Notes under the pieces: model-generated | Database searches by the model: none | Told to the model about the DNA's origin: nothing | Seen by the model: the letters and a program-made list of their open reading frames with translations, nothing else | Position numbers and translations under genes: made by a program | Part shown: positions 1 through 53,692 of the stretch, in pieces | How positions within the stretch are numbered: position 1 is the stretch's first letter | Layout: every line of letters begins with the position of its first letter | Virus record (IMG/VR): IMGVR_UViG_3300050190_000114 | DNA from: a virus | Direction: 5' to 3' (one strand) | Length of the DNA: 53,692 nt

Positions 1-127
1 CGGATATTACCAGGATGCGAACGTTGAACGGGGCGCAGTGGGCAAAGGGTAAAGAGCCTCATCTTTGCCCCCTCCAGTTCGACATTGTGAACCGCGTTAT
101 CAATCAGTGCTCCCAGCCGGGCGAGAC
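1..127. repeat. Terminal overlap: nt 1-127 are identical to nt 53566-53692 (circular closure, unique length about 53,565 bp)
   Basis: Direct comparison of both window ends. An ORF reads through the junction in frame. Confidence 0.95.
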
Positions 128-350
128 GGTCCTGGATTTCTTCGGGGGACTGTTCACCGTGCCCTATTGCGCAGTACCGTTAAACCGAAGGTCTATTGCC
201 GTCGAACTGAATCCGGGTTATTTTCGGGATGGAGTTGACTACATTCGAGCGCAGGAAGAAAAGGCCGCCATGCCCACGCTATTCGACGTTTCGGAGTGGA
301 CTGAAAAGCTAGAGGCCGAGTTTCCCGACGAAGTAGCCGAAACATCTTGA
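1..350 (+). CDS. C-terminal end of the helicase-DNA methyltransferase fusion (continuation of 51078..53692 across the circular junction)
   Basis: Same frame as the 51078 ORF through the 127-nt overlap. Carries the MTase motif I-like segment VLDFFGGLF. Stop at 348-350. Confidence 0.85.
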   Translation, partial: DITRMRTLNGAQWAKGKEPHLCPLQFDIVNRVINQCSQPGETVLDFFGGLFTVPYCAVPLNRRSIAVELNPGYFRDGVDYIRAQEEKAAMPTLFDVSEWTEKLEAEFPDEVAETS

Positions 351-1057
351 GAACCAACAGCGGAATTCCCTATATCCATCCGAGCGCGGAATGGCTCCGG
401 CAGCAATACGAAACGGAGGGACTGGACTGCGTACAAATCGCCGCCATCTTCGGTTGCGATTCAAAGACCGCGTGGGAATGGGTCAAGGCCGCTGGCATCG
501 AAACGCGCAAGCGCGGCCACGGTCACCCCGCGAACCATTTCAAACCGGGCCATAGAAACAGCGTCGGCCGTAAATATTCGGCAGCGACCATCGCTAAAGT
601 TAAAGCGAGCACCATCGCACGCGGGCAAGTTCCATATCTGAAAAATGGAATCCATTGGCTCAAGCATCCAGGCGCCGTAAACGGGAGATGGCTGGGCGGA
701 ATCACGCCAGAGCGCCAAACCTTGTACCGTAGCGCAGAATGGAAAGAAGCCGTGAAGGCCGTTTGGAAACGGGACAATGCAATTTGCCAGCGATGCGGGC
801 TAGACCATCGGACGGTAAAGCGCACATTCCGTTCAAAGTTCCAACTCCATCACATCGACGGCTTCCAGATAGTGGAACGGCGGGTAGCGCTCGATAACCT
901 GATCCTCGTCTGCCGCTCGTGTCATCTTTGGATTCACAGCAAAGAGAATGCCGAGCACCTGTTCTTGGGCGCGGGCCATGACTTTGACCCGGCTCCGTTT
1001 TGGAAATCAGGCGCGATTCTGCCAGAAAATCCGCCAAAGGGTATTGACTCCCGCTGA
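347..1057 (+). CDS. HNH endonuclease with an N-terminal HTH-like region
   Basis: Motifs NAICQRCG, QLHHIDG and LVCRSCHLWIH. The TTG start overlaps the upstream stop. Confidence 0.75.
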   Translation: MRTNSGIPYIHPSAEWLRQQYETEGLDCVQIAAIFGCDSKTAWEWVKAAGIETRKRGHGHPANHFKPGHRNSVGRKYSAATIAKVKASTIARGQVPYLKNGIHWLKHPGAVNGRWLGGITPERQTLYRSAEWKEAVKAVWKRDNAICQRCGLDHRTVKRTFRSKFQLHHIDGFQIVERRVALDNLILVCRSCHLWIHSKENAEHLFLGAGHDFDPAPFWKSGAILPENPPKGIDSR

Positions 1058-1106
1058 GAGTAGGTATACCATCGTGTACGATCCTGTTTAGTTCGGTAAC
1101 GATCCT

Positions 1107-1334
1107 ATGGCAAAGCCTCACAAACTAGCAGATGGGCGGTATGAATGCCAGAACTGCCTAAGGAAATTCAGCAAAACCCCGCACACCTACAAAGACCCGC
1201 TGTTCTGTTCAAACCCCTGCCGCTACGAGTTTCATCACCAGGGCGGAATCAGCTTGAAGCGAATCGAATCGAAGGTGAAGCGCTGGGTACGCGAAGAGTG
1301 GGCCGCTATCAAGGCGGAAGAGGCGCGCGCATGA
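1107..1334 (+). CDS. Small zinc-ribbon-like protein
   Basis: Cys/His pattern YECQNCLRKF...FCSNPCRYEFHH. Coupled to the next ORF by ATGA. Confidence 0.5.
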   Translation: MAKPHKLADGRYECQNCLRKFSKTPHTYKDPLFCSNPCRYEFHHQGGISLKRIESKVKRWVREEWAAIKAEEARA

Positions 1335-1576
1335 AGACGGCTCACGGTATTGCGCTGGACATCCTTTCAAACGCGGCGGCCAAAACGTTCGACGCGGCTA
1401 AGCGCAAAGCTTACGAGCAAGGCGTATCAGACTTTGAAAACTCCACCCGAGATCATCCCCCTTATGGATTCAGCGACCTTCAACAAGCATGGAGATTAGG
1501 ATGGTTAGCAGGTAAGCAGAAGGCCGAGGGTTTGAATTCGGGCCGTCGCGCCTGTTTGGATGGGAAGTCCGCGTAA
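1331..1576 (+). CDS. Hypothetical protein
   Basis: ATGA overlap with the upstream stop. Protein-like composition. Confidence 0.55.
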   Translation: MKTAHGIALDILSNAAAKTFDAAKRKAYEQGVSDFENSTRDHPPYGFSDLQQAWRLGWLAGKQKAEGLNSGRRACLDGKSA

Positions 1577-1767
1577 TGACGTGGATACCTCAGCGAGCGC
1601 CAGGAGGCGGTAGGCGGCGATCATGCAATTGTGAAACGTGGGGCTGTGTTAAATGTATGGCGCGATTCTTGACGAACCACTTTACGATGCTGAGGCGCAA
1701 CCGGGGAACGACGCGACCGAAACCGAACACGCAGCCGATGCGGAGGTACGAATGGGATCGAACGTAG
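1576..1767 (+). CDS. Hypothetical small Arg/Cys-rich protein (weak)
   Basis: TAATG coupling to the upstream gene. Overlaps the next start by 16 nt. Confidence 0.3.
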   Translation: MTWIPQRAPGGGRRRSCNCETWGCVKCMARFLTNHFTMLRRNRGTTRPKPNTQPMRRYEWDRT

Positions 1768-2186
1768 TCAAAACGCATAAATTCGTACCGAGCGGTGGAG
1801 ACGGTTGCCAACAGTGCGGATTCGGGCCGGGAGCGCTTGAGCACAACACCAGCCAGTCAGAATGGAAACGAATCACCGACCCGGAGACATTCCACGAGCC
1901 GCCGAACTATTACAACCGGGGCGGATACCATTGCTTCGACGTGATGGACGCGCTCGGACTGTTCACAAAATACTACATCGCTTCCGCGTTCACCTATATC
2001 TGGCGGTGTGATTTCAAAGGTGACGCCGCCGAAGCGCTCCGCGATCTGAAGAAAGCGCGCCGATACATCGACTGGGAAATTAAGCGGCGAGAGACAGCCG
2101 ACGAGCGGACCTCACACCCCGACCCGCAGCCCACCTCCATTCAACAACCAAACCGAGAAGAAGGCTTCCCAATTCTCCCAACATGA
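1752..2186 (+). CDS. DUF3310-like phage protein
   Basis: SD GGAGGT lies 5 nt before ATG 1752. The track ORF 1653..2186 is in the same frame. YYNRGGYHCFDVMDALGL...FTYIWRCDFKG...DLKKARRYIDWEI resembles the DUF3310 signature as I recall it. Confidence 0.6.
   Translation: MGSNVVKTHKFVPSGGDGCQQCGFGPGALEHNTSQSEWKRITDPETFHEPPNYYNRGGYHCFDVMDALGLFTKYYIASAFTYIWRCDFKGDAAEALRDLKKARRYIDWEIKRRETADERTSHPDPQPTSIQQPNREEGFPILPT
2103..2145 (+). repeat. R1 repeat copy 1 (GCGGACCTC..ATTCAAC)
   Basis: Member of the 15-copy family. Lies in the 3' end of 1752..2186, 38 nt before the next start. Confidence 0.85.
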
Positions 2187-2431
2187 CCCCCACCCGTCTA
2201 CGTGAGATAGCTTCCCGTGTCGAAAGAGTCTGCTCCAATTATCAGGAGTTGATCGGAGGCGGGTACATGCCTTGCCGGGGATGTCAGGAAGCAGCCCTTG
2301 AACTGAGAGCGCTTGCCGCGGCGGGGTTATCGCCTGGCCCGACGCCAGTGAAACGGAAGCCATCAAACGAAATGGATCATCAACCGCGCAATACGCAACC
2401 AGAACCGCAGCAACCGGAGCCAGCCGCATGA
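2183..2431 (+). CDS. Hypothetical protein
   Basis: ATGA overlaps at both ends. Confidence 0.55.
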   Translation: MTPTRLREIASRVERVCSNYQELIGGGYMPCRGCQEAALELRALAAAGLSPGPTPVKRKPSNEMDHQPRNTQPEPQQPEPAA

Positions 2432-2826
2432 AATTCTGGAACTGGATTCTCACCAAACTCGGCAAACGCTTCCCGTTACCACCCCGGCATATCTTGACCT
2501 ATGAGGAAATCAGCCGGTATTGGATGTCGATGAGCGAGTGTTGGCAGAGGCAGTGCTTGATTACCGTGTTGCGGATTCGGAAGCCGGTAAAGGGCGATGA
2601 GCGTCCGAATATCTGGGTGGTACCGCCTTTGTTCTCGCCTACGCAATGGTGGCCGAGCCGAGTCGATATCCTCGGCAAGCTTGGGCGGCCCGAGCCTAAC
2701 AAGGATCTGATCGACCCGAACAACAGGGAGCGCGACCCGTTCACCATCCGTATCGATCGAGAATGGGAACGTCAGCCAGGAATAAAAGTAAAAGAAGAGG
2801 TATGCATAGCTAATTTTGAGTTATGA
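2428..2826 (+). CDS. Hypothetical protein
   Basis: ATGA overlaps at both ends. Confidence 0.6.
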   Translation: MKFWNWILTKLGKRFPLPPRHILTYEEISRYWMSMSECWQRQCLITVLRIRKPVKGDERPNIWVVPPLFSPTQWWPSRVDILGKLGRPEPNKDLIDPNNRERDPFTIRIDREWERQPGIKVKEEVCIANFEL

Positions 2827-3140
2827 CAGAGAATGAGTGTTTGAATGGAGGTGGTCTGCAAGGTTTCGGAAGCGTGGTCCGCTCGTGTACTTGGCAGGAC
2901 ATTCTTAATACTCGGGGCTACGTCATTATTGTCCCAACATGTCGAGACGAGCGGGTCGAAATTGGCGTACCCATTACCTTCACAGTGACAAGTGGGAACC
3001 TGGGAGACTTGGCACCCGGTTTGCTTCTCCCAATTATGGAAACGACATTTGCCGATTTTTTAGAGCAAGCTAAGATGTATCCTAACCCTGCCATATGGTG
3101 CGGAGAAACAGATAGGTATTACCGATGCATAGCCGAATAA
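2823..3140 (+). CDS. Hypothetical protein
   Basis: ATGA overlap with the upstream stop. The N-terminus is encoded by a reverse-oriented R1 copy. Confidence 0.55.
   Translation: MTENECLNGGGLQGFGSVVRSCTWQDILNTRGYVIIVPTCRDERVEIGVPITFTVTSGNLGDLAPGLLLPIMETTFADFLEQAKMYPNPAIWCGETDRYYRCIAE
2839..2884 (-). repeat. R1 repeat, reverse orientation (GTTTGAATGGAGG..GGTCCGCTC)
   Basis: Its reverse complement matches the R1 consensus. Confidence 0.8.
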
Positions 3141-3145
3141 ATCAG

Positions 3146-3190
3146 GGCGGACCTCACTTCCCAACACGCAGACTGCCTCCATTCAAAAAC
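3146..3190 (+). repeat. R1 repeat, intergenic copy at the convergent junction
   Basis: Sequence GGCGGACCTCACTTCCCAAC..CCTCCATTCAAAAAC. Not inside any plausible ORF. Confidence 0.85.
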
Positions 3191-3201
3191 AAAAAGAATA
3201 G

Positions 3202-3531
3202 CTAACGCCCAATAATAATCATGGGTGTCTTCCGTTCCTCTTTGGTTAAATCGAGCTCGTCAGCATCTCTCCAGATCATTCTGAATACGGGTGTCGCTCC
3301 GTTGGTTCGTACTTTGTATTCCATCTGGTAGGCTACGTCGTCTAGGAAAGATCGGTCGGCGCAGAGGATTGCTTTTGCTCGAGGGCAGTTGGGGGAGCGG
3401 TCTCGGTGGGAGTCTTCGACGTAGCGGCAGATTACTTGAATCTTGGAGCCGAGAGGGATATCGACTCTCCAGGCTTTCTTGCAGCCGTCACATACTCCTG
3501 ATACTGGGAATTGGTTTAGTATTTGCATCAC
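3202..3531 (-). CDS. Hypothetical protein (last gene of the leftward operon)
   Basis: 4-nt overlap with the upstream gene. Cys-rich. Confidence 0.55.
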   Translation of the reverse strand: MMQILNQFPVSGVCDGCKKAWRVDIPLGSKIQVICRYVEDSHRDRSPNCPRAKAILCADRSFLDDVAYQMEYKVRTNGATPVFRMIWRDADELDLTKEERKTPMIIIGR

Positions 3532-3893
3532 TGAACCGATTCGGGTTTGGGCTCGACGGGCGGCGCGGACTCTTGCTCGTCAGTGCGCGGTAGCGTGATG
3601 GCGTGGAGATATGTGCGCCACTCCTCTTGTTTAGCGAGCGAGTATGCATCAAGCGAATCGAGACACGCCAGCAAGCGCCAGCGCTGAAACCAGCCGTTAT
3701 CCTGAACCAGCATGTTGAAGCGGCTAACCGGGAGTTTCTGATTGTTCGCGGTGCATCGCTTGTTGCGCGGGTCGATGTGAAAAGCGATCCGATTGAAGAA
3801 GGCGGTACGCTCCCGCTTCTCGTGGTCTTCATCCATGATTGGATCGGGATCTGTTTCGATCACGGCGCCGCAGAGTTTGCAGGAGCCTTTCAC
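3528..3893 (-). CDS. Hypothetical protein
   Basis: 4-nt overlaps at both ends. Confidence 0.6.
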   Translation of the reverse strand: MKGSCKLCGAVIETDPDPIMDEDHEKRERTAFFNRIAFHIDPRNKRCTANNQKLPVSRFNMLVQDNGWFQRWRLLACLDSLDAYSLAKQEEWRTYLHAITLPRTDEQESAPPVEPKPESVQ

Positions 3894-4177
3894 TGCATCC
3901 CCTTTCGTTTTGCCTGAGCGGCCATGTCGTCAAGCGTGCCCAAGTTGCGCCGTAGAGCATCCATTGTCAGATCTATCACTTTTGCTAGAAGGCATCCTGG
4001 GTTATGCCGAAAGTCGGCTTGATGGCATTCTGGACAGGCCGCAAGGTCGCGGGCGAGGATGGCCCCTTGAGATTTCAAGAACCCGTTAAAATCGGCCTCC
4101 GTCAATCCCGAATCGTGCAACTGTTCCTGACGCACGCCCATGGCAATATAGAAATAGAGTTTTGCCTGAATCGTCAT
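3890..4177 (-). CDS. Hypothetical protein
   Basis: Operon packing. Protein-like composition. Confidence 0.55.
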   Translation of the reverse strand: MTIQAKLYFYIAMGVRQEQLHDSGLTEADFNGFLKSQGAILARDLAACPECHQADFRHNPGCLLAKVIDLTMDALRRNLGTLDDMAAQAKRKGMQ

Positions 4178-4179
4178 CG

Positions 4180-4458
4180 CTAGACCGGCTCCGCGTCCCC
4201 TTCATCGTCCGAATCATCGTCCTCGTCGAACTCACAATCGAGTTCAAACCCTACGGGCTGAGAGGTGGTCGAATTATGAGCGTACCCGTCGCATTCTCCG
4301 TTTTCATCAATTTCTGCGTACCAGGGATCTGCGACGGTTTCGTCCAGGTAGGACTTTCCTCCGTACGGTTCTATGGTTCCTGTGATGTAGGAGTCTGTAC
4401 CTTCTTCTCCGTCTACTAGGCGAAAGGTGTCGTCAGAATTAGAGATTTCAATTTTCAT
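4180..4458 (-). CDS. Strongly acidic small protein (possible DNA mimic)
   Basis: About one third Asp/Glu, including the tail DEDDDSDDEGDAEPV. Confidence 0.55.
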   Translation of the reverse strand: MKIEISNSDDTFRLVDGEEGTDSYITGTIEPYGGKSYLDETVADPWYAEIDENGECDGYAHNSTTSQPVGFELDCEFDEDDDSDDEGDAEPV

Positions 4459-4940
4459 TGTGGTGAACCTCCGTTCGCCGGGCTGCTCAGGTCCGTGGCT
4501 GGGCTTTGCGCGGTGGAATTCTGCGCGGAGTCGGCGCGAGTTACAAGAGCGCAGATGCGCGATATGAGCATCTTGTTCGATTTGGTTTTCCGGCCTTTAT
4601 TCTCCAAGACACAAACGGACTCTTCAAGTGCGTTAGCCATCTCGGTTACAAGATCCGCTAAATCATCCTGTGTCCGTTGATGGGGACTGCCAATCCTGTC
4701 GGCCATGTCGCTAAACTTGGACAGGATTTCATTCATTCCTGGAACAGGCGGCGGTTCGATGGCGTGGGCATCTTCGTACTCGCCCCATGCATCAATCGCG
4801 GCTTCGGCGTCCTTCAGAGCTTCATCTGGCCGCTTCCCGCCCGCTACCATAGTCGCGAATAACTGAAAGGTCTGCGCGTTCCGAAGTGAGGCGCGTTGTG
4901 AAATCTTGATGTGTTCCAATTGTTCCGGTGAAGGTGTCAT
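4455..4940 (-). CDS. Hypothetical protein
   Basis: 4-nt overlap with the downstream gene. Confidence 0.6.
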   Translation of the reverse strand: MTPSPEQLEHIKISQRASLRNAQTFQLFATMVAGGKRPDEALKDAEAAIDAWGEYEDAHAIEPPPVPGMNEILSKFSDMADRIGSPHQRTQDDLADLVTEMANALEESVCVLENKGRKTKSNKMLISRICALVTRADSAQNSTAQSPATDLSSPANGGSPQ

Positions 4941-4947
4941 GTGCTCC

Positions 4948-5220
4948 TCATTTCGGTTGAAACTCGTTACAGCGGAATTCGGCGTGAGTTGCGAGTATCC
5001 CGGTTACCTTCGGGCTTCCGATGGCGATAAAGCGGGGCCGCTCCTCCGGGTGCTCGGAAAAGTAGACGGTCTCGGTTTGCTCTTGCGCTCGTTTGCAGTG
5101 GCCCCAGTTTGGATGCACGGTGTTTTTGTATTTCCAGAATCGGCACGTTGAGCAAGGGCCGGTCACAATCGCCACCGAGCGGACCACGCGCCGGAAACCT
5201 TTTTGTACAGCCGATGCCAA
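4948..5220 (-). CDS. Small Cys-containing protein
   Basis: Pattern CSTCRFW..GHC..FRC. Operon position. Confidence 0.5.
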   Translation of the reverse strand: MASAVQKGFRRVVRSVAIVTGPCSTCRFWKYKNTVHPNWGHCKRAQEQTETVYFSEHPEERPRFIAIGSPKVTGILATHAEFRCNEFQPK

Positions 5221-5233
5221 ACCATAATCGTAC

Positions 5234-6865
5234 TCACTGAACTGCTACCGCACTATACCCTATAAACTCATCTAAGAACTTCTGAAACTGCGGAAGCCTC
5301 TGCGGAGCGATCTGATTCCACACTGGCGGATAGTTCTGAATCATCGCAAAGATTGTTTCCTTGCCAGTGTTCTGAAGTAACGCAAAGGCGGGCGGGCCAT
5401 AGTTCTCGATCACGAACCGGGCAAAGTCGGCGCCTGTTTTGTTTCGAGCCATGTGAGACAGCATCGGAGACGCCAGCGCGGTTAATTGATTGGCGACGTT
5501 TTGCATGTGATCCATTCTAGCCTGATCTTCCGGCGAAAGGGCAGGCTCGTTATCTTCACCCTCGGCCGGCGCGAGCGGCTCGGTACCGGGCTGGCCCGTG
5601 GCCGGATTCAAGGGCACGGCTCCTACTCCGTTCAGCTTGTAGTTGTACAGCATCACGTTGCCTTCCCGGAGTAATTCAACGCCACTCTTCATAATCTGAG
5701 GCAGGGCTCCCAGTAGACCTCCCCAGAAGCCTGCCGCGGTGGAGGGCTTTTCCTCTTCGTCCTCTTCTGGCTTTTCTTTCTTGCCCGTCATGCGGTCGAA
5801 TCGTTTCGCGGCGCGCTCCAATTCATCCCACTGTTCATCGACGGTTTTGGGTTGAGGCAGGGCGGCGCGATACTGGGCGGCTTCCTCTTTGGCCCTTGAG
5901 GCTTCAGCTTCGGCGCGCTCCACGTCTTTGCGCATCAACTCCCGGACAAGGGAATTATTCTCGCGCTGAAGCTCGATGTAAGGTCCCATGTCGGCGGCCG
6001 GGGCAGGGGCTGGCGTCATGGTCTTTGCGAGCGTGACGAGCCCCTCTAGTTGCTCCTTGACGGTTCCTTGCTGGGCTGGTGGACGGTTCACGTTGATCTG
6101 TTCCCGGAGAAGTCCTACCAGTTCGGTTCCGACGCCTCCGGCGATATCGGATTGTACAACCTGCGGGCCAGGCTGGCCCATTTTGTCGAATGCCTTGGAG
6201 GCGATTTCGCCTAAGACGCTGGTAGCTGCCATTTCTTCCTCTGCTCCTTGCTGAGTATCGGTTGCTTTCAGCATCCCTTTCGATACGAGAATCGTTTTGT
6301 ACCGTTCGTTTGCAGGATCGCTGAAATCGACCTTTCGGTCTGGCGGAATGATCGGCATGTGCTCATTCCAGTTGTCACGGTCAGTATCGAGTCGGGCATT
6401 GGTGAGCGTGCCGTAGGGCCGTTTCAAATTCTGATTCAGCCGAAAACTGTACGTCCCGAGCCCACAACGCTTCAAAACCAACTCAAGGCTTAAGGGCGGG
6501 TCGAGGTGACTGAACTTATCGGCGCATGGGTTCGAGAAATCCGGGTTGCCGGCCGCCGTGGTGGTCTCGACCGGCTCCAAAATCGGCCAATGCCGGTAGC
6601 AATAAACGACTCCGCGCTCCCGTTGCTCGGTGTTCAAGGTCTGATTCCAGTATTCGCAGAGCTGATCGAAGCTTAATTTACGTGGAGTGCGGGGATACTC
6701 TGGAATTTCGGCGGTTTCAGGGGTATCCGGGCTCGACTGGTCTGCCATAGTCGATTCCGCGGCTTTTTTGGGCGTCTCGGGAGTCGCGTTTTCGGCTTCC
6801 GCTGCGTATTTTGATCCCTTGCGCGGCTTCTTTTTGATCTCTTCGACCGTCGAAACGCCTACCAA
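5234..6865 (-). CDS. Large hypothetical protein (543 aa) with a coiled-coil/acidic central region
   Basis: Longest ORF in the region. GAGGG lies 5 nt before the TTG start. No recognisable catalytic motif. Confidence 0.7.
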   Translation of the reverse strand: MVGVSTVEEIKKKPRKGSKYAAEAENATPETPKKAAESTMADQSSPDTPETAEIPEYPRTPRKLSFDQLCEYWNQTLNTEQRERGVVYCYRHWPILEPVETTTAAGNPDFSNPCADKFSHLDPPLSLELVLKRCGLGTYSFRLNQNLKRPYGTLTNARLDTDRDNWNEHMPIIPPDRKVDFSDPANERYKTILVSKGMLKATDTQQGAEEEMAATSVLGEIASKAFDKMGQPGPQVVQSDIAGGVGTELVGLLREQINVNRPPAQQGTVKEQLEGLVTLAKTMTPAPAPAADMGPYIELQRENNSLVRELMRKDVERAEAEASRAKEEAAQYRAALPQPKTVDEQWDELERAAKRFDRMTGKKEKPEEDEEEKPSTAAGFWGGLLGALPQIMKSGVELLREGNVMLYNYKLNGVGAVPLNPATGQPGTEPLAPAEGEDNEPALSPEDQARMDHMQNVANQLTALASPMLSHMARNKTGADFARFVIENYGPPAFALLQNTGKETIFAMIQNYPPVWNQIAPQRLPQFQKFLDEFIGYSAVAVQ

Positions 6866-7032
6866 GTAGCCCTCATCTCTTTGTGGGACAAGTATTTATA
6901 TATAGATATAAACCTACATGATTGGCAAACGGGCGTCAAGGGGGTTATGGTTAAGCCTGTTGTCGTGTCTCTCGTTCGGATGTCTCCAGCCGGGGCCGTC
7001 ACGCAAGCGGTCCCGGTGCAAAAAACTTTTGA
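6866..7032. promoter_or_regulatory. Divergent intergenic control region with an AT-rich core
   Basis: Separates the leftward and rightward operons. Contains TATTTATATATAGATATAAA. A leftward TTGCCA-N18-TATATA candidate is present. Confidence 0.4.
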
Positions 7033-7707
7033 ATGCGGGTTTACGAACCATCCTTCGGTGGAGTCATCAACGTTGACGCCACGCCTCTCTCTGAAGACCC
7101 CGACACCCAAGTAGCGCAAGTGATCGACATGATGGTCGATTACTCGGATGCGGATTCGTTCTCTCCCGAGATCCGCGCCGATGCGTTGCGAGGGTGTGCG
7201 TTAGGGAACGGGGATTGCATCGCCGGCAACTGGCAGGACGTGAAAAACTCGATCCGCTTTGTTCAGGACGAAGACACAGGGGAACCGTTCAGCGCCTGGC
7301 TGAAGCAAGCGCACGATGGCGACGGCGTGCCAGAGGTGCTTGTTCGTCCGGTGGACATGCGCAGAATGGCCGATCCGAAAGGGGATTGCGATTGCTTCTC
7401 GATGACGATGAGAGCTCGCTTGCTTGCTTTGGGAATTCCGGCCGGCTTCGTGACGGTAGCAGTGGATCCTGAAGACCCTGGCCGTTATTCGCATGTGTAC
7501 AACTTCGCGGATTGTTCCGGGGGTCAATGCGGGCCGAATTGGTCAGGACGTGTAGCGCTCGATACGTCGCATGGTCAGTATCCGGGATGGGAAGCTCCTA
7601 ACCCGTATGGGAAACGAGCGGAGTGGCCGCAATCGGGATGGAAAGTTCTTGGAGCTGTAGCTTTAGTAGCGGCTCTTGGGTTTGTTGCGTGGAGGGTGTG
7701 GGCATGA
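7033..7707 (+). CDS. Transglutaminase-like cysteine protease fold protein with a C-terminal TM anchor
   Basis: C-H-D pattern: GDCDCFSMTMRARLLALGIPAGFV, YSHVY, ALDTS. Hydrophobic C-terminus. Confidence 0.65.
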   Translation: MRVYEPSFGGVINVDATPLSEDPDTQVAQVIDMMVDYSDADSFSPEIRADALRGCALGNGDCIAGNWQDVKNSIRFVQDEDTGEPFSAWLKQAHDGDGVPEVLVRPVDMRRMADPKGDCDCFSMTMRARLLALGIPAGFVTVAVDPEDPGRYSHVYNFADCSGGQCGPNWSGRVALDTSHGQYPGWEAPNPYGKRAEWPQSGWKVLGAVALVAALGFVAWRVWA

Positions 7708-7907
7708 CGCATCCTTATATATTGGCCGCGTCACTGTGCCCGATCCGTGCGAACCATTGCGCGGCCGCAGAATACTCGGTCAGAATATCGAAAACAAGCG
7801 TTGCCCAACATTCTCAAGCGGCATTCTATGTTTCCGCGCTCCCGCAAGCCGGAAACCTTCCTTTGCTGGTCAACGGCGGTTTATCCACAGTCGAGGAAAA
7901 CCTGTGA
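7704..7907 (+). CDS. Bridge ORF A (sense ORF filling late cassette A)
   Basis: ATGA overlap with the upstream stop and GTGA overlap with the downstream start. L5 core at 7747-7764. L3 block at 7851-7886. Confidence 0.45.
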   Translation: MTHPYILAASLCPIRANHCAAAEYSVRISKTSVAQHSQAAFYVSALPQAGNLPLLVNGGLSTVEENL

Positions 7908-8554
7908 TACTCCCGATCACCTTAACCGGCAGGCTCGGGCTACCAGGTGGAGGTGTTCCCAACTTCGCACTCGATTCCCAAGGAAACGTAATCGGCGCCG
8001 AGTTCTGGCCTTCAGGATCAGACGCCAGTGGAGTGGATCCGGCAACCGGCGAACCGATGACCGCGGAATCCGGCAGCTCGTCACCGTTTACTAACGATGC
8101 CTCCGTGTGGACCGGAGAAACCCCAGGAGCCCCCAGCATCCTCGATATCGGCTCAAGCGTTCTCAACGTCGGATCGCGGCGCAACACCAGGGGTACGCAG
8201 TGGGACCGGATAGGATCGCAGCGAAGCGAATCGCAGTTTGATAAATGGCGAAGAGCAGGACGTCCGACCGCTTGCTCCAAAGGAATCGGCGATTACACAT
8301 TGTCGAACGGAATGCCGTGCGATCCAACCGTATACGGAGCCGTGCTGTGCCAGGACACAACGCAGCGGATTCTCAACGCGATCGCTGCAGGCGCGAGCGT
8401 AGCGGCCGGCACTCAGGTTCAGCCAGCATACGGAACGCCGGGATATGTCGGCACGCTTCCGCAAGTGGCAGTAGCAGGCTCAGCTTCACCTGGCGCATGG
8501 ATTGTTGGGATAGCAGCCGTAGCAGCAGTTATCTATCTGGTGAAGAACCGATGA
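7904..8554 (+). CDS. Late protein with a C-terminal TM anchor
   Basis: GTG start preceded by GAGGAA and the L3 block. Same frame as track ORF 7676..8554, whose N-terminal extension covers cassette A. Confidence 0.65.
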   Translation: MILPITLTGRLGLPGGGVPNFALDSQGNVIGAEFWPSGSDASGVDPATGEPMTAESGSSSPFTNDASVWTGETPGAPSILDIGSSVLNVGSRRNTRGTQWDRIGSQRSESQFDKWRRAGRPTACSKGIGDYTLSNGMPCDPTVYGAVLCQDTTQRILNAIAAGASVAAGTQVQPAYGTPGYVGTLPQVAVAGSASPGAWIVGIAAVAAVIYLVKNR

Positions 8555-9123
8555 ATCAGGTTTTGAATACAGGCGGCGCAGGCGGTCAAGGCAAACGGGA
8601 GCGCGGCGGCTGTGCTCGCACCCGGAAACAGAAGGTCACCGACCGGGCAAAGCGGTACCGGGCCAATCAACAGGCTTGCCGTCCATCCGGTTCTCGAGAA
8701 TGCGCCATCTGTGGTTCGACTCGTTTTCTAACCATCGACCACAAAGACGGTGACGAATCGAACGGCGCGAAATCTAACCTCCGCTGGCTCTGCAAATCAT
8801 GCAACACGCGGGAAGGGGCGAAGATGGCCAGAAAGGGCAAGGGCCGAAGAACGGCTCAGTACAACCCAGGCGCTCAATCGCTGGGCGAATACGTCAACGC
8901 CGTTCTGCAGCATACCCGCAAGGCGCATGACGAAGGCGGGCGCATCATCCACGAAACCCCGAAGTCTAAGCGCAGGGAATACGCTTCGGAAATCTGGAGC
9001 GCCCGTCAAGCGCGCGGCAACCCGCTGAAGAAGTGGACGCCGGCGACACTGAACGGCGCACGGGTACGGATTCGGGCGGTGGGCAAGGGGCTGCAGATTG
9101 ATCTCGGCAAGGTGGGGCGCTGA
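8551..9123 (+). CDS. HNH-motif basic protein in the structural module
   Basis: ATGA overlap. Motif CAICGS..LTIDHKDGDESNGAKSNLRWLCKSCN. The C-terminal WTPATLNGARVRIR segment is shared with the next protein. Confidence 0.6.
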   Translation: MNQVLNTGGAGGQGKRERGGCARTRKQKVTDRAKRYRANQQACRPSGSRECAICGSTRFLTIDHKDGDESNGAKSNLRWLCKSCNTREGAKMARKGKGRRTAQYNPGAQSLGEYVNAVLQHTRKAHDEGGRIIHETPKSKRREYASEIWSARQARGNPLKKWTPATLNGARVRIRAVGKGLQIDLGKVGR

Positions 9124-9536
9124 TGGCGAAGCAAACACGAGCAAGCGTCGAAGCGAAAATCCAGCGCTTGAATGATCTGATGAGCCGACGGATGCTCACA
9201 GCCAAAGAAAGACAGCGCTGGAGGCAATTAGTCGCATTGGCGGAACGATTGAAAAGGAATCCCGTGGCAACCAAGAAGAAAAAGAAGAAAGCGAAGCGCC
9301 CGGCCAAGAAGAACTGCAAGACAGCCCGGAACAAAAAACAGACGCGCGCCAAAACCAAGAAGCGCTCCACCGCGCGCAAAAAGTCTAATCCGGCGAAGAA
9401 TCTACGGGCCAAAATCTCTCAAATGAAACCCGGAAGCTGGTACCCCACTACTTTATCTGGCGCCCGTGTAAAAGTTCAAAGGAAAGGAAACAACAGTCTG
9501 CTAATCCGTCCCGCAGGTAAAAAACGCAGCCGATGA
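9123..9536 (+). CDS. Highly basic Lys/Arg-rich protein (possible DNA-condensing or internal protein)
   Basis: KKKKKKAKRPAKK tracts. C-terminal WYPTTLSGARVKVQ is paralogous to the 8551..9123 C-terminus. Confidence 0.6.
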   Translation: MAKQTRASVEAKIQRLNDLMSRRMLTAKERQRWRQLVALAERLKRNPVATKKKKKKAKRPAKKNCKTARNKKQTRAKTKKRSTARKKSNPAKNLRAKISQMKPGSWYPTTLSGARVKVQRKGNNSLLIRPAGKKRSR

Positions 9537-10252
9537 GCACAGTTCCACAATACGAATGGACCGGCTGGAGACGCACCGGCTATCAGATGCCTCACTGGGG
9601 ACTCTCCGGGAGTTCTCAGCAGGGAGACGCGAAAGCTGTAGCCGGATCATTGCAGCAGATGGCATCGGCAGCCACCAAGGCCGGCATCCCGATCGCGGGC
9701 GCAGTGTTGGAAGCGGGCGCCGCGCTGGCAAATATCGTCTCGCTGTTTGGCCCCAATCCAAACAACACCATCACAACCGAATGGGTAAACCAGATGGAAG
9801 CGGACGTAATGAAGCCGAACCTTGCAGCGTGGCAATCTCTCGCACCGGAAGAAAAGACACCCCAAGCTCAGCAGTACGCCCTGGAAGTTTTCAGCCAGGG
9901 CTGGAATCAGATCGTGCAATTATGCTCCAATCCCCAGCTCGGCTCGGCAGGATCAAACTGTCTGAAGGATCGGCAGCGTGGCGGTAAGTGGGACTGGTTT
10001 GGATACTACTACGATCCGATTGCAAACGATCCGGCAGTAGCGGCCAATGTCGCAGCGGCAAAAGTGGCGGCGCAAAGTTCCACACCGGGCGCACCTGTCA
10101 ACACTAGCACGCCGGGCTCGGCGGGCGGCAGCAACACCGCATCCGCTTCAGGCTCTACAACTGTTTCCAACTCAAGCACGAATCTCTACTTGTGGGGCGG
10201 GCTTGCTTTAATCGCTTTCGGATTGGGTTACGTCCTCACGGAGAACGACTGA
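9533..10252 (+). CDS. Late membrane protein (C-terminal TM, Ser/Thr-rich linker)
   Basis: ATGA overlap. C-terminal LWGGLALIAFGLGYVL. Confidence 0.65.
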   Translation: MSTVPQYEWTGWRRTGYQMPHWGLSGSSQQGDAKAVAGSLQQMASAATKAGIPIAGAVLEAGAALANIVSLFGPNPNNTITTEWVNQMEADVMKPNLAAWQSLAPEEKTPQAQQYALEVFSQGWNQIVQLCSNPQLGSAGSNCLKDRQRGGKWDWFGYYYDPIANDPAVAANVAAAKVAAQSSTPGAPVNTSTPGSAGGSNTASASGSTTVSNSSTNLYLWGGLALIAFGLGYVLTEND

Positions 10253-10935
10253 TGAACGTCCAACTCCGCAACGGAAACGGCTACCCCTCGCGTGGAGGCT
10301 TCCGCTACCCCGGCAGACAGAGACGATCCGGAATCGGCGCCGATCCTGGAGTGAACGTCACAACGATCTGGACACCCTCAGGCGGATGGAGCGGAAGCGG
10401 CAGCGGACCAGCGGTGTATCAAGCCCCCACACCCATAGCGCCTCCGGCTTGTAGCCAGGACACGCGACCGGGCGGCGCGGCATTCTCGTCGGCATGCATC
10501 GCGCAACTGCTAGCGACACAGCAGCAGAACATGGCGCAAGGAACCGCAGCGAACTACAACGTGGACGTACAGAACTGCTTGAATACCTTCCCGCAACCGC
10601 CAGACTGCTACTCGCGAACCTTCGGGCTCACCCTTCCAGGAACAACAGGCGGATCGACTGCCGATATTGTAAACGCAGCGGCTCTCTTGGGAGACCCAGC
10701 GGCGAAAGCGCTAGCCGCGGAAGGTGTACCGCCTACCCCTCCAGTGACAACGCCGCAGCAGACGCCGAAAGCAACACCTCCGCAGCAAGGCGGGACCACG
10801 GCAGATAGCACGAACGCCACAAGTTCATCGAGTTCAAGTTCCGGCGCAGCGCTAGTTTCGGCTCCCATCAATCCGATGCTGTATTGGATTGCGGGACTAG
10901 CAGCAGTAGCCTTGATTATTTCGGCGGTTAAATGA
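10252..10935 (+). CDS. Late membrane protein (C-terminal TM, Pro/Thr/Ser-rich linker)
   Basis: ATG 10252 overlaps the upstream stop. C-terminal YWIAGLAAVALIISAV. Confidence 0.65.
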   Translation: MNVQLRNGNGYPSRGGFRYPGRQRRSGIGADPGVNVTTIWTPSGGWSGSGSGPAVYQAPTPIAPPACSQDTRPGGAAFSSACIAQLLATQQQNMAQGTAANYNVDVQNCLNTFPQPPDCYSRTFGLTLPGTTGGSTADIVNAAALLGDPAAKALAAEGVPPTPPVTTPQQTPKATPPQQGGTTADSTNATSSSSSSSGAALVSAPINPMLYWIAGLAAVALIISAVK

Positions 10936-11459
10936 TGAGGGACTTCTCAGGCATGGGACAAGTCGGAATGGGGGATGCATCGTACGATTCCCTTGTCGCG
11001 GCCTTTGCGACTCGCGCGGTCGATCCGGCAGGCTTCGCGCGTATCCGCCCGGGCCGTCCGATTCCCAATCCTGAAACGTGCCTGAAGATCCAGTGTGGAG
11101 CGATTACGCAGGAAGAAGCCGGGATCGACCTCTTAGCCGATTGTTCGTTTGGAGGATTCGCCGGCGCGATGAGCTGCGCTTCGCCTCTCTGCGCTCCGTA
11201 TTGCGGATCAATGGCGACCGTTGCCCGAGCGTCCCAACCTTTACCCGTGGCGCCGCGTGTCGAGCAGATGTTCGTCGATGCGATTCAGAGGAACGGATGC
11301 GAGCCGGTTTATTGGGGCGCGAAGTTTGGCGGGCCGTATCCTGATTCTTCTCCGTGTGGATGTGGAGCGGGAGGGTTTATCAGGGAGCATCCGTTTGTAG
11401 CTGTAGCTCTACTTGGAGCGGCGGCTTATGGAATATACAGGTGGAGGGCCAGAAGATGA
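10932..11459 (+). CDS. Cys-rich late membrane protein (C-terminal TM)
   Basis: ATGA overlap. C-terminal FVAVALLGAAAYGIY. Confidence 0.65.
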   Translation: MMRDFSGMGQVGMGDASYDSLVAAFATRAVDPAGFARIRPGRPIPNPETCLKIQCGAITQEEAGIDLLADCSFGGFAGAMSCASPLCAPYCGSMATVARASQPLPVAPRVEQMFVDAIQRNGCEPVYWGAKFGGPYPDSSPCGCGAGGFIREHPFVAVALLGAAAYGIYRWRARR

Positions 11460-11542
11460 GGACTCGGGCTAAATTTAGTTGTTGGGCTCAACTGTTCTCA
11501 CGACTCCATGCTCGGCTTTGCGCGGCGGTGTTCTATGGATAG
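11456..11542 (+). CDS. Bridge ORF C (28 codons, L5 block only)
   Basis: ATGA overlap with the upstream stop. Its stop lies 5 nt past the downstream ATG 11535. L5 block at 11474-11526. Confidence 0.4.
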   Translation: MRTRAKFSCWAQLFSRLHARLCAAVFYG

Positions 11543-12149
11543 TCGCGTCAAATATGGTGTTCTTATCGTCGTCGGGGGAGTGGGAGTGTATCTGATCTGG
11601 AAGGGCGGATATTTGGCGCAGTGGTTCCCTAGTCTGTTTGGTCCAGGCGCTCCGCTGGCGACGGCCCCGGTTACCACTCCAACGGGAGTAACCCCGGCGC
11701 AGGTTGCGGCCATCATGGCGCAGCAGCCATCTAGCCTACCTGCCATCAGTGCGCCTACAGCTCCGGTCCCCGCACCGACGCCCACCACACCTGTCTCGGT
11801 TCCATCGACACCAGCAAGTCCCGTAAATCCCGCACCAGCGGCAACACAATTGATTTCGCAAAAGATGACAGCGCTGGCGGGAACATCTACCGGGCTTGGG
11901 ATGGATCAGTGGTGCTACTTCTATACAGCGGCCACGGGGCAGGATTGCCCCTTCGATCCGGGTTCGATCGATCCGCAGACCTACCAGGACGCCGGCATAC
12001 TCGCAGCCGATGGCTCAGCGGGAGACAGAAGCACCCCGACCGACATTGGAACATGGCTGGCAATGGCGCAACTTCAGGCTCCCCAGCTCGGCTTGACCGG
12101 CATCGAAGGACTGGCAGCGTTACACGTTGCGAATGCGTGGCTGGTATGA
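11535..12149 (+). CDS. Late membrane protein (N-terminal TM, Pro/Ala/Thr-rich)
   Basis: Hydrophobic YGVLIVVGGVGVYLIW. An alternative ATG exists at 11508. Confidence 0.6.
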   Translation: MDSRVKYGVLIVVGGVGVYLIWKGGYLAQWFPSLFGPGAPLATAPVTTPTGVTPAQVAAIMAQQPSSLPAISAPTAPVPAPTPTTPVSVPSTPASPVNPAPAATQLISQKMTALAGTSTGLGMDQWCYFYTAATGQDCPFDPGSIDPQTYQDAGILAADGSAGDRSTPTDIGTWLAMAQLQAPQLGLTGIEGLAALHVANAWLV

Positions 12150-12313
12150 GAAAAGGCTTTCTGTATCGCACGATGATGGCGGCATTCCGGTTCCGACGTT
12201 GGACTCCGCTCGTTAAATTCGGCTTGTTCACATTGCTAGTCGTTTTCGCGCTCGTTTTCGCGCTGGAGACTTTGGGACTCTCAATCTTCTGGTTGAATGG
12301 AGGCGGGTTTTGA
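12146..12313 (+). CDS. Small TM protein (55 aa)
   Basis: ATGA overlap. Hydrophobic FGLFTLLVVFALVFAL. The 3' end contains a degenerate reverse R1-like GGTTGAATGGAGG. Confidence 0.5.
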   Translation: MRKGFLYRTMMAAFRFRRWTPLVKFGLFTLLVVFALVFALETLGLSIFWLNGGGF

Positions 12314-12531
12314 GCGCCATCATCAGTTTATCGAGTGGTCACGCGAAGGCGGATCTTATCTTGCAATTCGGAGTGGGTACCGAGAATCCAAGCGTGATGA
12401 TTATCAACCACGTGGGCGAAGAGACCATCGAATTCGGCGACATTCAGCGGTTTTCCGATGAAGAGTTGGAAGTAAAAGCCACCGCGCTTGGACCCAAAAC
12501 GAAGGGCAAGACTGCAAAGGCCAAATCATGA
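12310..12531 (+). CDS. Hypothetical small late protein
   Basis: The TTG start overlaps the upstream stop. Confidence 0.5.
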   Translation: MSAIISLSSGHAKADLILQFGVGTENPSVMIINHVGEETIEFGDIQRFSDEELEVKATALGPKTKGKTAKAKS

Positions 12532-12704
12532 AGAACCTCGGAGGCTACGGGTATCAATGGAGGCATTCCCCGGGATGCTGTAAAGCCGGAGCGATTGCAG
12601 CCGGAGACGTGAGGCCAGATTGTGAATCCTCATGCTGGTTTTGGATTCTCGCGTTAGGAGCGGTGGGACTGGCGATGATTCTTCCAAAAAAGGGGCAGAA
12701 GTGA
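12528..12704 (+). CDS. Small Cys-rich TM protein (58 aa, below the track cutoff)
   Basis: ATGA overlap with the upstream stop. Translation MKNLGGYGYQWRHSPGCCKAG..WFWILALGAVGLAMIL. Confidence 0.5.
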   Translation: MKNLGGYGYQWRHSPGCCKAGAIAAGDVRPDCESSCWFWILALGAVGLAMILPKKGQK

Positions 12705-13009
12705 AATCAGTTTTTGGGCTGATCGGGATGTTGCGGCTCTGTGCTCGGCATTGCGCGGAGGCGTTGAAATTCCGGTCCCCAGCGTTGCGCCAATTCAGGA
12801 ACAGAGCATACCGGGCATTCCGAACTCGTACGTATGCTGAATTCGCTGTGGCGATGAATTGTGAAGAATGCGCCACAGTCGGGACAGGTGACAGTTTCGG
12901 ACATTTCGGAAATGCGTCCGAGCATCAAGGCCTCCGCGCACTGATGGCCAGAATAGCAGAAATCTTCAACGGCGGTTTACCCCTAATCCCAATTGAGGCG
13001 CTGACATGA
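12701..13009 (+). CDS. Bridge ORF B (sense ORF spanning late cassette B)
   Basis: GTGA overlap upstream and ATGA overlap downstream. L5 block at 12711-12758. L3 block at 12967-12983. Same frame as track ORF 12632..13009. Confidence 0.4.
   Translation: MKSVFGLIGMLRLCARHCAEALKFRSPALRQFRNRAYRAFRTRTYAEFAVAMNCEECATVGTGDSFGHFGNASEHQGLRALMARIAEIFNGGLPLIPIEALT
12707..12928 (-). CDS. Antisense zinc-ribbon protein inside cassette B
   Basis: Pattern CPDCGAFF..CPVC. Its C-terminus RAMPSTEPQHPDQPKN is encoded by the reverse complement of the L5 block. Confidence 0.45.
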   Translation of the reverse strand: MMLGRISEMSETVTCPDCGAFFTIHRHSEFSIRTSSECPVCSVPELAQRWGPEFQRLRAMPSTEPQHPDQPKN

Positions 13010-13692
13010 TCTACCCCACCACTCTCAGCTCAGCGTTACGCACCTCTCCGAATCTATCCAGCCCTCTCTATCGCCGATGGTTTCCAGGTGCAGGACAAAG
13101 AGGCGGCGGATTCGCCGGTATGGGATTGTGCGACCCGGCATCGGATCCGACCTGCGGAGTAGTGGATGTAAGCACCGACCCAAGCATTACTCCGATTGTG
13201 GCAGTTCCCAGTAGCGATCCAGGCGCATCCCTTTATAGCCAGTTGATCGCCCAAGGAGTGGCGCCAGCCGACGCCTACCAATACGATCCAACAGGAGCTA
13301 TCGCGGCCGGCGTCGATCCAAGCACTTTGTATGCGGCGCCGGGCTACAACATCACGAACGTCACGCCCGGTACCGCCTTGACTCCCGCGCAACTCACAGC
13401 CCAGCAGGTAGCGGCGCAAGCGGCGCTTTTAAAGATGGTTCCCGCGGCTTCCAGCGCAGCACTCACAGCAGCGCAAATCGCAGCAGGGCTCACAACGGGA
13501 ACAGTTTCCCAAGTTGCTACGACAGTCTGCCCCAGCGGATACAGGTCCTCGACGGGCGCATGCGTTGCCGCAGCGGGCCAGTGGTTCTCTTTTGCCACGA
13601 ATGCCCAAGTGATGACCTATGGCGCCGTGATTCTCGGAGCGCTGGTTATCCTGCCGATGCTTTCGGGCGGCGGCGGAAGGCGGCGGCGATGA
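13006..13692 (+). CDS. Late membrane protein (C-terminal TM, CPSGY motif)
   Basis: Preceded by the L3 block. Motif VCPSGYRSSTGAC. C-terminal TM followed by RRRR. Confidence 0.65.
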   Translation: MIYPTTLSSALRTSPNLSSPLYRRWFPGAGQRGGGFAGMGLCDPASDPTCGVVDVSTDPSITPIVAVPSSDPGASLYSQLIAQGVAPADAYQYDPTGAIAAGVDPSTLYAAPGYNITNVTPGTALTPAQLTAQQVAAQAALLKMVPAASSAALTAAQIAAGLTTGTVSQVATTVCPSGYRSSTGACVAAAGQWFSFATNAQVMTYGAVILGALVILPMLSGGGGRRRR

Positions 13693-13961
13693 CAGCACCT
13701 ACTCCCATCACCATGACGCAGGCGCAACTCGACGCGCAGACCCAGAGCGGAGCATTGCTTGTGGTCGATCCAAGCATCTGCCCCTCTGGCTATACGCAAG
13801 CCATCGGTGGTTGCTTGGATACACCGGCACCCGCGGCGGGTCCCTCGATTACTACGTGGCTCATCGGGCTTGCAATCGTGGGCGGGCTCGCGTGGTACTT
13901 CTGGCCGCAGATCACTGCCCAAATCCGGGAATGGATTCCCAGTCTGGAGGCGCAGCAATGA
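13689..13961 (+). CDS. Small late membrane protein (CPSGY paralog)
   Basis: ATGA overlap. Motif ICPSGYTQAIGGC. TM segment WLIGLAIVGGLAWYFW. Confidence 0.6.
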   Translation: MTAPTPITMTQAQLDAQTQSGALLVVDPSICPSGYTQAIGGCLDTPAPAAGPSITTWLIGLAIVGGLAWYFWPQITAQIREWIPSLEAQQ

Positions 13962-14218
13962 AAGCTGTTGTACCTCCAGGCCGATTAGATATCCTCGGCC
14001 ACGAAATGTTGAAAGCGGGGCTGAAAGCAAACGGGGATCCGCTATTACGCATCGCCGAAAAGATGATGGAGAACCAGATCCGGCAAGCCTTGACGGAAAC
14101 GCTGGGACCCGGCACGAAGGCCGGCGAGTTCGCAATCAAGGCAATCAGCGCGGTGGAAGAATTCAAAAAGCGCTACCTGGAAGCGCAGGCTCAGATTCAA
14201 GCGGAGGATTCCGAGTGA
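13958..14218 (+). CDS. Small soluble late protein
   Basis: ATGA overlap. Helical-looking composition. Confidence 0.55.
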   Translation: MKAVVPPGRLDILGHEMLKAGLKANGDPLLRIAEKMMENQIRQALTETLGPGTKAGEFAIKAISAVEEFKKRYLEAQAQIQAEDSE

Positions 14219-14790
14219 ATCGACCTCGATCCAATCTGGCGCGCCCGCATGCTCCAGGAATGGGAGCCATCGACGCCAACGGTGTTCCGTACAACGATAC
14301 CGGCGACGGAATCACGCCCGCGAATTTCCAGTCACTATGCTGCGCGGATGCAGGAGCACTGGCAACCCCATCCTGCTCGGCATTCGTTCAAGAGAATCCG
14401 GCGAAGTTCGGCGGATACACGCCCTGCTCAGCAGCAGCGCAAGAGGCTTTACAGTTCAAGAATCTTCCAGGGCCGACCGCGCCACCTCCACCGGCCGGGG
14501 CGTATTCTCCGAGCACCATTCCTGGAGATCCGAACGCGATTATTAATCAGATCATCGCGGCGGGAGCGGCCGGAGACGTGACGCAGAACAGAGCGGCGGC
14601 GGCAGACATTCTAGCGGCCCTCTGCGCCTCACAGACGGCTACCTGCCAATCGAGTTTCTGGAGTTGGTTCGTCTCACCCAGCGCCGATTGTACGGGCTGT
14701 TCTTTCGACTGGAGCAAACCGGCGTCACTGTTTTTGATCGCAGGATTGGGACTCTTGGGACTCGCGCTGGTAAAGGGGATCGTGAAATGA
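14215..14790 (+). CDS. Cys-rich late membrane protein (C-terminal TM)
   Basis: GTGA overlap. C-terminal LFLIAGLGLLGLALV. Confidence 0.6.
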   Translation: MNRPRSNLARPHAPGMGAIDANGVPYNDTGDGITPANFQSLCCADAGALATPSCSAFVQENPAKFGGYTPCSAAAQEALQFKNLPGPTAPPPPAGAYSPSTIPGDPNAIINQIIAAGAAGDVTQNRAAAADILAALCASQTATCQSSFWSWFVSPSADCTGCSFDWSKPASLFLIAGLGLLGLALVKGIVK

Positions 14791-14975
14791 AAGCTGCCGC
14801 GCTCACACCCGATACCGGATCGTCAACAATGACGCGGCCAATCACTAATCGAACCGGCATGGAGCCATTCTTCGAATTCCTGAACGCCATACTCTACGCC
14901 TTCGTTCAGATTCGAATCGAGTGGCAAGCCTTCAAATCGTATCGGCGGAACATTCCGCAAGGAGCAAGTTTATGA
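14787..14975 (+). CDS. Small late protein
   Basis: ATGA overlaps at both ends. Confidence 0.5.
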   Translation: MKAAALTPDTGSSTMTRPITNRTGMEPFFEFLNAILYAFVQIRIEWQAFKSYRRNIPQGASL

Positions 14976-15346
14976 TGGGAGCAATTGCCAAACGTCGAGG
15001 GCTGAGAGATTTCGTCTCAGCAAACTTCCCGGAGCCCTACAACCCGATCTATCACCCCGCACTGGGAGACCTGCGCGACTTCGTAAGCGCAGAATTTCCC
15101 GAACCCTACAACCCGATCTACCCGGATACCCACACCGGGATTCGAGGGATGGGATGCGGCGGCGGTTGCGGCTGCGCGGAGTGCGGCATGGGCGCGCTCG
15201 CCGTGCCAGCCTGGGCGATGACCTTACCGGCTCCGCTGAATGGAGTGGACCCGGCATTGAGTATTCCGTGGGTGTATTGGGGACTCGGGATTGGCGGCCT
15301 ATTGGTTGTCGGGCCGATGCTGTTCGGTCGGAAAGGAAGGCGGTAA
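14972..15346 (+). CDS. Late membrane protein with a duplicated LRDFVSAxFPEPYNPIY motif
   Basis: ATGA overlap. Two tandem motif copies, a Gly/Cys cluster, and a C-terminal TM. Confidence 0.65.
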   Translation: MMGAIAKRRGLRDFVSANFPEPYNPIYHPALGDLRDFVSAEFPEPYNPIYPDTHTGIRGMGCGGGCGCAECGMGALAVPAWAMTLPAPLNGVDPALSIPWVYWGLGIGGLLVVGPMLFGRKGRR

Positions 15347-15352
15347 AAACGT

Positions 15353-15526
15353 ATGACGACGCAATCTATTTTCTGTATCGTGCTGGCGTGCTTGTGCATC
15401 TTGCTCGCCTTGTTCGATTACTTTCGGACCCCACCGGCGAATCCACCGGGCAGAGAGCCTCTATTCTGGCCGCTGCTCGGCATTCTCATTATCGAGACAT
15501 GCCGGATGTTTGGAGCCCACGCATGA
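15353..15526 (+). CDS. Small two-TM membrane protein (57 aa, below the track cutoff)
   Basis: Translation MTTQSIFCIVLACLCILLALF..LFWPLLGILIIETC. ATGA overlap with the next gene. Confidence 0.5.
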   Translation: MTTQSIFCIVLACLCILLALFDYFRTPPANPPGREPLFWPLLGILIIETCRMFGAHA

Positions 15527-16032
15527 AAAGCATCATCAGCATCATCCCGATTGTGTTCCTGATTCTGGCGCTCCTAAGTGTGGGCTGTCAGACCTCCACG
15601 GTGATTTCAACCCTTGAAAGTGTTGTTTCTGCCGCCGAGATCGCGATACCTGTGATCGGCGCCGCTACGGGATTGAGTTCCGCGACCTCGGCTAAGATCG
15701 TCCAGTATTTGCAGGAGGTGAATATTGCGACCGCACAAGCATCGACTATTCTCGCGGGTACTGGAACATCTGCGCAAAAAGCGGCGGAGATCGCGAAAGC
15801 ATTTGCCGCTATCGCTCAAGGGTGTAACTGTGTTCCCGCGGGTACACCGCAAGAAGTTGTAGCCGTGGTGAACGCGGTAGCGCAGGCAGTCCTGCAATTC
15901 TTAACCAACTTCCCACCGACGCCAGCGCCGCCTCCAGTTGTGAAGGTCACAGCAGCGAATAGGATGGCCCTTGCGAACATCCGTGTCAGGGCGGAAGCGA
16001 ACGCAGGTAAATTGAAAGGAGTCAAAAAGTGA
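15523..16032 (+). CDS. Putative lipoprotein
   Basis: Signal peptide with a lipobox-like LLSVGC. Confidence 0.6.
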   Translation: MKSIISIIPIVFLILALLSVGCQTSTVISTLESVVSAAEIAIPVIGAATGLSSATSAKIVQYLQEVNIATAQASTILAGTGTSAQKAAEIAKAFAAIAQGCNCVPAGTPQEVVAVVNAVAQAVLQFLTNFPPTPAPPPVVKVTAANRMALANIRVRAEANAGKLKGVKK

Positions 16033-16424
16033 CTGAACCAATCGAACCAATCGACAACAAGGCAGCGCCAGCCGTAACCTGGACTTTCAACCCGGCGCAA
16101 CTGGCGACCTGGGACGACGCCCGCGCACTAGCGGCACAGATTGAATCCTTCCGCATCACCCAAGGCGTTCCGATGGGCGGGGGAGTCAGAATCGAAACGA
16201 AAGACGCGACGACTTCAGGCATCTACGTTCCGAGCTGGGTAGGAGGGCCGGGAGGATTCCCAGAGCCGAACGACCTGGAGAATTTGAAGTACTGGCTTCA
16301 CTTCCGATTCAATAACGGGGCGTCCGGGCTCAACGTGGGGCTGATTCTCGACAAGCTGGCGAGGTACGGCGGAAATACGCTGTACGTGTTCGGATCGCTG
16401 GCGAACGATTTACAGCAGGGCTAA
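16029..16424 (+). CDS. Hypothetical late protein
   Basis: GTGA overlap with the upstream stop. Confidence 0.6.
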   Translation: MTEPIEPIDNKAAPAVTWTFNPAQLATWDDARALAAQIESFRITQGVPMGGGVRIETKDATTSGIYVPSWVGGPGGFPEPNDLENLKYWLHFRFNNGASGLNVGLILDKLARYGGNTLYVFGSLANDLQQG

Positions 16425-16426
16425 CG

Positions 16427-17014
16427 ATGCGTGTTTTTCTATGTGTGGTGGTTCTGATGACCTTTGAGCAATATCTGGCCGCGATGCGGAAGACGCCGGA
16501 GTTCGTCAAGAACCATCGGAACCCCTACGCCGATTCGCTCGCTCAGGACCTAGACGCGCATCTGAAGACCGTCCGCGCCTGGTTATTGGGAAACATCCAC
16601 ACGGCCAAAATGCTCGACGCGATGAAGTTTTTCAATACCGTCTTTCCGGGCCACTACGACGCCAAGGAAGGGAAGAAACTCTATCGCGGGCAGAATACGG
16701 ACCAGTTTGACGGGACGCCGCGCTCCTACTCCTACGACCGCTGGATAGCGGACAGTTTCTCCTGTGAACCGACAGCGGGGCCTTTCGTCAAGCTATTTTC
16801 CAAGCATACGGAATCGTTTGTGATCGAGCGGAAGGTCTGTAAAGCATGTCCAGACCGGGGCGCTTTCAAATATTCTCTTGACCTCGCCAAGATCCTCAGC
16901 GAGTACGGGACGGGCAAGCACAAGTATGCGGTGGAAAGTGAAGTGGTGATCTTGAACACGAAGCCAAAAGGCAAAACGGCCAGCGTGGTCAACATCGAGT
17001 GTGAACGGACGTAA
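16427..17014 (+). CDS. Candidate R-S-ExE ADP-ribosyltransferase (virion-associated?)
   Basis: Motifs KLYRG, RSYSYDRWIADSF and AVESEVVIL appear in the canonical order. The R-to-S spacing is shorter than in classical toxins. Confidence 0.35.
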   Translation: MRVFLCVVVLMTFEQYLAAMRKTPEFVKNHRNPYADSLAQDLDAHLKTVRAWLLGNIHTAKMLDAMKFFNTVFPGHYDAKEGKKLYRGQNTDQFDGTPRSYSYDRWIADSFSCEPTAGPFVKLFSKHTESFVIERKVCKACPDRGAFKYSLDLAKILSEYGTGKHKYAVESEVVILNTKPKGKTASVVNIECERT

Positions 17015-18396
17015 TGGCTCAAGCGGCTCAATCTCGCGGATTCTTCGGCTTCCTGCCCAAACAGCAGAAGCGGAACATCTTCGGCTGGTCAAAGAAAGAG
17101 AAGACAGCCAGGCGCAAGCACGTGGGAGCCAGCGCGACCGAAGCGCGCGGCGCGGGGTATCGCTACGCCACACACAAGAGCGACGAGAACTTTTCGGAAT
17201 GGATGGACCGGAAAGACTTCGGCGGCAAGATCAAATCGAACGAGAAGGAACGCCTAGCCAGCGCCTTTTCCATGGGCTTTGATCGCGGCAAGAAAGAACT
17301 GGAATTCAAAGCGTCAAAGGCTGTTCGAAAGGAAGAGAAGCGCAAAAAGAAAAAAGAGGACGCCACCGCAAAACGCCAGAAGCGCTCCACGGACGCGAAG
17401 AAATCAGGCATTGGCAAAAAGTCGTTTTGGACAGCGGCGGGACTGGCAGCAGATGAAAAGTGGAACCCGGCCCGCTCCGCTGCTCAATACCGCCTGGCGC
17501 AAGCAGTTCTCTCCGGTACCGCCAGATCCTCGATGCCCCGCAAGGTTGCTCAGGAGATCGTAGACCGGACACCGGCGAAGATGCGCAGCCAGTACATGAA
17601 AAACCCAACGTCTCGCAACATTCGGCGCAACCCGCCGAATCGAAGATTTGTTGTTGTCTGGGAAACCGGAGAGACTATTCGATACTTTGTCGAAGATAGA
17701 AATACCGGGATATTCATCGCTGGACCGTTTAGAACAAAATCCTCTGCGCAACAGAAGGCCGATTCGCTGGAGCGTGCGAGTCGGAGAAATCCGAAGCGCA
17801 ACCCGGCAGCGGATGCCGCCGCGCTATCGACAAAGTTTCACGGGAGGCAATCTACAAGCCAAAAACGAATCGTTGAACAGATGCACGAGCATAAACACTT
17901 GATGGAAATAGGCCCACTGGTAAGACTGGTAGTGGACACCCCCACCAACAAAGTAGCCGTGCTGAACTTCAACACGTCGGACCCAAAGAAGATCGTATAT
18001 TTATCCAGCTCCGAAAAGGATCCGAAAACGGGAAAGATCGTCGGCAAGCAATTGTACCTGAGGGGCGGGGACCAGGAAGTGAACCTGAAAGGCCTGGGTA
18101 TGGATTCAGCGCTCTGGATACGCGACAAGATGGAGCTCGGCAGGCTCCACGAATTCAAACGGGGCGATCCAAAACTGATCGTCGACGGGGAAGAGGTGAA
18201 AGGCTCGATCACCTACCGAACAAGGAAAGGGATGGACGATTTCAAGCTGATCGACTACTGGCACAGGTCAGGGGAAGAAACTAGCCGGAAGGCGGGACCG
18301 GCAGCGCGGCCACTGGTGATCTACGACTATCGAAACAAGAAACTCGAACTCGCCGGCGGCCAGTACGTCGTTGATCGGCCCGGCATTATAAATTAG
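17014..18396 (+). CDS. Large basic late protein (460 aa), function unknown
   Basis: TAATG overlap. Lys-rich N-terminal third. Confidence 0.7.
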   Translation: MAQAAQSRGFFGFLPKQQKRNIFGWSKKEKTARRKHVGASATEARGAGYRYATHKSDENFSEWMDRKDFGGKIKSNEKERLASAFSMGFDRGKKELEFKASKAVRKEEKRKKKKEDATAKRQKRSTDAKKSGIGKKSFWTAAGLAADEKWNPARSAAQYRLAQAVLSGTARSSMPRKVAQEIVDRTPAKMRSQYMKNPTSRNIRRNPPNRRFVVVWETGETIRYFVEDRNTGIFIAGPFRTKSSAQQKADSLERASRRNPKRNPAADAAALSTKFHGRQSTSQKRIVEQMHEHKHLMEIGPLVRLVVDTPTNKVAVLNFNTSDPKKIVYLSSSEKDPKTGKIVGKQLYLRGGDQEVNLKGLGMDSALWIRDKMELGRLHEFKRGDPKLIVDGEEVKGSITYRTRKGMDDFKLIDYWHRSGEETSRKAGPAARPLVIYDYRNKKLELAGGQYVVDRPGIIN

Positions 18397-18593
18397 CGTC
18401 TGAGTTTCGGCGCACGAGATTAGGAAGAGGTTCGCAGCCTTTCGACGGCCGTCGGGGGAAGCGGATAGTAAACCAGAAGGCAACCTTCTAGAAGGGGTTG
18501 CTGGATTCGACCAACCATCGGATCTGGCAGCCCCTTTTGCTTTCTGGGAACGATTTTGAAAACGAAGCGCCACGGCGCACAGGAGAAAAACGA

Positions 18594-19268
18594 ATGCTAC
18601 TGCTCAACACTTTAAGCCGGACATTGAACCGGATGATCCAGGACGAAAAGCGCCGGGCCGATGCACGACACCGGCTGCTAACCTTGGGGCTCGACGAAGC
18701 GAGACGAATTCCCATCATCAAGAACGCTGTCGAACTTCCGCCCAATTCAACGGGCTCGATCATCGGCACGCTGACATCAGGCGGAAAGGAATACCAGCAA
18801 GTCATCATCGTTGACGCCACCACGCCCACCGGGCCGGGATCGGCTCTGGCAAATGCTGCAAATCTCGGAGCGAAATCGAGCGCCGGAGCTCAACTCATCA
18901 CACGGCCCGGAGATTGGGCCATCGGTCAGACGCCCGCTGCCGCGACTCAGGCCACGATTTCCAGGGCCGCTGGCGCAGCCGGAGTGAGTCACGTAGCGAC
19001 CTCTATCTCGGTAGCTGTCTCAACGGTGGGAACAGCCCAAACCGCTGCGCTGGTATTCGTACTCCGGGATGGAGCCACCGGCGCAGGTACGGTTCTTTGG
19101 ACTCTTCAGGTCTCGCTACCAGTCAACACCACCTGGAGTTTCGCACTATCGAGCCTGAACATCGTCGGCACGGCGGCTACCGCCATGACCCTCGAAACCG
19201 TCGCGGCTCCGGCCGCCGCTGTGTTCGCCAGCGTATCGCTGACCGGCTACGACACGCCGAACGCCTAA
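18594..19268 (+). CDS. Ala/Thr/Gly-rich beta-type structural protein
   Basis: SD AGGAGAAAAA before ATG 18594. Follows a 197-nt untranslated gap. Confidence 0.65.
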   Translation: MLLLNTLSRTLNRMIQDEKRRADARHRLLTLGLDEARRIPIIKNAVELPPNSTGSIIGTLTSGGKEYQQVIIVDATTPTGPGSALANAANLGAKSSAGAQLITRPGDWAIGQTPAAATQATISRAAGAAGVSHVATSISVAVSTVGTAQTAALVFVLRDGATGAGTVLWTLQVSLPVNTTWSFALSSLNIVGTAATAMTLETVAAPAAAVFASVSLTGYDTPNA

Positions 19269-19291
19269 CCAGGCGAAAAGGAGAAACGAAA

Positions 19292-19693
19292 ATGCTGGCT
19301 TTAGAAATGGCATTCTTCTGGCTGAGCGGGTCCTGGGTATCCGGGACCTTCGCAGCCGTACCCAGCGTACCGCTCGCAGGCACAGACGGGCAGGGAGCGC
19401 CCGGCGCAGGAAGTTACGCCTCCTGGCTGATTTCGGCGGCCGATGGAGACACGCTAATGGTTTTTCCGCACGGCTTCAAGCAAACCTCACCATCGGGGAA
19501 TCCGAGCTTGGGCTTCACGCCGGATCTGGCGCAAATTCAGCCTTTGGCAAGTGTCGCGCTGGGTGCCCGTCCCAACTGGGGAGTCACCTTGGATACAACC
19601 AACGTGACTCTTCTGAAACAAGGCGTAGCAGGATCGGGCGGTACACCGGCGGCAAAGCTCGTTATCATGCGCCCGCAGTCGCACATCGAGTAA
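19292..19693 (+). CDS. PHGFKQ-domain protein, paralog 1
   Basis: SD AAAGGAGAAA. Motif FPHGFKQTSPSGNP..NVTLLKQG..GSGG. Shared with 19706..20038 and the C-terminus of 20051..21034. Confidence 0.7.
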   Translation: MLALEMAFFWLSGSWVSGTFAAVPSVPLAGTDGQGAPGAGSYASWLISAADGDTLMVFPHGFKQTSPSGNPSLGFTPDLAQIQPLASVALGARPNWGVTLDTTNVTLLKQGVAGSGGTPAAKLVIMRPQSHIE

Positions 19694-19705
19694 ACGGAGA
19701 CAATT

Positions 19706-20038
19706 ATGGGAATCGTCGTTACACCCGTCGTCAACAAGACAGATTACAAATCTTGGACCGTGACCGCATTAGACGGTGACACGGTTCTCATCTTTCCGCA
19801 CGGATTTAAGCAAGTCGCGCCTAGTGGAAATCCCTTGACCGGATTCGCGCCGGATTTCTGCATGCTTCAGAGATTTGTCAGCTACGCCAATGCGGCCTTG
19901 CCGGATTGGGGCTGTGTAGCCGATGCAGCCAATATCACTCTCACCAAACAGGGTTCGGCGGGGTCGGGTGGAGCCGTACCGGGAACTACGCTTATAGCAA
20001 AAGTCTTCGCGTGGCGCCCGCATTCCATCGGCGAGTAA
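19706..20038 (+). CDS. PHGFKQ-domain protein, paralog 2
   Basis: Motifs TDYKSWTVTALDGDT, FPHGFKQVAPSGNP, WRPHSIGE. Confidence 0.7.
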   Translation: MGIVVTPVVNKTDYKSWTVTALDGDTVLIFPHGFKQVAPSGNPLTGFAPDFCMLQRFVSYANAALPDWGCVADAANITLTKQGSAGSGGAVPGTTLIAKVFAWRPHSIGE

Positions 20039-20050
20039 AGGAGAAAAATA

Positions 20051-21034
20051 ATGGCAAATCCAGCACCCATAAATCTTAACTCCGCGGCCAGTTTCTCAGT
20101 CCTGGGGGCCTCTACGGTCACCAACACCGGGGCATCAGTCGTCAATGGAAACCTGGGACTAAGCCCCGGCACGTCCATTGTCGGCTTTCCGCCTGGCACG
20201 GTTGTCTCAGGTTCCATTCACGATACAGACGCCGCAGCGGCCAATGCCCAAGTGGACTTGACCGCGGCTTACGTTGATGCCGCAGGGCGCACCGGGGCGG
20301 TTATCGTCTCGGGCGACATTGGCGGCCAGACCTTAGGACCCGGAGTATACAAGTCCACATCCTCACTCGGCATCACCGGGACTCTCACACTGGACGGGCA
20401 AGGAAGCGCGGCAAGCGTCTTTATCTTCCAGATCGCCAGCACCCTCACAACCGCGAGCGCCGCGAGGATCGTTCTCATCAACGGAGCGATCGCGGCTAAC
20501 GTGTTTTTCCAGGTGGGCAGCTCGGCAACCCTGGGAACCACTACCGCTTTCATCGGCACGATCATGGCGCAAGCTTCGGTCACGCTCACAACCGGCGCAA
20601 CACTCAGCGGGCGAGCTCTCGCACGGACCGGAGCCGTCACGATGGACACCAACACCATCACCAACCCGGCGTTACTTCCAGGACCGCCTCCGGCTCCTCC
20701 GGCGTGTGTTACCGCGGCAACCCAGATCGTCAACCGGACCGATTACAAATCGTGGACGATCACCATGCTCGACGCCGATACGACTCTGGTGATTCCGCAC
20801 GGCTTCAAGCAAACCGCGCCATCGGGGAATCCGCTGCTTGGCCTCATGCCGGATTTCGTGATGTTGCAGGAAATGATCACGTACCTCAACGCGGCGCTTC
20901 CGAACTTTGGATGCGTGGCCGATGCGACCAACATCACGGTATCGAAAACCAACGCAGTCGGATCGGGCGGACCTGGACCGTGTACCGTCATCGCAAAAAT
21001 CGAAGCCTGGCGGGCGCATTCGATAGCCGAGTAA
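20051..21034 (+). CDS. DUF3494/ice-binding-like domain fused to a PHGFKQ domain (spike or adhesin candidate)
   Basis: SD AAAGGAGAAAAA. The N-terminal ~210 aa (LNSAASFSVLGASTVTNTG..VNGNLGLSPGTSIVGFPPG..DLTAAYVDAAG..LGPGVYKS..LTLDGQG..VFIFQI..LSGRALARTGAVTMDTN) closely follow the DUF3494 pattern. Confidence 0.8.
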   Translation: MANPAPINLNSAASFSVLGASTVTNTGASVVNGNLGLSPGTSIVGFPPGTVVSGSIHDTDAAAANAQVDLTAAYVDAAGRTGAVIVSGDIGGQTLGPGVYKSTSSLGITGTLTLDGQGSAASVFIFQIASTLTTASAARIVLINGAIAANVFFQVGSSATLGTTTAFIGTIMAQASVTLTTGATLSGRALARTGAVTMDTNTITNPALLPGPPPAPPACVTAATQIVNRTDYKSWTITMLDADTTLVIPHGFKQTAPSGNPLLGLMPDFVMLQEMITYLNAALPNFGCVADATNITVSKTNAVGSGGPGPCTVIAKIEAWRAHSIAE

Positions 21035-21042
21035 GGGAACTT

Positions 21043-21123
21043 ATGACGATATCACCGGGCTCGGGTATTTCCGAATCGGTTGGACAGCACGACGGCGGTT
21101 CACCCAAAGAAGGTGTCGCATGA
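21043..21123 (+). CDS. Bridge ORF K (26 codons, L3 block only)
   Basis: AAGGGA SD. The stop overlaps the next ATG (ATGA). L3 block at 21082-21105. Confidence 0.4.
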   Translation: MTISPGSGISESVGQHDGGSPKEGVA

Positions 21124-21908
21124 TCCAACCCCGCATCACCGACTTGCATAACCCTTCCTACGGCTACAAGGAATCAAAGCCGAAGAAGAAGCGCTCGAAA
21201 CATCGCAGTAGAAGTAACCCCGGCCCATTCGCCTTAACGCTCGGGCTCATAGGGGCAAATCCAAAAAAAGGAGAAAGAACAATGGCAAAGAAACGGAAGA
21301 AGAACAAGAAAAAAGCCACCCGAGCGCCAGCAAAGGCGAATCGGTCACGGAAAAACAGAAAAGGAAAGCGCAAGAATCCCGGCGTGTCCATGGCGACCAT
21401 TAAGCGCATCATGGGCAAGAAAAAGGGCAAGGGCCGCAGAGGAAAGCGGAACCCGGCCTGGTTGGGCATGAGTTCCAGTGACGCCATTGGAAACTCGGTC
21501 GCGATTTTGGGAGCAGTCACAGGTGCGAAACTCATTCCGCCCATGCTGCCGGCTAACTGGTCGAATACCGATCTCGGCCGATTCCTGACAACGCTCGGCG
21601 TGGCAGTAGGCGAGGTGACGCTCGCTCACTTCATGTTCCCGAAGTACCGCACGATGGTACTCGCCGGAGCCGGCGCCCAGACAATCTCGACCGCGCTCAA
21701 TCCGCTCCTGCGGAAAATCTCGAGCACTATCACGCTCGGACGCATTCAGCAGGCGCGCGCCATGGGCCAGTTGCGGGACTTCGTACCGGGGAACTTCCCC
21801 GAGCCGCATAACCCCATCTACCAGCAGATGATGCTGGCCGCGGCCATGAACCCCGGCGCAACGGCGGGCGGCGGGAGTGTCGGCCGCTACCGCGGGCGCT
21901 TCCGCTAA
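21120..21908 (+). CDS. Basic N-terminus plus hydrophobic core protein carrying the LRDFVPGNFPEPHNPIY motif
   Basis: Lys/Arg tracts, hydrophobic middle, and the motif shared with 14972..15346. A strong alternative start is ATG 21282 after AAAAAGGAGAAAG. Confidence 0.65.
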   Translation: MIQPRITDLHNPSYGYKESKPKKKRSKHRSRSNPGPFALTLGLIGANPKKGERTMAKKRKKNKKKATRAPAKANRSRKNRKGKRKNPGVSMATIKRIMGKKKGKGRRGKRNPAWLGMSSSDAIGNSVAILGAVTGAKLIPPMLPANWSNTDLGRFLTTLGVAVGEVTLAHFMFPKYRTMVLAGAGAQTISTALNPLLRKISSTITLGRIQQARAMGQLRDFVPGNFPEPHNPIYQQMMLAAAMNPGATAGGGSVGRYRGRFR

Positions 21909-21980
21909 ACCGAATTCGAGGGAGCCGCGCAAGATAAACGGCGACTCCCATTGAACTAGCAAAAAGGAGAAAACACAAAC

Positions 21981-22712
21981 ATGCCACGCTATTCGGGAAT
22001 GGGTATGTACACCGGGGCTCTCGGTGGCATCACCCCAACAAAGGTTCTGACCCCTCCGCAAATGACGGACCAGCAAGCCTACATCGTGCAGTCTTTCCAA
22101 TCGCAGGTCTACATCCAGGATATGATGGATGTACAGGACGAACCTATCTATGATACGGTTTCGTTCCTGACCGGCCAGACCATGAGCGTTACCACCGTCT
22201 CGTTCTTTACGAACGTCGGCGACTCGGCGCCCATGTTCCTGACCGCAACCATCAACAAGACGCTGGCCAATACGAATATGTCGGCCAGCGGCAAGTTGAT
22301 CGCACCTGAAGCTCAAGCGATCTTCCAGCATCGCTTGCAGTTCAACGAAAACATCGATCCGCGCGACATGCTGTCGATCACCGGCGCCAACGTCGCCGCG
22401 GGACTCGGCACGCTCCCCACTGGTTTCGCCTACGTCTTCAAGATGGGGACAAAGGAATATCAAACCGGCCCGATCATCGACTACGCCGGCGGGGGAGGGA
22501 TCTACTTCACTGGCACCGCCGACACGCAATCGTATCTCTCGAACGGGATGCCTTGCGCCAATTGCGCGGAATCGCTCAGCGTCAATACCGTGATCGAGAA
22601 CGAAGAGACCTTCAAGGCAAACTTCGTCGGCAATCCCTACATCGTGCTAGGAGCCAGCGGCGTCTCGATCAAAGGTCAGCTCATGGGTTTGCACGCCCGT
22701 CCGATCCGGTAA
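21981..22712 (+). CDS. Candidate major capsid protein (beta-rich, possibly jelly-roll-like)
   Basis: Best SD in the late region (AAAAAGGAGAAAA). Followed by a terminator hairpin. The fold assignment is inference only. Confidence 0.5.
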   Translation: MPRYSGMGMYTGALGGITPTKVLTPPQMTDQQAYIVQSFQSQVYIQDMMDVQDEPIYDTVSFLTGQTMSVTTVSFFTNVGDSAPMFLTATINKTLANTNMSASGKLIAPEAQAIFQHRLQFNENIDPRDMLSITGANVAAGLGTLPTGFAYVFKMGTKEYQTGPIIDYAGGGGIYFTGTADTQSYLSNGMPCANCAESLSVNTVIENEETFKANFVGNPYIVLGASGVSIKGQLMGLHARPIR

Positions 22713-22749
22713 ACGGATCCGGGGCAATGCTTGCAATTGCAGGCGATTT

Positions 22750-22786
22750 CAGGGCCGATCTTCGAGGGCGGCCCTGATTACTTTTC
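22750..22786 (+). terminator. Rho-independent terminator or attenuator after the capsid candidate
   Basis: Perfect 8-bp stem CAGGGCCG/CGGCCCTG with an 11-nt loop, followed by ATTACTTTTC. Confidence 0.6.
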
Positions 22787-22802
22787 AAGGAGACGTTTCG
22801 AG

Positions 22803-23402
22803 ATGAAAGCGTTTTTAGTTTGGGCTCAACTGTACGTTACGCTCTGTGCTTGCCAGTGCGCGGGGAAAGTCGCGTCAGTATCTCAACAGCCCGCTAAGGA
22901 TCAACATCGGGCCGGGTTCACTACTCTTCATTTCGAGACTGGAGCCAGCGCGGGCAATAATCGGAAGCGCGAAGTCACAAGCTGGCCCCATACTCATGCA
23001 CAATGGGCGCCGGAAGATAGCTCTATCGTTGACGCTGAATTCCAGAACGGCATCCAACAATCTTGCACACTCGCTGACCGGCATTTCCGAAGACAAGTAG
23101 ACCCGCATGGAATGGATAGCAAAGTCGGATGGCAATGTAAGTTTAGAGGATGGACTGCCCGTCCAAAACATATAGGGCATCCAAATATCGCCAGCACGTG
23201 GGCTTTCAGGCGGCGCTGCTTTGCCAGTCAACGGCGTGGCAATTGCGCCAGCCAACGCCATGAAGAATTCGCGCCGGTCCATGTCCATGCGCCTATCCTA
23301 GCGGTCCAGCACGGCCCGCGCAACCCATCGCCGCGCTCGGGTATTTACGAATCGGCGCGACTAGTCAACGGCGGTTTATCCCTCATCCAAGGAGCCTTCT
23401 AA
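22803..23402 (+). CDS. Bridge ORF D (200 codons, sense ORF spanning cassette D)
   Basis: SD AAGGAGA before ATG 22803. Its stop lies 2 nt before the next ATG. L5 block at 22812-22863. L3 block at 23366-23382. The composition looks antisense-like. Confidence 0.35.
   Translation: MKAFLVWAQLYVTLCACQCAGKVASVSQQPAKDQHRAGFTTLHFETGASAGNNRKREVTSWPHTHAQWAPEDSSIVDAEFQNGIQQSCTLADRHFRRQVDPHGMDSKVGWQCKFRGWTARPKHIGHPNIASTWAFRRRCFASQRRGNCASQRHEEFAPVHVHAPILAVQHGPRNPSPRSGIYESARLVNGGLSLIQGAF
22875..23288 (-). CDS. Antisense accessory protein with a twin-arginine (Tat) signal peptide
   Basis: N-terminus MDMDRREFFMALAGAIATPLTGKA, followed by a beta-rich body. Confidence 0.55.
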   Translation of the reverse strand: MDMDRREFFMALAGAIATPLTGKAAPPESPRAGDIWMPYMFWTGSPSSKLTLPSDFAIHSMRVYLSSEMPVSECARLLDAVLEFSVNDRAIFRRPLCMSMGPACDFALPIIARAGSSLEMKSSEPGPMLILSGLLRY

Positions 23403-23404
23403 GA

Positions 23405-23839
23405 ATGCAACAGCAAGTACGAATCATCAACCCCTACGCCCCACCAGCCTACAACGGCATGATGAACGCCACACCGGAGGGGTACGTCGATGTGGATTTT
23501 AAAATTCCCTTCGATATCACGCTGACCGCGTTTCAGGAGCTTCCGAACCTGGCCAGGGACGTTCCCACCGATGCGGATTTTATCTGGAGAGCCACAATTG
23601 CAAATCTTCAGACCGGCGCCTACTCGGTGAAGTTCAAAGACTCGCAAGGATACGAGTTTTCGAACGGCCTCATTCATTACATCAACCTTTCAGCGTCAGC
23701 GATCGCGCCCAGCGTGAACGGGCATGAAATCGTAATTCCAGCAGGAGGGCAGATCGGTATTCATATTCTGGACTTGTCAGGATTCGGAAACACAATTGAG
23801 ATTCTATTCTTAGGAGTGAAGCGGTACAAGCTAAACTAA
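23405..23839 (+). CDS. Small beta-rich capsid-associated protein (ADFxWR paralog family)
   Basis: Preceded by the L3 block and AAGGAG. Motifs DADFIWRATIA and ILFLGVKRYKL. Confidence 0.6.
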   Translation: MQQQVRIINPYAPPAYNGMMNATPEGYVDVDFKIPFDITLTAFQELPNLARDVPTDADFIWRATIANLQTGAYSVKFKDSQGYEFSNGLIHYINLSASAIAPSVNGHEIVIPAGGQIGIHILDLSGFGNTIEILFLGVKRYKLN

Positions 23840-23845
23840 GGGGCG

Positions 23846-24538
23846 ATGCGAATTATTTTTTGTTGGCTGATACTTTCGGTGACGGGCTTAACAGGACTGC
23901 GCGCGGCGGATCAATTCACGATCCGAACGAGAATCTCGAGCCGTTCATTCGGGCCGTCCTGCGTTCGAGCCGCGAGAAACGTGCCTGTTTCGGCATTCAC
24001 GATGCAAAGCAGTGGATTTAACTCGCCTCGCCGCTCAGCTTCTGCCATCGTGATCGAAGGCGGCTCCGGTACATCGCTACTGCTGATGTGTTGCCAATCG
24101 CCGGCCATGTCACCGCTCCCGCGTGTCGATTTCGGCCGGCGTGTCGGAGTGCGGACGAGTCGCTACCTGGATAATGTCAAGGCGCTTGCGGCCATGGCAG
24201 ACGACCACACCGCGCTCGCCGTGGCCCGCGTCGACCAGTCTCGCCAAGGTCATATACAGTTCGTAAACGGTTGGTTGGTTCAAGGTGTGGACGTTCACAG
24301 ATTCAATATGCGGCAGTGGCGCTGTGTCTTCGGAGTCGCCGGCGACTCGTTGTTTCCTGCGCTTTCAGGCCGTGGCGCCTGCTCCCGATTTGTCCAGATT
24401 GTCGGAACCTCATACGCTGCCGAATCTATAGTAGCGGAACAGCACGACCGGCGCAACCCATCACAGGGCTCGGGTATTTCACGAAGCGTGAGAACTGGTC
24501 AACGGCGGTTTACCCCAAAGGATTCGGCCAATGGCTAA
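23846..24538 (+). CDS. Bridge ORF E (231 codons, sense ORF spanning cassette E)
   Basis: Starts 6 nt after the upstream stop. Stops 5 nt past the downstream ATG. Degenerate L5 block at 23856-23906. L3 block at 24498-24516. Confidence 0.35.
   Translation: MRIIFCWLILSVTGLTGLRAADQFTIRTRISSRSFGPSCVRAARNVPVSAFTMQSSGFNSPRRSASAIVIEGGSGTSLLLMCCQSPAMSPLPRVDFGRRVGVRTSRYLDNVKALAAMADDHTALAVARVDQSRQGHIQFVNGWLVQGVDVHRFNMRQWRCVFGVAGDSLFPALSGRGACSRFVQIVGTSYAAESIVAEQHDRRNPSQGSGISRSVRTGQRRFTPKDSANG
23911..24108 (-). CDS. Antisense small ORF 2 of a coupled pair in cassette E
   Basis: 65 aa. Starts 1 nt after the stop of 24110..24298. Confidence 0.35.
   Translation of the reverse strand: MAGDWQHISSSDVPEPPSITMAEAERRGELNPLLCIVNAETGTFLAARTQDGPNERLEILVRIVN
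24110..24298 (-). CDS. Antisense small ORF 1 of a coupled pair in cassette E
   Basis: 62 aa. TGAcATG junction with the next antisense ORF. Confidence 0.35.
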   Translation of the reverse strand: MNVHTLNQPTVYELYMTLARLVDAGHGERGVVVCHGRKRLDIIQVATRPHSDTPAEIDTRER

Positions 24539-25415
24539 ACCCTTCCTCTACTCCCCAGCAGGTCAATGCTGCGAATTGGACGAACCTTACCAAGCCCCAG
24601 TAGGCTACTTCGACCAGCCCTTCCTGTACGTATATGACCTCGCCAGTCCCAACGGAAACCCCGTCCCAGTCCCAGACGGACAGGACCGTCGACGCGCCAC
24701 GGTTACGACCTTCACCGGCGCCGATTTTCTAATGAGACGAGTGGCCGGGATCGACCGAGCATGCGAAAACTTCCAGATGCGAGACCAACTCGCCCGGCTC
24801 ATCTTCGATGAGAACATCGACACCAATTATCGGGATTTCCCGCTCGTGCCGGAACTTCTCTACGACGGCGGCAACGGGATCAGCTTCGACCTTTTGAACG
24901 TCCAGAAAGCCGTCAACACCTCGGGAAGCATCATTTCCCAAGTCGCCTTTCAAGGCGTCCGAAGATTCAAGGGCTACCGCAGACCTCCGAGTTATCCATA
25001 TTGGGAAGACGAATTCAAGTATGAAATCGACATTGCCATCGATGGAAGCTGGCCGCTAGGCGCTGTTCGCCCTTTCGGTCTGGACGTGTACGATTACGAT
25101 TTCGAGCTGCTCGAGATTCTGGAGTGCATCATCAACCCGGTAAACGGAGGCCCGCCGTGTGCTCCGGGAGGCGTTAACCAAGCGTTCAAAATCCAGTTGT
25201 ACGACCAGTTGAACGAGACGGTTTTCTCCGCGCCAGTTCTTGACGATCTGATCGTTTCGAATTCCGTCAGCTATCTGGGAGTCGTTCCCGTTCCAGGAAT
25301 CGTCTACCGGATCGGGCAGAGAATCAAATTTGATTTGGTGAATCTGGTTACACCAGGGGCTTGTGCGGTTCAGGTACAGCTCACGTTTCATGGAGTGAGG
25401 AGACGGCCGTGTTGA
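24531..25415 (+). CDS. Beta-rich capsid-associated protein (ADFxxR paralog family, 294 aa)
   Basis: Preceded by the L3 block. Motifs GADFLMRRVAG and VQVQLTFHGVRRR. Confidence 0.6.
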   Translation: MAKPFLYSPAGQCCELDEPYQAPVGYFDQPFLYVYDLASPNGNPVPVPDGQDRRRATVTTFTGADFLMRRVAGIDRACENFQMRDQLARLIFDENIDTNYRDFPLVPELLYDGGNGISFDLLNVQKAVNTSGSIISQVAFQGVRRFKGYRRPPSYPYWEDEFKYEIDIAIDGSWPLGAVRPFGLDVYDYDFELLEILECIINPVNGGPPCAPGGVNQAFKIQLYDQLNETVFSAPVLDDLIVSNSVSYLGVVPVPGIVYRIGQRIKFDLVNLVTPGACAVQVQLTFHGVRRRPC

Positions 25416-26026
25416 GCGCCTTATTGTTTGGGCTGATCGGGATGTTGCGGGTCCGTGCTCGGCATTGCGCGGCGGCAATCGGGAAGCCGTTCGAAGATGA
25501 GCAAACCCTTCGGCGTTACGCCGCAGGGCTTGAATCCAGCCCTCAGGAATCACCGGCCAGGGTCGCGCTTATGTCGAACCTTGGAAGCATCAACGAACGT
25601 AAAGAGGCGCTCTCCGGGCCAGCGTTGCCATGCTTCCGAGACGGCGGCTTCAATCAGATCACTGGCGCGGCCGGCGCTCGATCCCTCGTTACGAAACACT
25701 GCATTATTGACGCCGATTTGACCATCAAGCCGATACCGTTCTTTCCGCCACACGAACAGAGCGCGCGCGTCGGGGCTCAGCAGCACAATCGACTCACCGG
25801 GTCCAACGAATTGCGCCTGCATTTCTGGCTTCCGCTTAGCAGAATAGTGGCGCGAGAAGATCGAAAGCGCGCTCACGTTTCCGTCACGAATCAGAATCCA
25901 TGGCCCATCGGAAAACAAGAACGGCTGTTCAGGCATGGCGCTATTGTACAGCTCCCGCGCACTGGCTTGCACGCATCGGGCAACCCGGCGAACGGCGGTT
26001 CACCCCTAATCCAAGGAGCGCTCTAA
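25409..26026 (+). CDS. Bridge ORF F (206 codons, sense ORF spanning cassette F)
   Basis: GTG/TTG start overlaps the upstream stop. Its stop lies 3 nt before the next ATG. L5 block at 25421-25472. L3 block at 25990-26006. Confidence 0.35.
   Translation: MLSALLFGLIGMLRVRARHCAAAIGKPFEDEQTLRRYAAGLESSPQESPARVALMSNLGSINERKEALSGPALPCFRDGGFNQITGAAGARSLVTKHCIIDADLTIKPIPFFPPHEQSARVGAQQHNRLTGSNELRLHFWLPLSRIVAREDRKRAHVSVTNQNPWPIGKQERLFRHGAIVQLPRTGLHASGNPANGGSPLIQGAL
25550..25972 (-). CDS. Antisense accessory gene with RHYS..FVGPG..FRNE motifs (GNAT-like family suspected), ending at an in-frame TGA
   Basis: The motif order matches an uncharacterised phage/actinobacterial family as I recall it. The frame stays open for 42 more codons after the TGA (to 25421). 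Confidence 0.5.
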   Translation of the reverse strand: MQASARELYNSAMPEQPFLFSDGPWILIRDGNVSALSIFSRHYSAKRKPEMQAQFVGPGESIVLLSPDARALFVWRKERYRLDGQIGVNNAVFRNEGSSAGRASDLIEAAVSEAWQRWPGERLFTFVDASKVRHKRDPGR

Positions 26027-26029
26027 CCC

Positions 26030-27283
26030 ATGCCAGGCATGATCACAGCCCCAGCGGTGAAGATACTCTCAGCGCTCTTCGGTACAACTGGAGAGCTCTC
26101 TAATCCAGGAGGAGTTTTTCAACTGGGAAACGGAAACGCACTCTACATCCCGGTAACCAATCCCTGCGAAGGTAACGGGCTACAGCAGCTCTGGGCCGAC
26201 AATGTACCGCCTCCGCTTCCGTCGAACGCCCGGATGCTGAAATCGATCGACAACGGGGCAACCTGGGCGGAAATCGACGCAGCGCACGCGCCGGCAGTCT
26301 CCCTGACAAACCACACGGCCAACACCGGGGCCACAAGTCCGCTCACTGCGGTGCTTCAGGATGCCAATACCATCCTCGTGGCTTACGTCAAGTGGGATTA
26401 TCACTCAGCCGACGCGCCCGTCCTGGCGTTTTCCATCTTCCACATGGATACAGGGCTATGGGGGGCTGAAACCACCGGAGGGCCGGCGTTTCCTAATGCT
26501 TTGCAAGGCGGTAGCGGAAAGATCCACATGGCTTACCGCGCCACGGATGGTTCGGTGATCATCGCTTGGGCCGGCGTGCCGGAAACCGTGGGGGGCACAC
26601 CCTATCTCCGCATCTTCTATACGATCTATAACGCGGGATGGTCCGCGGCGGCGCCCATCGACGCAACGCAGACCGGCGCCACTCTGAATTACGATCTGGG
26701 GGGAGTTGTCTCGGGAACCGCCGGACGGTCGCATTTTTTCTATACGATTCAGAATCCCCCAGTATCGAACGCGGTGAATAGTCGAACGTTGAATGGGGCG
26801 AATGCCCTGCTTACGGTAGTGGTCGTCGCGCCGCTCGATCCGAGCGCCGGTATCAATTTCCCGATTTCGTATGCCGGGAACATCGGCGTAGCCTACATTC
26901 GCGGTTTTCCTGTTAGCTTTTTTTCCACTGCGGTCTCGGCCGATGTGCCTGTCTTTTCAGAACAAGCCTTGCCTAACATAGGCGGGAATCCGGGCGGCGT
27001 TGCGACGGTCTACGTATCCAGCAGCCTTGGTGGCGTCGACGGTGCAGGGCAAAATGCCTGGTCCAATCCGAGCGCTACAGCATTGGGATGGAGTGGGGTA
27101 ACATTCGTTTTTATGGCCGATCCGATGTTTCCGTCAACAAGCCCGACCGTTGGCTCCCCGATTTCATTAGGCATGGGGGTAGTAGTCACGGCGAATCTTC
27201 CAGGGGAAACGACGAACGATACTCAGCTCTACTTCTTTGCCTTTAGTCAAGGTGCCTGCCCAAAGAATGCGCAGGGAGTATGA
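26030..27283 (+). CDS. Asp-box (BNR) beta-propeller-like protein, spike or receptor-binding candidate
   Basis: Preceded by the L3 block and AAGGAG. Asp-box motif SIDNGATW. Repetitive beta-strand pattern. Confidence 0.55.
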   Translation: MPGMITAPAVKILSALFGTTGELSNPGGVFQLGNGNALYIPVTNPCEGNGLQQLWADNVPPPLPSNARMLKSIDNGATWAEIDAAHAPAVSLTNHTANTGATSPLTAVLQDANTILVAYVKWDYHSADAPVLAFSIFHMDTGLWGAETTGGPAFPNALQGGSGKIHMAYRATDGSVIIAWAGVPETVGGTPYLRIFYTIYNAGWSAAAPIDATQTGATLNYDLGGVVSGTAGRSHFFYTIQNPPVSNAVNSRTLNGANALLTVVVVAPLDPSAGINFPISYAGNIGVAYIRGFPVSFFSTAVSADVPVFSEQALPNIGGNPGGVATVYVSSSLGGVDGAGQNAWSNPSATALGWSGVTFVFMADPMFPSTSPTVGSPISLGMGVVVTANLPGETTNDTQLYFFAFSQGACPKNAQGV

Positions 27284-27291
27284 TCGGGTTT

Positions 27292-27441
27292 ATGAAAGTG
27301 CTTTTAGTTTGGGCTGAACGCGGATTGACGGGCCGTGCTCGGCATTGCGCGGTGACAGTCTCCGCGCGCACGACAATCGGAAACCTTCGCGGAATGTGCG
27401 ACGGCGGTTCACCACAAAGGCGGCCATGCTTACCAACATAG
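27292..27441 (+). CDS. Bridge ORF G (49 aa), minimal complete cassette
   Basis: L5 block at 27301-27352. Hairpin GCGCGG-N9-CCGCGC. L3 block at 27379-27413. Its stop lies 13 nt past the downstream ATG 27426. Confidence 0.4.
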   Translation: MKVLLVWAERGLTGRARHCAVTVSARTTIGNLRGMCDGGSPQRRPCLPT

Positions 27442-27989
27442 TAGACGGCTGGGCATTGAACCCCTCAATCAGATACTTACCCTACCGTGCGATCGCCATG
27501 CTCCTGGGGCAACTGGATCCCCTGAGGCGGGCGCACAACTACCGGGAGAGAATCTGGGTCTTGCCTGACGATCTGACAATTCCAATCCCGGCTCGAGGGC
27601 AGTTCAACCGGCAGATCCGTATCACGCCGAATTCGTATTTGTGGGGAGCCACCTGCTACAAGTTTACGGTGGAAGGCGGCCACTTCTTCGGAGTTGCGGC
27701 GCCATCGCTTCTTTCAATTCAGATCACCGACGATGCGACAGGATGTCAGTTTGGAAGCGAGTTCATCAACGCGCAGGCGGTCTATCCGCGGCCGGATGTT
27801 TCGGTTGCCGGGATCGTTCTCCCCTCGGGCTCGACGCCATGCCTTTTGACGCAGCCGCGGCTGTTCGTGAAACCGGGATTGCTTTCGGTGGAAATTGCAA
27901 ACCTGGATACGGTTCCTGTGAATTGCCAACTGGCGCTTTATTTTTCAGAACCGTGTGACATGATCGATAGAGGAGCTCAGTGTACGTGA
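27426..27989 (+). CDS. Beta-rich capsid-associated protein (187 aa)
   Basis: ATG follows the L3 block. C-terminal strands LLSVEIANLDTVPVNCQLALYF. Confidence 0.6.
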   Translation: MLTNIVDGWALNPSIRYLPYRAIAMLLGQLDPLRRAHNYRERIWVLPDDLTIPIPARGQFNRQIRITPNSYLWGATCYKFTVEGGHFFGVAAPSLLSIQITDDATGCQFGSEFINAQAVYPRPDVSVAGIVLPSGSTPCLLTQPRLFVKPGLLSVEIANLDTVPVNCQLALYFSEPCDMIDRGAQCT

Positions 27990-28117
27990 TGAAGCGGTTT
28001 ATAGGTTGGGTAGTACTGGCTGCTCGGCTTCATCGAAGTCTTTGCGCGGTGAGACGCGCTATCGGTGAAGCGGGTCGCAGACCAATTCGAATTCGGAAAG
28101 CCGGAGAGTGCCCATGA
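27989..28117 (+). CDS. Bridge ORF H (42 aa, L5 block)
   Basis: TGATG overlap upstream and ATGA overlap with the next ORF. L5 block at 27996-28049. Confidence 0.4.
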   Translation: MKRFIGWVVLAARLHRSLCAVRRAIGEAGRRPIRIRKAGECP

Positions 28118-28413
28118 TCGCCTATCACGGAACCACTACAGAACGGCTGCGATCCATCCGAGCGTTTGGATTACGTAAGGGCTCATGGTGTTCTTCGCTA
28201 AAATTGGTAGCGGAGCACTTCGCGGCCCGTCGCGCGGAATGGAACGGCGGAACACCTATCGTGATCATGATCGAGATCGAGCGCATCCCAACCGAGCGTA
28301 TGGACCGTTCGGACCGGCCAGAATTCCAACTGACTGCCACCGCGCTCCCCTCTACCTTAACCTTCGCGGACAGCACGACGGCGGTTTACCACCAAGAGGT
28401 TTCATGCCCCTAG
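28114..28413 (+). CDS. Mini ART-fold protein (Tpt1/KptA-like or diphtheria-toxin-like YHGT motif) in cassette H
   Basis: SD GGAGAG. N-terminus MIAYHGTTTERLRSIRAFGLRKGS. The L3 block (28359-28390) lies in its 3' end. The track ORF starts at GTG 28108. Confidence 0.4.
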   Translation: MIAYHGTTTERLRSIRAFGLRKGSWCSSLKLVAEHFAARRAEWNGGTPIVIMIEIERIPTERMDRSDRPEFQLTATALPSTLTFADSTTAVYHQEVSCP

Positions 28414-28985
28414 TCGAATCCTGCCTCTCCCTCCAAAACCGAATCTGGGAACAACCCAACGCCTTCAACCACTGCTTAAACCAGGAATGCCAACTCTGGG
28501 AACAAATCATCCTCCGCGGTGGACTCGAAATGGTCTGCCAGACCATGCGTAAAAAGCGCTACCTGAAAGCACCTTGGGTTGAAATGCCACCGGAGGGAGA
28601 GAGGCTGCAGAAAGTCGGATCGATCCCACTTCCGGCCGCGGAGCTCGTCGATACGCAAATTCTCGATTTCACCATGCCCATCGGATGGGATGGAGTCGGA
28701 ACCAATGTCATGATGACGGTCGCGGGTTCCGGTTTCGTCGAGGGCTCGGGCGACGTCATCTGGCGAATGCAGGTGGGTCAGCGCTGGATACCGGATTTCT
28801 CAAACGTGATCTTTTCACTTAACGATCTGCGAAACCCGCATGCGCTTGTAGGCGGGTACATCCGTTTGCTTTCCTTGCAACGGGTCCAAATCTTCGCAAG
28901 TTTGGGCGCCGGGGCGCTCGGGAGACTGGATCCTGCAGACCGGCTGAATGCGGCTGTAGTGGGATGGCAGTATCCAAAGAGGTAA
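28404..28985 (+). CDS. Beta-rich capsid-associated protein (193 aa)
   Basis: ATG follows the L3 block and AAGAGG. Motifs GDVIWRMQVG and AAVVGWQYPKR. The track ORF 28185 is an N-terminal over-extension. Confidence 0.6.
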   Translation: MPLVESCLSLQNRIWEQPNAFNHCLNQECQLWEQIILRGGLEMVCQTMRKKRYLKAPWVEMPPEGERLQKVGSIPLPAAELVDTQILDFTMPIGWDGVGTNVMMTVAGSGFVEGSGDVIWRMQVGQRWIPDFSNVIFSLNDLRNPHALVGGYIRLLSLQRVQIFASLGAGALGRLDPADRLNAAVVGWQYPKR

Positions 28986-28986
28986 A

Positions 28987-30033
28987 ATGCCGACGATTAG
29001 AGCCCCTAGGACGAATCGCAGGAGCCTCTGCCATGGTTTACTATGGCTAAAACAGGGTTCCAGTCGTTGGGCCGTGCTCTTGTGCGCCCTTCTTGCGGGT
29101 GGGAGCGCGGGGGCTTTTCTTTTCGATCCGTGCTGGAGGCTGGACAGGTGGGGCGGGAATGTCGAAGGTCATCAGGCGATGCTCTCGGATCAATCCGGCG
29201 ACCAGATCTCCACTGAAGTCGAACAGCAGATTATTTTTCTCTTCGCTGGCTTCGAACCGTTGGCCGCCCTTTTCGATTACGCCCCTCTTCAGCCGAACGC
29301 AAATGACTGGCATATCTGCCGTGCAAGCGCTCAACTCAGGGCAAACGACGGCCAGAGTCGCGCCCTTGTATTCGAACAGGTCTCCGATTCCGACCTCGAC
29401 CTCTCCGTACTGATCGCGCAGCGTCATGCTAGTCACGGCCTCGATTCCATTTGGCCCGTCGCAGATCATGCTTCCAGCCGTTTCAGAATCGCTTTTGTCA
29501 TCCGCCGATTGTACAATTTCCAGAACCAGTTTAACAGCATCGTTTTATTCTCCTGCCTTAGAGACGTGCGAAATGGTACCAGCGTGTCCGATTTTGGTTC
29601 TATTTCTTGCCCTAGGCCGTTGGTTCTACGTACCTACGGGATGAGGACCTTAGTTTGGGCTCGACATTCGACGCAGGCTCAGGATCGGCATTGCGCGGGG
29701 GCGGTCAATGCCTGGCAACCTCTAGCCGAGTTATCCGCTCACCCTGGCTGGCTAACCGCTGTTCGATGCGATCAAGAATCCCTTCGATGCGATCCAGACG
29801 GCGCGCGAAGTCATCCAGCCGCTTATTATTCGCCCACGTGCCAAAAAGAACGGCGATCACTATCGGCAGCGCGGTCGAAAGAGCGATCACTATCGGCAGC
29901 GCGGTCGAAAGAAAGGATTGCAGCATCGGATTGTTCACCCGTCAAGTATGCGCCGAATCAGCAGCGGGCGCAATACGCCACAGCGCACTTCAGTACTGAA
30001 ACCCTCGACCGACTGTCGAGCCCAACAACATGA
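28987..30033 (+). CDS. Bridge ORF I (349 codons, sense ORF spanning a 1-kb double cassette)
   Basis: ATG 1 nt after the upstream stop. ATGA overlap with the downstream start. Internal L5 block at 29649-29698, where an internal Met (29641) restarts the family N-terminus. Confidence 0.35.
   Translation: MPTIRAPRTNRRSLCHGLLWLKQGSSRWAVLLCALLAGGSAGAFLFDPCWRLDRWGGNVEGHQAMLSDQSGDQISTEVEQQIIFLFAGFEPLAALFDYAPLQPNANDWHICRASAQLRANDGQSRALVFEQVSDSDLDLSVLIAQRHASHGLDSIWPVADHASSRFRIAFVIRRLYNFQNQFNSIVLFSCLRDVRNGTSVSDFGSISCPRPLVLRTYGMRTLVWARHSTQAQDRHCAGAVNAWQPLAELSAHPGWLTAVRCDQESLRCDPDGARSHPAAYYSPTCQKERRSLSAARSKERSLSAARSKERIAASDCSPVKYAPNQQRAQYATAHFSTETLDRLSSPTT
29047..29469 (-). CDS. Antisense accessory protein (140 aa) in cassette I
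   Basis: Balanced protein-like composition. Codon-aligned antisense to the bridge ORF. Confidence 0.45.
   Translation of the reverse strand: MICDGPNGIEAVTSMTLRDQYGEVEVGIGDLFEYKGATLAVVCPELSACTADMPVICVRLKRGVIEKGGQRFEASEEKNNLLFDFSGDLVAGLIREHRLMTFDIPAPPVQPPARIEKKSPRAPTRKKGAQEHGPTTGTLF
29705..29938 (-). CDS. Antisense TM plus coiled-coil protein (77 aa) in cassette I
   Basis: Duplicated TM segment STALPIVIA x2, then the heptad-like LDDFARRLDRIEGILDRIEQRL. Confidence 0.45.
   Translation of the reverse strand: MNNPMLQSFLSTALPIVIALSTALPIVIAVLFGTWANNKRLDDFARRLDRIEGILDRIEQRLASQGERITRLEVARH
29853..29912. repeat. Perfect 30-bp tandem duplication (2 copies)
   Basis: GCGATCACTATCGGCAGCGCGGTCGAAAGA occurs twice back to back. 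This is 10 codons, so it is in frame on both strands. Confidence 0.95.
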
Positions 30034-31076
30034 AAACTCTCTTACTCGCACTCCTCATCATCCCCTTAGCCTACGCTCAGCAACTCCAGCCCGTCTCTAG
30101 CGTTCAAGCGGACTGCGGCAAATTCCTGCAACCGGCGATCACCACGGCGGGAACCTTCAACAGCGCGACGGTCGACAATCGATTCGCAGCGTGCGACGGC
30201 TGGGTAGTCACCTACTCTTCATTTGGCTTCGCTACGGTCTCCGTATTGCTTCAGAGCGCTCCTTTGACAACGGCAGGAGCGGCAGGAACCTTCGTATCGT
30301 TCGCCGGCACGATCGTAACCGGCTCAGTGAATCCCACCACGGCAACCAACCAGGGCGAGATTCGAGCTACCGGGTACTTTCCTTACGTGCGGGTTCAGAT
30401 CACCACCACGGGAGCCGGGTACTTGACGGCGGAATTCCACGGCTTCAAAACGAATCCAAATTCGGGAAGCGGAGCGCCGGCCGGAACAGGCTGCCCTAAT
30501 CCCTGCCCGGTAATCGGTCCCACTGCCTCAGGAAGCCCGCCTACGACTCCTCCAGTGCTGGTAGCAGGGCTCGATACGAATGCAGGTAATATCGAGCCAC
30601 TCCTGGTCGATTTCTTCGGGGGGCTGATACTAGGGGCACGAACTACCCAGCCACCCGATTTAGGAACCACAACCAGCATGCCATTCTTGCAATCGAGCAA
30701 CATGCTAGGGGGGATGGGTATTTACAGTTTGCCGATTATCACTACTGCGGATGGAAATCATTTTTCGCAAGCGCCAGGCGATGAAACACATGGACCTTTG
30801 GTACAACTCTCAGGCAATAGCGCGGTACGCTCCGCTCAGCAGGCAGTGACGAATGCGGCTGTGGCTCTGACTTCAGGAGCAGCGAAGAATATCTGCGTTA
30901 AAGGGCTTTCGACCAACACCGCATCGGTCTACATCGGTCCAACGGGAATTACGACGTCTACAGGAATGGAACTAGCGCCGGGAGACGCTTATTGTGGGCC
31001 AGTTTCGAACACCAATCTCATTTTCGTCATCGCGACAGCGGGAGGTCAGAGCATCTCATGGATCGCCACAAATTAA
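30030..31076 (+). CDS. Late protein with a Sec-type signal peptide (348 aa)
   Basis: N-terminus MKTLLLALLIIPLAYAQQ. Pro/Thr linker. C-terminal beta domain. Confidence 0.65.
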   Translation: MKTLLLALLIIPLAYAQQLQPVSSVQADCGKFLQPAITTAGTFNSATVDNRFAACDGWVVTYSSFGFATVSVLLQSAPLTTAGAAGTFVSFAGTIVTGSVNPTTATNQGEIRATGYFPYVRVQITTTGAGYLTAEFHGFKTNPNSGSGAPAGTGCPNPCPVIGPTASGSPPTTPPVLVAGLDTNAGNIEPLLVDFFGGLILGARTTQPPDLGTTTSMPFLQSSNMLGGMGIYSLPIITTADGNHFSQAPGDETHGPLVQLSGNSAVRSAQQAVTNAAVALTSGAAKNICVKGLSTNTASVYIGPTGITTSTGMELAPGDAYCGPVSNTNLIFVIATAGGQSISWIATN

Positions 31077-31594
31077 TCTGGCTGTTTCTTTGCTTCTTTG
31101 CTCTGACCGGCCAGGCGCAAGGGCCATCATTCGTCTCGCGTGGCAGGATAACGGGAGCGTTTACAATTGGAAATTGCGTGAAAGTCGGTGCCGCTGGAAG
31201 CCTCATCGACAACGGCACCACCTGTGCGGGAGCAGGAAGTTCTCAACTCCACTCCATAAGCTTCGTAATCGACGGCGGCGGCTCGGTCATCGTCCTTGGG
31301 GATGCGAAGGTCTACCCGACAGCGGATTTCACTTGTACCATAAACCGCTGGGATATCTCGGCTGATCAATCCGGTTCGATTACCGTGGATGTTTGGAAAG
31401 CGGCCGGGGCGATTCCGACTTCAGGCAACAAGATTTCCGCGTCGGCTCCGCTAACTCTCTCCACGGCGCAACTGGCGCAAAATGGTTCTAGATCAGGATG
31501 GACGGCGGCGGTTTCGACTGGGGATGTGTTTGGATTTTCGGTCGCAACGGCTACAACGGTAACACGGGTAACCGGGCAGATTTGGTGTCAGTGA
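31058..31594 (+). CDS. Late protein with a Sec-type signal peptide (178 aa)
   Basis: N-terminus MDRHKLIWLFLCFFALTGQAQG. Overlaps the upstream gene by 19 nt. Confidence 0.6.
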   Translation: MDRHKLIWLFLCFFALTGQAQGPSFVSRGRITGAFTIGNCVKVGAAGSLIDNGTTCAGAGSSQLHSISFVIDGGGSVIVLGDAKVYPTADFTCTINRWDISADQSGSITVDVWKAAGAIPTSGNKISASAPLTLSTAQLAQNGSRSGWTAAVSTGDVFGFSVATATTVTRVTGQIWCQ

Positions 31595-33102
31595 TGAAGG
31601 GATTGTTTCTTATTCTAATCTCTGCGCCGTGCTTTGCTGCCATATCGAGCAACACTGCCTGGGAAGTCCGCACGGTTTCGAGCGACACCAACGGCGGCGG
31701 CTTCGTGCAAGGCGCGACCGGGACGGACATGTCCCAGTTCAACAACAAGAACGCTGCGGCCTGCTCCTCTTGCCAATCCGCCACGGTCAACATTTCCACC
31801 ACTGACGCGGTAGCGATCGGAACAACCACCATCACCAGCATTACGGGGAATTTTTCAGCGGCCATCGTTGGAAACATCGTGGAGTTTTCCGGGGGGACGG
31901 GTAGCATTACAGCGGTTTGGAAGCAAGTGACCGCTTTCACGAACGCGACCACCATCACCATCGACTCCTCCATCGCCGCTTCCACCGGCATGACGATGAA
32001 CATCGGCGGCGCGCTGGCCACGATCGGCAAGGCCCTTGCGGTCATGACCGCGCAGAATATCATCTTCGTGAAGGCCACGGCTACCTATTCCATCACGGCG
32101 AATCTCACGCTCGCCAATCAGTTCACGCCAACCAATGCCGCACCGCCCAACCAACTCATCGGCTATACGACCAGCCGCACCGACACGGGCCGCGCGACGA
32201 TCCAACTCACAACCAACTCCAATCTCACGGCCCTCGACGGAACCAACGGGCAAGGATGGTGGATCAGTAATTTCGTGATCGACTGCAATAGCTTGACCGG
32301 ATCGCTCGGCGCGCGCATCAATTCGCATTCGGTGCTACGAAACCTGCTGGTGAAGAACTGCCTGGCTATCGGCGTCAATCTGGCCAACGGCACGTCCAGG
32401 CTGATGGACTCGGAAATCACCGCCAATACCGCAAGCGCCGGCAATGGCGCCGTGAATAGCGGAGGAGCTCAAAATTCCATCGAGCGCAACTACATCCACG
32501 ACAATACCGGATCGGGAATCGTGCTGGCGGGAGGCGGATCGATGGCCAGCTTCAACGTGATTGCGAACAATTCCGGCGCGTCGAGTCAGGGCATTTTGGT
32601 GAACAATTCAGGCATAAACGTCATTTTTAACAACACTATCTACAATAATGGTCAGGATGGAATCCAGTTCACTAATAACGCTTCGCTCGGGTCCGATTCA
32701 ACGGCGCGCAACAATCTGCTGATCTCCAACGCCCGCTATGGACTGAACGGCTACAACGTCAATCCAGGCTGGGGAAAGTTCCCGCAGTGGGACGGTAACG
32801 CTTATTTCGGGAACACGACAGCCGCAAGGAACAACGCCGACGATACAGGAACAACGAATCCGATCAACGCAGCTAACCCCTACACGAACACATTGGACGT
32901 GACCCTGACAGCGAGTCCGTTCACCAACGCCGGAACGCACGATTTCACTCTGAATTCCACGGCGGGCGGCGGGGCGGCGGCGAAAGGAACGGCTACACCT
33001 GGAGCGCTTCCGGGGCTTTCGCAGTCGGGCGCTCTGAGTTTCGGAGCGTTGCAGCAAGCAAGTTCCACCAGTACGGGATCGAATTCCGCTTTTGCGCAGT
33101 GA
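31594..33102 (+). CDS. Right-handed beta-helix (pectate-lyase-like) protein with a signal peptide, depolymerase or spike candidate
   Basis: N-terminus MKGLFLILISAPCFA. PbH1-like repeats (NYIHDNTGSGIVL, VIANNSGASSQGILV, NNTIYNNGQDGIQF, NNLLISNARYGL). Confidence 0.65.
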   Translation: MKGLFLILISAPCFAAISSNTAWEVRTVSSDTNGGGFVQGATGTDMSQFNNKNAAACSSCQSATVNISTTDAVAIGTTTITSITGNFSAAIVGNIVEFSGGTGSITAVWKQVTAFTNATTITIDSSIAASTGMTMNIGGALATIGKALAVMTAQNIIFVKATATYSITANLTLANQFTPTNAAPPNQLIGYTTSRTDTGRATIQLTTNSNLTALDGTNGQGWWISNFVIDCNSLTGSLGARINSHSVLRNLLVKNCLAIGVNLANGTSRLMDSEITANTASAGNGAVNSGGAQNSIERNYIHDNTGSGIVLAGGGSMASFNVIANNSGASSQGILVNNSGINVIFNNTIYNNGQDGIQFTNNASLGSDSTARNNLLISNARYGLNGYNVNPGWGKFPQWDGNAYFGNTTAARNNADDTGTTNPINAANPYTNTLDVTLTASPFTNAGTHDFTLNSTAGGGAAAKGTATPGALPGLSQSGALSFGALQQASSTSTGSNSAFAQ

Positions 33103-33107
33103 GTAAA

Positions 33108-33227
33108 ATGAGGGTTTGGGTTCAACGCGGATTTACGGGCCGTACTCGGCATTACGCGGCGACTATCTCCGCGCTCCCAGAGCTGGAAACCTTGGCATAC
33201 TGGTGGACGGCGGTTTACCACTTATGA
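33108..33227 (+). CDS. Bridge ORF J (39 aa), second minimal complete cassette
   Basis: Starts 5 nt after the upstream stop. ATGA overlap with the next start. L5 block at 33112-33159. L3 block at 33185-33219. Alignable end to end with cassette G. Confidence 0.4.
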   Translation: MRVWVQRGFTGRTRHYAATISALPELETLAYWWTAVYHL

Positions 33228-33709
33228 TGCTCATCACCTTCGAAGACATGCCCCAACCATCTCAGCAGAACCCACCCTCCAATTGGCCTTATGCCCTCAC
33301 CGGCGTACTCATGGCATGCCTGGGAGTGATCGCCATCCTCGTGTTGACCTCGCTGCGCCCGACTCAGGACAATAGCGTTCTCATCGCGACCGTGATCGGC
33401 TTTCTGAGCACGACGACCGGCGTCATTATGACCTTCATGAAGGCGCAGGAAACGCACCTGGCGGTGAATTCGCGACTGGATGCTTTCATGGCAAGCGCTC
33501 GCAAAGTCGGACATCTGGAAGGGGAAGTATCGGGCCGAATGGCGGGAATCGCCGAAGGGGAGCTCCGGCGCCCTCTCGCTGCTCCCGCTGTTCCAACTAC
33601 CCTGGAAGTGGATACCAACCTCACGGCGCATAAGATCGACAACGATGCCACCGCGCGCCAAGCGCCCAAACCGTCACCCACTAACGCGGCCAAAAACAAG
33701 GATTTATGA
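33224..33709 (+). CDS. Two-TM membrane protein, holin candidate
   Basis: Two hydrophobic helices followed by a charged tail. Lies immediately upstream of the muramidase-like gene. Confidence 0.45.
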   Translation: MMLITFEDMPQPSQQNPPSNWPYALTGVLMACLGVIAILVLTSLRPTQDNSVLIATVIGFLSTTTGVIMTFMKAQETHLAVNSRLDAFMASARKVGHLEGEVSGRMAGIAEGELRRPLAAPAVPTTLEVDTNLTAHKIDNDATARQAPKPSPTNAAKNKDL

Positions 33710-34233
33710 GCTTAACCGATTCCATAGCCCAATCCATCGCCAGTGTCGAATCAGGCGGAAACCCCAACGCCTTGTCGTACCGAAATAACAATCCGGGAAA
33801 CTTGCGCTCCTGGGGATCGAATCCGATCGTAAACGGCTATGCCCAGTTTCCAACCCTGCAAGCAGGCTGGGACGCCCTATACTCGCAGATCAATCTGAAC
33901 ATCAGCCGCGGCCTCACGCTGGTGGAATTCTTCGCCGGTAAACCAGGAGTGTACGCGGGATTCGCGCCAGGCGGATCAGGTGGAAACGATCCGCAGAGTT
34001 ACGCTGCCTTCGTGGCTGGACAAGTCGGCATCGACCCGAATACCCCCTTAAACGCGCTCGGATCGACGGCCGCGCCCAGCATCGATCCGACAACGGGACT
34101 ACCCGCCATCGATCCAACGACCGGGCTCCCGCCCGATACTTCTCCAGCAGGATCGATAGATTGGGCTACGATTGGGCTTGTGGGATTGGGAGCTTTAGTA
34201 CTTTTCTATATATTTAATTCGTTAAGTGATTGA
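33706..34233 (+). CDS. Peptidoglycan hydrolase-like protein with a C-terminal TM anchor (endolysin candidate)
   Basis: Motifs VESGGNPNA and NNPGNLR..GY..F. Repeated DPTTGLP. C-terminal TM. Confidence 0.45.
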   Translation: MSLTDSIAQSIASVESGGNPNALSYRNNNPGNLRSWGSNPIVNGYAQFPTLQAGWDALYSQINLNISRGLTLVEFFAGKPGVYAGFAPGGSGGNDPQSYAAFVAGQVGIDPNTPLNALGSTAAPSIDPTTGLPAIDPTTGLPPDTSPAGSIDWATIGLVGLGALVLFYIFNSLSD

Positions 34234-34257
34234 CCGACCGCCTCTCATCCTGCGCAA

Positions 34258-34292
34258 ATAAAAACCGGGCGGAAAAATTCCCGCCCGGTGGA
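34258..34292 (-). terminator. Rho-independent terminator of the leftward small-gene unit (the hairpin may also stop the late operon)
   Basis: Stem CCGGGCGG-N8-CCGCCCGG. The U-tract (TTTTTATTT) is on the minus strand. Confidence 0.75.
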
Positions 34293-34323
34293 GTGAACTT
34301 GCTTTAGATTTTACCCTCACGCC

Positions 34324-34599
34324 TCAGCCGAGGCACGGCGCTGATTGGCCGGATGTACCGCCCGCCGTTGCGAAGACGATACCGCGAAAAGCTTTCATTA
34401 GTGTGGACAGCGCTGAACGGACCCGAAAGCGTTCTTTGATCGAGACCCGCAGCGCTGGAGTTTTGCCGGCCTTTTGGCAAAAGCCGAGCATCGCGAGCAG
34501 CGGACGCCCGCGCGGAGCGAACGGCTGAAGCGCAAGCGCCAGCACGAACGCAAATATAAACAGCATCAAAGTGAGCATGTTCGTTTGATCCTTTTTCAC
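34324..34599 (-). CDS. Small membrane protein
   Basis: TM segment LTLMLFIFAFVLALAL. An alternative internal ATG start exists. Confidence 0.45.
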   Translation of the reverse strand: MKKDQTNMLTLMLFIFAFVLALALQPFAPRGRPLLAMLGFCQKAGKTPALRVSIKERFRVRSALSTLMKAFRGIVFATAGGTSGQSAPCLG

Positions 34600-34668
34600 G
34601 TCGAAAACATCTGTTACGATCAGATTATACCGCCCCTTAGACGCGCAGAACGAGAGGCGGTCAAACCC

Positions 34669-34794
34669 CTACCCGAAAATATCCAGAATACTGACCACTA
34701 GAAGCGTGAAATCAACCCACAGTTGCACGATTGGCGCGCTGGCGTCGATGACTGGATTGCTCGGATAGTTGCTTGGCGTAGGATCGTTTCCCAT
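34669..34794 (-). CDS. 41-aa membrane peptide (below the track cutoff)
   Basis: SD AAAAGGAGAA lies 8 nt before the ATG. Translation MGNDPTPSNYPSNPVIDASAPIVQLWVDFTLLVVSILDIFG. Confidence 0.5.
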   Translation of the reverse strand: MGNDPTPSNYPSNPVIDASAPIVQLWVDFTLLVVSILDIFG

Positions 34795-34844
34795 ACGTTT
34801 TGAATTCTCCTTTTCTGTTAGAATTGTAGCGCAAAATCTCCCCC

Positions 34845-34873
34845 TTGCGATGCTTTCAGAAGCATGCTAGACT
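34845..34873 (+). promoter_or_regulatory. Early rightward promoter with an embedded operator palindrome
   Basis: TTGCGA-N17-TAGACT. The spacer is ATGCTT-TCAG-AAGCAT (34850-34865), the same palindrome as at 41403 and 41464. Confidence 0.55.
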
Positions 34874-35010
34874 TTTCCCAACTAGTGAAATCAAAAAAGG
34901 ACAGCCCGAAGGCGATGAATTCGATACGTAACTCAAAGCTGAGCGCCAAGAAGCGCAAGGAAATAGCGCAAAAGGCGGCAAGGGCCAGATGGGGGAAGAG
35001 AAAACCATGA
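34864..35010 (+). CDS. Small basic protein with a KKRKEIAQKAARARWGK tail (DNA-binding-like)
   Basis: ATGA-coupled to the next ORF. If the promoter call is right, the real start is ATG 34915. Confidence 0.4.
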   Translation: MLDFSQLVKSKKDSPKAMNSIRNSKLSAKKRKEIAQKAARARWGKRKP

Positions 35011-35255
35011 ACATAGAAGCCTTACTGCAAAAGCACGATTGGAATTTATTCTTCGCGAACTTCCCGAACTTCGAAGACGGTAAGCCATACCGTATCTACA
35101 AGAGCCACAGATCCGACCAGAACGAACTGTTGGGATGCGGCAAGACTCCCGAAGAAGCAATCCAGATGGCCGCCGCTGAACCCGAAGGCGAAGGCGCAGC
35201 GGACGAGCGGACCTCCGATCCCAACGAGAGCGACAGCCCGAATTCAAACACGTAA
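35007..35255 (+). CDS. Hypothetical early protein
   Basis: ATGA overlap. The 3' end is an R1 repeat. Confidence 0.55.
   Translation: MNIEALLQKHDWNLFFANFPNFEDGKPYRIYKSHRSDQNELLGCGKTPEEAIQMAAAEPEGEGAADERTSDPNESDSPNSNT
35205..35249 (+). repeat. R1 repeat
   Basis: Sequence GAGCGGACCTCCGATCCCAAC..CCGAATTCAAAC. Ends 12 nt before the next ATG. Confidence 0.85.
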
Positions 35256-35261
35256 AATCCT

Positions 35262-36425
35262 ATGGCCGACCCCTTCAAATTCCTACCAGATCATTCGACC
35301 AACCCTGACCACTCCCCCCTCAGGAGGCACACCCCAACTCCCCACCCCGACAGTTTTATCGACGATTACAGCCACGCCAAACCGGGAATCTGGCCACTCC
35401 CCGATAAGCTCCACGTCATGACGGTTCTCTCGAATCCTCCAAGATTCAGAAGCCGGTACAACCTTTATCGGGAATACGCCAAGCGCGTGCTCGACTCCTC
35501 AGCCATCCTGCATACGTGTGAAATCGCATTCGGCCAGAGGCACTTTGAAATCACCGACCCTGGGAATCCGCACCATCTGCAACTCCGCACGAAACATGAG
35601 CTCTGGCATAAAGAGAACGGCCTGAATCTGCTGATCGCCAACGCGCGGCGGCTCTACCCTGAAATGCGGTATGTGGCGTGGATCGATGCGGATATTCAAT
35701 TCGCCCGGCCCGACTTCGCGCAAGAAACCCTCCATCAGCTCCAGCACTACGATTTCGTCCAGATGTTTTCTCACGCTCAGAACTTGGGCCCGGAAGGCCA
35801 GCCGATCGATGAGAAAACCACACCCGGTTTTATGTGGAGCTACGCCAACGACCGGCCAAACCCTCACGACGCCCCGGACGGATGGGACTGGGCAACCCAG
35901 TTTCAAACCTCATCCGCCGATGGCGTAAGCCCCATGTGCTACTACTCCATGCTGCCCGAGAAGGCCGGCCCGATCTCCTGGAAGTTCACACACCCCGGAT
36001 TCTGCTGGGCGGCCCGCGTCGATGCCCTCGACAAAGTAGGCGGCTTGATCGATTTCGGAATTCTGGGATCTGGAGATTATCACATGGCGTGCGCCCTCGT
36101 CGGACACGTCGAATACTCCCTCGCAAAGGAAATGCCGGAGCGGTACAAATACCTCTGCTACCAGTGGCAAGAACGGGCGGAAAAGCACATTCGCCGAAAC
36201 GTTGGCTACGTGCCCGGTTTGGTCAATCACGGATGGCACGGCCGGCGCGCAGCAAGGCTCTATGACAAGCGCTGGAAATTCCTGAAGGTCTCAGGCTTCG
36301 ACCCGGATTTGGACCTCAAGAAGGACTCTCAAGGGCTCTGGCAGTTGACAGACCGGAGCTACCAATTGAGGGATGGACTGAGGGATTACGCGCGCTTGCG
36401 GAACGAGGATTCCATCGACCTATGA
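35262..36425 (+). CDS. Glycosyltransferase-like protein (GT-A, DxD)
   Basis: Motifs YVAWIDADIQF and HGWHGRRAARLYDKRW..GFDPDLDL, a pattern I recall from phage GT2-like proteins. Confidence 0.5.
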   Translation: MADPFKFLPDHSTNPDHSPLRRHTPTPHPDSFIDDYSHAKPGIWPLPDKLHVMTVLSNPPRFRSRYNLYREYAKRVLDSSAILHTCEIAFGQRHFEITDPGNPHHLQLRTKHELWHKENGLNLLIANARRLYPEMRYVAWIDADIQFARPDFAQETLHQLQHYDFVQMFSHAQNLGPEGQPIDEKTTPGFMWSYANDRPNPHDAPDGWDWATQFQTSSADGVSPMCYYSMLPEKAGPISWKFTHPGFCWAARVDALDKVGGLIDFGILGSGDYHMACALVGHVEYSLAKEMPERYKYLCYQWQERAEKHIRRNVGYVPGLVNHGWHGRRAARLYDKRWKFLKVSGFDPDLDLKKDSQGLWQLTDRSYQLRDGLRDYARLRNEDSIDL

Positions 36426-36667
36426 CCATCGAAGAATTCCACTCACTTCAATTCGGCGATATTATCGCGGATGAACAAGGGAATGAATTTATGGTAACGC
36501 ACTCGCTGGAAAACGACCAGGGGCAAACGGCTTACGTCGCTATCATTCCAGCGCTGGGAGATCCCGTGCCGACGAACTACACGATCATCCGTCACGCACT
36601 ACCGAACCAAGACCCGACTACAAAGGTTGAGTCGCTCGGTCCACTCCCATTTGAGCCAAAATTATGA
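36422..36667 (+). CDS. Hypothetical early protein
   Basis: ATGA overlaps at both ends. Confidence 0.55.
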   Translation: MTIEEFHSLQFGDIIADEQGNEFMVTHSLENDQGQTAYVAIIPALGDPVPTNYTIIRHALPNQDPTTKVESLGPLPFEPKL

Positions 36668-37107
36668 CCGACTGGCAAGAACGCGCCGGGAAAGCCGAAG
36701 CCCGCATCGTCCAACTAGAAGCCCTCATTCAGCAGTACGAGGAGAAGCTGAAACTCGCACGGCTGATTACGTGGCGCGCTGGCGATGAAGGAATCTCACC
36801 TTTAGCCAGCCCGATTCTGAGTGATAAACCGCCGTTGACCAGTCTGCCCGATTCAGGATCGGCGTTGCGCGGCGATGATCCAGACCCGGCCGGCATTGCC
36901 GCGTGTCTTCGATCCTGCGCGCAGACGATCATCGAAAACATTATGGATGGCCCCAGCGCCGCAAGGTATCTACACGCGTACGCCGACACCGTAGCAGGCG
37001 CATTGCAGCGGACGAGCGGACCTCCCACCGAAGACCTTGCGGCGAGCCTGAATTCAAACACTGAGGCCGCGCCCGACCCGCAAACGAAAGGTGAACCCAA
37101 ACCATGA
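36664..37107 (+). CDS. Hypothetical early protein carrying three repeat elements
   Basis: Contains a reverse L3 block, a forward L5 core and an R1 copy. Confidence 0.55.
   Translation: MTDWQERAGKAEARIVQLEALIQQYEEKLKLARLITWRAGDEGISPLASPILSDKPPLTSLPDSGSALRGDDPDPAGIAACLRSCAQTIIENIMDGPSAARYLHAYADTVAGALQRTSGPPTEDLAASLNSNTEAAPDPQTKGEPKP
36823..36872. repeat. Reverse L3 block (GATAAACCGCCGTTGACC) followed by a forward L5 core (GGATCGGCGTTGCGCGG)
   Basis: Lies inside 36664..37107. Confidence 0.7.
37014..37059 (+). repeat. R1 repeat
   Basis: Sequence GAGCGGACCTCCCACCGAAGACC..CTGAATTCAAAC. Confidence 0.85.
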
Positions 37108-37463
37108 AACGTTTCTTTTGGCTGATCCTCGTTCCCTTATTCGCCTGGTTCGGACGGGATGGAGTTCGAACCATCCAAGCCCAAGGTCCGACCGTAACCC
37201 AATCATACGGGCTCACCTTGGAGCGAGATGATTTTCCGCCATCCAACGCCGGGGATTCGACATTTTCAACGCCTGTATCGGCCCGCAGCTCGTTCGTGTT
37301 GGTCTACCGCAACGGACTTCTGCAGCGTGCAGGATTGAATTGTGCGCCAGTTCCCCCCGCGCCCGCGCCATGCGATTACACGCAATCTGGCAACGTGATC
37401 GTAACGTACCCGTCTGGAGCGATTCAAGCGGGAGACTTGGTGACGATTTTGTTTCAGAGATGA
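37104..37463 (+). CDS. Early protein with an N-terminal signal/TM segment
   Basis: N-terminus MKRFFWLILVPLFAWFG. ATGA overlap. Confidence 0.55.
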   Translation: MKRFFWLILVPLFAWFGRDGVRTIQAQGPTVTQSYGLTLERDDFPPSNAGDSTFSTPVSARSSFVLVYRNGLLQRAGLNCAPVPPAPAPCDYTQSGNVIVTYPSGAIQAGDLVTILFQR

Positions 37464-37465
37464 GG

Positions 37466-37512
37466 GTTTGAATGGAGGCTGCGGATAAAGGTTTTCGGCG
37501 CATGGTCCGCTC
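37466..37512 (-). repeat. R1 repeat, reverse orientation
   Basis: GTTTGAATGGAGG..GGTCCGCTC. The ATG of 37472..37708 lies inside it. Confidence 0.8.
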
Positions 37513-37708
37513 ATCGGCTGAATTAACCGACCGGCAGATTTCACGCATTCTCTATTTTAAATGGCATCCCTACAAGTCAGAGCGTTTGGAACGCACGGCG
37601 GCCAAGATGCGGGCGACCCAGCAGCGGATACGGGAGGCCAACAAGCGGGCATCCCGCCAGAACTTTAAAACACAGCCCGAATTCAACCACAAAAGGAACG
37701 ATTTATGA
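37472..37708 (+). CDS. Small basic early protein
   Basis: ORF from the track. ATGA-coupled to the next gene. Confidence 0.5.
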   Translation: MEAADKGFRRMVRSSAELTDRQISRILYFKWHPYKSERLERTAAKMRATQQRIREANKRASRQNFKTQPEFNHKRNDL

Positions 37709-37947
37709 CAAACAGCGAATTCAACCAACTGAAGTACGGAAACGTAATCACCTCCGGAGGATTTTCAGGAGTCCCACCCCGGCGACTACTTGTCTTGCAC
37801 GTCAAGAAAAACGCCAACGGCGACGTCATCGAGATAGGCGTGATCGACTCCATTCGACTCGCCGATACAGCAGACTACACACTAGTGGACGCCACAGCGG
37901 AAGAAACACTAGTAGTAAATGGCATTTTGCAGTCCAAGACAATTTAG
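37705..37947 (+). CDS. Hypothetical early protein
   Basis: ATGA overlap. Confidence 0.55.
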   Translation: MTNSEFNQLKYGNVITSGGFSGVPPRRLLVLHVKKNANGDVIEIGVIDSIRLADTADYTLVDATAEETLVVNGILQSKTI

Positions 37948-37977
37948 AGGTTGACCGCCTCTCATTCTGCCCTTCTT

Positions 37978-38346
37978 ATGAGCCGCACGACCGTGCTTGA
38001 ATGGAACGGACAGCAGCCCCCCGAACTTATTCCGCTGATAGGGCGCAAGGTTCAGAGAGCATGGGTATTCGGTGACACCTTGGCTATTCTGATCGACGGT
38101 GGAAGATTTCTGCAAGTAGACCCGGTACCCTTCTTCGGCGAAGGAGCCGCTGTTGCACTCAAAGTCGGGACAGTAAAGGACACCGCAAACCTGGTAAGCG
38201 ACCTCGACGCCCGCATTGAACAGAATCCGCACACGGAAGAATTGCGGGCTATGACGTTCACCGGCATAGACGCCAATATCGTGATGTTTGGCGATTACGG
38301 CGCACGTGTCACCCCGGCCGGCGTCGAATGGATGAAAACGAAATGA
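37978..38346 (+). CDS. Hypothetical early protein
   Basis: First ATG in the frame of track ORF 37951..38346. The TTG at 37951 is part of a TTGACCGCCTCTC motif. Confidence 0.5.
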   Translation: MSRTTVLEWNGQQPPELIPLIGRKVQRAWVFGDTLAILIDGGRFLQVDPVPFFGEGAAVALKVGTVKDTANLVSDLDARIEQNPHTEELRAMTFTGIDANIVMFGDYGARVTPAGVEWMKTK

Positions 38347-38822
38347 ACGAAAACAGCACCTACGAAGGCTGGGCCATTCTCGAGATTTTCGGCCATCAGA
38401 AGTACGCCGGATTCGTCAAGACAGAATACTACGGGACCGCTTGTATGTTCCGCTGCGACGTGCCCCCGCTGAAAGAACGGGAGCAAGTCACCAAAAGCGG
38501 GACCTACGTCGAGACCGAAAACGATTCGAGCACCTGGGTACCGCCCGGCTCCACGGTCAAGAAAGCGGCCACCATCGGCTACTCGAAGCTGTTCGGCGTC
38601 GGGGCGATCTACTCCATGACTCCCTGCGACGAGGCGGCGGCATTGCGGGCCGTGGAAGAGTTGCAGCCTCGTTCCCTGATGCTGGTAAGCCTGCCGGTTG
38701 GGAAAGCGCTGGCAGCGGCCGCTGAGCCAGTATCTCGCGATTATTCTTGCTGCGCGGGCAACCCGGAAGACGGCCACGAGATGGGATGCATGAACGACGA
38801 CGACGGCGAGGAATTGCGGTGA
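38343..38822 (+). CDS. Conserved phage protein (GWAILEIFGHQKYAG motif family)
   Basis: ATGA overlap at 38343, same frame as track ORF 38328. The motif recalls a widespread uncharacterised phage family. Confidence 0.55.
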   Translation: MNENSTYEGWAILEIFGHQKYAGFVKTEYYGTACMFRCDVPPLKEREQVTKSGTYVETENDSSTWVPPGSTVKKAATIGYSKLFGVGAIYSMTPCDEAAALRAVEELQPRSLMLVSLPVGKALAAAAEPVSRDYSCCAGNPEDGHEMGCMNDDDGEELR

Positions 38823-39010
38823 CATGCTTTCTTCACGACGAGACGACAACTGTCAACTATCGTTGCATTCTTTGTGACCAGCGGTTCAACCAAGATGACC
38901 GCGTAACACCCTGTCCAAATTCCGCAACGAATGCCCATACCGTCCTGATCGAGACAGTCCCACAAGCGGACCTCCCACCCCAACCCGCATCCCACCTCGA
39001 TTCAAACTAA
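38819..39010 (+). CDS. Small Cys-containing protein
   Basis: GTGA overlap. Pattern CILCDQRF..TPCPNS. The 3' end is an R1 repeat. Confidence 0.45.
   Translation: MTCFLHDETTTVNYRCILCDQRFNQDDRVTPCPNSATNAHTVLIETVPQADLPPQPASHLDSN
38965..39007 (+). repeat. R1 repeat
   Basis: Sequence AGCGGACCTCCCACCCCAACCCGCATCCCACCTCGATTCAAAC. Followed by AAAAAGGAG and an ATG. Confidence 0.9.
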
Positions 39011-39022
39011 AAAGGAGAATTC

Positions 39023-39769
39023 ATGACTACTAAACGATTCGGATGGATACGAGATATCCCAGACCAGAGAGACCACAAGTATGGGCGACTCACTGCGCGC
39101 ATCGCCCTTCCCTTCGCCGTCTCACTCCGTCAAAACGCCGGCCCAATCTACGACCAGGGGCAACTGGGAAGTTGCACAGCCCAAGCGATCGCGGCAGCCA
39201 TCGTCTACGAGGAGAAGAAACAGAAGCTCCCCGAAATCTTCCCCTCGCGGCTATTCATCTACTACAACGAGCGGGTCATGGAAGGAAGCGTCTCGAGCGA
39301 CTCCGGCGCCCAGATCCGGGACGGCATCAAGAGCGTCGTATTCCAAGGCGTTTGTCCTGAAACAGAGTGGGGGTACGAGCATGCTTTTGACGACGTGCCG
39401 TGGGGAAAGTGCTACCTCGAAGCCAAGCTAGGACTCGTCAAACAATATTTGAGCCTGGACCCCGACCTGAACCAGATGCAAACCTGCCTCGCGGCCGGCT
39501 TCCCGTTCATCGTGGGATTCACGGTGTACGATTCGTTCCAATCGGACGCCGTAGCGAGCTCCGGACACGTGCCGATGCCAGGGCCCAGTGAGCAAGTGAT
39601 CGGCGGCCATGCGGTGTTGTGCTTGGGGTACGACAATGCAAGCCAGACGTTTCTACTGCAGAATTCCTGGGGGAAGGATTGGGGGATGAACGGATTTTTC
39701 ACGATGCCGTATGCGTATTTGACCGATTCGAACCTAGCTGGAGATTTTTGGTCTATCCGGTTGGTTTGA
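39023..39769 (+). CDS. Papain-like (C1 family) cysteine peptidase
   Basis: Motifs QGQLGSCTAQA, GGHAVLCLGYD and LLQNSWGKDWGMNGFF (the Q-C-H-N catalytic set). Confidence 0.9.
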   Translation: MTTKRFGWIRDIPDQRDHKYGRLTARIALPFAVSLRQNAGPIYDQGQLGSCTAQAIAAAIVYEEKKQKLPEIFPSRLFIYYNERVMEGSVSSDSGAQIRDGIKSVVFQGVCPETEWGYEHAFDDVPWGKCYLEAKLGLVKQYLSLDPDLNQMQTCLAAGFPFIVGFTVYDSFQSDAVASSGHVPMPGPSEQVIGGHAVLCLGYDNASQTFLLQNSWGKDWGMNGFFTMPYAYLTDSNLAGDFWSIRLV

Positions 39770-39775
39770 GATTTT

Positions 39776-39810
39776 GGGGTAAACCGCCGTCGTGCTGTCC
39801 GCCAAGGTTT
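39776..39810 (-). repeat. Reverse-oriented L3 block at the convergent gene junction
   Basis: The minus strand reads AAACCTTGGCGGACAGCACGACGGCGGTTTACCCC immediately after the stop of 39810..40181. Confidence 0.75.
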
Positions 39811-40181
39811 TATTCTGTGGGGAGCGCGGCGAGTGTCGATTTCAGCGCGGCATCGGCAACAGATTCCCGAACCGATTTCTTGACTCGCTCCCAATCGGAG
39901 TGCGGCGCAGGCGGATCGGGTTTTATGGCAGGCACCGGCTCCGGCGGATTCCCCGACCCGCCCATAAATTCATTCAGCAATCGAATTGCGCATGCCTGCC
40001 CGCAGATGTGCTTGTAGGGCTTTGAGCGATCCTCGGCCGGATAGTCCCACGGCCAAAGCAGAAAGCACGGATTTTCTTCCGCTGCGGAATAAGGACGAAT
40101 TTCCGCATAGTGCCAGTGGTTCGATGGCTGCTTTTGGACTCCGCACACGTCGCAGATTATCGGATTGGGGAGCCAAGCCAT
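39810..40181 (-). CDS. Hypothetical Cys-containing protein
   Basis: Pattern CDVCG..HW..CGQAC. Last gene of the leftward 3-gene unit. Confidence 0.55.
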   Translation of the reverse strand: MAWLPNPIICDVCGVQKQPSNHWHYAEIRPYSAAEENPCFLLWPWDYPAEDRSKPYKHICGQACAIRLLNEFMGGSGNPPEPVPAIKPDPPAPHSDWERVKKSVRESVADAALKSTLAALPTE

Positions 40182-40627
40182 TACTGTTTTGCCGCTGGAA
40201 GCATCTTCATCTGGTTTTCCATGAGCGAATCAAAGAGCCGCTGATTCGTAGAGGGATTCAGGACAATGTAGGGCATGAAGACTTCGGCAGTCTGGGCCAT
40301 GCCAATATCGATCATGGCGTTTTGAGCCTGTACCCAGCGTAGAAGTTGACGCCAGGCGACCCGTTCCGCTTTCTCGCGGAGCCGTTCGTTATTGTGGCCC
40401 GGAGATTCGCGCTGTAATCGTTTGAACACCGGATCTACTCGCGCTGGCATGTCAAAGAGAATATCCAGGCCGTTGATTCGCATGATCCATCGTAGTCCGA
40501 CGATTTTTCCCGCTTCATAGTCTGTGTTGATGGACTTCGCGCCGTGGGCCACAAGTTGAGCTACGATTTCGGCGGCGCTTTGACTCGCTGGCACCTTCGT
40601 CGTTTCCATGAACAGCCGGTTTTTCAT
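40181..40627 (-). CDS. Hypothetical protein
   Basis: ATG 40627 (MKNRLF) lies downstream of the reverse L5 block. The track ORF extends to 40642. Confidence 0.55.
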   Translation of the reverse strand: MKNRLFMETTKVPASQSAAEIVAQLVAHGAKSINTDYEAGKIVGLRWIMRINGLDILFDMPARVDPVFKRLQRESPGHNNERLREKAERVAWRQLLRWVQAQNAMIDIGMAQTAEVFMPYIVLNPSTNQRLFDSLMENQMKMLPAAKQ

Positions 40628-40634
40628 ACAGCCC

Positions 40635-40684
40635 CCGCGCAATGCCGAGCATAAATAGTTCCCAGCCTTGAGCCCAACAACTGA
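40635..40684 (-). promoter_or_regulatory. Reverse-oriented L5 block directly upstream of a leftward gene (candidate promoter plus leader)
   Basis: The minus strand reads GTTGTTGGGCTCAAGG..TATTTATGCTCGGCATTGCGCGG. It fits TTGTTG-N17-TATTTA. Confidence 0.45.
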
Positions 40685-40730
40685 AAATCATCCGTGAACA
40701 ATTGGAGAGGTTTGAAGTGAGCGTTTAGCA

Positions 40731-41399
40731 TCAGACTGTTCCGTTGTAGATCTTGCTCGCCGGGATGAGCGGTTTTCTCTTTTTTGTTTGGCTTGTAGAT
40801 TCAGCGAGCTCTGTTTCTGTTTCGAGCGCGGCGGCTGTCCCGTTCCGTTTTCCCCAGCGCGAAGCCATGCCGCGGCGCCCAGCTTCGGCGAAGTCTTCGC
40901 GGCTGCGCTTTGATGCGGCCAACTTGCCGAGCGCGACAGCGGCCGCGTTTTTCTTCCCTTTTAACGGGTGTGGGTTTCTGGCCTTCTGAATGACCGGATC
41001 AACCACCATTAAACCAAGTTGAGCAATGAAGGACATGAGCGCATCTGAACACCGGAACCATTCCCCGCGTTCGTGATCGTGGGTGAATCTGCCATGAAGC
41101 CAGCGCTCCGTACCGCGCGTTCCTGGAATATATCCCAATAGCTTCATACCTGGGAGTAATTGCCCTATTTGTGTCACACGCGACAGCACAGAACGGGCAG
41201 TGAAACCGATTTTCACGAAAGCACCGTCTGGGCTTCGGATGAAGTAGACGCAACCCGCGCCGGACCCCAACGCGTCCGAGCTGCCTGTTGCGCAATCTCG
41301 CGGCGCCGCTCCGGGCTCAACTTCCTGTTCCGCATCGCCGTCAATGACTGCGCGGCTGAATTCTTCTTGGTTGGTTTCTTGCTCATCCTGTACCATCAT
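40731..41399 (-). CDS. T5orf172/GIY-YIG-like domain protein with a basic ..SRWGKR tail
   Basis: Motif VYFIRSPDGAFVKIGFT..R..QI..PG..LLGYIPG..ERWLHGRF..ERGEWF. First gene of the leftward unit at the switch. Confidence 0.6.
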   Translation of the reverse strand: MMVQDEQETNQEEFSRAVIDGDAEQEVEPGAAPRDCATGSSDALGSGAGCVYFIRSPDGAFVKIGFTARSVLSRVTQIGQLLPGMKLLGYIPGTRGTERWLHGRFTHDHERGEWFRCSDALMSFIAQLGLMVVDPVIQKARNPHPLKGKKNAAAVALGKLAASKRSREDFAEAGRRGMASRWGKRNGTAAALETETELAESTSQTKKRKPLIPASKIYNGTV

Positions 41400-41402
41400 A
41401 CA

Positions 41403-41487
41403 ATGCTTTCGGAAGTATAGCTAAGGCAATTTTATTTGTCAATACTACCGAAAGCATCTTGACTTGCTTTCGGAAGCATGGCAAAAT
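41403..41487. promoter_or_regulatory. Divergent promoter/operator switch
   Basis: Leftward TTGACA-N17-TATACT (41442-41414). Rightward TTGACT-N17-CAAAAT (41459-41487). Palindromes ATGCTT-TCGG-AAGTAT (41403-41418) and TTGCTT-TCGG-AAGCAT (41464-41479). Half-site at 41448-41457. Confidence 0.6.
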
Positions 41488-41493
41488 CAATTC

Positions 41494-41640
41494 ATGAATT
41501 GCAACTGCTACTACTGGACACTGAAGTTTCACCAGTGTAAAGCGCTCGCGGGTAAGCCAGTGCAAGCACCAGCCGACAAGCGGACCTCCGATCCCAACCC
41601 GCAGCCGACCTCGATTCAAACCCAAAAGGAAGGTCTCTAA
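41494..41640 (+). CDS. 48-aa first rightward ORF (below the track cutoff, possibly leaderless)
   Basis: The ATG lies 6 nt after the -10. Translation MNCNCYYWTLKFHQCK. The 3' end is an R1 repeat. Confidence 0.4.
   Translation: MNCNCYYWTLKFHQCKALAGKPVQAPADKRTSDPNPQPTSIQTQKEGL
41579..41621 (+). repeat. R1 repeat
   Basis: Sequence AGCGGACCTCCGATCCCAACCCGCAGCCGACCTCGATTCAAAC. Confidence 0.9.
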
Positions 41641-41642
41641 CC

Positions 41643-41858
41643 ATGGATAACGATCAACTACTAAATCAGATTCAAGGGCTCTTGGAAGGGATGGAGCGGC
41701 GCTTCGATCAGAAGATTGCCGATCTTGGAACCCGCCTCACGGCCCGCATCGATCGCTTAGACAACCGCCTTGAAATGCTGGCCGGTATCGTCGCCATTCT
41801 CACTCCGGTTGTCATCCGGCTCGACTCCCGCGTTCAAAAACTGGAGGATGCAAAGTGA
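41643..41858 (+). CDS. Small coiled-coil protein
   Basis: SD AAAGGAAGG. Heptad-like sequence. Confidence 0.55.
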   Translation: MDNDQLLNQIQGLLEGMERRFDQKIADLGTRLTARIDRLDNRLEMLAGIVAILTPVVIRLDSRVQKLEDAK

Positions 41859-42094
41859 CCTTTGAAATCCCCTGCCAGGGATGCTCCGGCGCTGGATTCT
41901 TCGGCGGCAACGGCCCCACTGTTGAACGCAAGTGCGAAGCGTGCGACGGAAGAGGCGTACTCGTCGAAGATACGCTAGCTAATGTATGGCCCGTTCCGAA
42001 GTCTGTTTTCGCGTCAATGACCAGAGACGAAGGGCAAAAGCTGTTCAATCAGATTCAGGAGAATAGGATGCATCGGGAGGATTTTGGTGTCTAA
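41855..42094 (+). CDS. DnaJ-type CxxCxGxG zinc-finger protein
   Basis: Motifs CQGCSGAG and CEACDGRG. GTGA overlap. Confidence 0.6.
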   Translation: MTFEIPCQGCSGAGFFGGNGPTVERKCEACDGRGVLVEDTLANVWPVPKSVFASMTRDEGQKLFNQIQENRMHREDFGV

Positions 42095-42761
42095 AAGAAA
42101 ATTTAATAGTCTGGGTACGCCACCCAAGAAAGCTCAGAAGTTGGCCGCGTCAGTCGCTACGGACTCGGACTCGGCATTGCGCGAAGGCAACCGTGCGCCG
42201 GGTAAAAAACATGAGCTCGTAACCGCTGCCCGCGCGAAACAAATACGGGACTTTGCCCGCTCATTCAAACAACTCTGCGACGTTTACCAGTTGGATGTTT
42301 TCGCCAGCATCGACGGAGACTTCATCGAGATCGTGGAGCGCAATGTCAAGTATCCGAATGGGTACGAATACAGCGGCATGATGAAGGGCATTTATGGCGG
42401 AAGGTTGCAGGGTCTCTATATCGAGCGCGAATGTGAAGACGACGAAGCCGACGCCGCGTCTGTTTCCGCAGGTTCGGAAATACCCGAGCGCGGAAGTCCC
42501 TGGACCCTCGATGAAATAATCGAACTGGCGAAAACGGCTATCGATAATGGGCTGGACTATGTAAGCGTCGCACCGGGCACGCTACCTTCATTCCAGGAGG
42601 AGTTTGAATTCCAATTGCACGCCCCCGAGCACAGCGGGCGACCATTACCGACGCCGGCTCAACTCGCCGTAGCGCTTGCCATCTGGAACGCCGACGAACG
42701 GACCTCTGGCCCAAAATTCCCGCACGCGCCCGAATTCAAACCCAAAGGAGACACCGCGTGA
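42084..42761 (+). CDS. Hypothetical early protein
   Basis: ORF from the track. Contains an L5 core (42169-42183) and an R1 copy. Confidence 0.55.
   Translation: MVSKRKFNSLGTPPKKAQKLAASVATDSDSALREGNRAPGKKHELVTAARAKQIRDFARSFKQLCDVYQLDVFASIDGDFIEIVERNVKYPNGYEYSGMMKGIYGGRLQGLYIERECEDDEADAASVSAGSEIPERGSPWTLDEIIELAKTAIDNGLDYVSVAPGTLPSFQEEFEFQLHAPEHSGRPLPTPAQLAVALAIWNADERTSGPKFPHAPEFKPKGDTA
42696..42741 (+). repeat. R1 repeat
   Basis: Sequence GAACGGACCTCTGGCCC..CCCGAATTCAAAC. Ends 16 nt before the next start. Confidence 0.8.
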
Positions 42762-43306
42762 TAATCAGACCAGAACCCAACAAGCCTCTAACTGTAAACT
42801 TGCTCTACCCTTCCGCCAAAGAGAAGCCAGGCCGAAGTGGAATCGATTTCATGTACACCCTAGTGGGCGGAAACGCGCTCTTCGTCCCACCAGTGGCTCA
42901 CGATGAAATCCAGAAGCTCCACGCCGGCCCAGGCGAACCGTTCACGCTTCTGAAAACCATCGGGCAAGGAAATCAGGCGCAATGGAAAGTGGAGAGGATT
43001 GTACAACCGAGCGCCCCGCCTTCGGAGGAAGAAACGAGACGCCCGGTTCCTAGCACAATTGCCCCACGGTCTATCACAAACCGGACCAATGGCAAGGTCC
43101 CAGTTTCAGTCATGCCAGCCGCACCGACTTTGAGCACTCCGCAATCGCGGACTCTCGTTAAGCAACTCTTTGCATCGGTCGATGCCTGGAAGTTGACGAA
43201 AGAATACGCCAGGAGTCAGGGAATCGAGCTAGAACCCACCAGCCGGGATATCTGCGCGCTGGCGATCACGGGCGGAATTCAGGTATTTAAGGAGGGGGTG
43301 TACTGA
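42758..43306 (+). CDS. Hypothetical early protein
   Basis: GTGA overlap. Confidence 0.6.
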   Translation: MIIRPEPNKPLTVNLLYPSAKEKPGRSGIDFMYTLVGGNALFVPPVAHDEIQKLHAGPGEPFTLLKTIGQGNQAQWKVERIVQPSAPPSEEETRRPVPSTIAPRSITNRTNGKVPVSVMPAAPTLSTPQSRTLVKQLFASVDAWKLTKEYARSQGIELEPTSRDICALAITGGIQVFKEGVY

Positions 43307-44283
43307 TGGAGCCCGGTACCGTACATTCGATTTGGGAGTTGGCAGAGAATCTGAATCAGCGCGTGAAGAAGTTGGAGGTGTCGTTGGCATCAGCGGTACC
43401 GCCCGGTTCAGAGTCGGGATTGCGCGGGAAATATTTACACCGAATCCGGAGGGTCAAAACCCATTTAGGATCGCCATCAGAGATTCCGGTGGGCTGTATC
43501 GGCGCCGACTTCGTGCTTTTTAGTGACCAAGAATACCAGACCTTGATCCACACTCCGCTGCCAACAAGCGGACCTCCCACTCCAGACCTCGCAGACAGCC
43601 CGAATTCAAACACTGAAAATCCCGACACCCTAGTTCCTGTCTGGATAAGAGAATACGTTCAGCGGCAGATAGATCAGAGGTTGGGCTCAACGGTACCGCC
43701 CGGTTCAGAGTCGGCATTGCGCGAACAATGGAGCCTGCCGGGATCTGTAGAGAGTGGCCTAGCTCCACTTGACCAATGGGACCTACTTGGTGAACTGGCG
43801 AGAATCGCGAAGGATCGAGATCAAGTACGTAAGACGTGTAACGAATACGCGGGACATCTTCATTCTGGCGGCGCGTTTATCGGCGGGAAGCCAGCATCAG
43901 TAGAAGATGTACGCGCATGGATGGCCCGGCGCGATGCCAACTCACGACAGCCAGCGGGCGGACCTCCCACACCAGACCTTGCGGGCAGCCCGGATTCAAA
44001 CACTCAACCATACCTGGACCCGTATTATGGAACACCACCGTCTGAAATTGTCGATAAAACTCCACAGCATCGCATCGGAGTTCACGACTACGCCTCTTTA
44101 GTCTCCGCATTGCGATCTAATTTTAAGCAAGTATTTGGAGACGATCAGCCGTTGACTGATCCACAAGACATGATCCAGCGGTTGACGGCAGAAATTCGGA
44201 GATTGAAGGGAGGCAGTGAGCAAGGTTTCGGTCGTGCGGTCCGCCTGCCGACTGAGGAAAACGGGCCGGAGGACGAGGCATGA
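43306..44283 (+). CDS. Early protein built from two repeat-containing modules
   Basis: Contains two L5-like blocks and two R1 copies in the order L5-R1-L5-R1. Confidence 0.6.
   Translation: MEPGTVHSIWELAENLNQRVKKLEVSLASAVPPGSESGLRGKYLHRIRRVKTHLGSPSEIPVGCIGADFVLFSDQEYQTLIHTPLPTSGPPTPDLADSPNSNTENPDTLVPVWIREYVQRQIDQRLGSTVPPGSESALREQWSLPGSVESGLAPLDQWDLLGELARIAKDRDQVRKTCNEYAGHLHSGGAFIGGKPASVEDVRAWMARRDANSRQPAGGPPTPDLAGSPDSNTQPYLDPYYGTPPSEIVDKTPQHRIGVHDYASLVSALRSNFKQVFGDDQPLTDPQDMIQRLTAEIRRLKGGSEQGFGRAVRLPTEENGPEDEA
43383..43427 (+). repeat. L5-like block inside a coding sequence
   Basis: Sequence GTTGGCATCAGCGGTACCGCCCGGTTCAGAGTCGGGATTGCGCGG. Confidence 0.75.
43567..43611 (+). repeat. R1 repeat (mid-gene)
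   Basis: Sequence AGCGGACCTCCCACTCCAGACC..CCCGAATTCAAAC. Confidence 0.85.
43681..43723 (+). repeat. L5-like block inside a coding sequence
   Basis: Sequence TTGGGCTCAACGGTACCGCCCGGTTCAGAGTCGGCATTGCGCG. Confidence 0.8.
43957..44001 (+). repeat. R1 repeat (mid-gene)
   Basis: Sequence GGCGGACCTCCCACACCAGACC..CCCGGATTCAAAC. Confidence 0.85.
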
Positions 44284-44591
44284 GCAACGAACTACAAACC
44301 GCACTAGCTCTCGCTGTAACCGGGCTCGAGCAATCAAAACGTGAGCTACTGGAAATATTCGCATGGGCGAGCACACCTCGAATGATAAGCCCAGAGGAGC
44401 GATCCCGCCATGCAATGGCAATCGCCCTGGCACGTTCAAGCCTGCCGGTTATCGACAGCAGCTTACGTCAGTCCTTCAAGATTCTGACCGGCCATAATCC
44501 CCCGGCTATGGGAGACTGGCCGGAAACAGCGGACAAGCGGACCTCCGACCCCAACCCGGCATCCGGCCTCGATTCAGACAAAAAGGATTAA
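44280..44591 (+). CDS. Hypothetical early protein
   Basis: ATGA overlap. The 3' end is an R1 repeat. Confidence 0.55.
   Translation: MSNELQTALALAVTGLEQSKRELLEIFAWASTPRMISPEERSRHAMAIALARSSLPVIDSSLRQSFKILTGHNPPAMGDWPETADKRTSDPNPASGLDSDKKD
44536..44579 (+). repeat. R1 repeat
   Basis: Sequence AGCGGACCTCCGACCCCAACCCGG..CCTCGATTCAGAC. Confidence 0.85.
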
Positions 44592-44595
44592 ATCC

Positions 44596-44814
44596 GTGCT
44601 TCTTTGGGAAACTTCAGCCGATAAGAACTCCATGCCCCAAGCAGACCTTTTTGAAGCCCTTTCAGGATTCTACGATGCTGAAAAAGAGCAGGATTTATTA
44701 CGAGCAGCAACCTGGCTGAGACATCTGGAGTTTTTAAAATATATGCAGAGTTTGCAATCGACCAGTACCGCGACCCCAAGCGGGTACGAGGGCGGCGAGA
44801 GGCGGCGCGGGTGA
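44596..44814 (+). CDS. Hypothetical early protein
   Basis: GTG start. GTGA-coupled to the next gene. Confidence 0.5.
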   Translation: MLLWETSADKNSMPQADLFEALSGFYDAEKEQDLLRAATWLRHLEFLKYMQSLQSTSTATPSGYEGGERRRG

Positions 44815-45638
44815 CAAAGATCGAGTGGACTGATGAAACCTGGAACCCGACGCGCGGTTGTTCTCGAGTTTCGGAAGGTTGCCGATACTGTTACGCCGAG
44901 CGCCAGGCGGCTAGGAACCTGCCAGGTAGCCGATCCCCCACAACCGGCGAAGCCTTCGCCATTCTCACCGACTCCGGCCCGCGTTGGACCGGCAAAGTCG
45001 AACTGATCGAATCAAAACTAACCGAACCACTCCACTGGAAGACCCCCCGGCGTGTGTTCGTCAATTCGATGAGCGACCTATTCCATGAGCAGTTGCCGGA
45101 TGAGGCGATAGACCGCGTTTTCGCCGTGATGGAAGTCACCCGGCACATCACGTACCAGGTGCTCACAAAGCGCGCCGAACGGCAGCGGGCTTACATAATA
45201 AACCGATGGCGGCGCGTCGGTGGACTCTTGAGCGAACAGGGTAAACGGCCACTCGATAATGTCTGGCTCGGGGTATCGGTCGAAGACAAGACCAACAAAT
45301 ACAGGATCGATCTTTTGCGCCAGACGCCGGCCGCGGTTCGATTTTTGTCGATAGAACCTCTACTCGAAGACATCGGCGAACTGGACTTGACCGGCGTCCA
45401 CTGGGGTATCGTAGGCGGCGAATCCGGCCCGCAGGCGCGGCCGTGCGACCTCGCATGGATCGAATCCACCGTTGACCAGTTCGGATCCGCTGGCGTGCCT
45501 CTATTCGTCAAGCAGGTAGGCACAAGGCCGGGATATCAACGTAAAAACGGCTGGCGAGATATCGACCTGAAAGATTCCAAGGGCGGCAACTGGGATGAGT
45601 GGCCGCAAAAGCTCCGCGTCCGGGAGTTTCCCCGATGA
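44811..45638 (+). CDS. Phage Gp37/Gp68 family protein (DUF5131-like)
   Basis: N-terminus KIEWTDETWNPTRGCSRVSEGCRYCYA, plus FLSIEPLL and GGESGP. Confidence 0.8.
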   Translation: MTKIEWTDETWNPTRGCSRVSEGCRYCYAERQAARNLPGSRSPTTGEAFAILTDSGPRWTGKVELIESKLTEPLHWKTPRRVFVNSMSDLFHEQLPDEAIDRVFAVMEVTRHITYQVLTKRAERQRAYIINRWRRVGGLLSEQGKRPLDNVWLGVSVEDKTNKYRIDLLRQTPAAVRFLSIEPLLEDIGELDLTGVHWGIVGGESGPQARPCDLAWIESTVDQFGSAGVPLFVKQVGTRPGYQRKNGWRDIDLKDSKGGNWDEWPQKLRVREFPR

Positions 45639-45865
45639 AACCACCCACCGAAGCCGATCTGATCGAAATCGAGAATCACGTTTTGAAAACGTGGCAGATC
45701 GCCGAAGCTGAAGGTGGAAACCGGCCCTGGCGCATAGTGAGGACCCTGGAATACTTGATAGAGATGGCCCGCCTTCGTGTAGTGCGACCAATTCCCCCGA
45801 TGCCACCGCGCAAAGCTAAGCCTAAACCCGTTTCCAGCGTTCAACCCAAACCCAAAAACCGTTAA
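45635..45865 (+). CDS. Hypothetical small protein
   Basis: ATGA overlap at 45635, same frame as track ORF 45599. Confidence 0.5.
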   Translation: MKPPTEADLIEIENHVLKTWQIAEAEGGNRPWRIVRTLEYLIEMARLRVVRPIPPMPPRKAKPKPVSSVQPKPKNR

Positions 45866-46023
45866 TGCCTATACTTTTATACAACTTAGAACTTACTGAA
45901 GATGAAATCATTCACCTCTGGGCTTTATTGGCCATGCGAACCTTGAAAATCTCGCCACTTATCAACCTGGAGGAGTCGATGTTGCAAAAAATAGAAGAGA
46001 TGCTCCAGGTTAAATCCCGATGA
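45865..46023 (+). CDS. 52-aa ORF in a locally AT-rich segment (below the track cutoff)
   Basis: TAATG and ATGA overlaps at its ends. Translation MPILLYNLELTEDEIIHLW. Confidence 0.4.
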   Translation: MPILLYNLELTEDEIIHLWALLAMRTLKISPLINLEESMLQKIEEMLQVKSR

Positions 46024-46346
46024 GAGCCTACGCCGTCGCCAATACAGCCCTTACAGCGCATCCGAAACTAACCCGGCACTCTGACTACCTCCGGTTTATC
46101 CGACGCCAGCCCTGCGTAGTCTGTGGCGCGCTGTATACCATCGAGGCGGCGCATTCAGGGGTTAGGGGATTGGGACAGAAGGCGGATGACTTATTCACCC
46201 TGCCACTTTGCCGGCATCACCACCGAACCGGACCTCATTCTCACCATAAGCTTGGGAAGAGGTTCTGGGGTCATCATGCGCTTGATAGAGTAACTCTCAT
46301 AAGGGAACTGCAACGCCTCTGGAAGTTGGAAAATGGAAACCTTTAG
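46020..46346 (+). CDS. DUF968-like Cys/His zinc-binding (HNH-related) protein
   Basis: Pattern QPCVVCG..AHS..LPLCRHHH. Confidence 0.5.
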   Translation: MRAYAVANTALTAHPKLTRHSDYLRFIRRQPCVVCGALYTIEAAHSGVRGLGQKADDLFTLPLCRHHHRTGPHSHHKLGKRFWGHHALDRVTLIRELQRLWKLENGNL

Positions 46347-47208
46347 GGCTGTTCCGGGGTACGAGGGCATTTATGAAGTTTCCGTTGATGGCACTATTCA
46401 GCGGATAGCCGGCGGAAAAGGTGCCGTTCCAGGCCGACATCTTCGCCCACGGATCGGAGACAACGGTTACCCGTATGTGAATCTATGGCGCAACTGTAAA
46501 GGTCGATCTTTGACTGTCCACAGTATTGTAGCCGCTGCTTTTCTCGGCGAGCGACCGCCAGGTTTTGAGGTTAACCACGAAGACGGCGACCGCACGAATC
46601 CAAAATTAGGAAACCTGGAGTACACCGCTCAGGACGATAACCGCCGACACTCTTGGAATGCTGGATTGTGCCCAGTTGGTGAACATCACGGTTCAGCCGT
46701 CCTGACCGAAGCGACCGTTCACTCCATCCGCGTACGCTACAAAACTGGCGAAAATCACATATCTATCGCCAAAAGCGTGAAGTTCCCGACCCGTTATGTC
46801 AAAGATGTACTTCGCGGGAAAAACTGGTTTTGGCTTCAGACTTCCGGTATAGACCTCATTGAATTGGCTGAATTGTTTCAAAATCGCTACCCTGCTGAAC
46901 GCTCTGGAAAATGGAGGTTGAAACCGTGTCCCGAAATCATAACAGGCTCAAATCTCAACCCTTCGTACAGGATGACTCAAAGAACGCGCCGATACGACCC
47001 GATCAAGCCGGAAGATCGCCAATTTCTCATGGATAAATTTGCTGGGTTATGCGCCTACTGCGGAAATCTGGCTTCGACTCTCGATCACGTTCTAGCTGTG
47101 AAACTCGGCGGCAGAAGTGTCCGAGAGAATCTCCTACCCGCCTGCCAATCGTGCAACAGCCGTAAAAATGATCGAACCTTAGAAAACTTCATACTGTCCA
47201 CTAAGTAG
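46333..47208 (+). CDS. Free-standing homing-type endonuclease: NUMOD4/HNH_3-like N-terminus plus a second C-terminal HNH
   Basis: Motifs VPGYEGIYEVSVDGTI, VHSIVAAAF, VNHEDGDRTNPKLGNLEY and CAYCG..LDHV..CQSCNSRKND. Confidence 0.8.
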   Translation: METFRAVPGYEGIYEVSVDGTIQRIAGGKGAVPGRHLRPRIGDNGYPYVNLWRNCKGRSLTVHSIVAAAFLGERPPGFEVNHEDGDRTNPKLGNLEYTAQDDNRRHSWNAGLCPVGEHHGSAVLTEATVHSIRVRYKTGENHISIAKSVKFPTRYVKDVLRGKNWFWLQTSGIDLIELAELFQNRYPAERSGKWRLKPCPEIITGSNLNPSYRMTQRTRRYDPIKPEDRQFLMDKFAGLCAYCGNLASTLDHVLAVKLGGRSVRENLLPACQSCNSRKNDRTLENFILSTK

Positions 47209-47255
47209 GCGGACCTCCCACCCGTAACCCAGCAGCCGACCTCCTATTCAAAAAC
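47208..47255 (+). repeat. R1 repeat, intergenic copy
   Basis: Sequence GGCGGACCTCCCACCCGTAACCC..CCTCCTATTCAAAAAC, immediately after the stop of 46333..47208. Confidence 0.85.
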
Positions 47256-47557
47256 TGAAAACCCAGTTCGTAAAATAGTCCAGTCCAAGAGCAGGAAACA
47301 TCCAGCCGAGTTCCTTTTTAAAAACTCTATCTATATTGTCTTTAAGAAGTAACCGTAAGAACCGCTTGCGGGAGAAAAAATCCTTCTTGCCGAAACACTA
47401 TGAATGGGTGTATGGTGGGTGAGTCTGAAAATGACTCCAAAAAGCAGAAAGGCCGGAGCGGTTAAACTTTTCCCAAAGTCCGCATCCAGCCTCACCGAAC
47501 AATGTCACCATACCACACTAATTTAGCGAAGGCAAGTAGAAACTGGGGGATTCACCA

Positions 47558-48580
47558 GTGACGGCCCCGGTTCCACCATCAGAATCCATCCAAACCGGCA
47601 TAACCGGCAACTGGACCCGTACCAGGCCGGCATTCTTCCGCGGGCTCGCCCGACACCTGGAATACGCCGAGGATAAATGTTTCGGGCTAATTCTTCAATC
47701 AACGGTGGGCCGCGGCCGGAGTTGGGAAAAGGTCACCTGGAAACGATTCTGCGACGTGGCCGGCGTGACCCGGCGCAGATGTGAACAGGCGATAGCGTCC
47801 CTACTCGGCAAAGAAGATCCAGACCAACCAGGTGTCTATATGGACGGGTTAATCCGCCAAAGGAAAGCGGTCACGGGCGGCGGATTCGAGTACTCGATAG
47901 CAGCTCGGGCCGAAAATATCCAATCAAGTATCGCCAAATGCCGCGGCTGCGGGCAGACTGGCGAAGTGGACCTCGACCTCGATTTCATCCCCGTCCCTCA
48001 CTCCTTCTTCCTGAATCTGCCGGCATCCTGCGACCACGGCATGTACCTTGTCGTCAAAACCGTCGTAGAACGCACGATGCGATGGGACAAGGAAACAAAG
48101 CAAATCGTAATTGTCCCGTGCGAAATCACGATAGAGGAATTCGAGAGGGCCACCGGGAAGAAGCGGGCTGAAATTCTGAGCGACCTTCAAAAAGTACAGG
48201 CCGAGTGTTACCAATTCATCGGATCGGAAAGCGCCGGTCGCGGAAAGCGATACTGGGCCAGACCGGAAAACTTCGCATCAGCTCCGGCGCGCGCGGCTCG
48301 AGAAGTTAAGCAACCAAAAGAGCGAAAGAAACGGGAAACCGAAAAGACTCCAAATCCACCGCAACCGATTGAACCCACAAAGACCATACGTCCAGTTGAG
48401 TTCGTAACAGTTCCGTGTGGAGTTTGCCGGCATTGCCAGTGCTACGGGCCTGTAGATATCGTGGCCGAGGCGGATCGAGCGCCGAAAAAGCCAGCGGCCC
48501 GGGCGCGCGAGGGTCCAATACCCGAAATTTTTGCACCCGGCAAGCCCTGGCAAGCACCCTGGAAACAAAAACAAGCGTAG
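47558..48580 (+). CDS. Putative replication initiator or DNA-binding protein (function by position only)
   Basis: GTG start after a 350-nt AT-rich gap. Lies directly upstream of DnaB. Basic C-terminus. Confidence 0.35.
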   Translation: MTAPVPPSESIQTGITGNWTRTRPAFFRGLARHLEYAEDKCFGLILQSTVGRGRSWEKVTWKRFCDVAGVTRRRCEQAIASLLGKEDPDQPGVYMDGLIRQRKAVTGGGFEYSIAARAENIQSSIAKCRGCGQTGEVDLDLDFIPVPHSFFLNLPASCDHGMYLVVKTVVERTMRWDKETKQIVIVPCEITIEEFERATGKKRAEILSDLQKVQAECYQFIGSESAGRGKRYWARPENFASAPARAAREVKQPKERKKRETEKTPNPPQPIEPTKTIRPVEFVTVPCGVCRHCQCYGPVDIVAEADRAPKKPAARAREGPIPEIFAPGKPWQAPWKQKQA

Positions 48581-48603
48581 ATTTAGAAGAGGAGTGTGCG
48601 CAG

Positions 48604-49929
48604 TTGGACGAGATAGCCCTACCTTGCGACCTGCCAGCGGAGCGGCTGGTTTTAGGCTCGATCATTTTAGAGCACCAAAAGCACGCCGAAGTATTTCAAC
48701 TTTTGGCGGCCGATGATTTTATCCTCGAGAAACACCGGCGCATCTATGGCGCGTTACATGCGATGGACGCCACCGGCCTGGAAATCGACCGGGTCACCAT
48801 CGCCAGCTATCTCAATGATCGTCACGAGCTCCAATCGGTTGACGGAATCGCCTACCTGACCTCGCTCGACACCGGCTTACCGGAGATGCCCAGCGTGGAA
48901 TCCTACGTGGATATCATCCGCGAGAAAGCAGCGCTTCGAAAAATCATCGTCACGTCCCAGAATCTCATCAACCGTTGCGTATCAACTCAGGGCGATTCAA
49001 AAGAACTGATCGCGCTGGCGGAAGACGCGCTCACAAAGATCGGCTACAAGCCAGAGCAGACCGCCGAGGTGCTTGGATTGGAACAAGTGATTGAGCAGTC
49101 TGGCGGCCTCGACCGTTTTCTAAATCCGCATCAAACCGCGACCTTCGTGAAAACCCCTTGGGTGAAACTTACCGACATGACCGGGGGATACCGGCGCAAG
49201 GAACTATTTTTGCTCGCCGGCAACCCGTCGATGGGAAAAAGCGCGGCCGCGGTTCAGGTAGCCATGAGCGTAGCCCAGGCCGGCTTAGGTGTTCTCATCT
49301 TTTCGCTTGAGATGTCGCGCGCCTCTTTATTCACTCGGATGATGTGTACGCTTTCCCGCGTCGACGGGGCGAAACTCCGGGCCGGATATCTCAATCAGGA
49401 GGAACGCACTCGGATCCAGAAAGCTATCCAGCAGATTTTAAGCTGGCCGCTTTGGATCGCCGAGTATGGAATCTCGACAGTGAGCGCAATCCGCGCCGCG
49501 GTTCGGCGGAAGAAAACCAAGCAGCAGGATATTTTTATGGTAGTGATCGACTACCTTCAACTTTTGCAATCGATAGGGAAGCACGCCAACCGAAACGCGG
49601 AAGTGTCCGAGATCACCCGGCAGTTGAAACTTTTAGCGGCTGATGAGGATGTCAACGTACACCTCCTGTCGCAATTGAACCGGGATAACCTGAAAGAGCG
49701 CCGCGCGCCGGCCCTGCACGACCTCCGGGACTCCGGAAGTATTGAGCAAGACGCCGACGCGGTAGCCTTCGTATGGCGCCCGGAGATGCTCCACCGGGAA
49801 CGCGAGGACCTGCACGGCCTGGCGGAATTGTTGCTCTGGAAACAGCGCAACGGACCAACCGGGAAAATAGAGCTGACCTGGCTGGGTCACATTACAGCCT
49901 TTGAAAATCGAGCGGAGGATCTGGAATGA
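48604..49929 (+). CDS. dnaB: DnaB-type replicative helicase
   Basis: Motifs PAERLVLGSIIL, Walker A GNPSMGKS, VVIDYLQLL and RDSGSIEQDADAV. TTG 48604 follows GAGGAG. The track ORF 48415 is over-extended. Confidence 0.9.
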   Translation: MDEIALPCDLPAERLVLGSIILEHQKHAEVFQLLAADDFILEKHRRIYGALHAMDATGLEIDRVTIASYLNDRHELQSVDGIAYLTSLDTGLPEMPSVESYVDIIREKAALRKIIVTSQNLINRCVSTQGDSKELIALAEDALTKIGYKPEQTAEVLGLEQVIEQSGGLDRFLNPHQTATFVKTPWVKLTDMTGGYRRKELFLLAGNPSMGKSAAAVQVAMSVAQAGLGVLIFSLEMSRASLFTRMMCTLSRVDGAKLRAGYLNQEERTRIQKAIQQILSWPLWIAEYGISTVSAIRAAVRRKKTKQQDIFMVVIDYLQLLQSIGKHANRNAEVSEITRQLKLLAADEDVNVHLLSQLNRDNLKERRAPALHDLRDSGSIEQDADAVAFVWRPEMLHREREDLHGLAELLLWKQRNGPTGKIELTWLGHITAFENRAEDLE

Positions 49930-50102
49930 CGCGAGACGAAAAGCACGCCGACGCACACCTGATGCAAGCCAAAGAGGACGTGAAAGAAGCGTTCCGACTC
50001 ATCGACCCAGCCGCGATAGAACCCGCAGCGAAAGCCATCGTGAAGGCGATGGATTCCATCGACGCGGCCAGAAAAGCGTTAAAAGAGAGAGGCCCGAAAT
50101 GA
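49926..50102 (+). CDS. 58-aa helical protein (below the track cutoff)
   Basis: ATGA overlaps at both ends. Confidence 0.5.
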   Translation: MTRDEKHADAHLMQAKEDVKEAFRLIDPAAIEPAAKAIVKAMDSIDAARKALKERGPK

Positions 50103-50413
50103 GCGAGCATCAATGTCACGCGGTTGGATGCGGCGTCCCCGTTCCACCCAAGATGCATATGTGCCTCACACACTGGCGCATGGTCCCCAAGGCGGTGCAG
50201 GATTTAATCTGGCGGCATTACCGGCCCGGCCAAGAGATCGATAAGCAACCGAGCGCGGATTACATCGTCACAGCGTTCGTTTCTATTTCGTGCGTTGCGC
50301 TGAAAGAAGGGAAGCCACTGCCAACGATGGTTCCGCCAAAGACAGCGAACGAGCGGACCTCACTTTTGAACGGGAGTGCCGAGCCCGAATTCAAACACGG
50401 AGAATTTGTATGA
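50099..50413 (+). CDS. Small Cys/His protein
   Basis: Pattern CHAVGCG..MHMCLTHW. The 3' end is an R1 repeat. Confidence 0.55.
   Translation: MSEHQCHAVGCGVPVPPKMHMCLTHWRMVPKAVQDLIWRHYRPGQEIDKQPSADYIVTAFVSISCVALKEGKPLPTMVPPKTANERTSLLNGSAEPEFKHGEFV
50351..50396 (+). repeat. R1 repeat
   Basis: Sequence GAGCGGACCTCACTTTTGAACGGG..CCCGAATTCAAAC. Confidence 0.85.
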
Positions 50414-51077
50414 GCGCAGCCTCTGCAACCCCCACGCGGAACCGGACGCGCCGCGAGTGTCCAACTGCCCGGTACACGGAGGCAGACTAGGCGACTGGAT
50501 TCAAACTTTCACCGGGCTTGTTATGTATCCGCTCGATCCCCGGCCCGAAGAAATATGCATCGAGGATATCGCCCATGCGCTTTCAAACCTCTGCCGATTC
50601 ACCGGCCACTGCCGGGAGTTCTACAGCGTAGCCGATCACAGCGTCCGCGTGAGCTATACCTGCGATCCGAAGGATGCCCTGTGGGGATTATTGCACGATG
50701 CGCCGGAGGCGTACCTCGCGGATATGAGCCGGCCCGTCAAGCGATTCTCCGAGTTTGGCCGCATATATCAGGGGATTGAAGATCGTCTCATGGAAGTGAT
50801 TGCGGAGAAATTCGGCCTGCGACCGGGATACCTTGCGCCCGCCAATGTGAAACACGCCGATGCGGTTTTACTCGCGACTGAAAAGCGCGATTTGATGCAA
50901 GGTTGTTTCAAGCCGTGGGAAAACCCAGCCGAGCCGCTGCGGACTGTTATCAGGCCGCTCTCCCCAGGGGACGCGCGCCTAAACTTCATGCGCCGGTTTC
51001 GGCAGTTGACAGCCAACGAGCGGACCTCACTTCCCAACGGGAGCGACTGGTTAGATTCAAAATCGGAGAATAGTTAA
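50376..51077 (+). CDS. HD-domain phosphohydrolase (YfbR-like 5'-deoxynucleotidase family)
   Basis: Motifs DWIQTFTG, IEDIAHALSNLCRFTGH, SVADHS and LLHDAPEAYLADM. The start is uncertain (GTG 50376, TTG 50406 or GTG 50457). Confidence 0.75.
   Translation: MPSPNSNTENLYERSLCNPHAEPDAPRVSNCPVHGGRLGDWIQTFTGLVMYPLDPRPEEICIEDIAHALSNLCRFTGHCREFYSVADHSVRVSYTCDPKDALWGLLHDAPEAYLADMSRPVKRFSEFGRIYQGIEDRLMEVIAEKFGLRPGYLAPANVKHADAVLLATEKRDLMQGCFKPWENPAEPLRTVIRPLSPGDARLNFMRRFRQLTANERTSLPNGSDWLDSKSENS
51018..51062 (+). repeat. R1 repeat
   Basis: Sequence GAGCGGACCTCACTTCCCAACGGG..TTAGATTCAAAA. Ends 15 nt before ATG 51078. Confidence 0.85.
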
Positions 51078-53692
51078 ATGGAAAATCAAGATCAGAGCTT
51101 GGGATCAACTGTTGAGACGGACTCTCACCCGCCATTGCGCGAAGGGATGCGAGAGAACTGCCCATCCTGCAAAGTGCATCGCGGACACCGGGCAGGCTGC
51201 CCACTCGCACAGGAAAGGGCGGATGGCGACTACTCCATCGAAGCCTACCACGCCTTTCTACGCGCGAAATGTAACCTGCCGCAAGAACTCGGCATCCCCA
51301 TCGAGCCCGGCGACCTTCAGTCGCTTTTCGCACAGTTGATCTTCGCAAGCGGCTTCGAACTGAAACCCCACCAGGTGGCCGGCATCATCTGGGGAGCCCG
51401 CGGCGGAAGACGCGCGCTATTCGAAAGTTTCGGACTCGGGAAGACGGTCCAGCAACTTCTCATCATCTGGCTAATCTTGCGATACCTCGCAACCAAAGGA
51501 ACCAACGGCCGCGGCCTGATCGTGGCGCCACTAGGAGTCAGGCAGGAATTCACCAGAGACGCGGCCAAAATCGGCATCGAGTTGAAATTCGTCAGGCGCA
51601 TCGAAGAATGCGAAGAGACTGGGATTTACCTCACCAATTACGAAACCGTCCGCGACGGAAAACTCGATCCGCAAAAGTTTATCGTCACCAGCCTGGACGA
51701 AGCAACCATCCTCGCATCCTTCGGCGGGACGAAGACCTTCCGCGAGTTCATGCGCCTGTTTGAGAACGTGCCGTACCGCTTCGTTGCGACCGCAACACCG
51801 GACCCGAACGAGTATATCGAGCTGCTGGCTTTCGCGGCCTATCTCGGCATCATGGACGTGAGCCAGGCGAAAACCAGATTCTTTAAACGCGACTCGGTAC
51901 ACGCCGATAAGCTAACCCTACACCCTCACAAGGAGAAAGAATTCTGGCTCTGGGTTTCCACGTGGGCGCTATTCCTGAACACGCCATCGGACCTTGGTTA
52001 CTCGGATGAAGGCTATGCTCTGCCCCCGCTCGAAGTCATCAAGCACGAAGTCAAGGTAGACCACTCGACGGCGCACGAAGAAAAGGACGGGCAAGGAAGA
52101 ATGTTCCGCGAGGCATCCCACGGAGTTTCGGAAGCGGCTCGAGAAAAGCGTGACACGCTCCCGGAACGCATCGCCAAGATGGAGGAAATTCTCGAAGCCG
52201 AGCCCGAGAAACATTTTATCCTCTGGCATGATCTCGAAGCGGAGCGACTCGCGATCGAGAAGACTGTACCGAACGTAGTCAGCGTGTACGGCGCCATGCG
52301 CGCGAAGCCGGGAGGCGATGATGAGATTGCCGACGCCGTTGCCAGATTCTCCGATGGGGAGATCCAGTATATTGCCGGCAAACCCGTGATGCTCGGCGCG
52401 GGGGTTAATTGGCAGCGGCATTGCGCGGATGCTATCTTTCTCGGAATCGGTTTCAAATTCCGCGACTTTATCCAAGCCGTTCACCGGATCCGGCGTTTCT
52501 TGCAAACCAAGCCCGTCCGAATCCATCTGATCTATGCGGAGTCGGAACGCCTGATCCTCGAGAACCTGATGCAGAAGTGGGAGCGCCACAATCTCCAGGC
52601 CGCGCGGATGAGCGAGATCATCCGCGAGTACGGATTATCCCAGGCCGCAATCCAAAGCGTGCTGGTCAGGCAGATGGGTTGTGAACGTGCCGAGGTTACG
52701 ACCAAATCTTGCAAACTCGTCAACAATGACAGCGTGGAAGAATTGGAAACGATGGAGCCGAACAGCATAGATCTAGCCCTGACTTCGACCCCATTTTCCA
52801 ACCAGTACGAATTTGTTGCATCCTACAATGATTTTGGGCACACCGATAGTGCGGAGCACTTTTTCGAGCAGATGGACTTTCTAACCCATCGGGTTTTAAA
52901 GGTCCTGAAACCGGGTCGGCTTGCTGCGATCCATGTGAAGGATCGCATCGTACCGGGGGGGATCACGGGATTAGGATTTCAGACCGTCTACCCGTTCCAC
53001 TGCCGGATGATTGACCATTTCATCAAGCACGGCTTCGCGTACATGGGGATGAAGACCATCGTCACCGATGTGGTGAGGGAAAATAATCAGACCTACCGGC
53101 TCGGCTGGACGGAGCAATGCAAGGACGGAACAAAGATGGGCGTAGGCATGCCTGAATATCTTCTCATCTTTCGGAAACCGCCGACCGATACGACCAACGC
53201 GTACGCGGATGAGCCGGTAGTAAAACACAAGCCGATGTGTCTTGACGAAGAGACAGGCGAGACCGGGCCGTATGACAAGAACAATAAGCACCAGCACATT
53301 CTTTTGAATTCGGGATACTCGCGCGCACGTTGGCAACTTGACGCGCACGGGTTTGAGCGGTCGAGCGGTAACCGTCTCCTCACGGCGGAAGAGTTGATGG
53401 GGATCGCTCACCACGCGATCTATAAGAAGTTCCGCCACTACTCAAAAACGCAGCCGTACAATTACGAGCACCACGTCGCGCTAGCGGAGGCGCTGGAGCA
53501 GAAGAAGATTCTGCCAGTCAAGTTTATGCTCCTCCCGCCGCAATCGTGGCACCCCGACGTGTGGACGGATATTACCAGGATGCGAACGTTGAACGGGGCG
53601 CAGTGGGCAAAGGGTAAAGAGCCTCATCTTTGCCCCCTCCAGTTCGACATTGTGAACCGCGTTATCAATCAGTGCTCCCAGCCGGGCGAGAC
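51078..53692 (+). CDS. SNF2/DEAD-like helicase fused to an N6/N4-type DNA methyltransferase. The ORF runs off the window and continues at 1..350, about 945 codons in total.
   Basis: Absent from the supplied track because it has no stop in the window. Walker A FGLGKT, DEAT box SLDEATIL, helicase C-lobe. MTase motif IV-like IDLALTSTPF and motif I-like LDFFGGLF. All long minus ORFs here are shadows. Confidence 0.85.
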   Translation, partial: MENQDQSLGSTVETDSHPPLREGMRENCPSCKVHRGHRAGCPLAQERADGDYSIEAYHAFLRAKCNLPQELGIPIEPGDLQSLFAQLIFASGFELKPHQVAGIIWGARGGRRALFESFGLGKTVQQLLIIWLILRYLATKGTNGRGLIVAPLGVRQEFTRDAAKIGIELKFVRRIEECEETGIYLTNYETVRDGKLDPQKFIVTSLDEATILASFGGTKTFREFMRLFENVPYRFVATATPDPNEYIELLAFAAYLGIMDVSQAKTRFFKRDSVHADKLTLHPHKEKEFWLWVSTWALFLNTPSDLGYSDEGYALPPLEVIKHEVKVDHSTAHEEKDGQGRMFREASHGVSEAAREKRDTLPERIAKMEEILEAEPEKHFILWHDLEAERLAIEKTVPNVVSVYGAMRAKPGGDDEIADAVARFSDGEIQYIAGKPVMLGAGVNWQRHCADAIFLGIGFKFRDFIQAVHRIRRFLQTKPVRIHLIYAESERLILENLMQKWERHNLQAARMSEIIREYGLSQAAIQSVLVRQMGCERAEVTTKSCKLVNNDSVEELETMEPNSIDLALTSTPFSNQYEFVASYNDFGHTDSAEHFFEQMDFLTHRVLKVLKPGRLAAIHVKDRIVPGGITGLGFQTVYPFHCRMIDHFIKHGFAYMGMKTIVTDVVRENNQTYRLGWTEQCKDGTKMGVGMPEYLLIFRKPPTDTTNAYADEPVVKHKPMCLDEETGETGPYDKNNKHQHILLNSGYSRARWQLDAHGFERSSGNRLLTAEELMGIAHHAIYKKFRHYSKTQPYNYEHHVALAEALEQKKILPVKFMLLPPQSWHPDVWTDITRMRTLNGAQWAKGKEPHLCPLQFDIVNRVINQCSQPGE
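53566..53692. repeat. Terminal overlap (second copy of nt 1-127)
   Basis: Identical to the window start. Confidence 0.95.

Follow-up and report, generated by a model that had tools for sequence, protein, structure and literature searches.

The window analysed here, the whole 53,692-nt stretch of viral DNA, carries a dispersed repeat, R1, that is one of three repeat families (R1, R2 and R3) located at gene boundaries, which together contribute 44 elements and 5.5% of the genome. From sequence comparison, R1 appears to resemble a recombination linker or cassette arm more than a simple promoter, and the account that we favour, with confidence just short of even, is that R1 may be the right-hand arm of portable, translation-tolerant junction modules that would serve as homology arms for cassette shuffling. 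The initial annotation had recognised the repeat, which stands, and had overlooked both the other two families of the system and the inverted left arms.

R1 copies in the window were located by profile search (nhmmer), which recovered all 15 copies named in the initial annotation with E-values of 1.7e-16 to 6e-10. That list was incomplete, since a strong inverted copy (1527-1581, −) and three weak copies had been missed, giving 16 strong and 3 weak copies in total, and a degenerate copy proposed near 12290 is merely a 16-nt match (E = 0.47) and not significant. Each copy measures about 55-60 nt, not ~45 bp as first given, and contains two near-invariant boxes, GCGGACC and TTCAAAC, 35 ± 1 nt apart, with a further semi-conserved block (CAGCSGAC) upstream of GCGGACC; the element is non-palindromic, asymmetric and mostly stop-free. 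Across the clade of relatives (below), 73 of 76 copies keep the boxes 34-36 nt apart, and CGGA and TTCA are invariant. RATTCAAAC occurs 12 times in the window against 1.15 expected, which excludes a chance origin of R1. The earlier remark that no hairpin is obvious is borne out by RNAalifold, which found zero consensus pairs over 63 copies, and by single copies, which fold no better than shuffles (z = -1.21 to +1.78, 7 of 10 positive).

Inverted and forward R1 copies bound several units in the window. Unit 1527-2148 has R1 1527-1581 (−; E = 1.4e-10, nhmmer) as its left arm and R1 2093-2148 (+; E = 1.7e-11; frame ERTS) as its right arm, and its cargo is a DUF3310 gene (1653-2186; Pfam); homology of the window with its relatives stops 10 nt inside the left arm. 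Unit 2834-3193 lies between R1 2834-2892 (−; E = 2.5e-13), which is translated as the N-terminus of ORF 2823-3140, and an intergenic copy, 3145-3193 (+; E = 2.5e-11), that sits at a convergent gene junction with no plus-strand gene downstream and has an orthologous copy in relative L489. The left arm of unit 37461-37693 (37461-37522, −; E = 3.4e-10) contains the start of ORF 37472-37708, and its right arm is a weak copy (37636-37693, +; E = 4.9e-4) followed by AAAAGGA-N8-ATG 37705. Unit 44199-44585 has a weak inverted left arm (44199-44254, −; E = 6.3e-5) and a right arm, 44526-44585 (+), that is followed by AAAAAGGA and GTG 44596 and is orthologous to a copy at position 15747 of relative REL. 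R1 also forms the right end of R2...R1 units at 42686-42747 (+; unit 42127-42747), followed by AAAGGAG and GTG 42758 and with orthologous copies at REL 12855, L498 4430 and L452 1378, and at two mid-ORF positions read in the SGPP frame, 43558-43617 (+; unit 43369-43617, within ORF 43306-44283) and 43947-44007 (+; unit 43667-44007).

Four further forward copies were identified as profile matches: R1 35197-35255 (+) supplies the last 17 codons of ORF 34989-35255, has the ATG of a 387-aa gene 12 nt past its TCAAAC and has an orthologous copy at REL 4961; R1 37004-37065 (+) is read in frame SGPP inside ORF 36664-37107; R1 38959-39012 (+) is followed by AAAAAGGAG and ATG 39023 of a C1 peptidase gene; and R1 41570-41627 (+) is followed by AAAAGGAAGG and ATG 41643. 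The intergenic R1 47204-47259 (+) lies directly 3' of an HNH endonuclease gene (46333-47208), with the next plus-strand ORF at 47558. R1 50341-50402 (+) is followed by GGAGAA-N7-ATG 50410, which opens a 26-codon mini-ORF overlapping the start region of an HD-domain gene, and R1 51008-51068 (+), at the 3' end of that HD gene, is followed by GGAGAA, ATG 51078 and R2. A weak partial match to the R1 5' half (5171-5200, +; E = 0.0039) lies in inverted repeat I10. The original description of nine copies as ORF 3' ends, two as intergenic and two as mid-ORF holds.

So does the statement that the coding copies use three frames (7 ERTS, 3 SGPP and 1 ADLP in the window), and R1 variability in the clade is also equal at the three codon positions (0.94, 0.82 and 0.91 bits, respectively). 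Both results support the earlier proposal that the ERTS.. tail simply reflects an element acting at the nucleotide level. That R1 encodes a functional C-terminal peptide tag (..TADERTSDPNP..NSN) is hardly credible, even though 36 of the 59 copies embedded in ORFs are read in the ERTS frame; the frame and codon-position data come close to refuting it, copies are also intergenic and inverted, and the carrier proteins resemble one another only within the repeat.

R1 is confined to the non-structural (early) region and R3 to the structural (late) region; both stop immediately ahead of the ribosome-binding site and start codon that follow, and R2 or an inverted R1 is placed just behind a start or stop codon. 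R2 lies near the N-terminus of ORF 42087-42761 (42127-42205, +; E = 4.6e-15) and at the left ends of the two units with mid-ORF R1 copies (43369-43447, +; E = 1.7e-12, and 43667-43745, +; E = 2.2e-16). An inverted R2 (40626-40684, −; E = 1.9e-8), together with R3 39760-39826 (−; E = 1.3e-12), encloses an inverted two-gene unit; this R3 is the 3' end of the minus-strand unit 39760-40684 and is conserved at REL 9904-9961. Another inverted R2 (45799-45857, −; E = 1.5e-7) is within a segment that is replaced in the near-identical strain L042, and a partial R2 (36843-36891, +) overlaps an inverted R3 (36806-36871, −; E = 5.7e-13). R2 also occurs at 3534-3601 (+; E = 3.5e-12), at 29640-29720 (+; E = 4e-15) and at 11469-11546 (+; E = 1.2e-15), where it fills the gap from the stop at 11459 to ATG 11535. 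R2...R3 units are found at 12698-13004 (+; R2 12698-12780 and R3 12935-13004, between late genes), 22805-23402 (+; a 450-nt interior, open but non-codon-adapted) and 25420-26026 (+; a 460-nt interior), and "empty" R2-R3 units form the whole intergenic spacer before ATG 27426 (27295-27432, +) and precede ATG 33224 (33101-33250, +). The other R3 copies are 7837-7907 (+; E = 3.1e-11), 24469-24539 (+; E = 1.1e-13) and 28344-28414 (+; E = 5.3e-10), which end at GTG 7904, ATG 24531 and ATG 28404, respectively, and 21056-21128 (+; E = 1.5e-10). The R2 block at 51075-51146 (+) lies in frame between the Shine-Dalgarno (SD) sequence after R1 and the helicase start codon. It is a clean indel, in-frame, stop-free and 70-95 nt long; alignment of relatives with R2 (L448, L451, L062) and without it (L464, L489) places the helicase start at ATG 51147 in the latter.

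The relatives are a clade of soil phages in which 13 genome fragments hold 78 R1 copies. Absence from relatives had been named as a point against the roles proposed for R1; every relative found carries all three families, and arms persist in L512, whose neighbouring protein is only 52% identical. Searches of GenBank phages, of 185,579 bacterial or archaeal species genomes (GTDB) and of about 75 phages that share only the helicase gave no copies of the families, and the junction modules appear to be specific to this one clade.

Several cassette polymorphisms among these relatives are bounded by arms. Conserved genes (window 1331-1576 and 2183-2431) flank one locus with inverted R1 arms, and what lies between those arms measures 567 nt in the window, where it is a DUF3310 gene, 652 nt in REL and ~160 nt in L489, with no nucleotide or protein similarity among the three. 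The R1-SD-ATG-R2 patch (window 51018-51110) is kept in REL with non-homologous genes on both sides. The HD gene with one R1 is in the window and missing from REL, and a small gene with R1 is in L042 and REL and deleted from the window. The cassette replacement between arms, the presence or absence of a gene with its R1 and the conserved patch give direct comparative support to the earlier suggestion that R1 marks module boundaries that promote recombination. Where nucleotide homology of the window to its relatives breaks off, the breakpoint lies in a repeat three times more often than a random position does, but no more often than a gene boundary in general does, so the general association of breakpoints with repeats is inseparable from one with gene boundaries. 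At one well-resolved indel, at window ~42075 relative to L042, a 38-nt direct repeat adjoining R1 was used, not R1. No recombinase or single-strand annealing protein was identified, and the arms within one unit are no more alike than arms of different units.

Of the clade's 78 copies 17 are inverted, and a forward copy comes directly next after 13 of these 17, bounding units of 257-774 nt (label-shuffle mean 6.6; P = 0.0004). Such pairs could mean that R1, R2 and R3 are the ends of non-autonomous transposable elements, MITE-like when empty and like mobile insertion cassettes when carrying an ORF, moved in trans by a putative transposase, recombinase or homing endonuclease that would bind or cut at TTCAAAC as its terminal site and at GCGGACC as a subterminal site. 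The arm-only "empty" units (L459rc 1698-1812 and L512 7269-7378, and the two R2-R3 units above), the inversion of the whole unit 39760-40684, the precise insertion or deletion of R2, the high copy number in one lineage, a left-arm subtype distinct from right arms (compare IRL and IRR of transposons) and the three HNH endonuclease genes of the genome, one with R1 immediately after it, are all in its favour. We nonetheless consider it quite unlikely: inspection by eye showed target-site duplications at none of the units examined, no transposase or integrase domain was found in the window, cellular genomes have no copies (above), R1 copies are mostly solo, no reverse-complement relation between R2 and R1 could be detected beyond GTTTG, and the presence of three cargos at exactly one site with arms in place fits exchange between resident arms better than independent transposition. 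The known systems in question, bacterial MITEs, mobile insertion cassettes and in-frame Rickettsia palindromic elements (PMC10969869, PMC3913671), share with R1 inverted terminal arms that enclose either a passenger ORF or no cargo, the lack of an internal transposase, high copy number, lineage restriction and tolerance of translation inside ORFs. The R1 system differs from these elements in having no target-site duplication, cognate IS or transposase, or cellular-genome copies that we could find, in its many solo arms and cargo exchange at a fixed site, and in residing in a virus genome, of which the three families make up the share given above.

The boxes are invariant at fixed spacing although protein identity within the clade falls to ~50%, so passive homology is insufficient and a sequence-specific function is needed, which might be, for example, that of a site for a binding protein, promoter or transposase. 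The initial annotation had offered a promoter or a translation-initiation enhancer. An SD and a real start follow within 32 nt after 24 of 76 clade copies (control 8%), the start codon of these lying 9-21 nt past TTCAAAC; since a gene start comes next after only about a third of copies, 17 of 78 are inverted and some are mid-ORF or convergent, neither can be the sole role of R1. A more specific version, possible though unlikely, is that R1 is a class-specific promoter of early/middle genes and R3 its late-gene equivalent, to be recognised by a sigma factor of the ECF/sigma-E type or by host RNA polymerase that a phage factor has redirected. RAC would be the -35 core, TCAAAC the -10 and GCGGACC an upstream activator site, with the transcription start within the A-rich spacer just before the SD. 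The 3' half of R1 does have sigma-E-like geometry: an RAC triplet lies 17-19 nt (exactly 18 in 44 of 76) upstream of the invariant TCAAAC, with gene starts soon after, which matches the spacing of the E. coli sigma-E promoter (GGAACTT-N16-TCAAA with a 5-6 nt discriminator; PMC1312014). The R1/R3 split resembles that of temporal promoter classes, the boxes are invariant, start association is enriched 4-fold, and, like T7-type promoters, R1 overlaps the ORFs upstream of it in several frames. However, in place of GGAACTT the -35 region mostly has CCCAAC or CAGAC, the sequence upstream is rich in GC and not an A/T-rich UP element, and no sigma factor or RNA polymerase was detected among about 60 ORFs. 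A third or more of the copies would be antisense, the inverted ones firing into the preceding gene, or have no gene to drive, and some lie mid-ORF (43558, 43947) or at a convergent junction (3145). Canonical sigma-70-type promoters already head the two early operons (41414-41487 and about 34845-34873), and transcripts starting 5-6 nt after TCAAAC would have the SD at their very 5' end.

R1 might instead act in RNA, as an unstructured, C-rich, stop-free leader before the SD that serves as a ribosome standby site, a processing site or a means of coupling translation of adjacent cistrons. Single copies are often less structured than shuffles, the distance to the start codon is constant, and translation runs through the arms or reads them as leader mini-ORFs ending at the next start, all of which favours this idea; it is improbable all the same, in that avoiding structure needs no two invariant boxes at fixed spacing, inverted copies are G-rich on the mRNA, about half of the copies are away from a start, and the early/late class restriction and cassette polymorphism go unexplained. 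R1 as a dispersed binding site for a phage regulator is more improbable still. The model here is the 13-bp stoperator of Cluster A mycobacteriophages, an asymmetric junction site at which bound repressor blocks elongation (PMC9283540), and R1 is likewise asymmetric, junctional, mostly co-oriented with transcription and present in many copies; a divergent promoter region and the adjacent 222-aa gene (40731-41399) suggest a regulatory switch. But R1 has four times the length of a stoperator and carries two boxes 35 nt apart, the 222-aa protein matches an endonuclease-like PHROG and no DNA-binding domain, and inverted pairs, empty units and cargo exchange are not accounted for.

Among start-linked repeats, the start-associated sequences (SAS/ESAS) of Cluster K mycobacteriophages (PMC3203893) are, like R1, asymmetric, limited to the non-structural genome half, mostly in one orientation, placed just upstream of the start codons of unrelated genes and conserved across subclusters. 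SAS, however, is 13 bp long, includes the SD and lies 3-7 bp from the start, and ESAS adds a 17-bp inverted repeat; R1 is longer, ends 9-21 nt before the start, has its SD outside the conserved core, lacks an internal inverted repeat and is not start-associated in about half of its copies. The R1 system seems analogous to, without being a member of, the promoter-early stem-loop (PeSL) cassettes of the T4-type phages RB49 and phi1 (PMC2839356). PeSLs too are short conserved motifs at junctions of small ORFans in the plastic, non-structural part of the genome, bound insertions, deletions and replacements between related phages, and are read as homologous-recombination linkers, an ORF plus motif forming a cassette. 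A PeSL is a sigma-70 promoter and terminator stem-loop in truly intergenic DNA, neither of which R1 has; R1 is usually inside the upstream ORF, is also found inverted, as a left arm, and is part of a system of three families whose early and late versions are distinct.

As a junction-module arm, a forward R1 would close a gene or small cassette and be followed by an A-rich spacer, an SD and the next start codon, with an inverted R1, or R2 in its place, as the left-hand arm just behind a start codon. Ribosomes would traverse the arms, whether these are read in frame or make up a short leader ORF, and module insertion would thus leave expression of the tightly packed operon intact. The invariant boxes may owe their persistence to an additional expression signal, promoter-like or translation-related, that acts on the downstream gene. 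Since the same arms flank unrelated genes both within the genome and among related phages, they would offer 50-60 nt patches of homology. We infer that recombination takes place at these arms; ordinary phage or host homologous recombination acting on them would allow single-gene cassettes to be inserted, deleted, replaced and occasionally inverted in these phages.

A profile built from the R1 copies and searched against the window gave 16 strong matches (E = 1.7e-16 to 6e-10) and three weak ones. The strong matches include all 15 copies reported in the initial annotation as well as a sixteenth, at 1527–1581 on the reverse strand, that it did not list; the weak ones are at 37636–37693 (plus strand), 44199–44254 (minus strand) and 5171–5200 (a 5′ half only), and the partial copy previously placed near 12290 is merely a 16-nt match (E = 0.47). 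The repeat described there is real, but its length of ~45 bp was an underestimate, since a CAGCSGAC block upstream is also semi-conserved and the unit is ~55–60 nt long. Every exact GCGGACCTC match on the plus strand falls in a listed R1 copy, and RATTCAAAC occurs 12 times in the window where 1.15 occurrences are expected. R1 is found only at 1.5–3.2 kb and 35–51 kb, and the copies lie at ORF ends, between genes and within genes, and use three reading frames when coding, as had been described.

The R1 set assembled here draws on 13 genome fragments and has 78 copies, 76 of them distinct. Conservation in this set is complete for CGGA and TTCA and at least 90% for GCGGACC and ATTCAA, and the spacing from the GCGGACC box to the TTCAAAC box is 34–36 nt in 73 of 76 copies. 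All three own-strand frames are free of stop codons in 62% of the copies, and those embedded in ORFs are read in frame ERTS (36), SGP (15) or ADL (7). Because several frames are used and variability does not differ among the three codon positions, R1 is constrained at the level of nucleotides and not of a peptide; these counts led to rejection of a peptide tag and uphold the earlier view that the apparent C-terminal tag is a by-product of a nucleotide-level element. Similarity among the R1 carrier proteins is limited to the repeat itself. The reported lack of a hairpin was also confirmed, as RNAalifold gave zero consensus pairs among 63 copies and the folding z-scores of 10 single copies (−1.21 to +1.78) show them to be not significantly more stable than shuffled sequences; the same is true of R1-ATG-R2 and R2-R3 composites and of empty pairs of inverted and forward R1. 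R1 was accordingly rejected as a terminator (no stable stem-loop); it was also rejected as a known RNA family (no Rfam match at the gathering threshold), and no support was found for CGGAC as a short common site (no enrichment), for anti-SD mimicry by pairing of the R1 CCUCC with the SD (no supporting structure) or for a Rho rut site.

Repeat finding and profile searches of the window revealed two further junction families. R2 (GTTTGGGCTCAAC..ACGGnCTC..TCGGCATTGCGCGG, ~80 nt) has at least 14 copies that lie directly past a stop codon or 10–20 nt past a start codon: 3534, 11469, 12698, 22805, 25420, 27295, 29640, 33101, 42127, 43369, 43667 and 51084 on the plus strand, and 40626 and 45799 on the minus strand. 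It is not the reverse complement of R1, with which it has only GTTTG in common, and the two profiles do not cross-match. R3 (..GGAAACCTT..CGACGGCGGTTTACC, ~70 nt) has 11 copies, at 7837, 12935, 21056, 23332, 24469, 25956, 27365, 28344 and 33172 (plus strand) and 36806 and 39760 (minus strand); it occurs in the late region only, where it stops just short of the start codons of late (structural) genes, and R1 does the same job in the early region. Adjacent R2-R3 copies make up the entire intergenic spacer at 27295–27432 and 33101–33250, other R2...R3 pairs enclose 150–460 nt that are open and not codon-adapted, and R2...R1 pairs in the early region enclose 250–620 nt. One R2...R3 unit is inverted (39760–40684). 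The interiors of the late R2...R3 units at about 22803–23402 and 25409–26026 are open for ~200 codons in one frame, have codon-usage scores near or below zero (+0.14 in neighboring genes) and give odd translations rich in R, H, W and C. Together the 44 elements of the three families occupy 2,936 nt, or 5.5% of the genome.

Could R1 be a promoter and nothing else? In its 3′ half an RAC triplet lies 17–19 nt upstream of TCAAAC in 62 of 76 copies (exactly 18 nt in 44), and this RAC-N18-TCAAAC arrangement with its invariant TTCA has the geometry of a sigma-E-type promoter (in E. coli, GGAACTT-N16-TCAAA; PMC1312014); the split into early R1 and late R3 is, moreover, as temporal promoter classes would give. 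However, by a strict criterion only 24/76 copies stand before a credible SD and start codon (control 8%), 16/76 have the ORF on the opposite strand and 36/76 belong to neither class. In addition, 17 of the 78 copies have the inverted orientation, and some lie within an ORF or point toward a converging gene, so that a promoter-only role seems unlikely. The inverted copies are not noise, since they have a set position behind start codons and are paired with forward copies: over all fragments 13 of the 17 are directly followed by a forward copy, forming units of 257–774 nt, against a label-shuffle mean of 6.6 (P = 0.0004). R1 was also rejected as a sigma-70 promoter (no −35/−10 consensus) and as a T7-like single-subunit RNA polymerase promoter (no RNA polymerase match among about 60 ORFs).

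The window comprises 53,565 bp plus an exact 127-nt direct repeat at its two termini (1–127 and 53566–53692) and has a G+C content of 55–58%; the repeat shows that this phage-like genome is complete, being either circularly closed or terminally redundant. No GenBank phage matched it in megablast or blastn searches, no tRNA or tmRNA genes and no Rfam families at gathering threshold were found in it, and about 60 ORFs searched against Pfam and PHROGs included no sigma factor, RNA polymerase, integrase, transposase or single-strand annealing protein. The sole ORF of at least 800 aa encodes a 945-aa protein that joins an SNF2-type helicase to a DNA methyltransferase, and it runs across the window ends (51078–53565 continuing into 1–350). 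There are three free-standing HNH endonuclease genes (347–1057, 8551–9123 and 46333–47208); the second starts with a 23-nt inverted R1 tip (8556–8578, E = 0.017), and the third, beside which lies a DUF968 gene (46020–46346), is directly followed by the R1 at 47204. From that R1 to the 340-aa gene upstream of DnaB extends a 300-nt ORF-free, partly A/T-rich stretch (47260–47557), 67–72% conserved in relatives, that may serve as a replication origin or encode a small RNA.

The early operons are headed by canonical sigma-70-like promoters at 41414–41487 and about 34845–34873. The former region holds back-to-back promoters (TTGACA-17-TATACT on the minus strand and TTGACT-17-CAAAAT with TG on the plus strand) that separate a minus-strand 222-aa gene (40731–41399) from the plus-strand early operon, and it looks like a lysis/lysogeny-type switch, with no integrase seen. 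The best terminator candidate within the scanned 34000–53692 is a strong 11-bp GC-rich hairpin at 34264–34289, with a T-run on the minus strand, just past the last late gene (stop at 34233). After the R1 at 50341, a 26-codon mini-ORF with an ideal SD (50410–50490) overlaps, in another frame, the 5′ region of an HD-domain gene whose candidate starts are GTG 50376, GTG 50457 and ATG 50523. Elsewhere, three neighboring paralogous genes at 19292–21034, with a common C-terminal module (52–65% aa identity) and a 112-nt DNA repeat, D5, are likely tail-fiber or receptor-binding variants; the largest has an Ice-binding-like domain (PF11999, E = 4e-62). A 55-nt repeat encoding ..FPEPYNPIY.. (14997–15051 and 15066–15120 in ORF 14972–15346, and 21766–21820 in ORF 21282–21908) appears to be repetition at the protein level with no relation to R1–R3.

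Scanning IMG/VR by pattern brought up one relative of 56 kb (IMGVR_UViG_3300021559_000001) and near-identical fragments, a metagenome scan found eight more related fragments from soil samples with 65–84% nucleotide identity in shared genes, and homologues of the 387-aa protein encoded downstream of the R1 at 35197 led to two further contigs. One of these two contigs (L512), with only 52% identity in this protein, still carries at least 10 R1, 9 R2 and 11 R3 copies in 21 kb. None of the three families was found in about 75 phages with the helicase-methylase as their only common gene (48–62% identity), two scans of IMG/VR with 14-mers from the R2 and R3 cores gave almost entirely chance matches and one true relative (L298), and R1 had only single chance matches among 185,579 bacterial and archaeal species genomes (GTDB). 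The initial annotation had named the absence of R1 from all relatives as a refuting outcome; the relatives do carry it, and the R1–R3 families are long established in one clade and restricted to that clade. A homologue annotated from a Bryobacteraceae MAG is a weak lead that the host may be an acidobacterium (Acidobacteriota).

Comparison with these relatives shows what the repeats bound. Between the conserved genes W1331–1576 and W2183–2431 lie an inverted R1 and, after it, a forward R1. The window has 567 nt between these arms (a DUF3310 gene), the 56-kb relative 652 nt and a further fragment (L489) ~160 nt, and these three cargos have no mutual nucleotide or protein similarity. An R1-SD-ATG-R2 patch (window 51018–51110) aligns with the 56-kb relative while the genes on both sides do not: upstream are an HD hydrolase gene in the window and a small ORF in the relative, and downstream are the 945-aa helicase-methylase and a 565-aa helicase (27% identity). 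The HD gene and one R1 are missing from that relative. The first 23 codons of the helicase-methylase gene are an R2 block, and between relatives this 70–95-nt, in-frame and stop-free block is an indel between the SD and the helicase start, present in the window, L062, L448 and L451 and absent from L464 and L489. A small gene with its R1, carried by the 56-kb relative and by a near-identical strain (L042), was lost from the window, via a 38-nt direct repeat beside R1 and not R1 itself. Arm-only "empty" units exist, and arms appear to be translated through: some are joined to the cargo, and others are read as a leader mini-ORF whose end coincides with the start of the cargo. As a caution, nucleotide homology ends inside the repeats three times as often as at random positions, but there is no excess over gene boundaries in general, and a general enrichment of breakpoints at the repeats was rejected as evidence.

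Two further loci deserve description. In L042, elsewhere 97–99.9% identical to the window, 357 nt with two small ORFs and an inverted R2 (window 45663–46020) are replaced, beginning 26 nt past a shared ATG, by 185 nt of a divergent homologue. In addition, a single 325-aa ORF (43306–44283) spans R2-R1-R2-R1 together with an inverted R1, which gives the appearance of three cassettes joined into one protein, and its homologue in the 56-kb relative (14656–15354) likewise reads through.

If R1–R3 were transposon-like, their arms, empty units and inversion would be accounted for, and R1 does share terminal inverted repeats that bound units, including empty pairs, with MITEs and mobile insertion cassettes; arms and translated insertion are also known from these and from Rickettsia palindromic elements (PMC10969869, PMC3913671). 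The defining marks of mobility are nonetheless absent here: inspection by eye of the flanks of 7 units found no direct repeat that could be a target-site duplication, neither a cognate transposase nor an IS with R1 ends was found in about 60 ORFs and the GTDB scan, nor were cellular copies, and three cargos at one fixed site fit such an element poorly. We thus regard a transposable element as quite improbable. Integron attC sites are imperfect palindromes with RYYYAAC/GTTRRRY cores and are accompanied by an integron integrase. A single R1 copy has no dyad symmetry and no tyrosine recombinase was found in the window, so R1 was rejected as an attC site.

Among known systems R1 works most like the PeSLs of T4-type phages, motifs that combine a sigma-70 promoter with a stem-loop (PMC2839356), in that small-ORF indels and replacements between related phages are bounded by these repeats. 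It is not a PeSL, because it has neither component: its consensus contains no TTGACA or TATAAT, in a promoter scan of 34000–53692 the overlaps with R1 copies were limited to two incidental 9/12 matches (35230 and 47247), and the stem-loop (terminator) is absent. The SAS/ESAS elements of Cluster K phages, which lie mostly in one orientation and in the non-structural half of the genome, resemble R1 in distribution, yet 17/78 R1 copies are inverted in a patterned way, and R1 differs in size, position and content: SAS is a 13-bp motif that includes the SD and lies 3–7 bp upstream of the start codon (PMC3203893), while the R1 core ends 9–21 nt ahead of the start with the SD outside the conserved block. 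R1 is best filed as a case of repeat-mediated modular shuffling in phages.

A recombination linker, analogous to the PeSLs, fits the cassette data best, but it does not by itself explain two invariant boxes at fixed spacing across deep divergence, which imply that a sequence-specific function must be superimposed. We therefore favor, at about even confidence, a combined reading in which R1, R2 and R3 would be portable, translation-tolerant junction modules that serve as homology arms for cassette exchange, probably with an expression signal as well; the superimposed function might, for example, be such a signal or a protein-binding site. A more specific and rather doubtful idea is that these soil phages have a dedicated gene-cassette system in which a sequence-specific protein recognizes both R1 boxes, perhaps reading the TTCAAAC tip and the GCGGACC 35 nt inside. 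Its cassettes may be single small ORFs, each set between two asymmetric arms of ~55 nt, the left one an inverted R1 or an R2 and the right one an R1 or an R3, and may be slotted between genes in either orientation with translation uninterrupted; the system may be a viral counterpart of integron and mobile-insertion-cassette systems, with separate early and late arm types.

It has long been asked how mosaicism in phage genomes comes to fall exactly at gene boundaries; the two options are linker sequences that are conserved, or illegitimate recombination that is random and is then filtered by selection. To our knowledge clear examples of linkers are rare, and the PeSLs of T4-type phages are the best one. 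On the junction-module reading, this soil-phage clade offers a second case, structurally unlike PeSLs, with about 45 junction modules per 53-kb genome that flank unrelated genes, persist over deep divergence and are directly tied to cassette replacement and in-frame insertion. If a specific protein does recognize the invariant boxes, this would be a new mobile-cassette mechanism in viruses and would offer a naturally occurring scheme for adding genes to operons without polar effects.

Follow-up and report, generated by a model that had tools for sequence, protein, structure and literature searches.

Repeat-bounded cassettes place reversed accessory genes between operon genes of an uncultivated soil phage and related phages

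INTRODUCTION

Ambigrammatic narnaviruses, with their reverse ORF, provide the nearest parallel to the open frames reported here; for them the favoured idea is ribosome shielding (PMC8316113, PMC8155312). The first-pass annotation of our locus left these viruses unnamed and related its cassettes to the PeSL cassettes of T4-type phages and the start-associated sequences (SAS) of cluster K mycobacteriophages. Both comparisons are apt as analogies, but membership of either fails: of PeSL because no sigma-70-type promoter or terminator was found in the repeat blocks, and of SAS because the sequence identity needed is absent, although the 3′ block behaves like a SAS.

The locus belongs to IMGVR_UViG_3300050190_000114, an uncultivated soil phage represented by a 53,692-nt stretch (the window). 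In the window and its relatives, accessory genes lie reversed between operon genes, in cassettes bounded by a 5′ adaptor (L5) and a 3′ adaptor (L3). The annotation had described eleven such cassettes, each crossed by an open sense frame (bridge ORF), and had read them as a modular accessory-gene platform in which the open frame is selected. The observation was confirmed, far beyond chance, and both halves of the interpretation are supported.

RESULTS

Sense ORFs tile the rightward operon (Table 1), whereas the ORF tiling of its antisense strand leaves 43 gaps (2,711 nt in all); gapless sense tiling was found in the window and seven relatives, and the antisense strand lacked it. In each of the eleven segments, a sense ORF runs from the upstream stop, or close to it, as far as the downstream start or its vicinity. 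A start within 8 nt of that stop had been claimed, which held for most: ATGA or GTGA overlaps occur at 7704, 11456 and 12701, the junction at 27989 is TGATG, the GTG start at 25409 falls within the upstream gene by 6 nt, starts at 21043, 23846, 28987 and 33108 are 2-9 nt past the stop, and the ORF through the 27292 element could begin at 27280, where there is an ATGA overlap. The single exception reported, at 22803, was borne out, with a start 91 nt past the upstream stop, after a terminator-like hairpin (22752-22790). Downstream, the ATGA/GTGA overlaps at 7904, 13006, 21120, 28114, 30030 and 33224 were as described. The remaining ORFs had been placed at most 13 nt past the next ATG; this fits the ORF of cassette 6 (8-nt overlap with the ATG at 24531) and that of the 27280-27441 element (49-53 codons, stop 13 nt beyond 27426), but not the 11456-11542 ORF, which stops 34 nt beyond the ATG at 11508. 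The five long bridges are open for 102, 199, 230, 205 and 348 codons plus stop, matching the reported 103, 200, 231, 206 and 349.

Table 1. Operon, cassettes, adaptor blocks and cargo genes of the window
Feature	Coordinates	Strand	Description
Rightward operon	7033..34233	+	Sense ORFs tile whole stretch; only three gaps (102, 13, 27 nt)
Cassette 1	7704..7907	+	67-codon bridge ORF; upstream ATGA, downstream GTGA overlap
Cassette 1 blocks			Degenerate L5 7704-7764, ending CCATTGCGCGG; L3 7834-7885, 13-mer 7873-7885
L5-only element	11456..11542	+	L5 11456-11525; 28-codon ORF, ATGA overlap on upstream stop
Cassette 3	12701..13009	+	L5 12701-12758; L3 12934-12981; 102-codon bridge ORF; GTGA and ATGA overlaps
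Cargo E	12707..12928	-	73 aa; zinc-ribbon-like CxxC...CxxC motifs (weak zinc-ribbon matches)
L3-only element	21043..21123	+	13-mer 21092-21104; 26-codon bridge ORF; ATGA overlap on next gene
Cassette 5	22803..23402	+	L5 22803-22863 (variant TGTGCTTGCCAGTGCGCGG); L3 23316-23380; 199-codon bridge ORF
Cargo D	22875..23288	-	137 aa; twin-arginine-type signal (MDMDRREFFMALAG...)
Cassette 6	23846..24538	+	Degenerate L5 23846-23904; L3 24464-24514; 230-codon bridge ORF
Cargo C	24110..24298	-	62 aa (MNVHTLNQPTVYELY...IDTRER); codon-aligned
Cassette 7	25409..26026	+	L5 25409-25472; L3 25955-26004; 205-codon bridge ORF
Cargo B	25481..25936	-	phrog_24928 member, E=1.5e-14; codon-aligned
Empty (minimal) element	27280..27441	+	L5 27292-27352; 9-nt loop; L3 27362-27413
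Cassette 9	27989..28413	+	L5-like block 27989-28049; two-ORF relay 27989-28117 and 28108-28413; L3 28340-28390
Composite cassette	28987..30033	+	348-codon bridge ORF
Cargo A	29047..29427	-	126 aa (MTLRDQYGEVEV...)
Antisense mini-ORF upstream of cargo A	29466..29540	-	Conserved; 24 aa (MLLNWFWKLYNRR...; relatives MRLINWFW...)
Cargo F	29705..29938	-	Membrane helix and coiled coil; 10-aa tandem duplication; weak phrog_1009
Empty (minimal) element	33108..33227	+	L5 33108-33159; L3 33169-33219; 39-codon ORF; ATGA overlap on next gene (33224)

The repeat blocks exceeded expectation: the second block of L5, GTGCTCGGCATTGCGCGG, had 10 matches at ≤3 mismatches (0.10 expected), the L3 block RACGGCGGTTYACC had 13 (1.6 expected) and TTTAGTTTGGGCTSA had 6 (1.8 expected). 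Repeat families D3, D4, D7, D10, D13, D17 and D18 place the blocks at the annotated segments, and, as claimed, the minimal copies at 27292-27441 and 33108-33227 can be aligned over their full length (87% across 61 nt, and in addition the L3 part). Blocks were present as described at most segments; 11456 has L5 only, 21043 has L3 only and the L5 of 23846 is degenerate. The picture of one repeat-bounded unit per segment gave way at two places, the two-ORF relay of 27989-28413 and the composite 28987-30033. In the latter, a cargo A unit whose L5 has diverged (GGGAGCGCGG) is followed by a canonical L5 within the segment (29638-29698) and then by a second insert, which lacks a canonical L3 and has the L5 start in inverted form (GTCGAGCCCAAC) at its end. 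Further copies lie beyond the range of the eleven segments, at 3545, 4462(-), 36823(-), 39778(-), 40636(-), 42139, 43383, 43680 and 51097; on the minus strand of 39778-40679, co-oriented genes are also flanked by the blocks.

L5 provides a start codon on or close to the upstream stop, then CTTTTAGTTTGGGCT, about 25-30 nt more and GCGCGG; L3 consists of CCGCGC, about 30 nt, the 13-mer ACGGCGGTTYAYC and a stop overlapping or abutting the start of the next gene. The 13-mer includes a Shine-Dalgarno-like GGCGG or GGAGG, with the ATG 9 nt further on in the GGAGG variants, so that L3 looks like an extended ribosome-binding site. Most genes downstream of L3 carry their own Shine-Dalgarno after it, and strict coupling may therefore not be needed. 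In 17 of 17 elements examined for both ends, L5 closed on GCGCGG and L3 opened on CCGCGC, each exactly or as a close variant (for L3, such as CAGCGC or CAGGGC); the insert is thus flanked by short inverted repeats, a feature absent from the annotation.

The bridge frame was free of stops throughout 19 cassettes (3,190 codons), against 109 and 89 stops in the other two sense frames. Where cargo is codon-aligned with the bridge frame, TTA, CTA and TCA are the only cargo codons that read as sense-strand stops. Given the leucine and serine content of 12 codon-aligned cargo genes, 27.7 such codons were expected and none was observed (P=1.3e-13); the seven of them from relatives alone gave a joint probability of about 2.5e-8, and a second, independent set from the distant relatives L161, L162 and L143 had none against 20.5 expected (P=2.7e-10). 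Codons of comparable rarity do occur in cargo (TCT 9, AGT 15, CTT 19), and cargo B homologues in unrelated phages outside the clade contain 6 and 8 TTA/CTA/TCA codons, one of them at 63% GC. Genes without these codons number 2/25 in the backbone and 22/22 among cargo (Fisher P=2e-11), and when the parts of the 23846 and 28987 cassettes outside the cargo were shuffled, only 1.5% and 0.16% of the shuffled versions, respectively, were still open. The codon-aligned stop test that the annotation had suggested therefore places the open frames beyond chance, showing that the sense frame is kept stop-free by selection. Codon-on-codon placement and the purge of TTA, CTA and TCA thus leave the sense strand readable from upstream stop to downstream start, through one continuous ORF or through overlapping ORFs in relay.

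As a rule, one or two small opposite-strand genes make up the payload. Cargo A, D and E are codon-aligned like B and C, with no TTA/CTA/TCA in E and none in D (3.9 expected); cargo F is not aligned, and neither is the mini-ORF at 29466-29540(-), yet the bridge frame is open across it. Cargo A has homologues in L144, L146, L148, L151, L152, L161 and L162, all antisense, codon-aligned and without the three codons. Cargo C is 63% identical to L148 4203-4391(-) and 78% to L162 15373-15564(-). Cargo B is 65% identical to L148 8685-9143(-), has an in-frame stop (25550-25552) in place of a conserved Cys, and has homologues that are ordinary genes in three cultured phages. The view that the better genes lie antisense was upheld by the phrog_24928 match of cargo B, by a Pfam DUF1003 match (PF06210, E=3.4e-24) of the L161 7595-7993(-) cargo, and by conservation. 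In the three cargo families that recur in relatives, antisense translations were better conserved than sense ones (65 vs 39%, 63 vs 42% and 44-55 vs 30-43% identity), and the third codon position of the antisense frame was the most diverged. These comparisons show that the antisense genes are real.

Presence/absence polymorphism was evident in relatives: in the syntenic L143, genes abut where the window has the 22803, 23846, 25409 and 27292 cassettes, and L145 lacks the element before its homologue of the 27426 gene. Cargo A follows gene 28404-28985 in the window, L144, L146, L151 and L152 carry it between homologues of genes 23405 and 24531, and in L148 it comes after the 27426 gene homologue; the junction of cargo B also differs between the window and L148. 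Cargo identity is uncoupled from backbone identity, the window and its distant relative L162 sharing cargo at 60% and 78% amino acid identity and a backbone marker at only 29%. These findings, which bear out the modular platform, show that the cassettes are insertions swapped between junctions and between distantly related phages. Movement was probably by homologous recombination through the common adaptors; no recombinase was identified except two HNH endonucleases. In seven further genomes, bridging was found in every cassette examined. One L165 cargo with three forbidden codons is bridged solely by a relay of two overlapping ORFs, and in L143 antisense genes are bridged without any L5 or L3.

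DISCUSSION

We consider it probable, on the sequence comparisons above, that these are portable accessory-gene cassettes in a tightly packed, translationally coupled operon, and that sense-strand translation is selected as such. Ribosomes leaving the upstream gene would re-initiate in L5, cross the payload on the operon mRNA, stop in L3 and re-initiate on the next gene. With such bridging, transcription and translation would stay coupled, and the operon would escape Rho-type polarity or the decay of mRNA left untranslated over a long stretch antisense to a gene. Frame openness thus apparently serves onward ribosome travel along the operon mRNA, with translational coupling, avoidance of Rho polarity and mRNA protection as candidate purposes. 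GC skew showed no difference between cassettes and backbone of the sort that would mark Rho loading sites.

Sense translation might instead be selected for another benefit, such as protection of the mRNA from antisense pairing or dsRNA cleavage, ribosome shielding, or late interference with cargo. We regard this as unlikely. The stop-avoidance evidence fits it equally, and an extended -10-like sequence 6 nt 5′ of the cargo B start codon, read directly from the sequences, suggests that sense and antisense RNAs may coexist. The same sequence data fit coupling or polarity just as well, however, and the exact placing of stops and starts at the two ends of a cassette better fits gene-to-gene hand-over of ribosomes than general shielding.

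It is rather improbable that the cassettes are antiparallel overlapping gene pairs with true dual coding, in which bridge ORFs specify functional (e.g., secreted or membrane-anchored) proteins. Several bridge ORFs do have starts resembling lipoprotein or signal peptides (e.g., MKxLLVWAxLSITLCAC or KKIFRGWLLLFLALLGC), gene callers annotated sense ORFs, and real-looking sense protein occurs in the C-terminal parts of L146 8971-9987 and of the L152 bridge ORF and in window 28114-28413, the second relay ORF of cassette 9, which is probably genuine sense cargo, with a codon score of 0.52 per codon. However, sense first positions, which are cargo third positions, diverged by 0.39-0.63 (backbone third positions, 0.32-0.52) and so change as freely as neutral sites, sense translations reached only 30-43% identity where antisense ones reached 44-65%, and the four large bridge ORFs searched had no family match. 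The L5 first block is read in two frames and the frame of L3 differs across copies, while the codons of that first block are identical in genomes sharing 30% backbone identity, which indicates conservation of nucleotides rather than peptide. These comparisons show that the sequence of the sense polypeptide is not conserved, so that openness alone is selected.

We give little credence to a mainly transcriptional role of the adaptors, with L3 holding a late promoter, L5 a site of termination or processing, and the open frames being secondary, a reading that likens them to T4 PeSL cassettes or T7 RNase III sites. In its favour, conservation of L3 extends over about 65 nt and its placement ahead of gene starts is constant, even where relatives share 30% protein identity; it contains GGAAAC, which may recall the -35 element of ECF sigma-factor promoters, and GCGCGG and CCGCGC could pair as a hairpin in empty elements. 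Yet no sigma-70-type promoter or intrinsic-terminator pattern was found within the blocks or enriched in 20900-30100, the blocks had no Rfam match, and their consensus fold had 8 invariant pairs and no compensatory change, leaving RNA structure unsupported. A promoter for each gene would also leave the measured stop avoidance without reason, and the L143 genes are bridged without either block.

One last reading takes the long sense ORFs for the usual shadow ORFs of GC-rich genes, and the repeats for products of chance or of assembly. It is refuted: long antisense ORFs do lie opposite backbone genes (e.g., 21345-22529(-), 394 aa) and stop density in the codon-aligned antisense frame is 2.0% per codon, below the other frames, but both joint probabilities hold even at this shadow rate, cargo and backbone differ in the three codons, the repeats are 8 to 100 times above expectation, and the architecture recurs in independent ENA, JGI, NCBI, Logan and IMG/VR assemblies.

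Repeat-bounded cassettes are inserted at operon junctions

The stretch from 7033 to 34233 is a nearly gapless rightward series of genes with overlapping stops and starts, and the domain hints, gene packing and IMG/VR origin of its relatives suggest that it is likely the late/virion operon of the phage. The two conserved repeat blocks that bound its junction segments, L5 at the 5′ end and L3 at the 3′ end, proved to be real and to lie where the first-pass annotation had placed them, with 10 matches for L5 (0.10 expected) and 13 for L3 (1.6 expected). Base-by-base inspection verified the annotated junction geometry at both ends of every segment. The bridge ORF, which crosses a cassette in the sense direction, starts in overlap with the upstream stop or no more than 9 nt from it, the exception being the cassette that begins at 22803 (cassettes are named here by their start), and its stop overlaps or abuts the next start; this geometry demonstrates a stop-start hand-over at both ends. 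The open lengths (102, 199, 230, 205 and 348 codons) were also as annotated. The account of block content needed amendment: 11456 contains L5 alone, 21043 contains L3 alone, and the L5 of 23846 is decayed, while 28987-30033 is a composite with an internal L5 at 29638-29698, and 27989-28413 is made up of two ORFs in relay, of which the second is probably a real sense gene. A feature missing from that account is an inverted pair around the insert: L5 ends with GCGCGG and L3 begins with CCGCGC (or close variants), the insert always lies between the two, and the spacing in empty elements is 6-15 nt. A hairpin downstream of gene 21981-22712, at 22752-22790 (CAGGGCCG...CGGCCCTG followed by ATTACTTTTC), is the sole terminator-like signal recognizable by eye within the operon and is absent from the list of the computed terminator scan; it directly precedes 22803, where the bridge ORF, unlike that of every other cassette, starts away from the upstream stop.

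Relatives were retrieved through 417-aa, 294-aa and 543-aa backbone proteins, and presence/absence polymorphism among them confirmed that the cassettes are insertions. In the syntenic contig L143, genes abut at the positions of 23846, 25409 and 27292, with a 98-nt gap at the position of 22803, and in L145 the position of the 27292 element is an 8-nt gap. The antisense genes inside the cassettes (cargo A-F) also change place. Cargo A lies between homologues of genes 23405 and 24531 in L144, L146, L151 and L152; in L148 it follows the homologue of the 27426 gene, and in the window it follows gene 28404-28985. Cargo B precedes gene 26030 in the window and the homologue of gene 28404 in L148. Cargo thus varies at one junction and recurs at others, bounded by L5 and L3, as expected of repeats that are breakpoints. 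Between the window and L162, cargo A and cargo C are 60% and 78% identical, respectively, whereas a backbone marker is 29% identical, which indicates that cassette history is uncoupled from genome history. These comparisons demonstrate insertion polymorphism as well as cargo exchange between junctions and between genomes. Invertible segments were rejected, as cargo orientation is constant in all genomes examined. At a junction that holds a cassette in other genomes, L149 has an ordinary-looking sense gene (2429-3061) with a twin-arginine signal (MKQDRRGFLKLFG...), pointing to a general accessory-gene hot spot at this junction.

The antisense cargo consists of real genes

Several lines of sequence evidence demonstrate that the antisense cargo genes are real. 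Cargo B (25550-25972 on the minus strand) matches phrog_24928 (E=1.5e-14), a family found as ordinary early genes in co-orientation in Salinibacter, Paenibacillus and Micromonospora phages, and the cargo at 7595-7993(-) of L161 encodes a DUF1003 protein (E=3.4e-24). Relatives also carry cargo families A, B and C, whose antisense translation is always better conserved than the sense translation (identities of 44-55% versus 30-43%, 65% versus 39%, and 63% versus 42%). When six cargo-A genes were aligned by codon with protein guidance, divergence peaked at the antisense third position (e.g., 0.32/0.30/0.48), a result that supersedes a raw substitution count between the window and L144 (flat at 58/39/49). 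Direct reading of the sequence placed TGTACAAT and TGATAGGAT 6 nt upstream of the cargo B start in the window and L148. The terminator scan found no cargo terminators, and PADLOC gave no defense or anti-defense matches for the cargo. In cargo B, an in-frame stop at 25550-25552 replaces a conserved Cys, and homology to the L148 protein continues downstream of it for 24 further residues, to 25481, while the sense bridge is still open; the stop reflects a recent nonsense mutation or, alternatively, a truncation that is tolerated. Gene callers annotate the junk bridge ORFs, and in most cassettes of the relatives they overlook the real antisense genes.

Smaller coding features accompany the cargo. 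Upstream of cargo A, an antisense mini-ORF of 24-26 aa (29466-29540(-) in the window, with equivalents in L144, L148, L151 and L152) has the conserved sequence M[LR]LINWFW.[VLA]YN[WR]R... and may encode a leader peptide or a small protein. The gene at 29705-29938(-), for a small membrane and coiled-coil protein, contains a 30-nt tandem duplication at 29780-29860 that reads as two copies of LSTALPIVIA, and as two copies of RSLSAARSKE in the sense frame. The 3′ part of the bridge in L146 (~9560-9987) and L152 (~1300-1727) encodes a plausible domain in the sense direction (DPSWYSEENVK..LTNKPE.VSKLL...TNHLTRAERELLA), so that sense and antisense coding segments can apparently be combined within one continuous cassette frame.

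Codon choice in the cargo keeps the sense frame open

Bridge-frame codons coincide with the cargo codons in cargo A-E of the window and in 17 counterparts or other cargo genes of relatives; cargo F (29705-29938) is not codon-aligned with its bridge. In this register, TTA, CTA and TCA are the only cargo codons that become stops in the sense frame, and these forbidden codons make up 2.0% of the codons in 26 well-supported window genes. The claim that the cassettes are held open on the sense strand was borne out by a stop-avoidance test with a codon-aligned null: judged by their Leu and Ser content, 12 cargo genes (1,420 codons, from the window and five relatives) should contain 27.7 forbidden codons, and none was seen (joint P=1.3e-13). 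The hypothesis came from the window, and the seven genes from relatives alone give a P product of ~2.5e-8. A second set, comprising the distant L161 and L162 and the repeat-free L143, likewise had 20.5 expected and 0 observed (P=2.7e-10). Genes wholly without forbidden codons number 2 of 25 in the backbone versus 22 of 22 among the cargo (Fisher P=2e-11), and 6 and 8 forbidden codons were counted in cargo B homologues from outside the clade, of which one is at 63% GC. General avoidance of rare codons was ruled out by the cargo's use of TCT (9 times), AGT (15) and CTT (19), as was general avoidance of A-ending codons (15.2% of cargo codons versus 18.2% in the backbone). The non-cargo remainders of the two largest cassettes were open in only 1.5% and 0.16% of shuffles. 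Together, the alignment and the codon counts demonstrate sense frames that are codon-aligned with the cargo and purged of stops.

All the relatives' cassettes examined are bridged. Eight ORFs of 161-433 codons end in L3 in L161 and L162, each with a start adjoining the upstream stop and an end on the downstream start; seven of them hold a codon-aligned antisense ORF, and L162 7798-8283 holds none. In L165, one cargo with three forbidden codons is instead crossed by two overlapping ORFs in relay. Across the window operon, 142 of 27,201 nt lack ORF cover on the sense strand, compared with 2,711 on the antisense strand and more than 3,900 in shuffles, and seven relatives show the same tiling. In the region 12200-15065 of L143, which has no L5 or L3, sense ORFs of 365, 148 and 251 codons run over minus-strand genes. 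That antisense genes are bridged there without the repeats argues that bridging is a deeper constraint, probably older or more general than the repeat adaptors, which would represent one lineage's standardized solution.

The adaptors resemble translation signals

L5 and L3 are kept at the nucleotide level across genomes with ~30% protein identity: the L5 codons CTT TTA GTT TGG GCT are identical among them, and the L3 13-mer ACGGCGGTTYAYC is nearly invariant. L5 provides the start codon of the bridge ORF and an A/U-rich opening. The L3 core is GGCGG, GGAGG or CGAGG; in GGAGG variants the start codon lies 9 nt downstream, and other L3 copies have a second AAGGAG between the 13-mer and the ATG. 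These cores and spacings suggest that L3 acts as an extended ribosome-binding site. Nine of the 12 window copies of L3 are on the plus strand, in the rightward operon at 7-34 kb, and these nine and the minus-strand copy at 4462 lie from a few to 25 nt upstream of a co-oriented start codon; no clear start follows the minus-strand copies at 36823 and 39778. The copy at 4462-4474(-) is a GGAGG variant, 9 nt upstream of the ATG of 4180-4458(-), and that at 36823-36835(-) is antisense within ORF 36664-37107.

The elements analyzed did not support a conserved RNA fold. Single L5-L3 copies folded no better than shuffles (z of +0.63 and -1.78), and the consensus fold of 18 spliced elements comprised 8 pairs, an invariant GCGC/GCGC stem with no compensatory change (covariation term 0.03). 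Two pairings proposed by hand, one of the first L5 block with the L3 end and one of the form GGTGAAC-GGCG-GTTYACC, are not maintained among copies. L5 and L3 are probably recombination handles as well, by analogy with the PeSL elements of T4-type phages (PMC2839356). Neither a transposase nor an integrase was found in the window. Exact-motif scans of IMG/VR with an L5 16-mer and an L3 14-mer gave single, chance-level matches, and a longer L3 pattern was present in multiple copies solely in the two IMG/VR relatives known beforehand. IS200/IS605-type ends, an alternative genetic code and introns were considered and dropped.

Selection appears to act on translation, not on the bridge peptide

As protein, the bridge product gave no sign of purifying selection. 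Among cargo-A homologues, sense first positions, which are cargo third positions, differ by 0.39-0.63, no less than the 0.32-0.52 at backbone third positions of the same genomes. The reading frames also vary by copy, with L3 read in different frames and the first L5 block in two (VWA or FGL). The free first positions, the varying frames and the stop in cargo B beneath an open bridge indicate selection on openness rather than on the peptide, and demonstrate an unconstrained bridge peptide.

From these patterns we infer that ribosomes actually cross the cassettes, and the benefit would be continuous translation of the operon mRNA, whether it lies in coupling, in avoiding Rho-type polarity or in protecting the message. 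In this scheme, which would be a plug-in system for genes in a clade of soil phages, L5 would serve for re-initiation, and L3, with an extended ribosome-binding site, for termination followed by re-initiation. Such adaptors would permit the backwards insertion of a foreign gene into an essential, translationally coupled operon, and the inserted gene would then be recoded synonymously, losing TTA, CTA and TCA until its complement could be read by the ribosomes of the operon. GC skew, taken as a mark of Rho loading sites, did not set the cassettes apart. Among the main alternatives, the one ranked first keeps this same translation and assigns it some other benefit. Genuine dual coding ranks next: the unconstrained first positions argue against it, and family searches with four large bridge ORFs returned nothing. 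Transcription signals are the weakest of these three: none of the terminator-like sites (8 versus 9.9 expected) falls on the canonical blocks, no T run follows the GCGCGG/CCGCGC stem, and neither of the two sigma-70 promoter-like sites at 20900-30100 (4.1 expected) lies in L5 or L3. One terminator-like site, at 29090-29113, falls on the diverged L5-like block of the 28987 cassette.

If selection for continuous translation is the correct explanation, the phages would provide the first example, among DNA genomes, of natural selection favoring translation of an ORF with an irrelevant product, and direct evidence from genomes that phage late operons are under a hard constraint of continuous ribosome traffic. 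Taken jointly, the plug-in system (L5/L3 adaptors, backwards insertion and synonymous recoding), the claim of a first case in a DNA genome and the claim of a hard constraint have, in our judgment, an even chance of holding. If ribosome traffic is selected, a long polycistronic message would tolerate antisense inserts only when it is translatable end to end, and the shaping of operons by polarity and coupled transcription-translation, long a textbook notion, could be read directly from genomes. Antisense cargo wholly without TTA, CTA and TCA is a signature that can be searched for elsewhere, and the cassette arrangement suggests a design rule for inserting genes into operons without polar effects.

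Relation to known systems

The finding of the first-pass annotation was real and well read. Its parts have precedents in morons, PeSL-type cassettes, start-associated repeats and ambigrammatic ORFs; the combination in a DNA phage operon, with an ambigram bridging neighboring genes, appears undescribed. To our knowledge, ambigrams were previously known only from a few eukaryotic RNA viruses, and the cassettes extend the phenomenon to DNA phages; within the limits of the literature library searched, no report of an ambigrammatic signature in a DNA phage was found. In Culex narnavirus 1 and its relatives, a codon-aligned reverse ORF lacks UUA, CUA and UCA, its product is not conserved as a protein, and the proposed benefit is ribosome association or translation per se (PMC8316113, PMC8155312). 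The phage cassettes share the aligned stop-free opposite frame, the avoidance of forbidden codons and the non-conserved product, and a benefit of this kind is proposed for them too. However, narnaviruses are RNA viruses of eukaryotes with an RdRp and a reverse ORF over approximately the whole segment, whereas the window is a 53.7-kb dsDNA phage with the ambigram confined to cassettes of 0.1-1.3 kb; a DNA genome with DnaB, HNH endonucleases and DUF5131 rules out membership. The roles are also reversed, as the real gene in the phage is the accessory one and the surrounding operon's strand carries the stop-free frame, and the phage frame, unlike that of narnaviruses, has stop-start overlaps with its neighbors and is bounded by conserved adaptor repeats.

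PeSL elements of T4-type phages consist of an early sigma-70-like promoter and a terminator stem-loop, in hyperplastic regions with co-oriented cargo (PMC2839356, PMC4122927). L5 and L3 resemble them as short intergenic repeats that flank non-essential ORFs and as probable points of recombination for shuffling accessory genes between related phages, but differ in having no promoter/terminator pattern, in lying inside a tightly coupled operon with mostly antisense cargo and in being crossed by a reading frame. The start-associated sequence (SAS) of cluster K mycobacteriophages is a 13-bp asymmetric repeat in one orientation upstream of starts, with a Shine-Dalgarno core; it is conserved across subclusters before unrelated genes, and approximately half of the copies have an upstream inverted repeat with a variable spacer (ESAS) (PMC3203893). 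L3 is likewise a 13-bp asymmetric repeat in one orientation near start codons with a Shine-Dalgarno core (GGCGG or GGAGG), but the consensus differs (GGGATAGGAGCCC in SAS versus ACGGCGGTTYAYC in L3), SAS sites keep to the non-structural arm and L3 copies mostly to the rightward, late-type operon, and the ESAS spacer is 4-13 bp whereas the L5/L3 inverted repeats enclose 9 to about 700 bp, genes included. Neither bridging ORFs nor antisense cargo have been described with SAS sites.

Similar to morons, the cassettes are dispensable accessory genes between two late-operon genes, present or absent among relatives, and they may have their own expression signals. In lambdoid and other phages, what defines a moron is a promoter and a terminator of its own; morons have no common bounding repeat pair, and we know of none with selection for an open frame on the opposite strand. 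Rickettsia palindromic elements, Correia and ERIC are short repeats, some with central insertions, that are co-transcribed and carry no genes; the Rickettsia elements insert in frame and are translated, a likeness shared by the in-frame L5-like copies in early ORFs and by the open frame of the empty elements. A MITE, Correia or ERIC identity was rejected because the outer inverted repeat (TTTGGGCTSAAC versus GTTYACCCCAAA) is weak (~10 of 12) and without covariation; no MITE-type target-site duplication or duplicated flank was seen. Integron attC sites (RYYYAAC...GTTRRRY) were also rejected, as L5 GCTCAAC fits RYYYAAC but L3 GTTTACC fails GTTRRRY, and no tyrosine recombinase domain was found among 35 window ORFs searched against Pfam.

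Genome context and additional repeats

The window, of ~56% GC, is a complete element, either circularly assembled or with direct terminal repeats, as its ends form an exact 127-bp direct repeat (1-127 and 53566-53692). A nucleotide search against 50,697 cultured-phage records gave no match, a search of GTDB genomes for prophages yielded none and hence no clue to the host, and the distant relatives are 56-kb IMG/VR viral contigs. No tRNA genes were found in the window, and an Rfam scan of its whole length gave nothing at gathering score. For the backbone, PHROGs, Pfam and NCBIfam assigned DnaB, Ice_binding-like and Beta_helix functions and nothing further; every homologue of the 543-aa protein is without a name, and the AlphaFold2 model of the 417-aa protein (pLDDT 32) was unusable. 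The NUMOD4 and HNH_3 domains of one HNH gene are typical of homing endonucleases; the two HNH endonucleases are conceivable drivers of cassette exchange, and nothing connects these genes to it.

Coordinates of proteins, repeats and bridge ORFs in the window and its relatives
Feature	Genome	Coordinates	Remark
DnaB-type helicase, DUF3310, DUF5131, papain-like peptidase	Window		Recognizable proteins
Ice_binding-like protein	Window	20051-21034	Within rightward block
Right-handed beta-helix protein (Beta_helix)	Window	31498-33102	Within rightward block
HNH endonuclease genes	Window	347-1057 and 46333-47208	One with HTH, the other with NUMOD4 and HNH_3
112-nt repeats	Window	19414-19525, 19744-19855, 20743-20854	
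L5-like copy	Window	42126-42185	In ORF 42084-42761
L5-like copies	Window	43383-43426, 43680-43723	Both in ORF 43306-44283
L5-like copy	Window	51085-51143	In ORF starting at 51085
Second repeat family, + strand	Window	2098, 3140, 35197, 37008, 37637, 38959, 41573, 42690, 43560, 43950, 44530, 47209, 50345, 51010	
Bridge ORF	L146	8971-9987	338 codons
Bridge ORF	L152	732-1727	331 codons
Bridge ORF	L148	7875-9224	449 codons, spans two cargo genes
Minus-strand genes	L143	12641-12880, 13420-13647, 14351-14677	

Sequence resembling L5 over ~45 nt also occurs inside early ORFs, where it is read in a third frame and gives the repeated peptide ..L[GA]S[TA]V..S.SALRE[GQ], which suggests an adaptor embedded in frame in coding regions, recalling Rickettsia palindromic elements. 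On the minus strand, L5 (40679-40630) and L3 (39790-39778) bracket the co-oriented ORFs 40181-40642 and 39810-40181, indicating that the adaptors can also flank sense cargo. Along with the 112-nt repeats, a C-terminal module is common to three consecutive genes (18914-19693, 19706-20038 and the Ice_binding-like gene), with cross-hits in relatives too. A second, unrelated repeat family comprises AGCGGACCTC, 18-40 nt, GAATTCAAAC and AGGA, and ends at early or replication-side start codons. With up to one mismatch, AGCGGACCTC has 20 matches against 4.5 expected, and the family looks like another start-associated or promoter element serving a different class of genes.

What the first reader, a model, noticed from the sequence alone, without database searches (positions are those of the whole stretch)
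7033..34233. Virion module looks tail-less and membrane-containing: many anchored small proteins, capsid-like beta paralogs, and no recognisable terminase, portal or tail
Membrane proteins: the 27-kb late operon encodes at least 15 proteins with a single C- or N-terminal hydrophobic anchor. Their starts are 7033, 7904, 9533, 10252, 10932, 11535, 12146, 12528, 13006, 13689, 14215, 14972, 15353, 33224 and 33706. There is also a lipoprotein (15523).

Other components: two very basic DNA-binding-like proteins (8551, 9123); a basic-plus-hydrophobic protein (21120); and five beta-rich proteins with similar strand patterns and ADFxWR / VIWR-type motifs (21981, 23405, 24531, 27426, 28404). Their terminal strands (..ILFLGVKRYKL, ..LTFHGVRRR, ..VVGWQYPKR) suggest jelly-roll-like capsid or penton proteins.

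Absences: I see no Walker-A protein other than DnaB and the SNF2-like helicase. I also see no tape-measure-sized gene, portal-like gene or integrase.

Interpretation: if correct, this is an internal-membrane (PRD1-, PM2- or sphaerolipovirus-like) or enveloped virus. Its genome would be several-fold larger than the classical members, and its packaging ATPase would be unrecognisable.
Basis: inference. Interest (0 to 1): 0.7.

Follow-up and report, generated by a model that had tools for sequence, protein, structure and literature searches.

The report
Tailless jelly-roll phage lacking packaging ATPase
This is the complete 53.6-kb genome of an uncultivated bacterial virus whose particle genes look like those of tail-less, jelly-roll-capsid (PRD1-type) viruses rather than tailed phages, yet it is several times larger than such bacterial viruses and has no recognisable DNA-packaging motor.

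Summary
The observation mostly holds. The window is a complete, circularly assembled 53.6-kb virus genome (127-bp terminal overlap). Its 27-kb late region carries about 16 small proteins with a hydrophobic anchor, a lipoprotein, very basic proteins and a conserved block of beta-sandwich proteins.

- **Absences:** Pfam, PHROGs and NCBIfam find no HK97 capsid, portal, terminase, tail or integrase. The only P-loop proteins are DnaB and an SNF2-methylase fusion.
- **Folds:** In the AlphaFold models the 243-aa protein is a jelly-roll-like sandwich. The 294-aa protein is two tandem jelly rolls. Its best Foldseek matches are PRD1/PR772 P3 and PBCV-1 capsid chains (E about 5e-5, but TM only about 0.25).
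- **Paralogy:** The 144-aa protein and both halves of the 294-aa protein are paralogs by profile comparison.
- **Relatives:** The module is syntenic in about 40 metagenomic loci (contigs 40-63 kb; 376 protein clusters). None is named, and none is in GenBank phages.

A tail-less jelly-roll-capsid virus is the best reading. An internal membrane is plausible but untested. The FtsK/HerA packaging ATPase is genuinely absent.

Corrections: the region is not one uninterrupted operon, 8551 is an HNH nuclease, and only three of the five beta-proteins are demonstrably related.

The parts
1..127 (.). Terminal direct repeat (identical to 53566-53692). It marks a circularly assembled, complete genome of 53,565 bp.
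   Evidence: Exact 127-bp match of the two ends. A 945-aa SNF2-methylase ORF runs across the junction. An independent 54,234-bp assembly of a close relative exists.
5234..6865 (-). 543-aa conserved protein of unknown function, transcribed divergently from the late region. It is the largest unassigned protein outside the late genes.
   Evidence: 12 homologs at 46-100% identity. No hit in Pfam, PHROGs, NCBIfam or PDB sequences. No P-loop.
7033..16032 (+). Block of about 19 small proteins, 15-16 with a single hydrophobic anchor. Most are C-terminal anchors followed by a basic tail, with no signal peptide and Cys-rich N-domains. The block also holds the HNH nuclease (8551-9123), a 35% K+R protein (9123-9536) and a lipoprotein (15523-16032).
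   Evidence: Hydropathy scan. Pfam HNH. Most members are conserved at 30-60% identity in L003/L004. A comparable TM-rich block lies upstream of the capsid block in all 27 relatives tested.
14972..15346 (+). 124-aa C-terminally anchored protein with two copies of the peptide (R)DFVxxNFPEP[HY]NPI[YW].
   Evidence: The motif is found in this protein and in 21120-21908. It is conserved in L003, L004, L010 and L011.
17014..18396 (+). 460-aa protein. The N-half is basic with repeated [KR]xNP. The C-terminal ~200 aa is a core domain of the lineage (FHG...GGDQ...YxHxxGEE...GGxYxV...GIxN).
   Evidence: The C-domain is found in 30 of 34 distant loci. No library or PDB match. Not modelled.
19298..21034 (+). 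Three paralogous copies of a ~110-aa beta-rich domain (19298-19693, 19706-20038, and the C-terminus of 20051-21034). The last is fused to an Ice-binding-like beta-solenoid, making it a candidate fibre or spike with a capsid-anchoring domain.
   Evidence: Pfam PF11999, 4e-62. All three copies hit the same single gene in L003/L004/L005.
21120..21908 (+). 262-aa core protein. It has a basic N-part with [KR]xNP repeats, a central hydrophobic stretch and a C-terminal DFVxxNFPEPHNPIY peptide. It is a candidate DNA-membrane-shell linker.
   Evidence: Composition. Conserved directly upstream of the 243-aa gene in relatives. Motif.
21981..22712 (+). 243-aa single beta-sandwich (jelly-roll-like) protein. 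It is among the most conserved core proteins and is a candidate shell protein.
   Evidence: 48 homologs. AF2 pLDDT 74.5 with eight strands. Foldseek gives only weak jelly-roll hits: the best in PDB is SPV1 capsid VP4 (E 0.09, prob 0.85), which recurs in BFVD at rank 21, E 0.097. 0.49 bits/residue across distant loci.
23405..23839 (+). 144-aa single jelly-roll protein, a paralog of each half of the 294-aa protein. It is the most conserved core protein and a candidate penton or second shell protein.
   Evidence: hhalign to the N-domain prob 99.1% (E 5e-19) and to the C-domain 98.2%. 0.58 bits/residue.
24531..25415 (+). 294-aa protein made of two tandem jelly-roll domains (about 26-147 and 157-293), each ending F[QH]GVRR. 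It has a double-jelly-roll-type fold.
   Evidence: AF2 pLDDT 84, pTM 0.82. Foldseek hits: PBCV-1 capsid 5e-5, PR772/PRD1 P3 6e-5 to 5e-4, SGIV, STIV A223 and PHM, all with TM about 0.25. The two halves are related at prob 97.8%. 376 clusters in 1.84 billion representatives.
27426..28985 (+). Two further conserved beta-rich core proteins: 27426-27989 (187 aa) and 28404-28985 (193 aa).
   Evidence: Syntenic in 27 and 24 of 34 distant loci. 187 vs 144 is borderline by hhalign (31%, 5e-4). Not modelled.
26030..27283 (+). 417-aa accessory protein inserted in the capsid block. It is not part of the conserved core.
   Evidence: Absent at this position in L001, L003 and L004. Only weak partial hits elsewhere.
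22875..29938 (-). Minus-strand accessory ORFs lying between the capsid genes: 22875-23288 (Tat-like signal), 23911-24108, 24110-24298, 25550-25972, 28125-28376, 29047-29469 and 29705-29938. Three are confirmed as genes by conservation; the other four are plausible from sequence only.
   Evidence: Translations. For 24110, 28125 and 29047, minus-strand ORFs are much better conserved than the overlapping open + ORFs (84 vs 42%, 59 vs 41%, 60 vs 46%). One homolog sits at another intergenic site in L010. The other four have no hit in the loci. The inserts are absent in L001/L003/L004.
30030..33102 (+). Three consecutive proteins with N-terminal Sec-type signal peptides: 30030-31076 (348 aa, N-domain conserved in the lineage), 31058-31594 (178 aa) and 31594-33102 (502 aa, right-handed beta-helix). 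They are candidate spike, fibre or depolymerase proteins.
   Evidence: Pfam Beta_helix, 3e-12. Signal peptides. N-domain conservation.
33224..34233 (+). Lysis cassette at the end of the late region: a two-TM holin-like protein (33224-33709) and a lysozyme-like protein with a C-terminal anchor (33706-34233). A strong terminator hairpin follows at 34264-34289.
   Evidence: phrog_873 endolysin domain, 1e-9. TM scan. Terminator.
7873..33219 (+). Repeated upstream element ending ACGGCGGTTYAYC, 4-25 nt before the starts of 7904, 13006, 21120, 23405, 24531, 26030, 27426, 28404 and 33224. There are also three minus-strand copies: 4462-4474 lies before the minus-strand start at 4458, and 36823-36835 and 39778-39790 have no assigned gene. 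It is a candidate late promoter or operator.
   Evidence: 12 copies against 0.37 expected. Extended ~55-nt similarity. Conserved before the same genes in L011/L012.

Best explanation
The window is the whole genome of a member of a large, so far unnamed lineage of bacterial viruses. It has an ordinary phage-type replication and nucleotide-metabolism arm: DnaB, HNH nucleases, DUF3310, DUF5131, a dNMP phosphatase and an SNF2-methylase.

Its particle is not of the tailed (HK97/portal/terminase) kind. It is most likely a tail-less icosahedral shell built from jelly-roll proteins. The candidates are the conserved, syntenic 243-aa and 144-aa single jelly rolls, the 294-aa tandem (double) jelly roll, and the 187- and 193-aa beta proteins.

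The block of about 16 small anchored proteins that always precedes these genes most likely supplies a protein-rich lipid layer under the shell, as in PRD1, PM2 or SPV1. The beta-solenoid and beta-helix proteins serve as vertex fibres or spikes. The last two genes lyse the cell.

No P-loop packaging enzyme exists in the complete genome. The 54-kb DNA is therefore probably condensed by the abundant basic proteins (9123, 21120, the N-half of 17014) and enclosed during assembly, rather than pumped into a preformed shell. The late HNH nuclease is a candidate for cutting replicated DNA to unit length. A shared peptide (DFVxxNFPEPxNPIY), present on both a membrane-anchored protein and the basic core protein, may dock both to the same shell component.

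Shown: genome completeness, the absences, the jelly-roll folds, the paralogy, the synteny and the enrichment of anchors. Inferred: icosahedral shell, membrane, role assignments, packaging mode and docking peptide.
For: **Genome and absences**
- Complete genome: 127-bp terminal overlap, with a gene spanning it.
- No tailed-phage hallmark in Pfam, PHROGs or NCBIfam for any protein of 130 aa or more.
- No tblastn match to 50,697 GenBank phages.
- The only P-loops are DnaB and SNF2.
- Among 40 related loci (656 kb around the module), only one has a P-loop ATPase nearby.

**Folds and paralogy**
- The 294-aa model (pLDDT 84) has two beta-sandwich domains. Its top hits are PBCV-1, PR772/PRD1 P3 and SGIV capsid proteins, STIV A223 and PHM, at E 5e-5 to 1e-3 and prob up to 0.99.
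- PHM is a recognised cellular double-jelly-roll fold (PMC8812541).
- 144 aa ~ N-half ~ C-half of the 294-aa protein at hhalign prob 98-99%.
- The 243-aa model is an eight-stranded sandwich. SPV1 capsid VP4 is the best PDB hit and recurs in the BFVD list, though not significantly.

**Lineage-wide conservation**
- The six-gene core is syntenic in 24-33 of 34 distant loci.
- The TM-rich block is conserved upstream in all 27 relatives tested.
- Anchors occur in 15-16 of 19 proteins here against 3 of 41 elsewhere in the genome.
- The docking-type peptide is shared by 14972 and 21120 and is conserved.

**Precedent:** FLiP, SPV1 and the Odin group are jelly-roll viruses without a packaging ATPase (PMC8812541, PMC5894146).
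Against: - TM-scores to real DJR capsid proteins are only 0.22-0.29 with rmsd about 18 A, so the inter-domain geometry of a capsomer is not demonstrated.
- The double-jelly-roll protein is the least conserved core protein (0.25 bits/residue). It is duplicated in L013, and its long variants carry FG-GAP propellers. That pattern suits a vertex or receptor-binding protein better than a major capsid protein.
- The 243-aa fold hits are not significant (E at least 0.01).
- Known ATPase-less jelly-roll viruses have genomes of 7-20 kb. Enclosing 54 kb without a motor has no precedent.
- Three late proteins, one of them a core protein, carry Sec signal peptides. This is unexpected for a particle assembled in the cytoplasm.
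- There is no direct evidence of lipid.
Confidence: 0.55

Rival explanations
1. The shell is a jelly-roll capsid, but there is no internal membrane. The anchored small proteins act in the host envelope instead (assembly site, DNA delivery or egress, superinfection exclusion, lysis control) and are not virion lipid-layer components.
For: - Nothing in the sequence shows lipid.
- The anchored proteins have no signal peptide, yet their N-domains are Cys-rich with mostly even Cys counts, so their topology is unclear.
- Their sequences diverge fast: only 4-5 of 34 distant loci keep detectable homologs of 10932 or 14972.
Against: - A TM-rich block always sits directly upstream of the capsid block, on the same strand, in all 27 relatives tested.
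- One anchored protein shares a conserved peptide with the basic core protein.
- The core protein 21120 has its own hydrophobic stretch.
- The cultured prokaryotic dsDNA jelly-roll viruses I know of (PRD1, PM2, Bam35, STIV, SH1, P23-77, SPV1) all contain a membrane. This is established knowledge, not tested here.
Confidence: 0.15
2. The particle is of another, possibly new, architecture: an enveloped or pleomorphic virion that buds through the cytoplasmic membrane. The anchored proteins form the envelope or matrix, signal-peptide proteins lie on the outside, and the beta-sandwich proteins act as nucleocapsid or spike parts rather than as an icosahedral shell.
For: - Conserved Sec signal peptides on late proteins, including the core 30030 family.
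- No packaging ATPase.
- Abundant basic DNA-condensing proteins.
- Many membrane proteins.
Against: - The top fold matches are icosahedral capsid proteins.
- The pairing of a single jelly-roll paralog with a tandem jelly-roll protein is the classical penton/hexon pattern.
- A holin-endolysin cassette ends the late region. This fits lytic release of particles assembled in the cytoplasm, although it does not exclude budding into the periplasm.
Confidence: 0.12
3. It is a very divergent tailed phage (Caudoviricetes) whose capsid, portal, terminase and tail genes escape all profile libraries. The beta-sandwich proteins would be baseplate, fibre or decoration proteins.
For: - The replication arm is phage-like.
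- Beta-helix and beta-solenoid proteins are common tail-fibre parts.
- Weak fold hits include baseplate and fibre chains.
- Five proteins remain unmodelled.
Against: - A terminase needs a P-loop, and none exists in the complete genome.
- No gene is of tape-measure size. The conserved core has no protein large enough for a portal, except the lineage-restricted 543-aa protein and the 460-aa protein, of which only the last ~200 aa are conserved.
- Three libraries give zero structural hits.
Confidence: 0.08
4. It is not a virus. It would be a plasmid-like mobile element whose anchored and beta-sandwich proteins are cell-surface or adhesion proteins.
For: - Double jelly rolls also occur in cellular carbohydrate-binding enzymes (PMC8812541).
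- Some variants carry FG-GAP domains.
- Relatives are binned in MAGs, one of them on a 358-kb Bryobacteraceae contig.
Against: - There are no partition, conjugation or T4SS ATPase genes.
- A lysis cassette is present, and a holin in L003.
- DUF3310, DUF5131 and dNMP phosphatase phage families are present.
- 27 relatives are IMG/VR viral contigs with a narrow size range of 40-63 kb.
- The MAG taxa are scattered over five phyla, as expected for mis-binned virus contigs.
Confidence: 0.05

Closest known systems
Bamfordvirae of prokaryotes (Tectiviridae PRD1/PR772, Corticoviridae PM2, Turriviridae STIV): double-jelly-roll capsid, single-jelly-roll penton, internal membrane
   Same: - A protein of two tandem jelly rolls whose best structural matches are PRD1/PR772 P3 and PBCV-1/SGIV capsid proteins.
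- An adjacent single-jelly-roll protein.
- Many small membrane proteins in the same transcription direction.
- Fibre- or spike-like proteins and a lysis cassette.
   Different: - No FtsK/HerA packaging ATPase.
- The genome is 53.6 kb against 7-18 kb (PMC5894146).
- The two jelly rolls and the single-jelly-roll protein are still recognisably similar in sequence, unlike classical DJR proteins (PMC8812541).
- TM-score is only about 0.25.
- The DJR-type protein is the least conserved core gene.
Portogloboviridae (Sulfolobus polyhedral virus 1)
   Same: - A single-jelly-roll shell protein. SPV1 VP4 is the top, though non-significant, PDB match of the 243-aa model and recurs in the BFVD list.
- No packaging ATPase (PMC8812541).
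- DNA condensed by basic proteins inside a lipid layer. This is my knowledge of SPV1, not tested here.
   Different: - The host signals are bacterial (DnaB, Sec and Tat signals, lipobox, Shine-Dalgarno sites), whereas SPV1 infects archaea.
- The genome is about 2.5 times larger.
- A tandem jelly-roll protein is also present.
- The fold match is not significant (E 0.09).
Helvetiavirae (Sphaerolipoviridae, Simuloviridae, Matshushitaviridae such as P23-77): two single-jelly-roll capsid proteins encoded side by side
   Same: Two adjacent, highly conserved single beta-sandwich proteins of about 240 and 144 aa precede the other structural genes. Membrane proteins lie nearby.
   Different: - No ATPase.
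- 243 and 144 aa are not detectably related to each other.
- No helvetiavirus capsid protein appeared among the top 50 fold matches.
- The genome is three times larger.
Odin-group/skuldvirus and FLiP-group DJR viruses that lack a packaging ATPase
   Same: A jelly-roll capsid module without any P-loop packaging enzyme, with co-assembly around the genome proposed as the mechanism (PMC5894146, PMC8812541).
   Different: - Those genomes are 7-17 kb and, for FLiP, ssDNA. Here there are 53.6 kb of dsDNA with a full replication arm.
- No sequence relation was detected.

Membership tests
Caudoviricetes (tailed phages) | HK97-fold major capsid protein | tested here: not met
   No Pfam, PHROGs or NCBIfam capsid family hit on any protein. 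The two modelled core proteins are all-beta sandwiches. The remaining core proteins were not modelled.
Caudoviricetes (tailed phages) | Large terminase (P-loop ATPase plus nuclease) and portal | tested here: not met
   The only P-loops in the complete genome are DnaB and SNF2. No terminase or portal profile hit.
Caudoviricetes (tailed phages) | Tail tube, tape measure and baseplate genes | tested here: not met
   The largest late gene is 534 aa, a beta-helix. There are no tail families in PHROGs apart from a lysozyme-domain match for 33706.
Bamfordvirae (PRD1/PM2/STIV-type DJR viruses) | Major capsid protein with a vertical double jelly roll forming pseudo-hexameric trimers | tested here: inconclusive
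   The 294-aa model has two jelly-roll domains. Foldseek E is 5e-5 to 5e-4 and prob 0.94-0.99 to PRD1/PR772 P3 and PBCV-1, but TM is 0.22-0.29. The oligomer was not modelled, and the protein's role as major capsid protein is doubtful.
Bamfordvirae (PRD1/PM2/STIV-type DJR viruses) | Single-jelly-roll penton protein | tested here: inconclusive
   A 144-aa single-domain paralog of the DJR halves exists next to it. Pentamer formation and vertex location cannot be tested here.
Bamfordvirae (PRD1/PM2/STIV-type DJR viruses) | FtsK/HerA-superfamily genome-packaging ATPase | tested here: not met
   Absent from the complete genome and from 39 of 40 related loci. The single DUF87 ATPase, in L013, has no homolog here.
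Bamfordvirae (PRD1/PM2/STIV-type DJR viruses) | Internal lipid membrane with virus-encoded membrane proteins | not testable with these tools
   Anchored proteins are strongly enriched and conserved in position. Lipid itself needs purified particles.
Helvetiavirae (sphaerolipovirus-type) | Two single-jelly-roll major capsid proteins plus an FtsK/HerA ATPase | tested here: not met
   Two adjacent single-sandwich proteins exist (243 and 144 aa), but there is no ATPase and no fold match to helvetiavirus capsid proteins in the top 50.
Portogloboviridae (SPV1-type) | Single-jelly-roll shell protein, membrane-wrapped nucleoprotein core, no ATPase, archaeal host | tested here: inconclusive
   SPV1 VP4 is the best PDB hit of the 243-aa model, but only at E 0.09 and prob 0.85. 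The lack of an ATPase is met. Basic proteins are present. The host signals are bacterial.

The most novel reading that the evidence does not exclude
This genome represents a family-or-higher-rank, still undescribed lineage of bacterial dsDNA viruses. It comprises hundreds of 50%-identity clusters with genomes of 40-63 kb, and it builds a membrane-containing jelly-roll capsid and encloses about 54 kb of DNA with no packaging motor at all, through condensation by basic core proteins. Its double jelly-roll protein arose by a separate duplication of the virus's own single jelly-roll protein, recent enough or constrained enough to leave a sequence trace. That would be a living example of the single-to-double jelly-roll transition that is debated for the origin of Bamfordvirae.
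Probability: 0.3. Interest if true: 0.9.

Novelty: new variant of a known kind. Interest (0 to 1): 0.78.

Why it matters
- **Size and gene content.** Tail-less jelly-roll viruses of bacteria are thought to be small (7-18 kb). They are defined by a double-jelly-roll capsid protein partnered with an FtsK/HerA packaging ATPase. A widespread lineage (376 clusters of one protein, dozens of 40-63-kb contigs) that keeps the jelly-roll module, has a tailed-phage-sized genome with a full replication arm and lacks any packaging motor would widen that picture.
- **Packaging.** It raises a concrete mechanistic question: how is 54 kb of dsDNA enclosed without ATP-driven packaging?
- **Capsid evolution.** The single jelly-roll protein and both halves of the tandem protein are still alignable. 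The lineage therefore offers a tractable case for the disputed origin of double jelly-roll capsid proteins: duplication within viruses versus capture of a cellular protein (PMC8812541).
- **Virus detection.** These genomes carry no hallmark gene that standard virus classifiers use for structural modules. They are a useful test case for structure-based virus discovery.

Tried and rejected
1. **Stop-codon reassignment or read-through** as the cause of the 400-1050-nt stretches between capsid genes, each of which has a + strand ORF open from stop to stop. Rejected. All three stop codons occur in the other frames and the + ORFs have odd composition and low codon scores. Where relatives share the stretch, the minus-strand ORFs are much better conserved.
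2. **Introns or structured RNAs** in those stretches. Rfam finds nothing at gathering thresholds and there are no tRNAs.
3. **Close DNA or protein relatives in public collections.** megablast and tblastn against GenBank phages and PLSDB plasmids found none.
4. **Single-protein scans of IMG/VR** with the 417- and 460-aa proteins found none. A scan with the alignment of the 243-aa family then found 27.
5. **Sequence searches of the PDB** with the 460- and 543-aa proteins and with profiles of the 243-, 294- and 543-aa families gave nothing below E = 0.5.
6. **A hidden packaging ATPase.** Relaxed Walker-A scans gave only chance matches. The DUF87 ATPase of relative L013 has no homolog in the window.
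7. **Sequence relation of the 243- and 193-aa proteins** to the 144/294 family. None was found by hhalign.
8. **Sigma-70 promoter and terminator scans** of 21-34.5 kb were not above shuffled expectation, apart from the terminator after the last late gene.
9. **Literature.** Full-text searches found no paper describing this lineage. The library is incomplete, so this is not proof of absence.

Full report
**What the window is.** The two ends of the window are an exact 127-bp direct repeat. A 945-aa ORF encoding an SNF2-related domain fused to an N6/N4 DNA methylase runs across that junction. The window is therefore a circularly assembled, complete genome of 53,565 bp. A close relative was assembled independently as a 54,234-bp contig. 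GC content is about 56% and there are no tRNAs. Completeness matters here, because no missing gene can be blamed on truncation.

**Check of the observation.**
- A hydropathy scan finds a hydrophobic anchor in 13 of the 15 named proteins at a strict threshold. The other two have visibly hydrophobic C-terminal segments.
- In 7033-16032, 15-16 of 19 proteins are anchored. Among the 41 early and replication proteins the count is 3, one of them a false positive within DnaB.
- 15523 has a signal peptide ending in a lipobox-like LSVGC.
- The basic proteins are real. 8551-9123 is additionally an HNH endonuclease (PF01844, 7e-6; PHROGs).
- Walker-A scans of all six frames of the circularised genome find only DnaB and the SNF2-like protein.
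- Pfam, PHROGs and NCBIfam scans of essentially every protein of 130 aa or more return no capsid, portal, terminase, tail, tape-measure or integrase family.
- The replication arm gives ordinary phage hits: DnaB, HNH, DUF3310, DUF5131, dNMP phosphatase phrog_318 and a papain-like peptidase. The libraries therefore do work on this genome.
- In the late region the only hits are an Ice-binding-like beta-solenoid (20051-21034, 4e-62), a right-handed beta-helix (31498-33102, 3e-12) and a lysozyme-type domain (33706-34233).

**The conserved core.** The 243-aa protein has 48 homologs and the 294-aa protein 26. All are unnamed and come from metagenomes.
- I fetched neighbourhoods of relatives at 97%, 83%, 72-75% and about 35-40% identity, plus five MAG contigs and 27 IMG/VR contigs of 40-63 kb.
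- They show one syntenic cassette: the C-terminal ~200 aa of the 460-aa protein, a ~110-aa domain protein, the basic 262-aa protein, then the 243-, 144-, 294-, 187- and 193-aa proteins. The N-domain of the 30030 protein and the lysozyme-like protein follow further on.
- In 34 distant loci the six main members are found in 24-33 loci.
- An exhaustive profile search with the 294-aa family finds 376 clusters (at 50% identity) at E up to 1e-3 and 316 at up to 1e-10. All inspected clusters are 'hypothetical'.
- There is no tblastn match in 50,697 GenBank phage records or in PLSDB.

**Folds.** Only two structure jobs were allowed.
- *243-aa protein.* The model (pLDDT 74.5) is an eight-stranded beta-sandwich. 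Foldseek gives only non-significant jelly-roll matches. The best in PDB is the SPV1 capsid protein (E 0.09, prob 0.85), and it recurs in the viral library. Other matches are C1q/TNF-type domains, the FLiP penton and small-virus coat proteins.
- *294-aa protein.* The model (pLDDT 84, pTM 0.82) has two beta-sandwich domains. It has 24 PDB matches with E up to 1e-3. These are led by PBCV-1 capsid chains, PR772 and PRD1 P3 and the SGIV capsid protein, followed by the STIV turret protein A223 and peptidylglycine hydroxylating monooxygenase.
- PMC8812541 lists PHM as one of the few cellular double-jelly-roll folds. The hit list is thus coherent: it points to the double-jelly-roll fold class.
- The caveat is that TM-scores are only 0.22-0.29 and rmsd is about 18 A. 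The mutual orientation of the two domains, which is what makes a pseudo-hexameric capsomer, is not shown.

**Paralogy.** Profile-profile comparison of families built from the relatives gives these results:

| Comparison | hhalign prob | E-value |
|---|---|---|
| 144-aa protein vs N-half of 294 | 99.1% | 5e-19 |
| 144-aa protein vs C-half of 294 | 98.2% | 3e-14 |
| N-half vs C-half of 294 | 97.8% | 9e-13 |
| 187-aa protein vs 144-aa protein | 31% | 5e-4 |

The 243- and 193-aa proteins show no relation to the others. That the two halves of a tandem jelly-roll protein and a neighbouring single jelly-roll protein are still alignable is unusual. PMC8812541 states that classical DJR capsid proteins have no detectable similarity even among themselves.

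**Which protein forms the shell is open.**
- The 144-, 193- and 243-aa proteins are the best conserved (0.58, 0.51 and 0.49 bits per residue). The tandem jelly-roll protein is the least conserved (0.25).
- The tandem protein is duplicated in L013.
- Its 600-750-aa variants carry FG-GAP beta-propeller repeats. These features are more typical of a vertex or receptor-binding protein, such as the STIV A223-type turret, than of a major capsid protein.
- A shell made of the 243- and/or 144-aa proteins (SPV1- or sphaerolipovirus-like) is as likely as a PRD1-like one made of the 294-aa protein.

**Membrane.** Lipid cannot be shown from sequence.
- In all 27 relatives with enough upstream sequence, the 10 kb before the 243-aa gene encode 3-11 small proteins with predicted membrane segments, including 1-6 with a single C-terminal anchor.
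- The anchored 14972 protein (two copies) and the basic core protein 21120 (one copy) share the peptide (R)DFVxxNFPEP[HY]NPI[YW], which is conserved in four relatives. I read it as a docking peptide that ties a membrane protein and a DNA-binding protein to the same partner. This is inference.
- 21120 also has a hydrophobic middle part.
- All cultured prokaryotic dsDNA jelly-roll viruses known to me contain a membrane (established knowledge). An internal membrane is therefore the most economical reading, at roughly even odds.

**Packaging.** No P-loop packaging ATPase exists in the complete genome.
- In 656 kb of sequence around the core module of 40 relatives, only one locus (L013) has a real P-loop protein. 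It is a 375-aa DUF87/HerA-type ATPase on the opposite strand, beside a resolvase, and has no homolog in the window or the other loci.
- Precedents for ATPase-less jelly-roll viruses exist: FLiP, SPV1 and the Odin group. For these, co-assembly around the genome has been proposed (PMC5894146, PMC8812541). All of them are 7-20 kb.
- Four late proteins here are very basic and carry repeated [KR]xNP motifs (10 copies against about 1 expected). A late HNH nuclease is also present.
- I propose condensation by these proteins and enclosure during assembly, with the HNH enzyme resolving replicated DNA. This is inferred, not shown.

**Features that do not fit neatly.**
- The core 30030 family keeps a classical Sec signal peptide in distant relatives. 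The two following proteins, including the beta-helix protein, also start with signal peptides.
- The anchored proteins lack signal peptides, yet their N-domains are Cys-rich with mostly even Cys counts and their membrane segment is followed by a basic tail.
- These points keep alive an alternative in which assembly involves the cytoplasmic membrane or periplasm, giving an enveloped or budding particle.

**Structure of the late region.** It is not a single uninterrupted operon.
- A ~55-nt element ending ACGGCGGTTYAYC occurs 12 times (0.37 expected). Nine copies lie 4-25 nt upstream of late-gene starts. It is kept before the same genes in the 97% relatives.
- Between the capsid genes lie stretches of 400-1050 nt that are absent in L001, L003 and L004.
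- Each stretch holds a + strand ORF open from stop to stop. These ORFs have aberrant composition and weak codon scores.
- The minus strand of the same stretches encodes plausible proteins. Where relatives share them, these are far better conserved than the overlapping + ORFs: 84 vs 42%, 59 vs 41% and 60 vs 46% identity.
- The homolog of 29047-29469(-) lies at a different intergenic site in L010. The gaps are therefore hot-spots for small, strand-inverted accessory cassettes.
- A strong hairpin terminator at 34264-34289 closes the late region.

**Comparison and verdict.** The genome works most like the tail-less, membrane-containing jelly-roll viruses (PRD1, PM2, STIV or SPV1 types). It cannot be filed in any of these families. 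The ATPase hallmark is tested and not met, the genome is three to seven times larger, the DJR geometry is unverified, and there is no sequence relation. It is not a tailed phage by any test available.

I found no paper describing the lineage, though the searchable library is incomplete. I rate it a new variant of a known kind. There is a substantial chance (about 0.3) that it is a new high-rank lineage with motor-less packaging and an independent single-to-double jelly-roll duplication.

Noticed in passing
window 1-127 and 53566-53692; ORF 51078 -> 53565 -> 350: An exact 127-bp terminal overlap, typical of a circular assembly, shows the genome is complete. A 945-aa fusion of an SNF2-related helicase domain and an N6/N4 DNA methylase spans the junction.
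   Followed up: yes
window 7873, 12969, 21092, 23368, 24502, 25992, 27401, 28378, 33207 (+); 4474, 36835, 39790 (-): A repeated ~55-nt element ending ACGGCGGTTYAYC occurs 12 times (0.37 expected). Ten copies, nine on the + strand and one on the - strand, lie 3-25 nt upstream of a start codon. It is conserved before the same genes in L011/L012. It is a candidate late promoter or operator, and some targets would have almost no leader.
   Followed up: partly
window 22713-23404, 23840-24530, 25416-26029, 27990-28403, 28986-30029: The stretches between capsid genes are insertion hot-spots absent from more distant relatives. They carry minus-strand accessory ORFs, among them one with a Tat-like signal (22875-23288) and a TM plus coiled-coil protein (29705-29938). 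The overlapping + strand ORFs, although open from stop to stop, are probably not genes. One cassette sits at a different intergenic site in L010.
   Followed up: yes
window 15026-15130 (in 14972-15346) and 21795-21840 (in 21120-21908); L003, L004, L010, L011: The short peptide (R)DFVxxNFPEP[HY]NPI[YW] is shared by a membrane-anchored protein (two copies) and the basic core protein (one copy), and is conserved in relatives. It may be a common docking motif.
   Followed up: partly
late proteins 10932, 13006, 14215, 14972, 21981, 26030, 30030: The tripeptide GMG occurs 9 times in late proteins and 0 times in early proteins (1.6 expected). Seven occurrences fall within the first 72 residues. This could be a processing or targeting signal. 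The genome also encodes a papain-like peptidase (39023-39769) and a weak transglutaminase-core match (7033-7707).
   Followed up: partly
window 8551-9536, 17014-18396, 21120-21908: The four basic proteins carry 10 copies of a [KRSG]NP motif preceded by basic residues (about 1 expected). 8551 and 9123 also share a C-terminal segment, W(T/Y)PxTLxGARV (blastp 4e-4).
   Followed up: partly
window 30030-31076, 31058-31594, 31594-33102; L001, L003, L004, L008, L011: Three consecutive late proteins begin with Sec-type signal peptides. The signal peptide of the 30030 family is conserved in distant relatives. This is odd for components of a particle assembled in the cytoplasm.
   Followed up: partly
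window 19298-19693, 19706-20038, 20723-21034: The window has three paralogous copies of a ~110-aa beta-rich domain, where relatives have one. One copy is fused behind an Ice-binding-like (PF11999) beta-solenoid.
   Followed up: partly
L013 14897-16024 (-), 17472-18122 (-): One distant relative carries a 375-aa DUF87/HerA-FtsK-type ATPase next to a serine resolvase, 3 kb from its two double-jelly-roll genes. No homolog was found in the window or in the other loci then held (L001-L012). A Walker-A scan of all 40 loci found no comparable protein.
   Followed up: partly
P0145, P0177, P0192, P0214, P0218 (relatives of 24531-25415): Long (600-750 aa) variants of the tandem jelly-roll protein contain FG-GAP beta-propeller repeats inserted between or beside the two jelly-roll domains.
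   Followed up: partly
L008 (JAXLQN010000013.1, 358,486 bp, Bryobacteraceae MAG): A relative of the capsid module lies within the first 22 kb of a 358-kb contig of an Acidobacteriota MAG. This may be an integrated copy and a host hint. The other MAG assignments are scattered (Methylophilaceae, Lysinibacter, Saccharibacteria, Desulfatibacillum), as expected from mis-binning.
   Followed up: no
window 34264-34289: A strong 11-bp GC-rich hairpin with flanking T/A runs lies 30 nt after the last late gene. It is a likely bidirectional terminator marking the end of late transcription.
   Followed up: no
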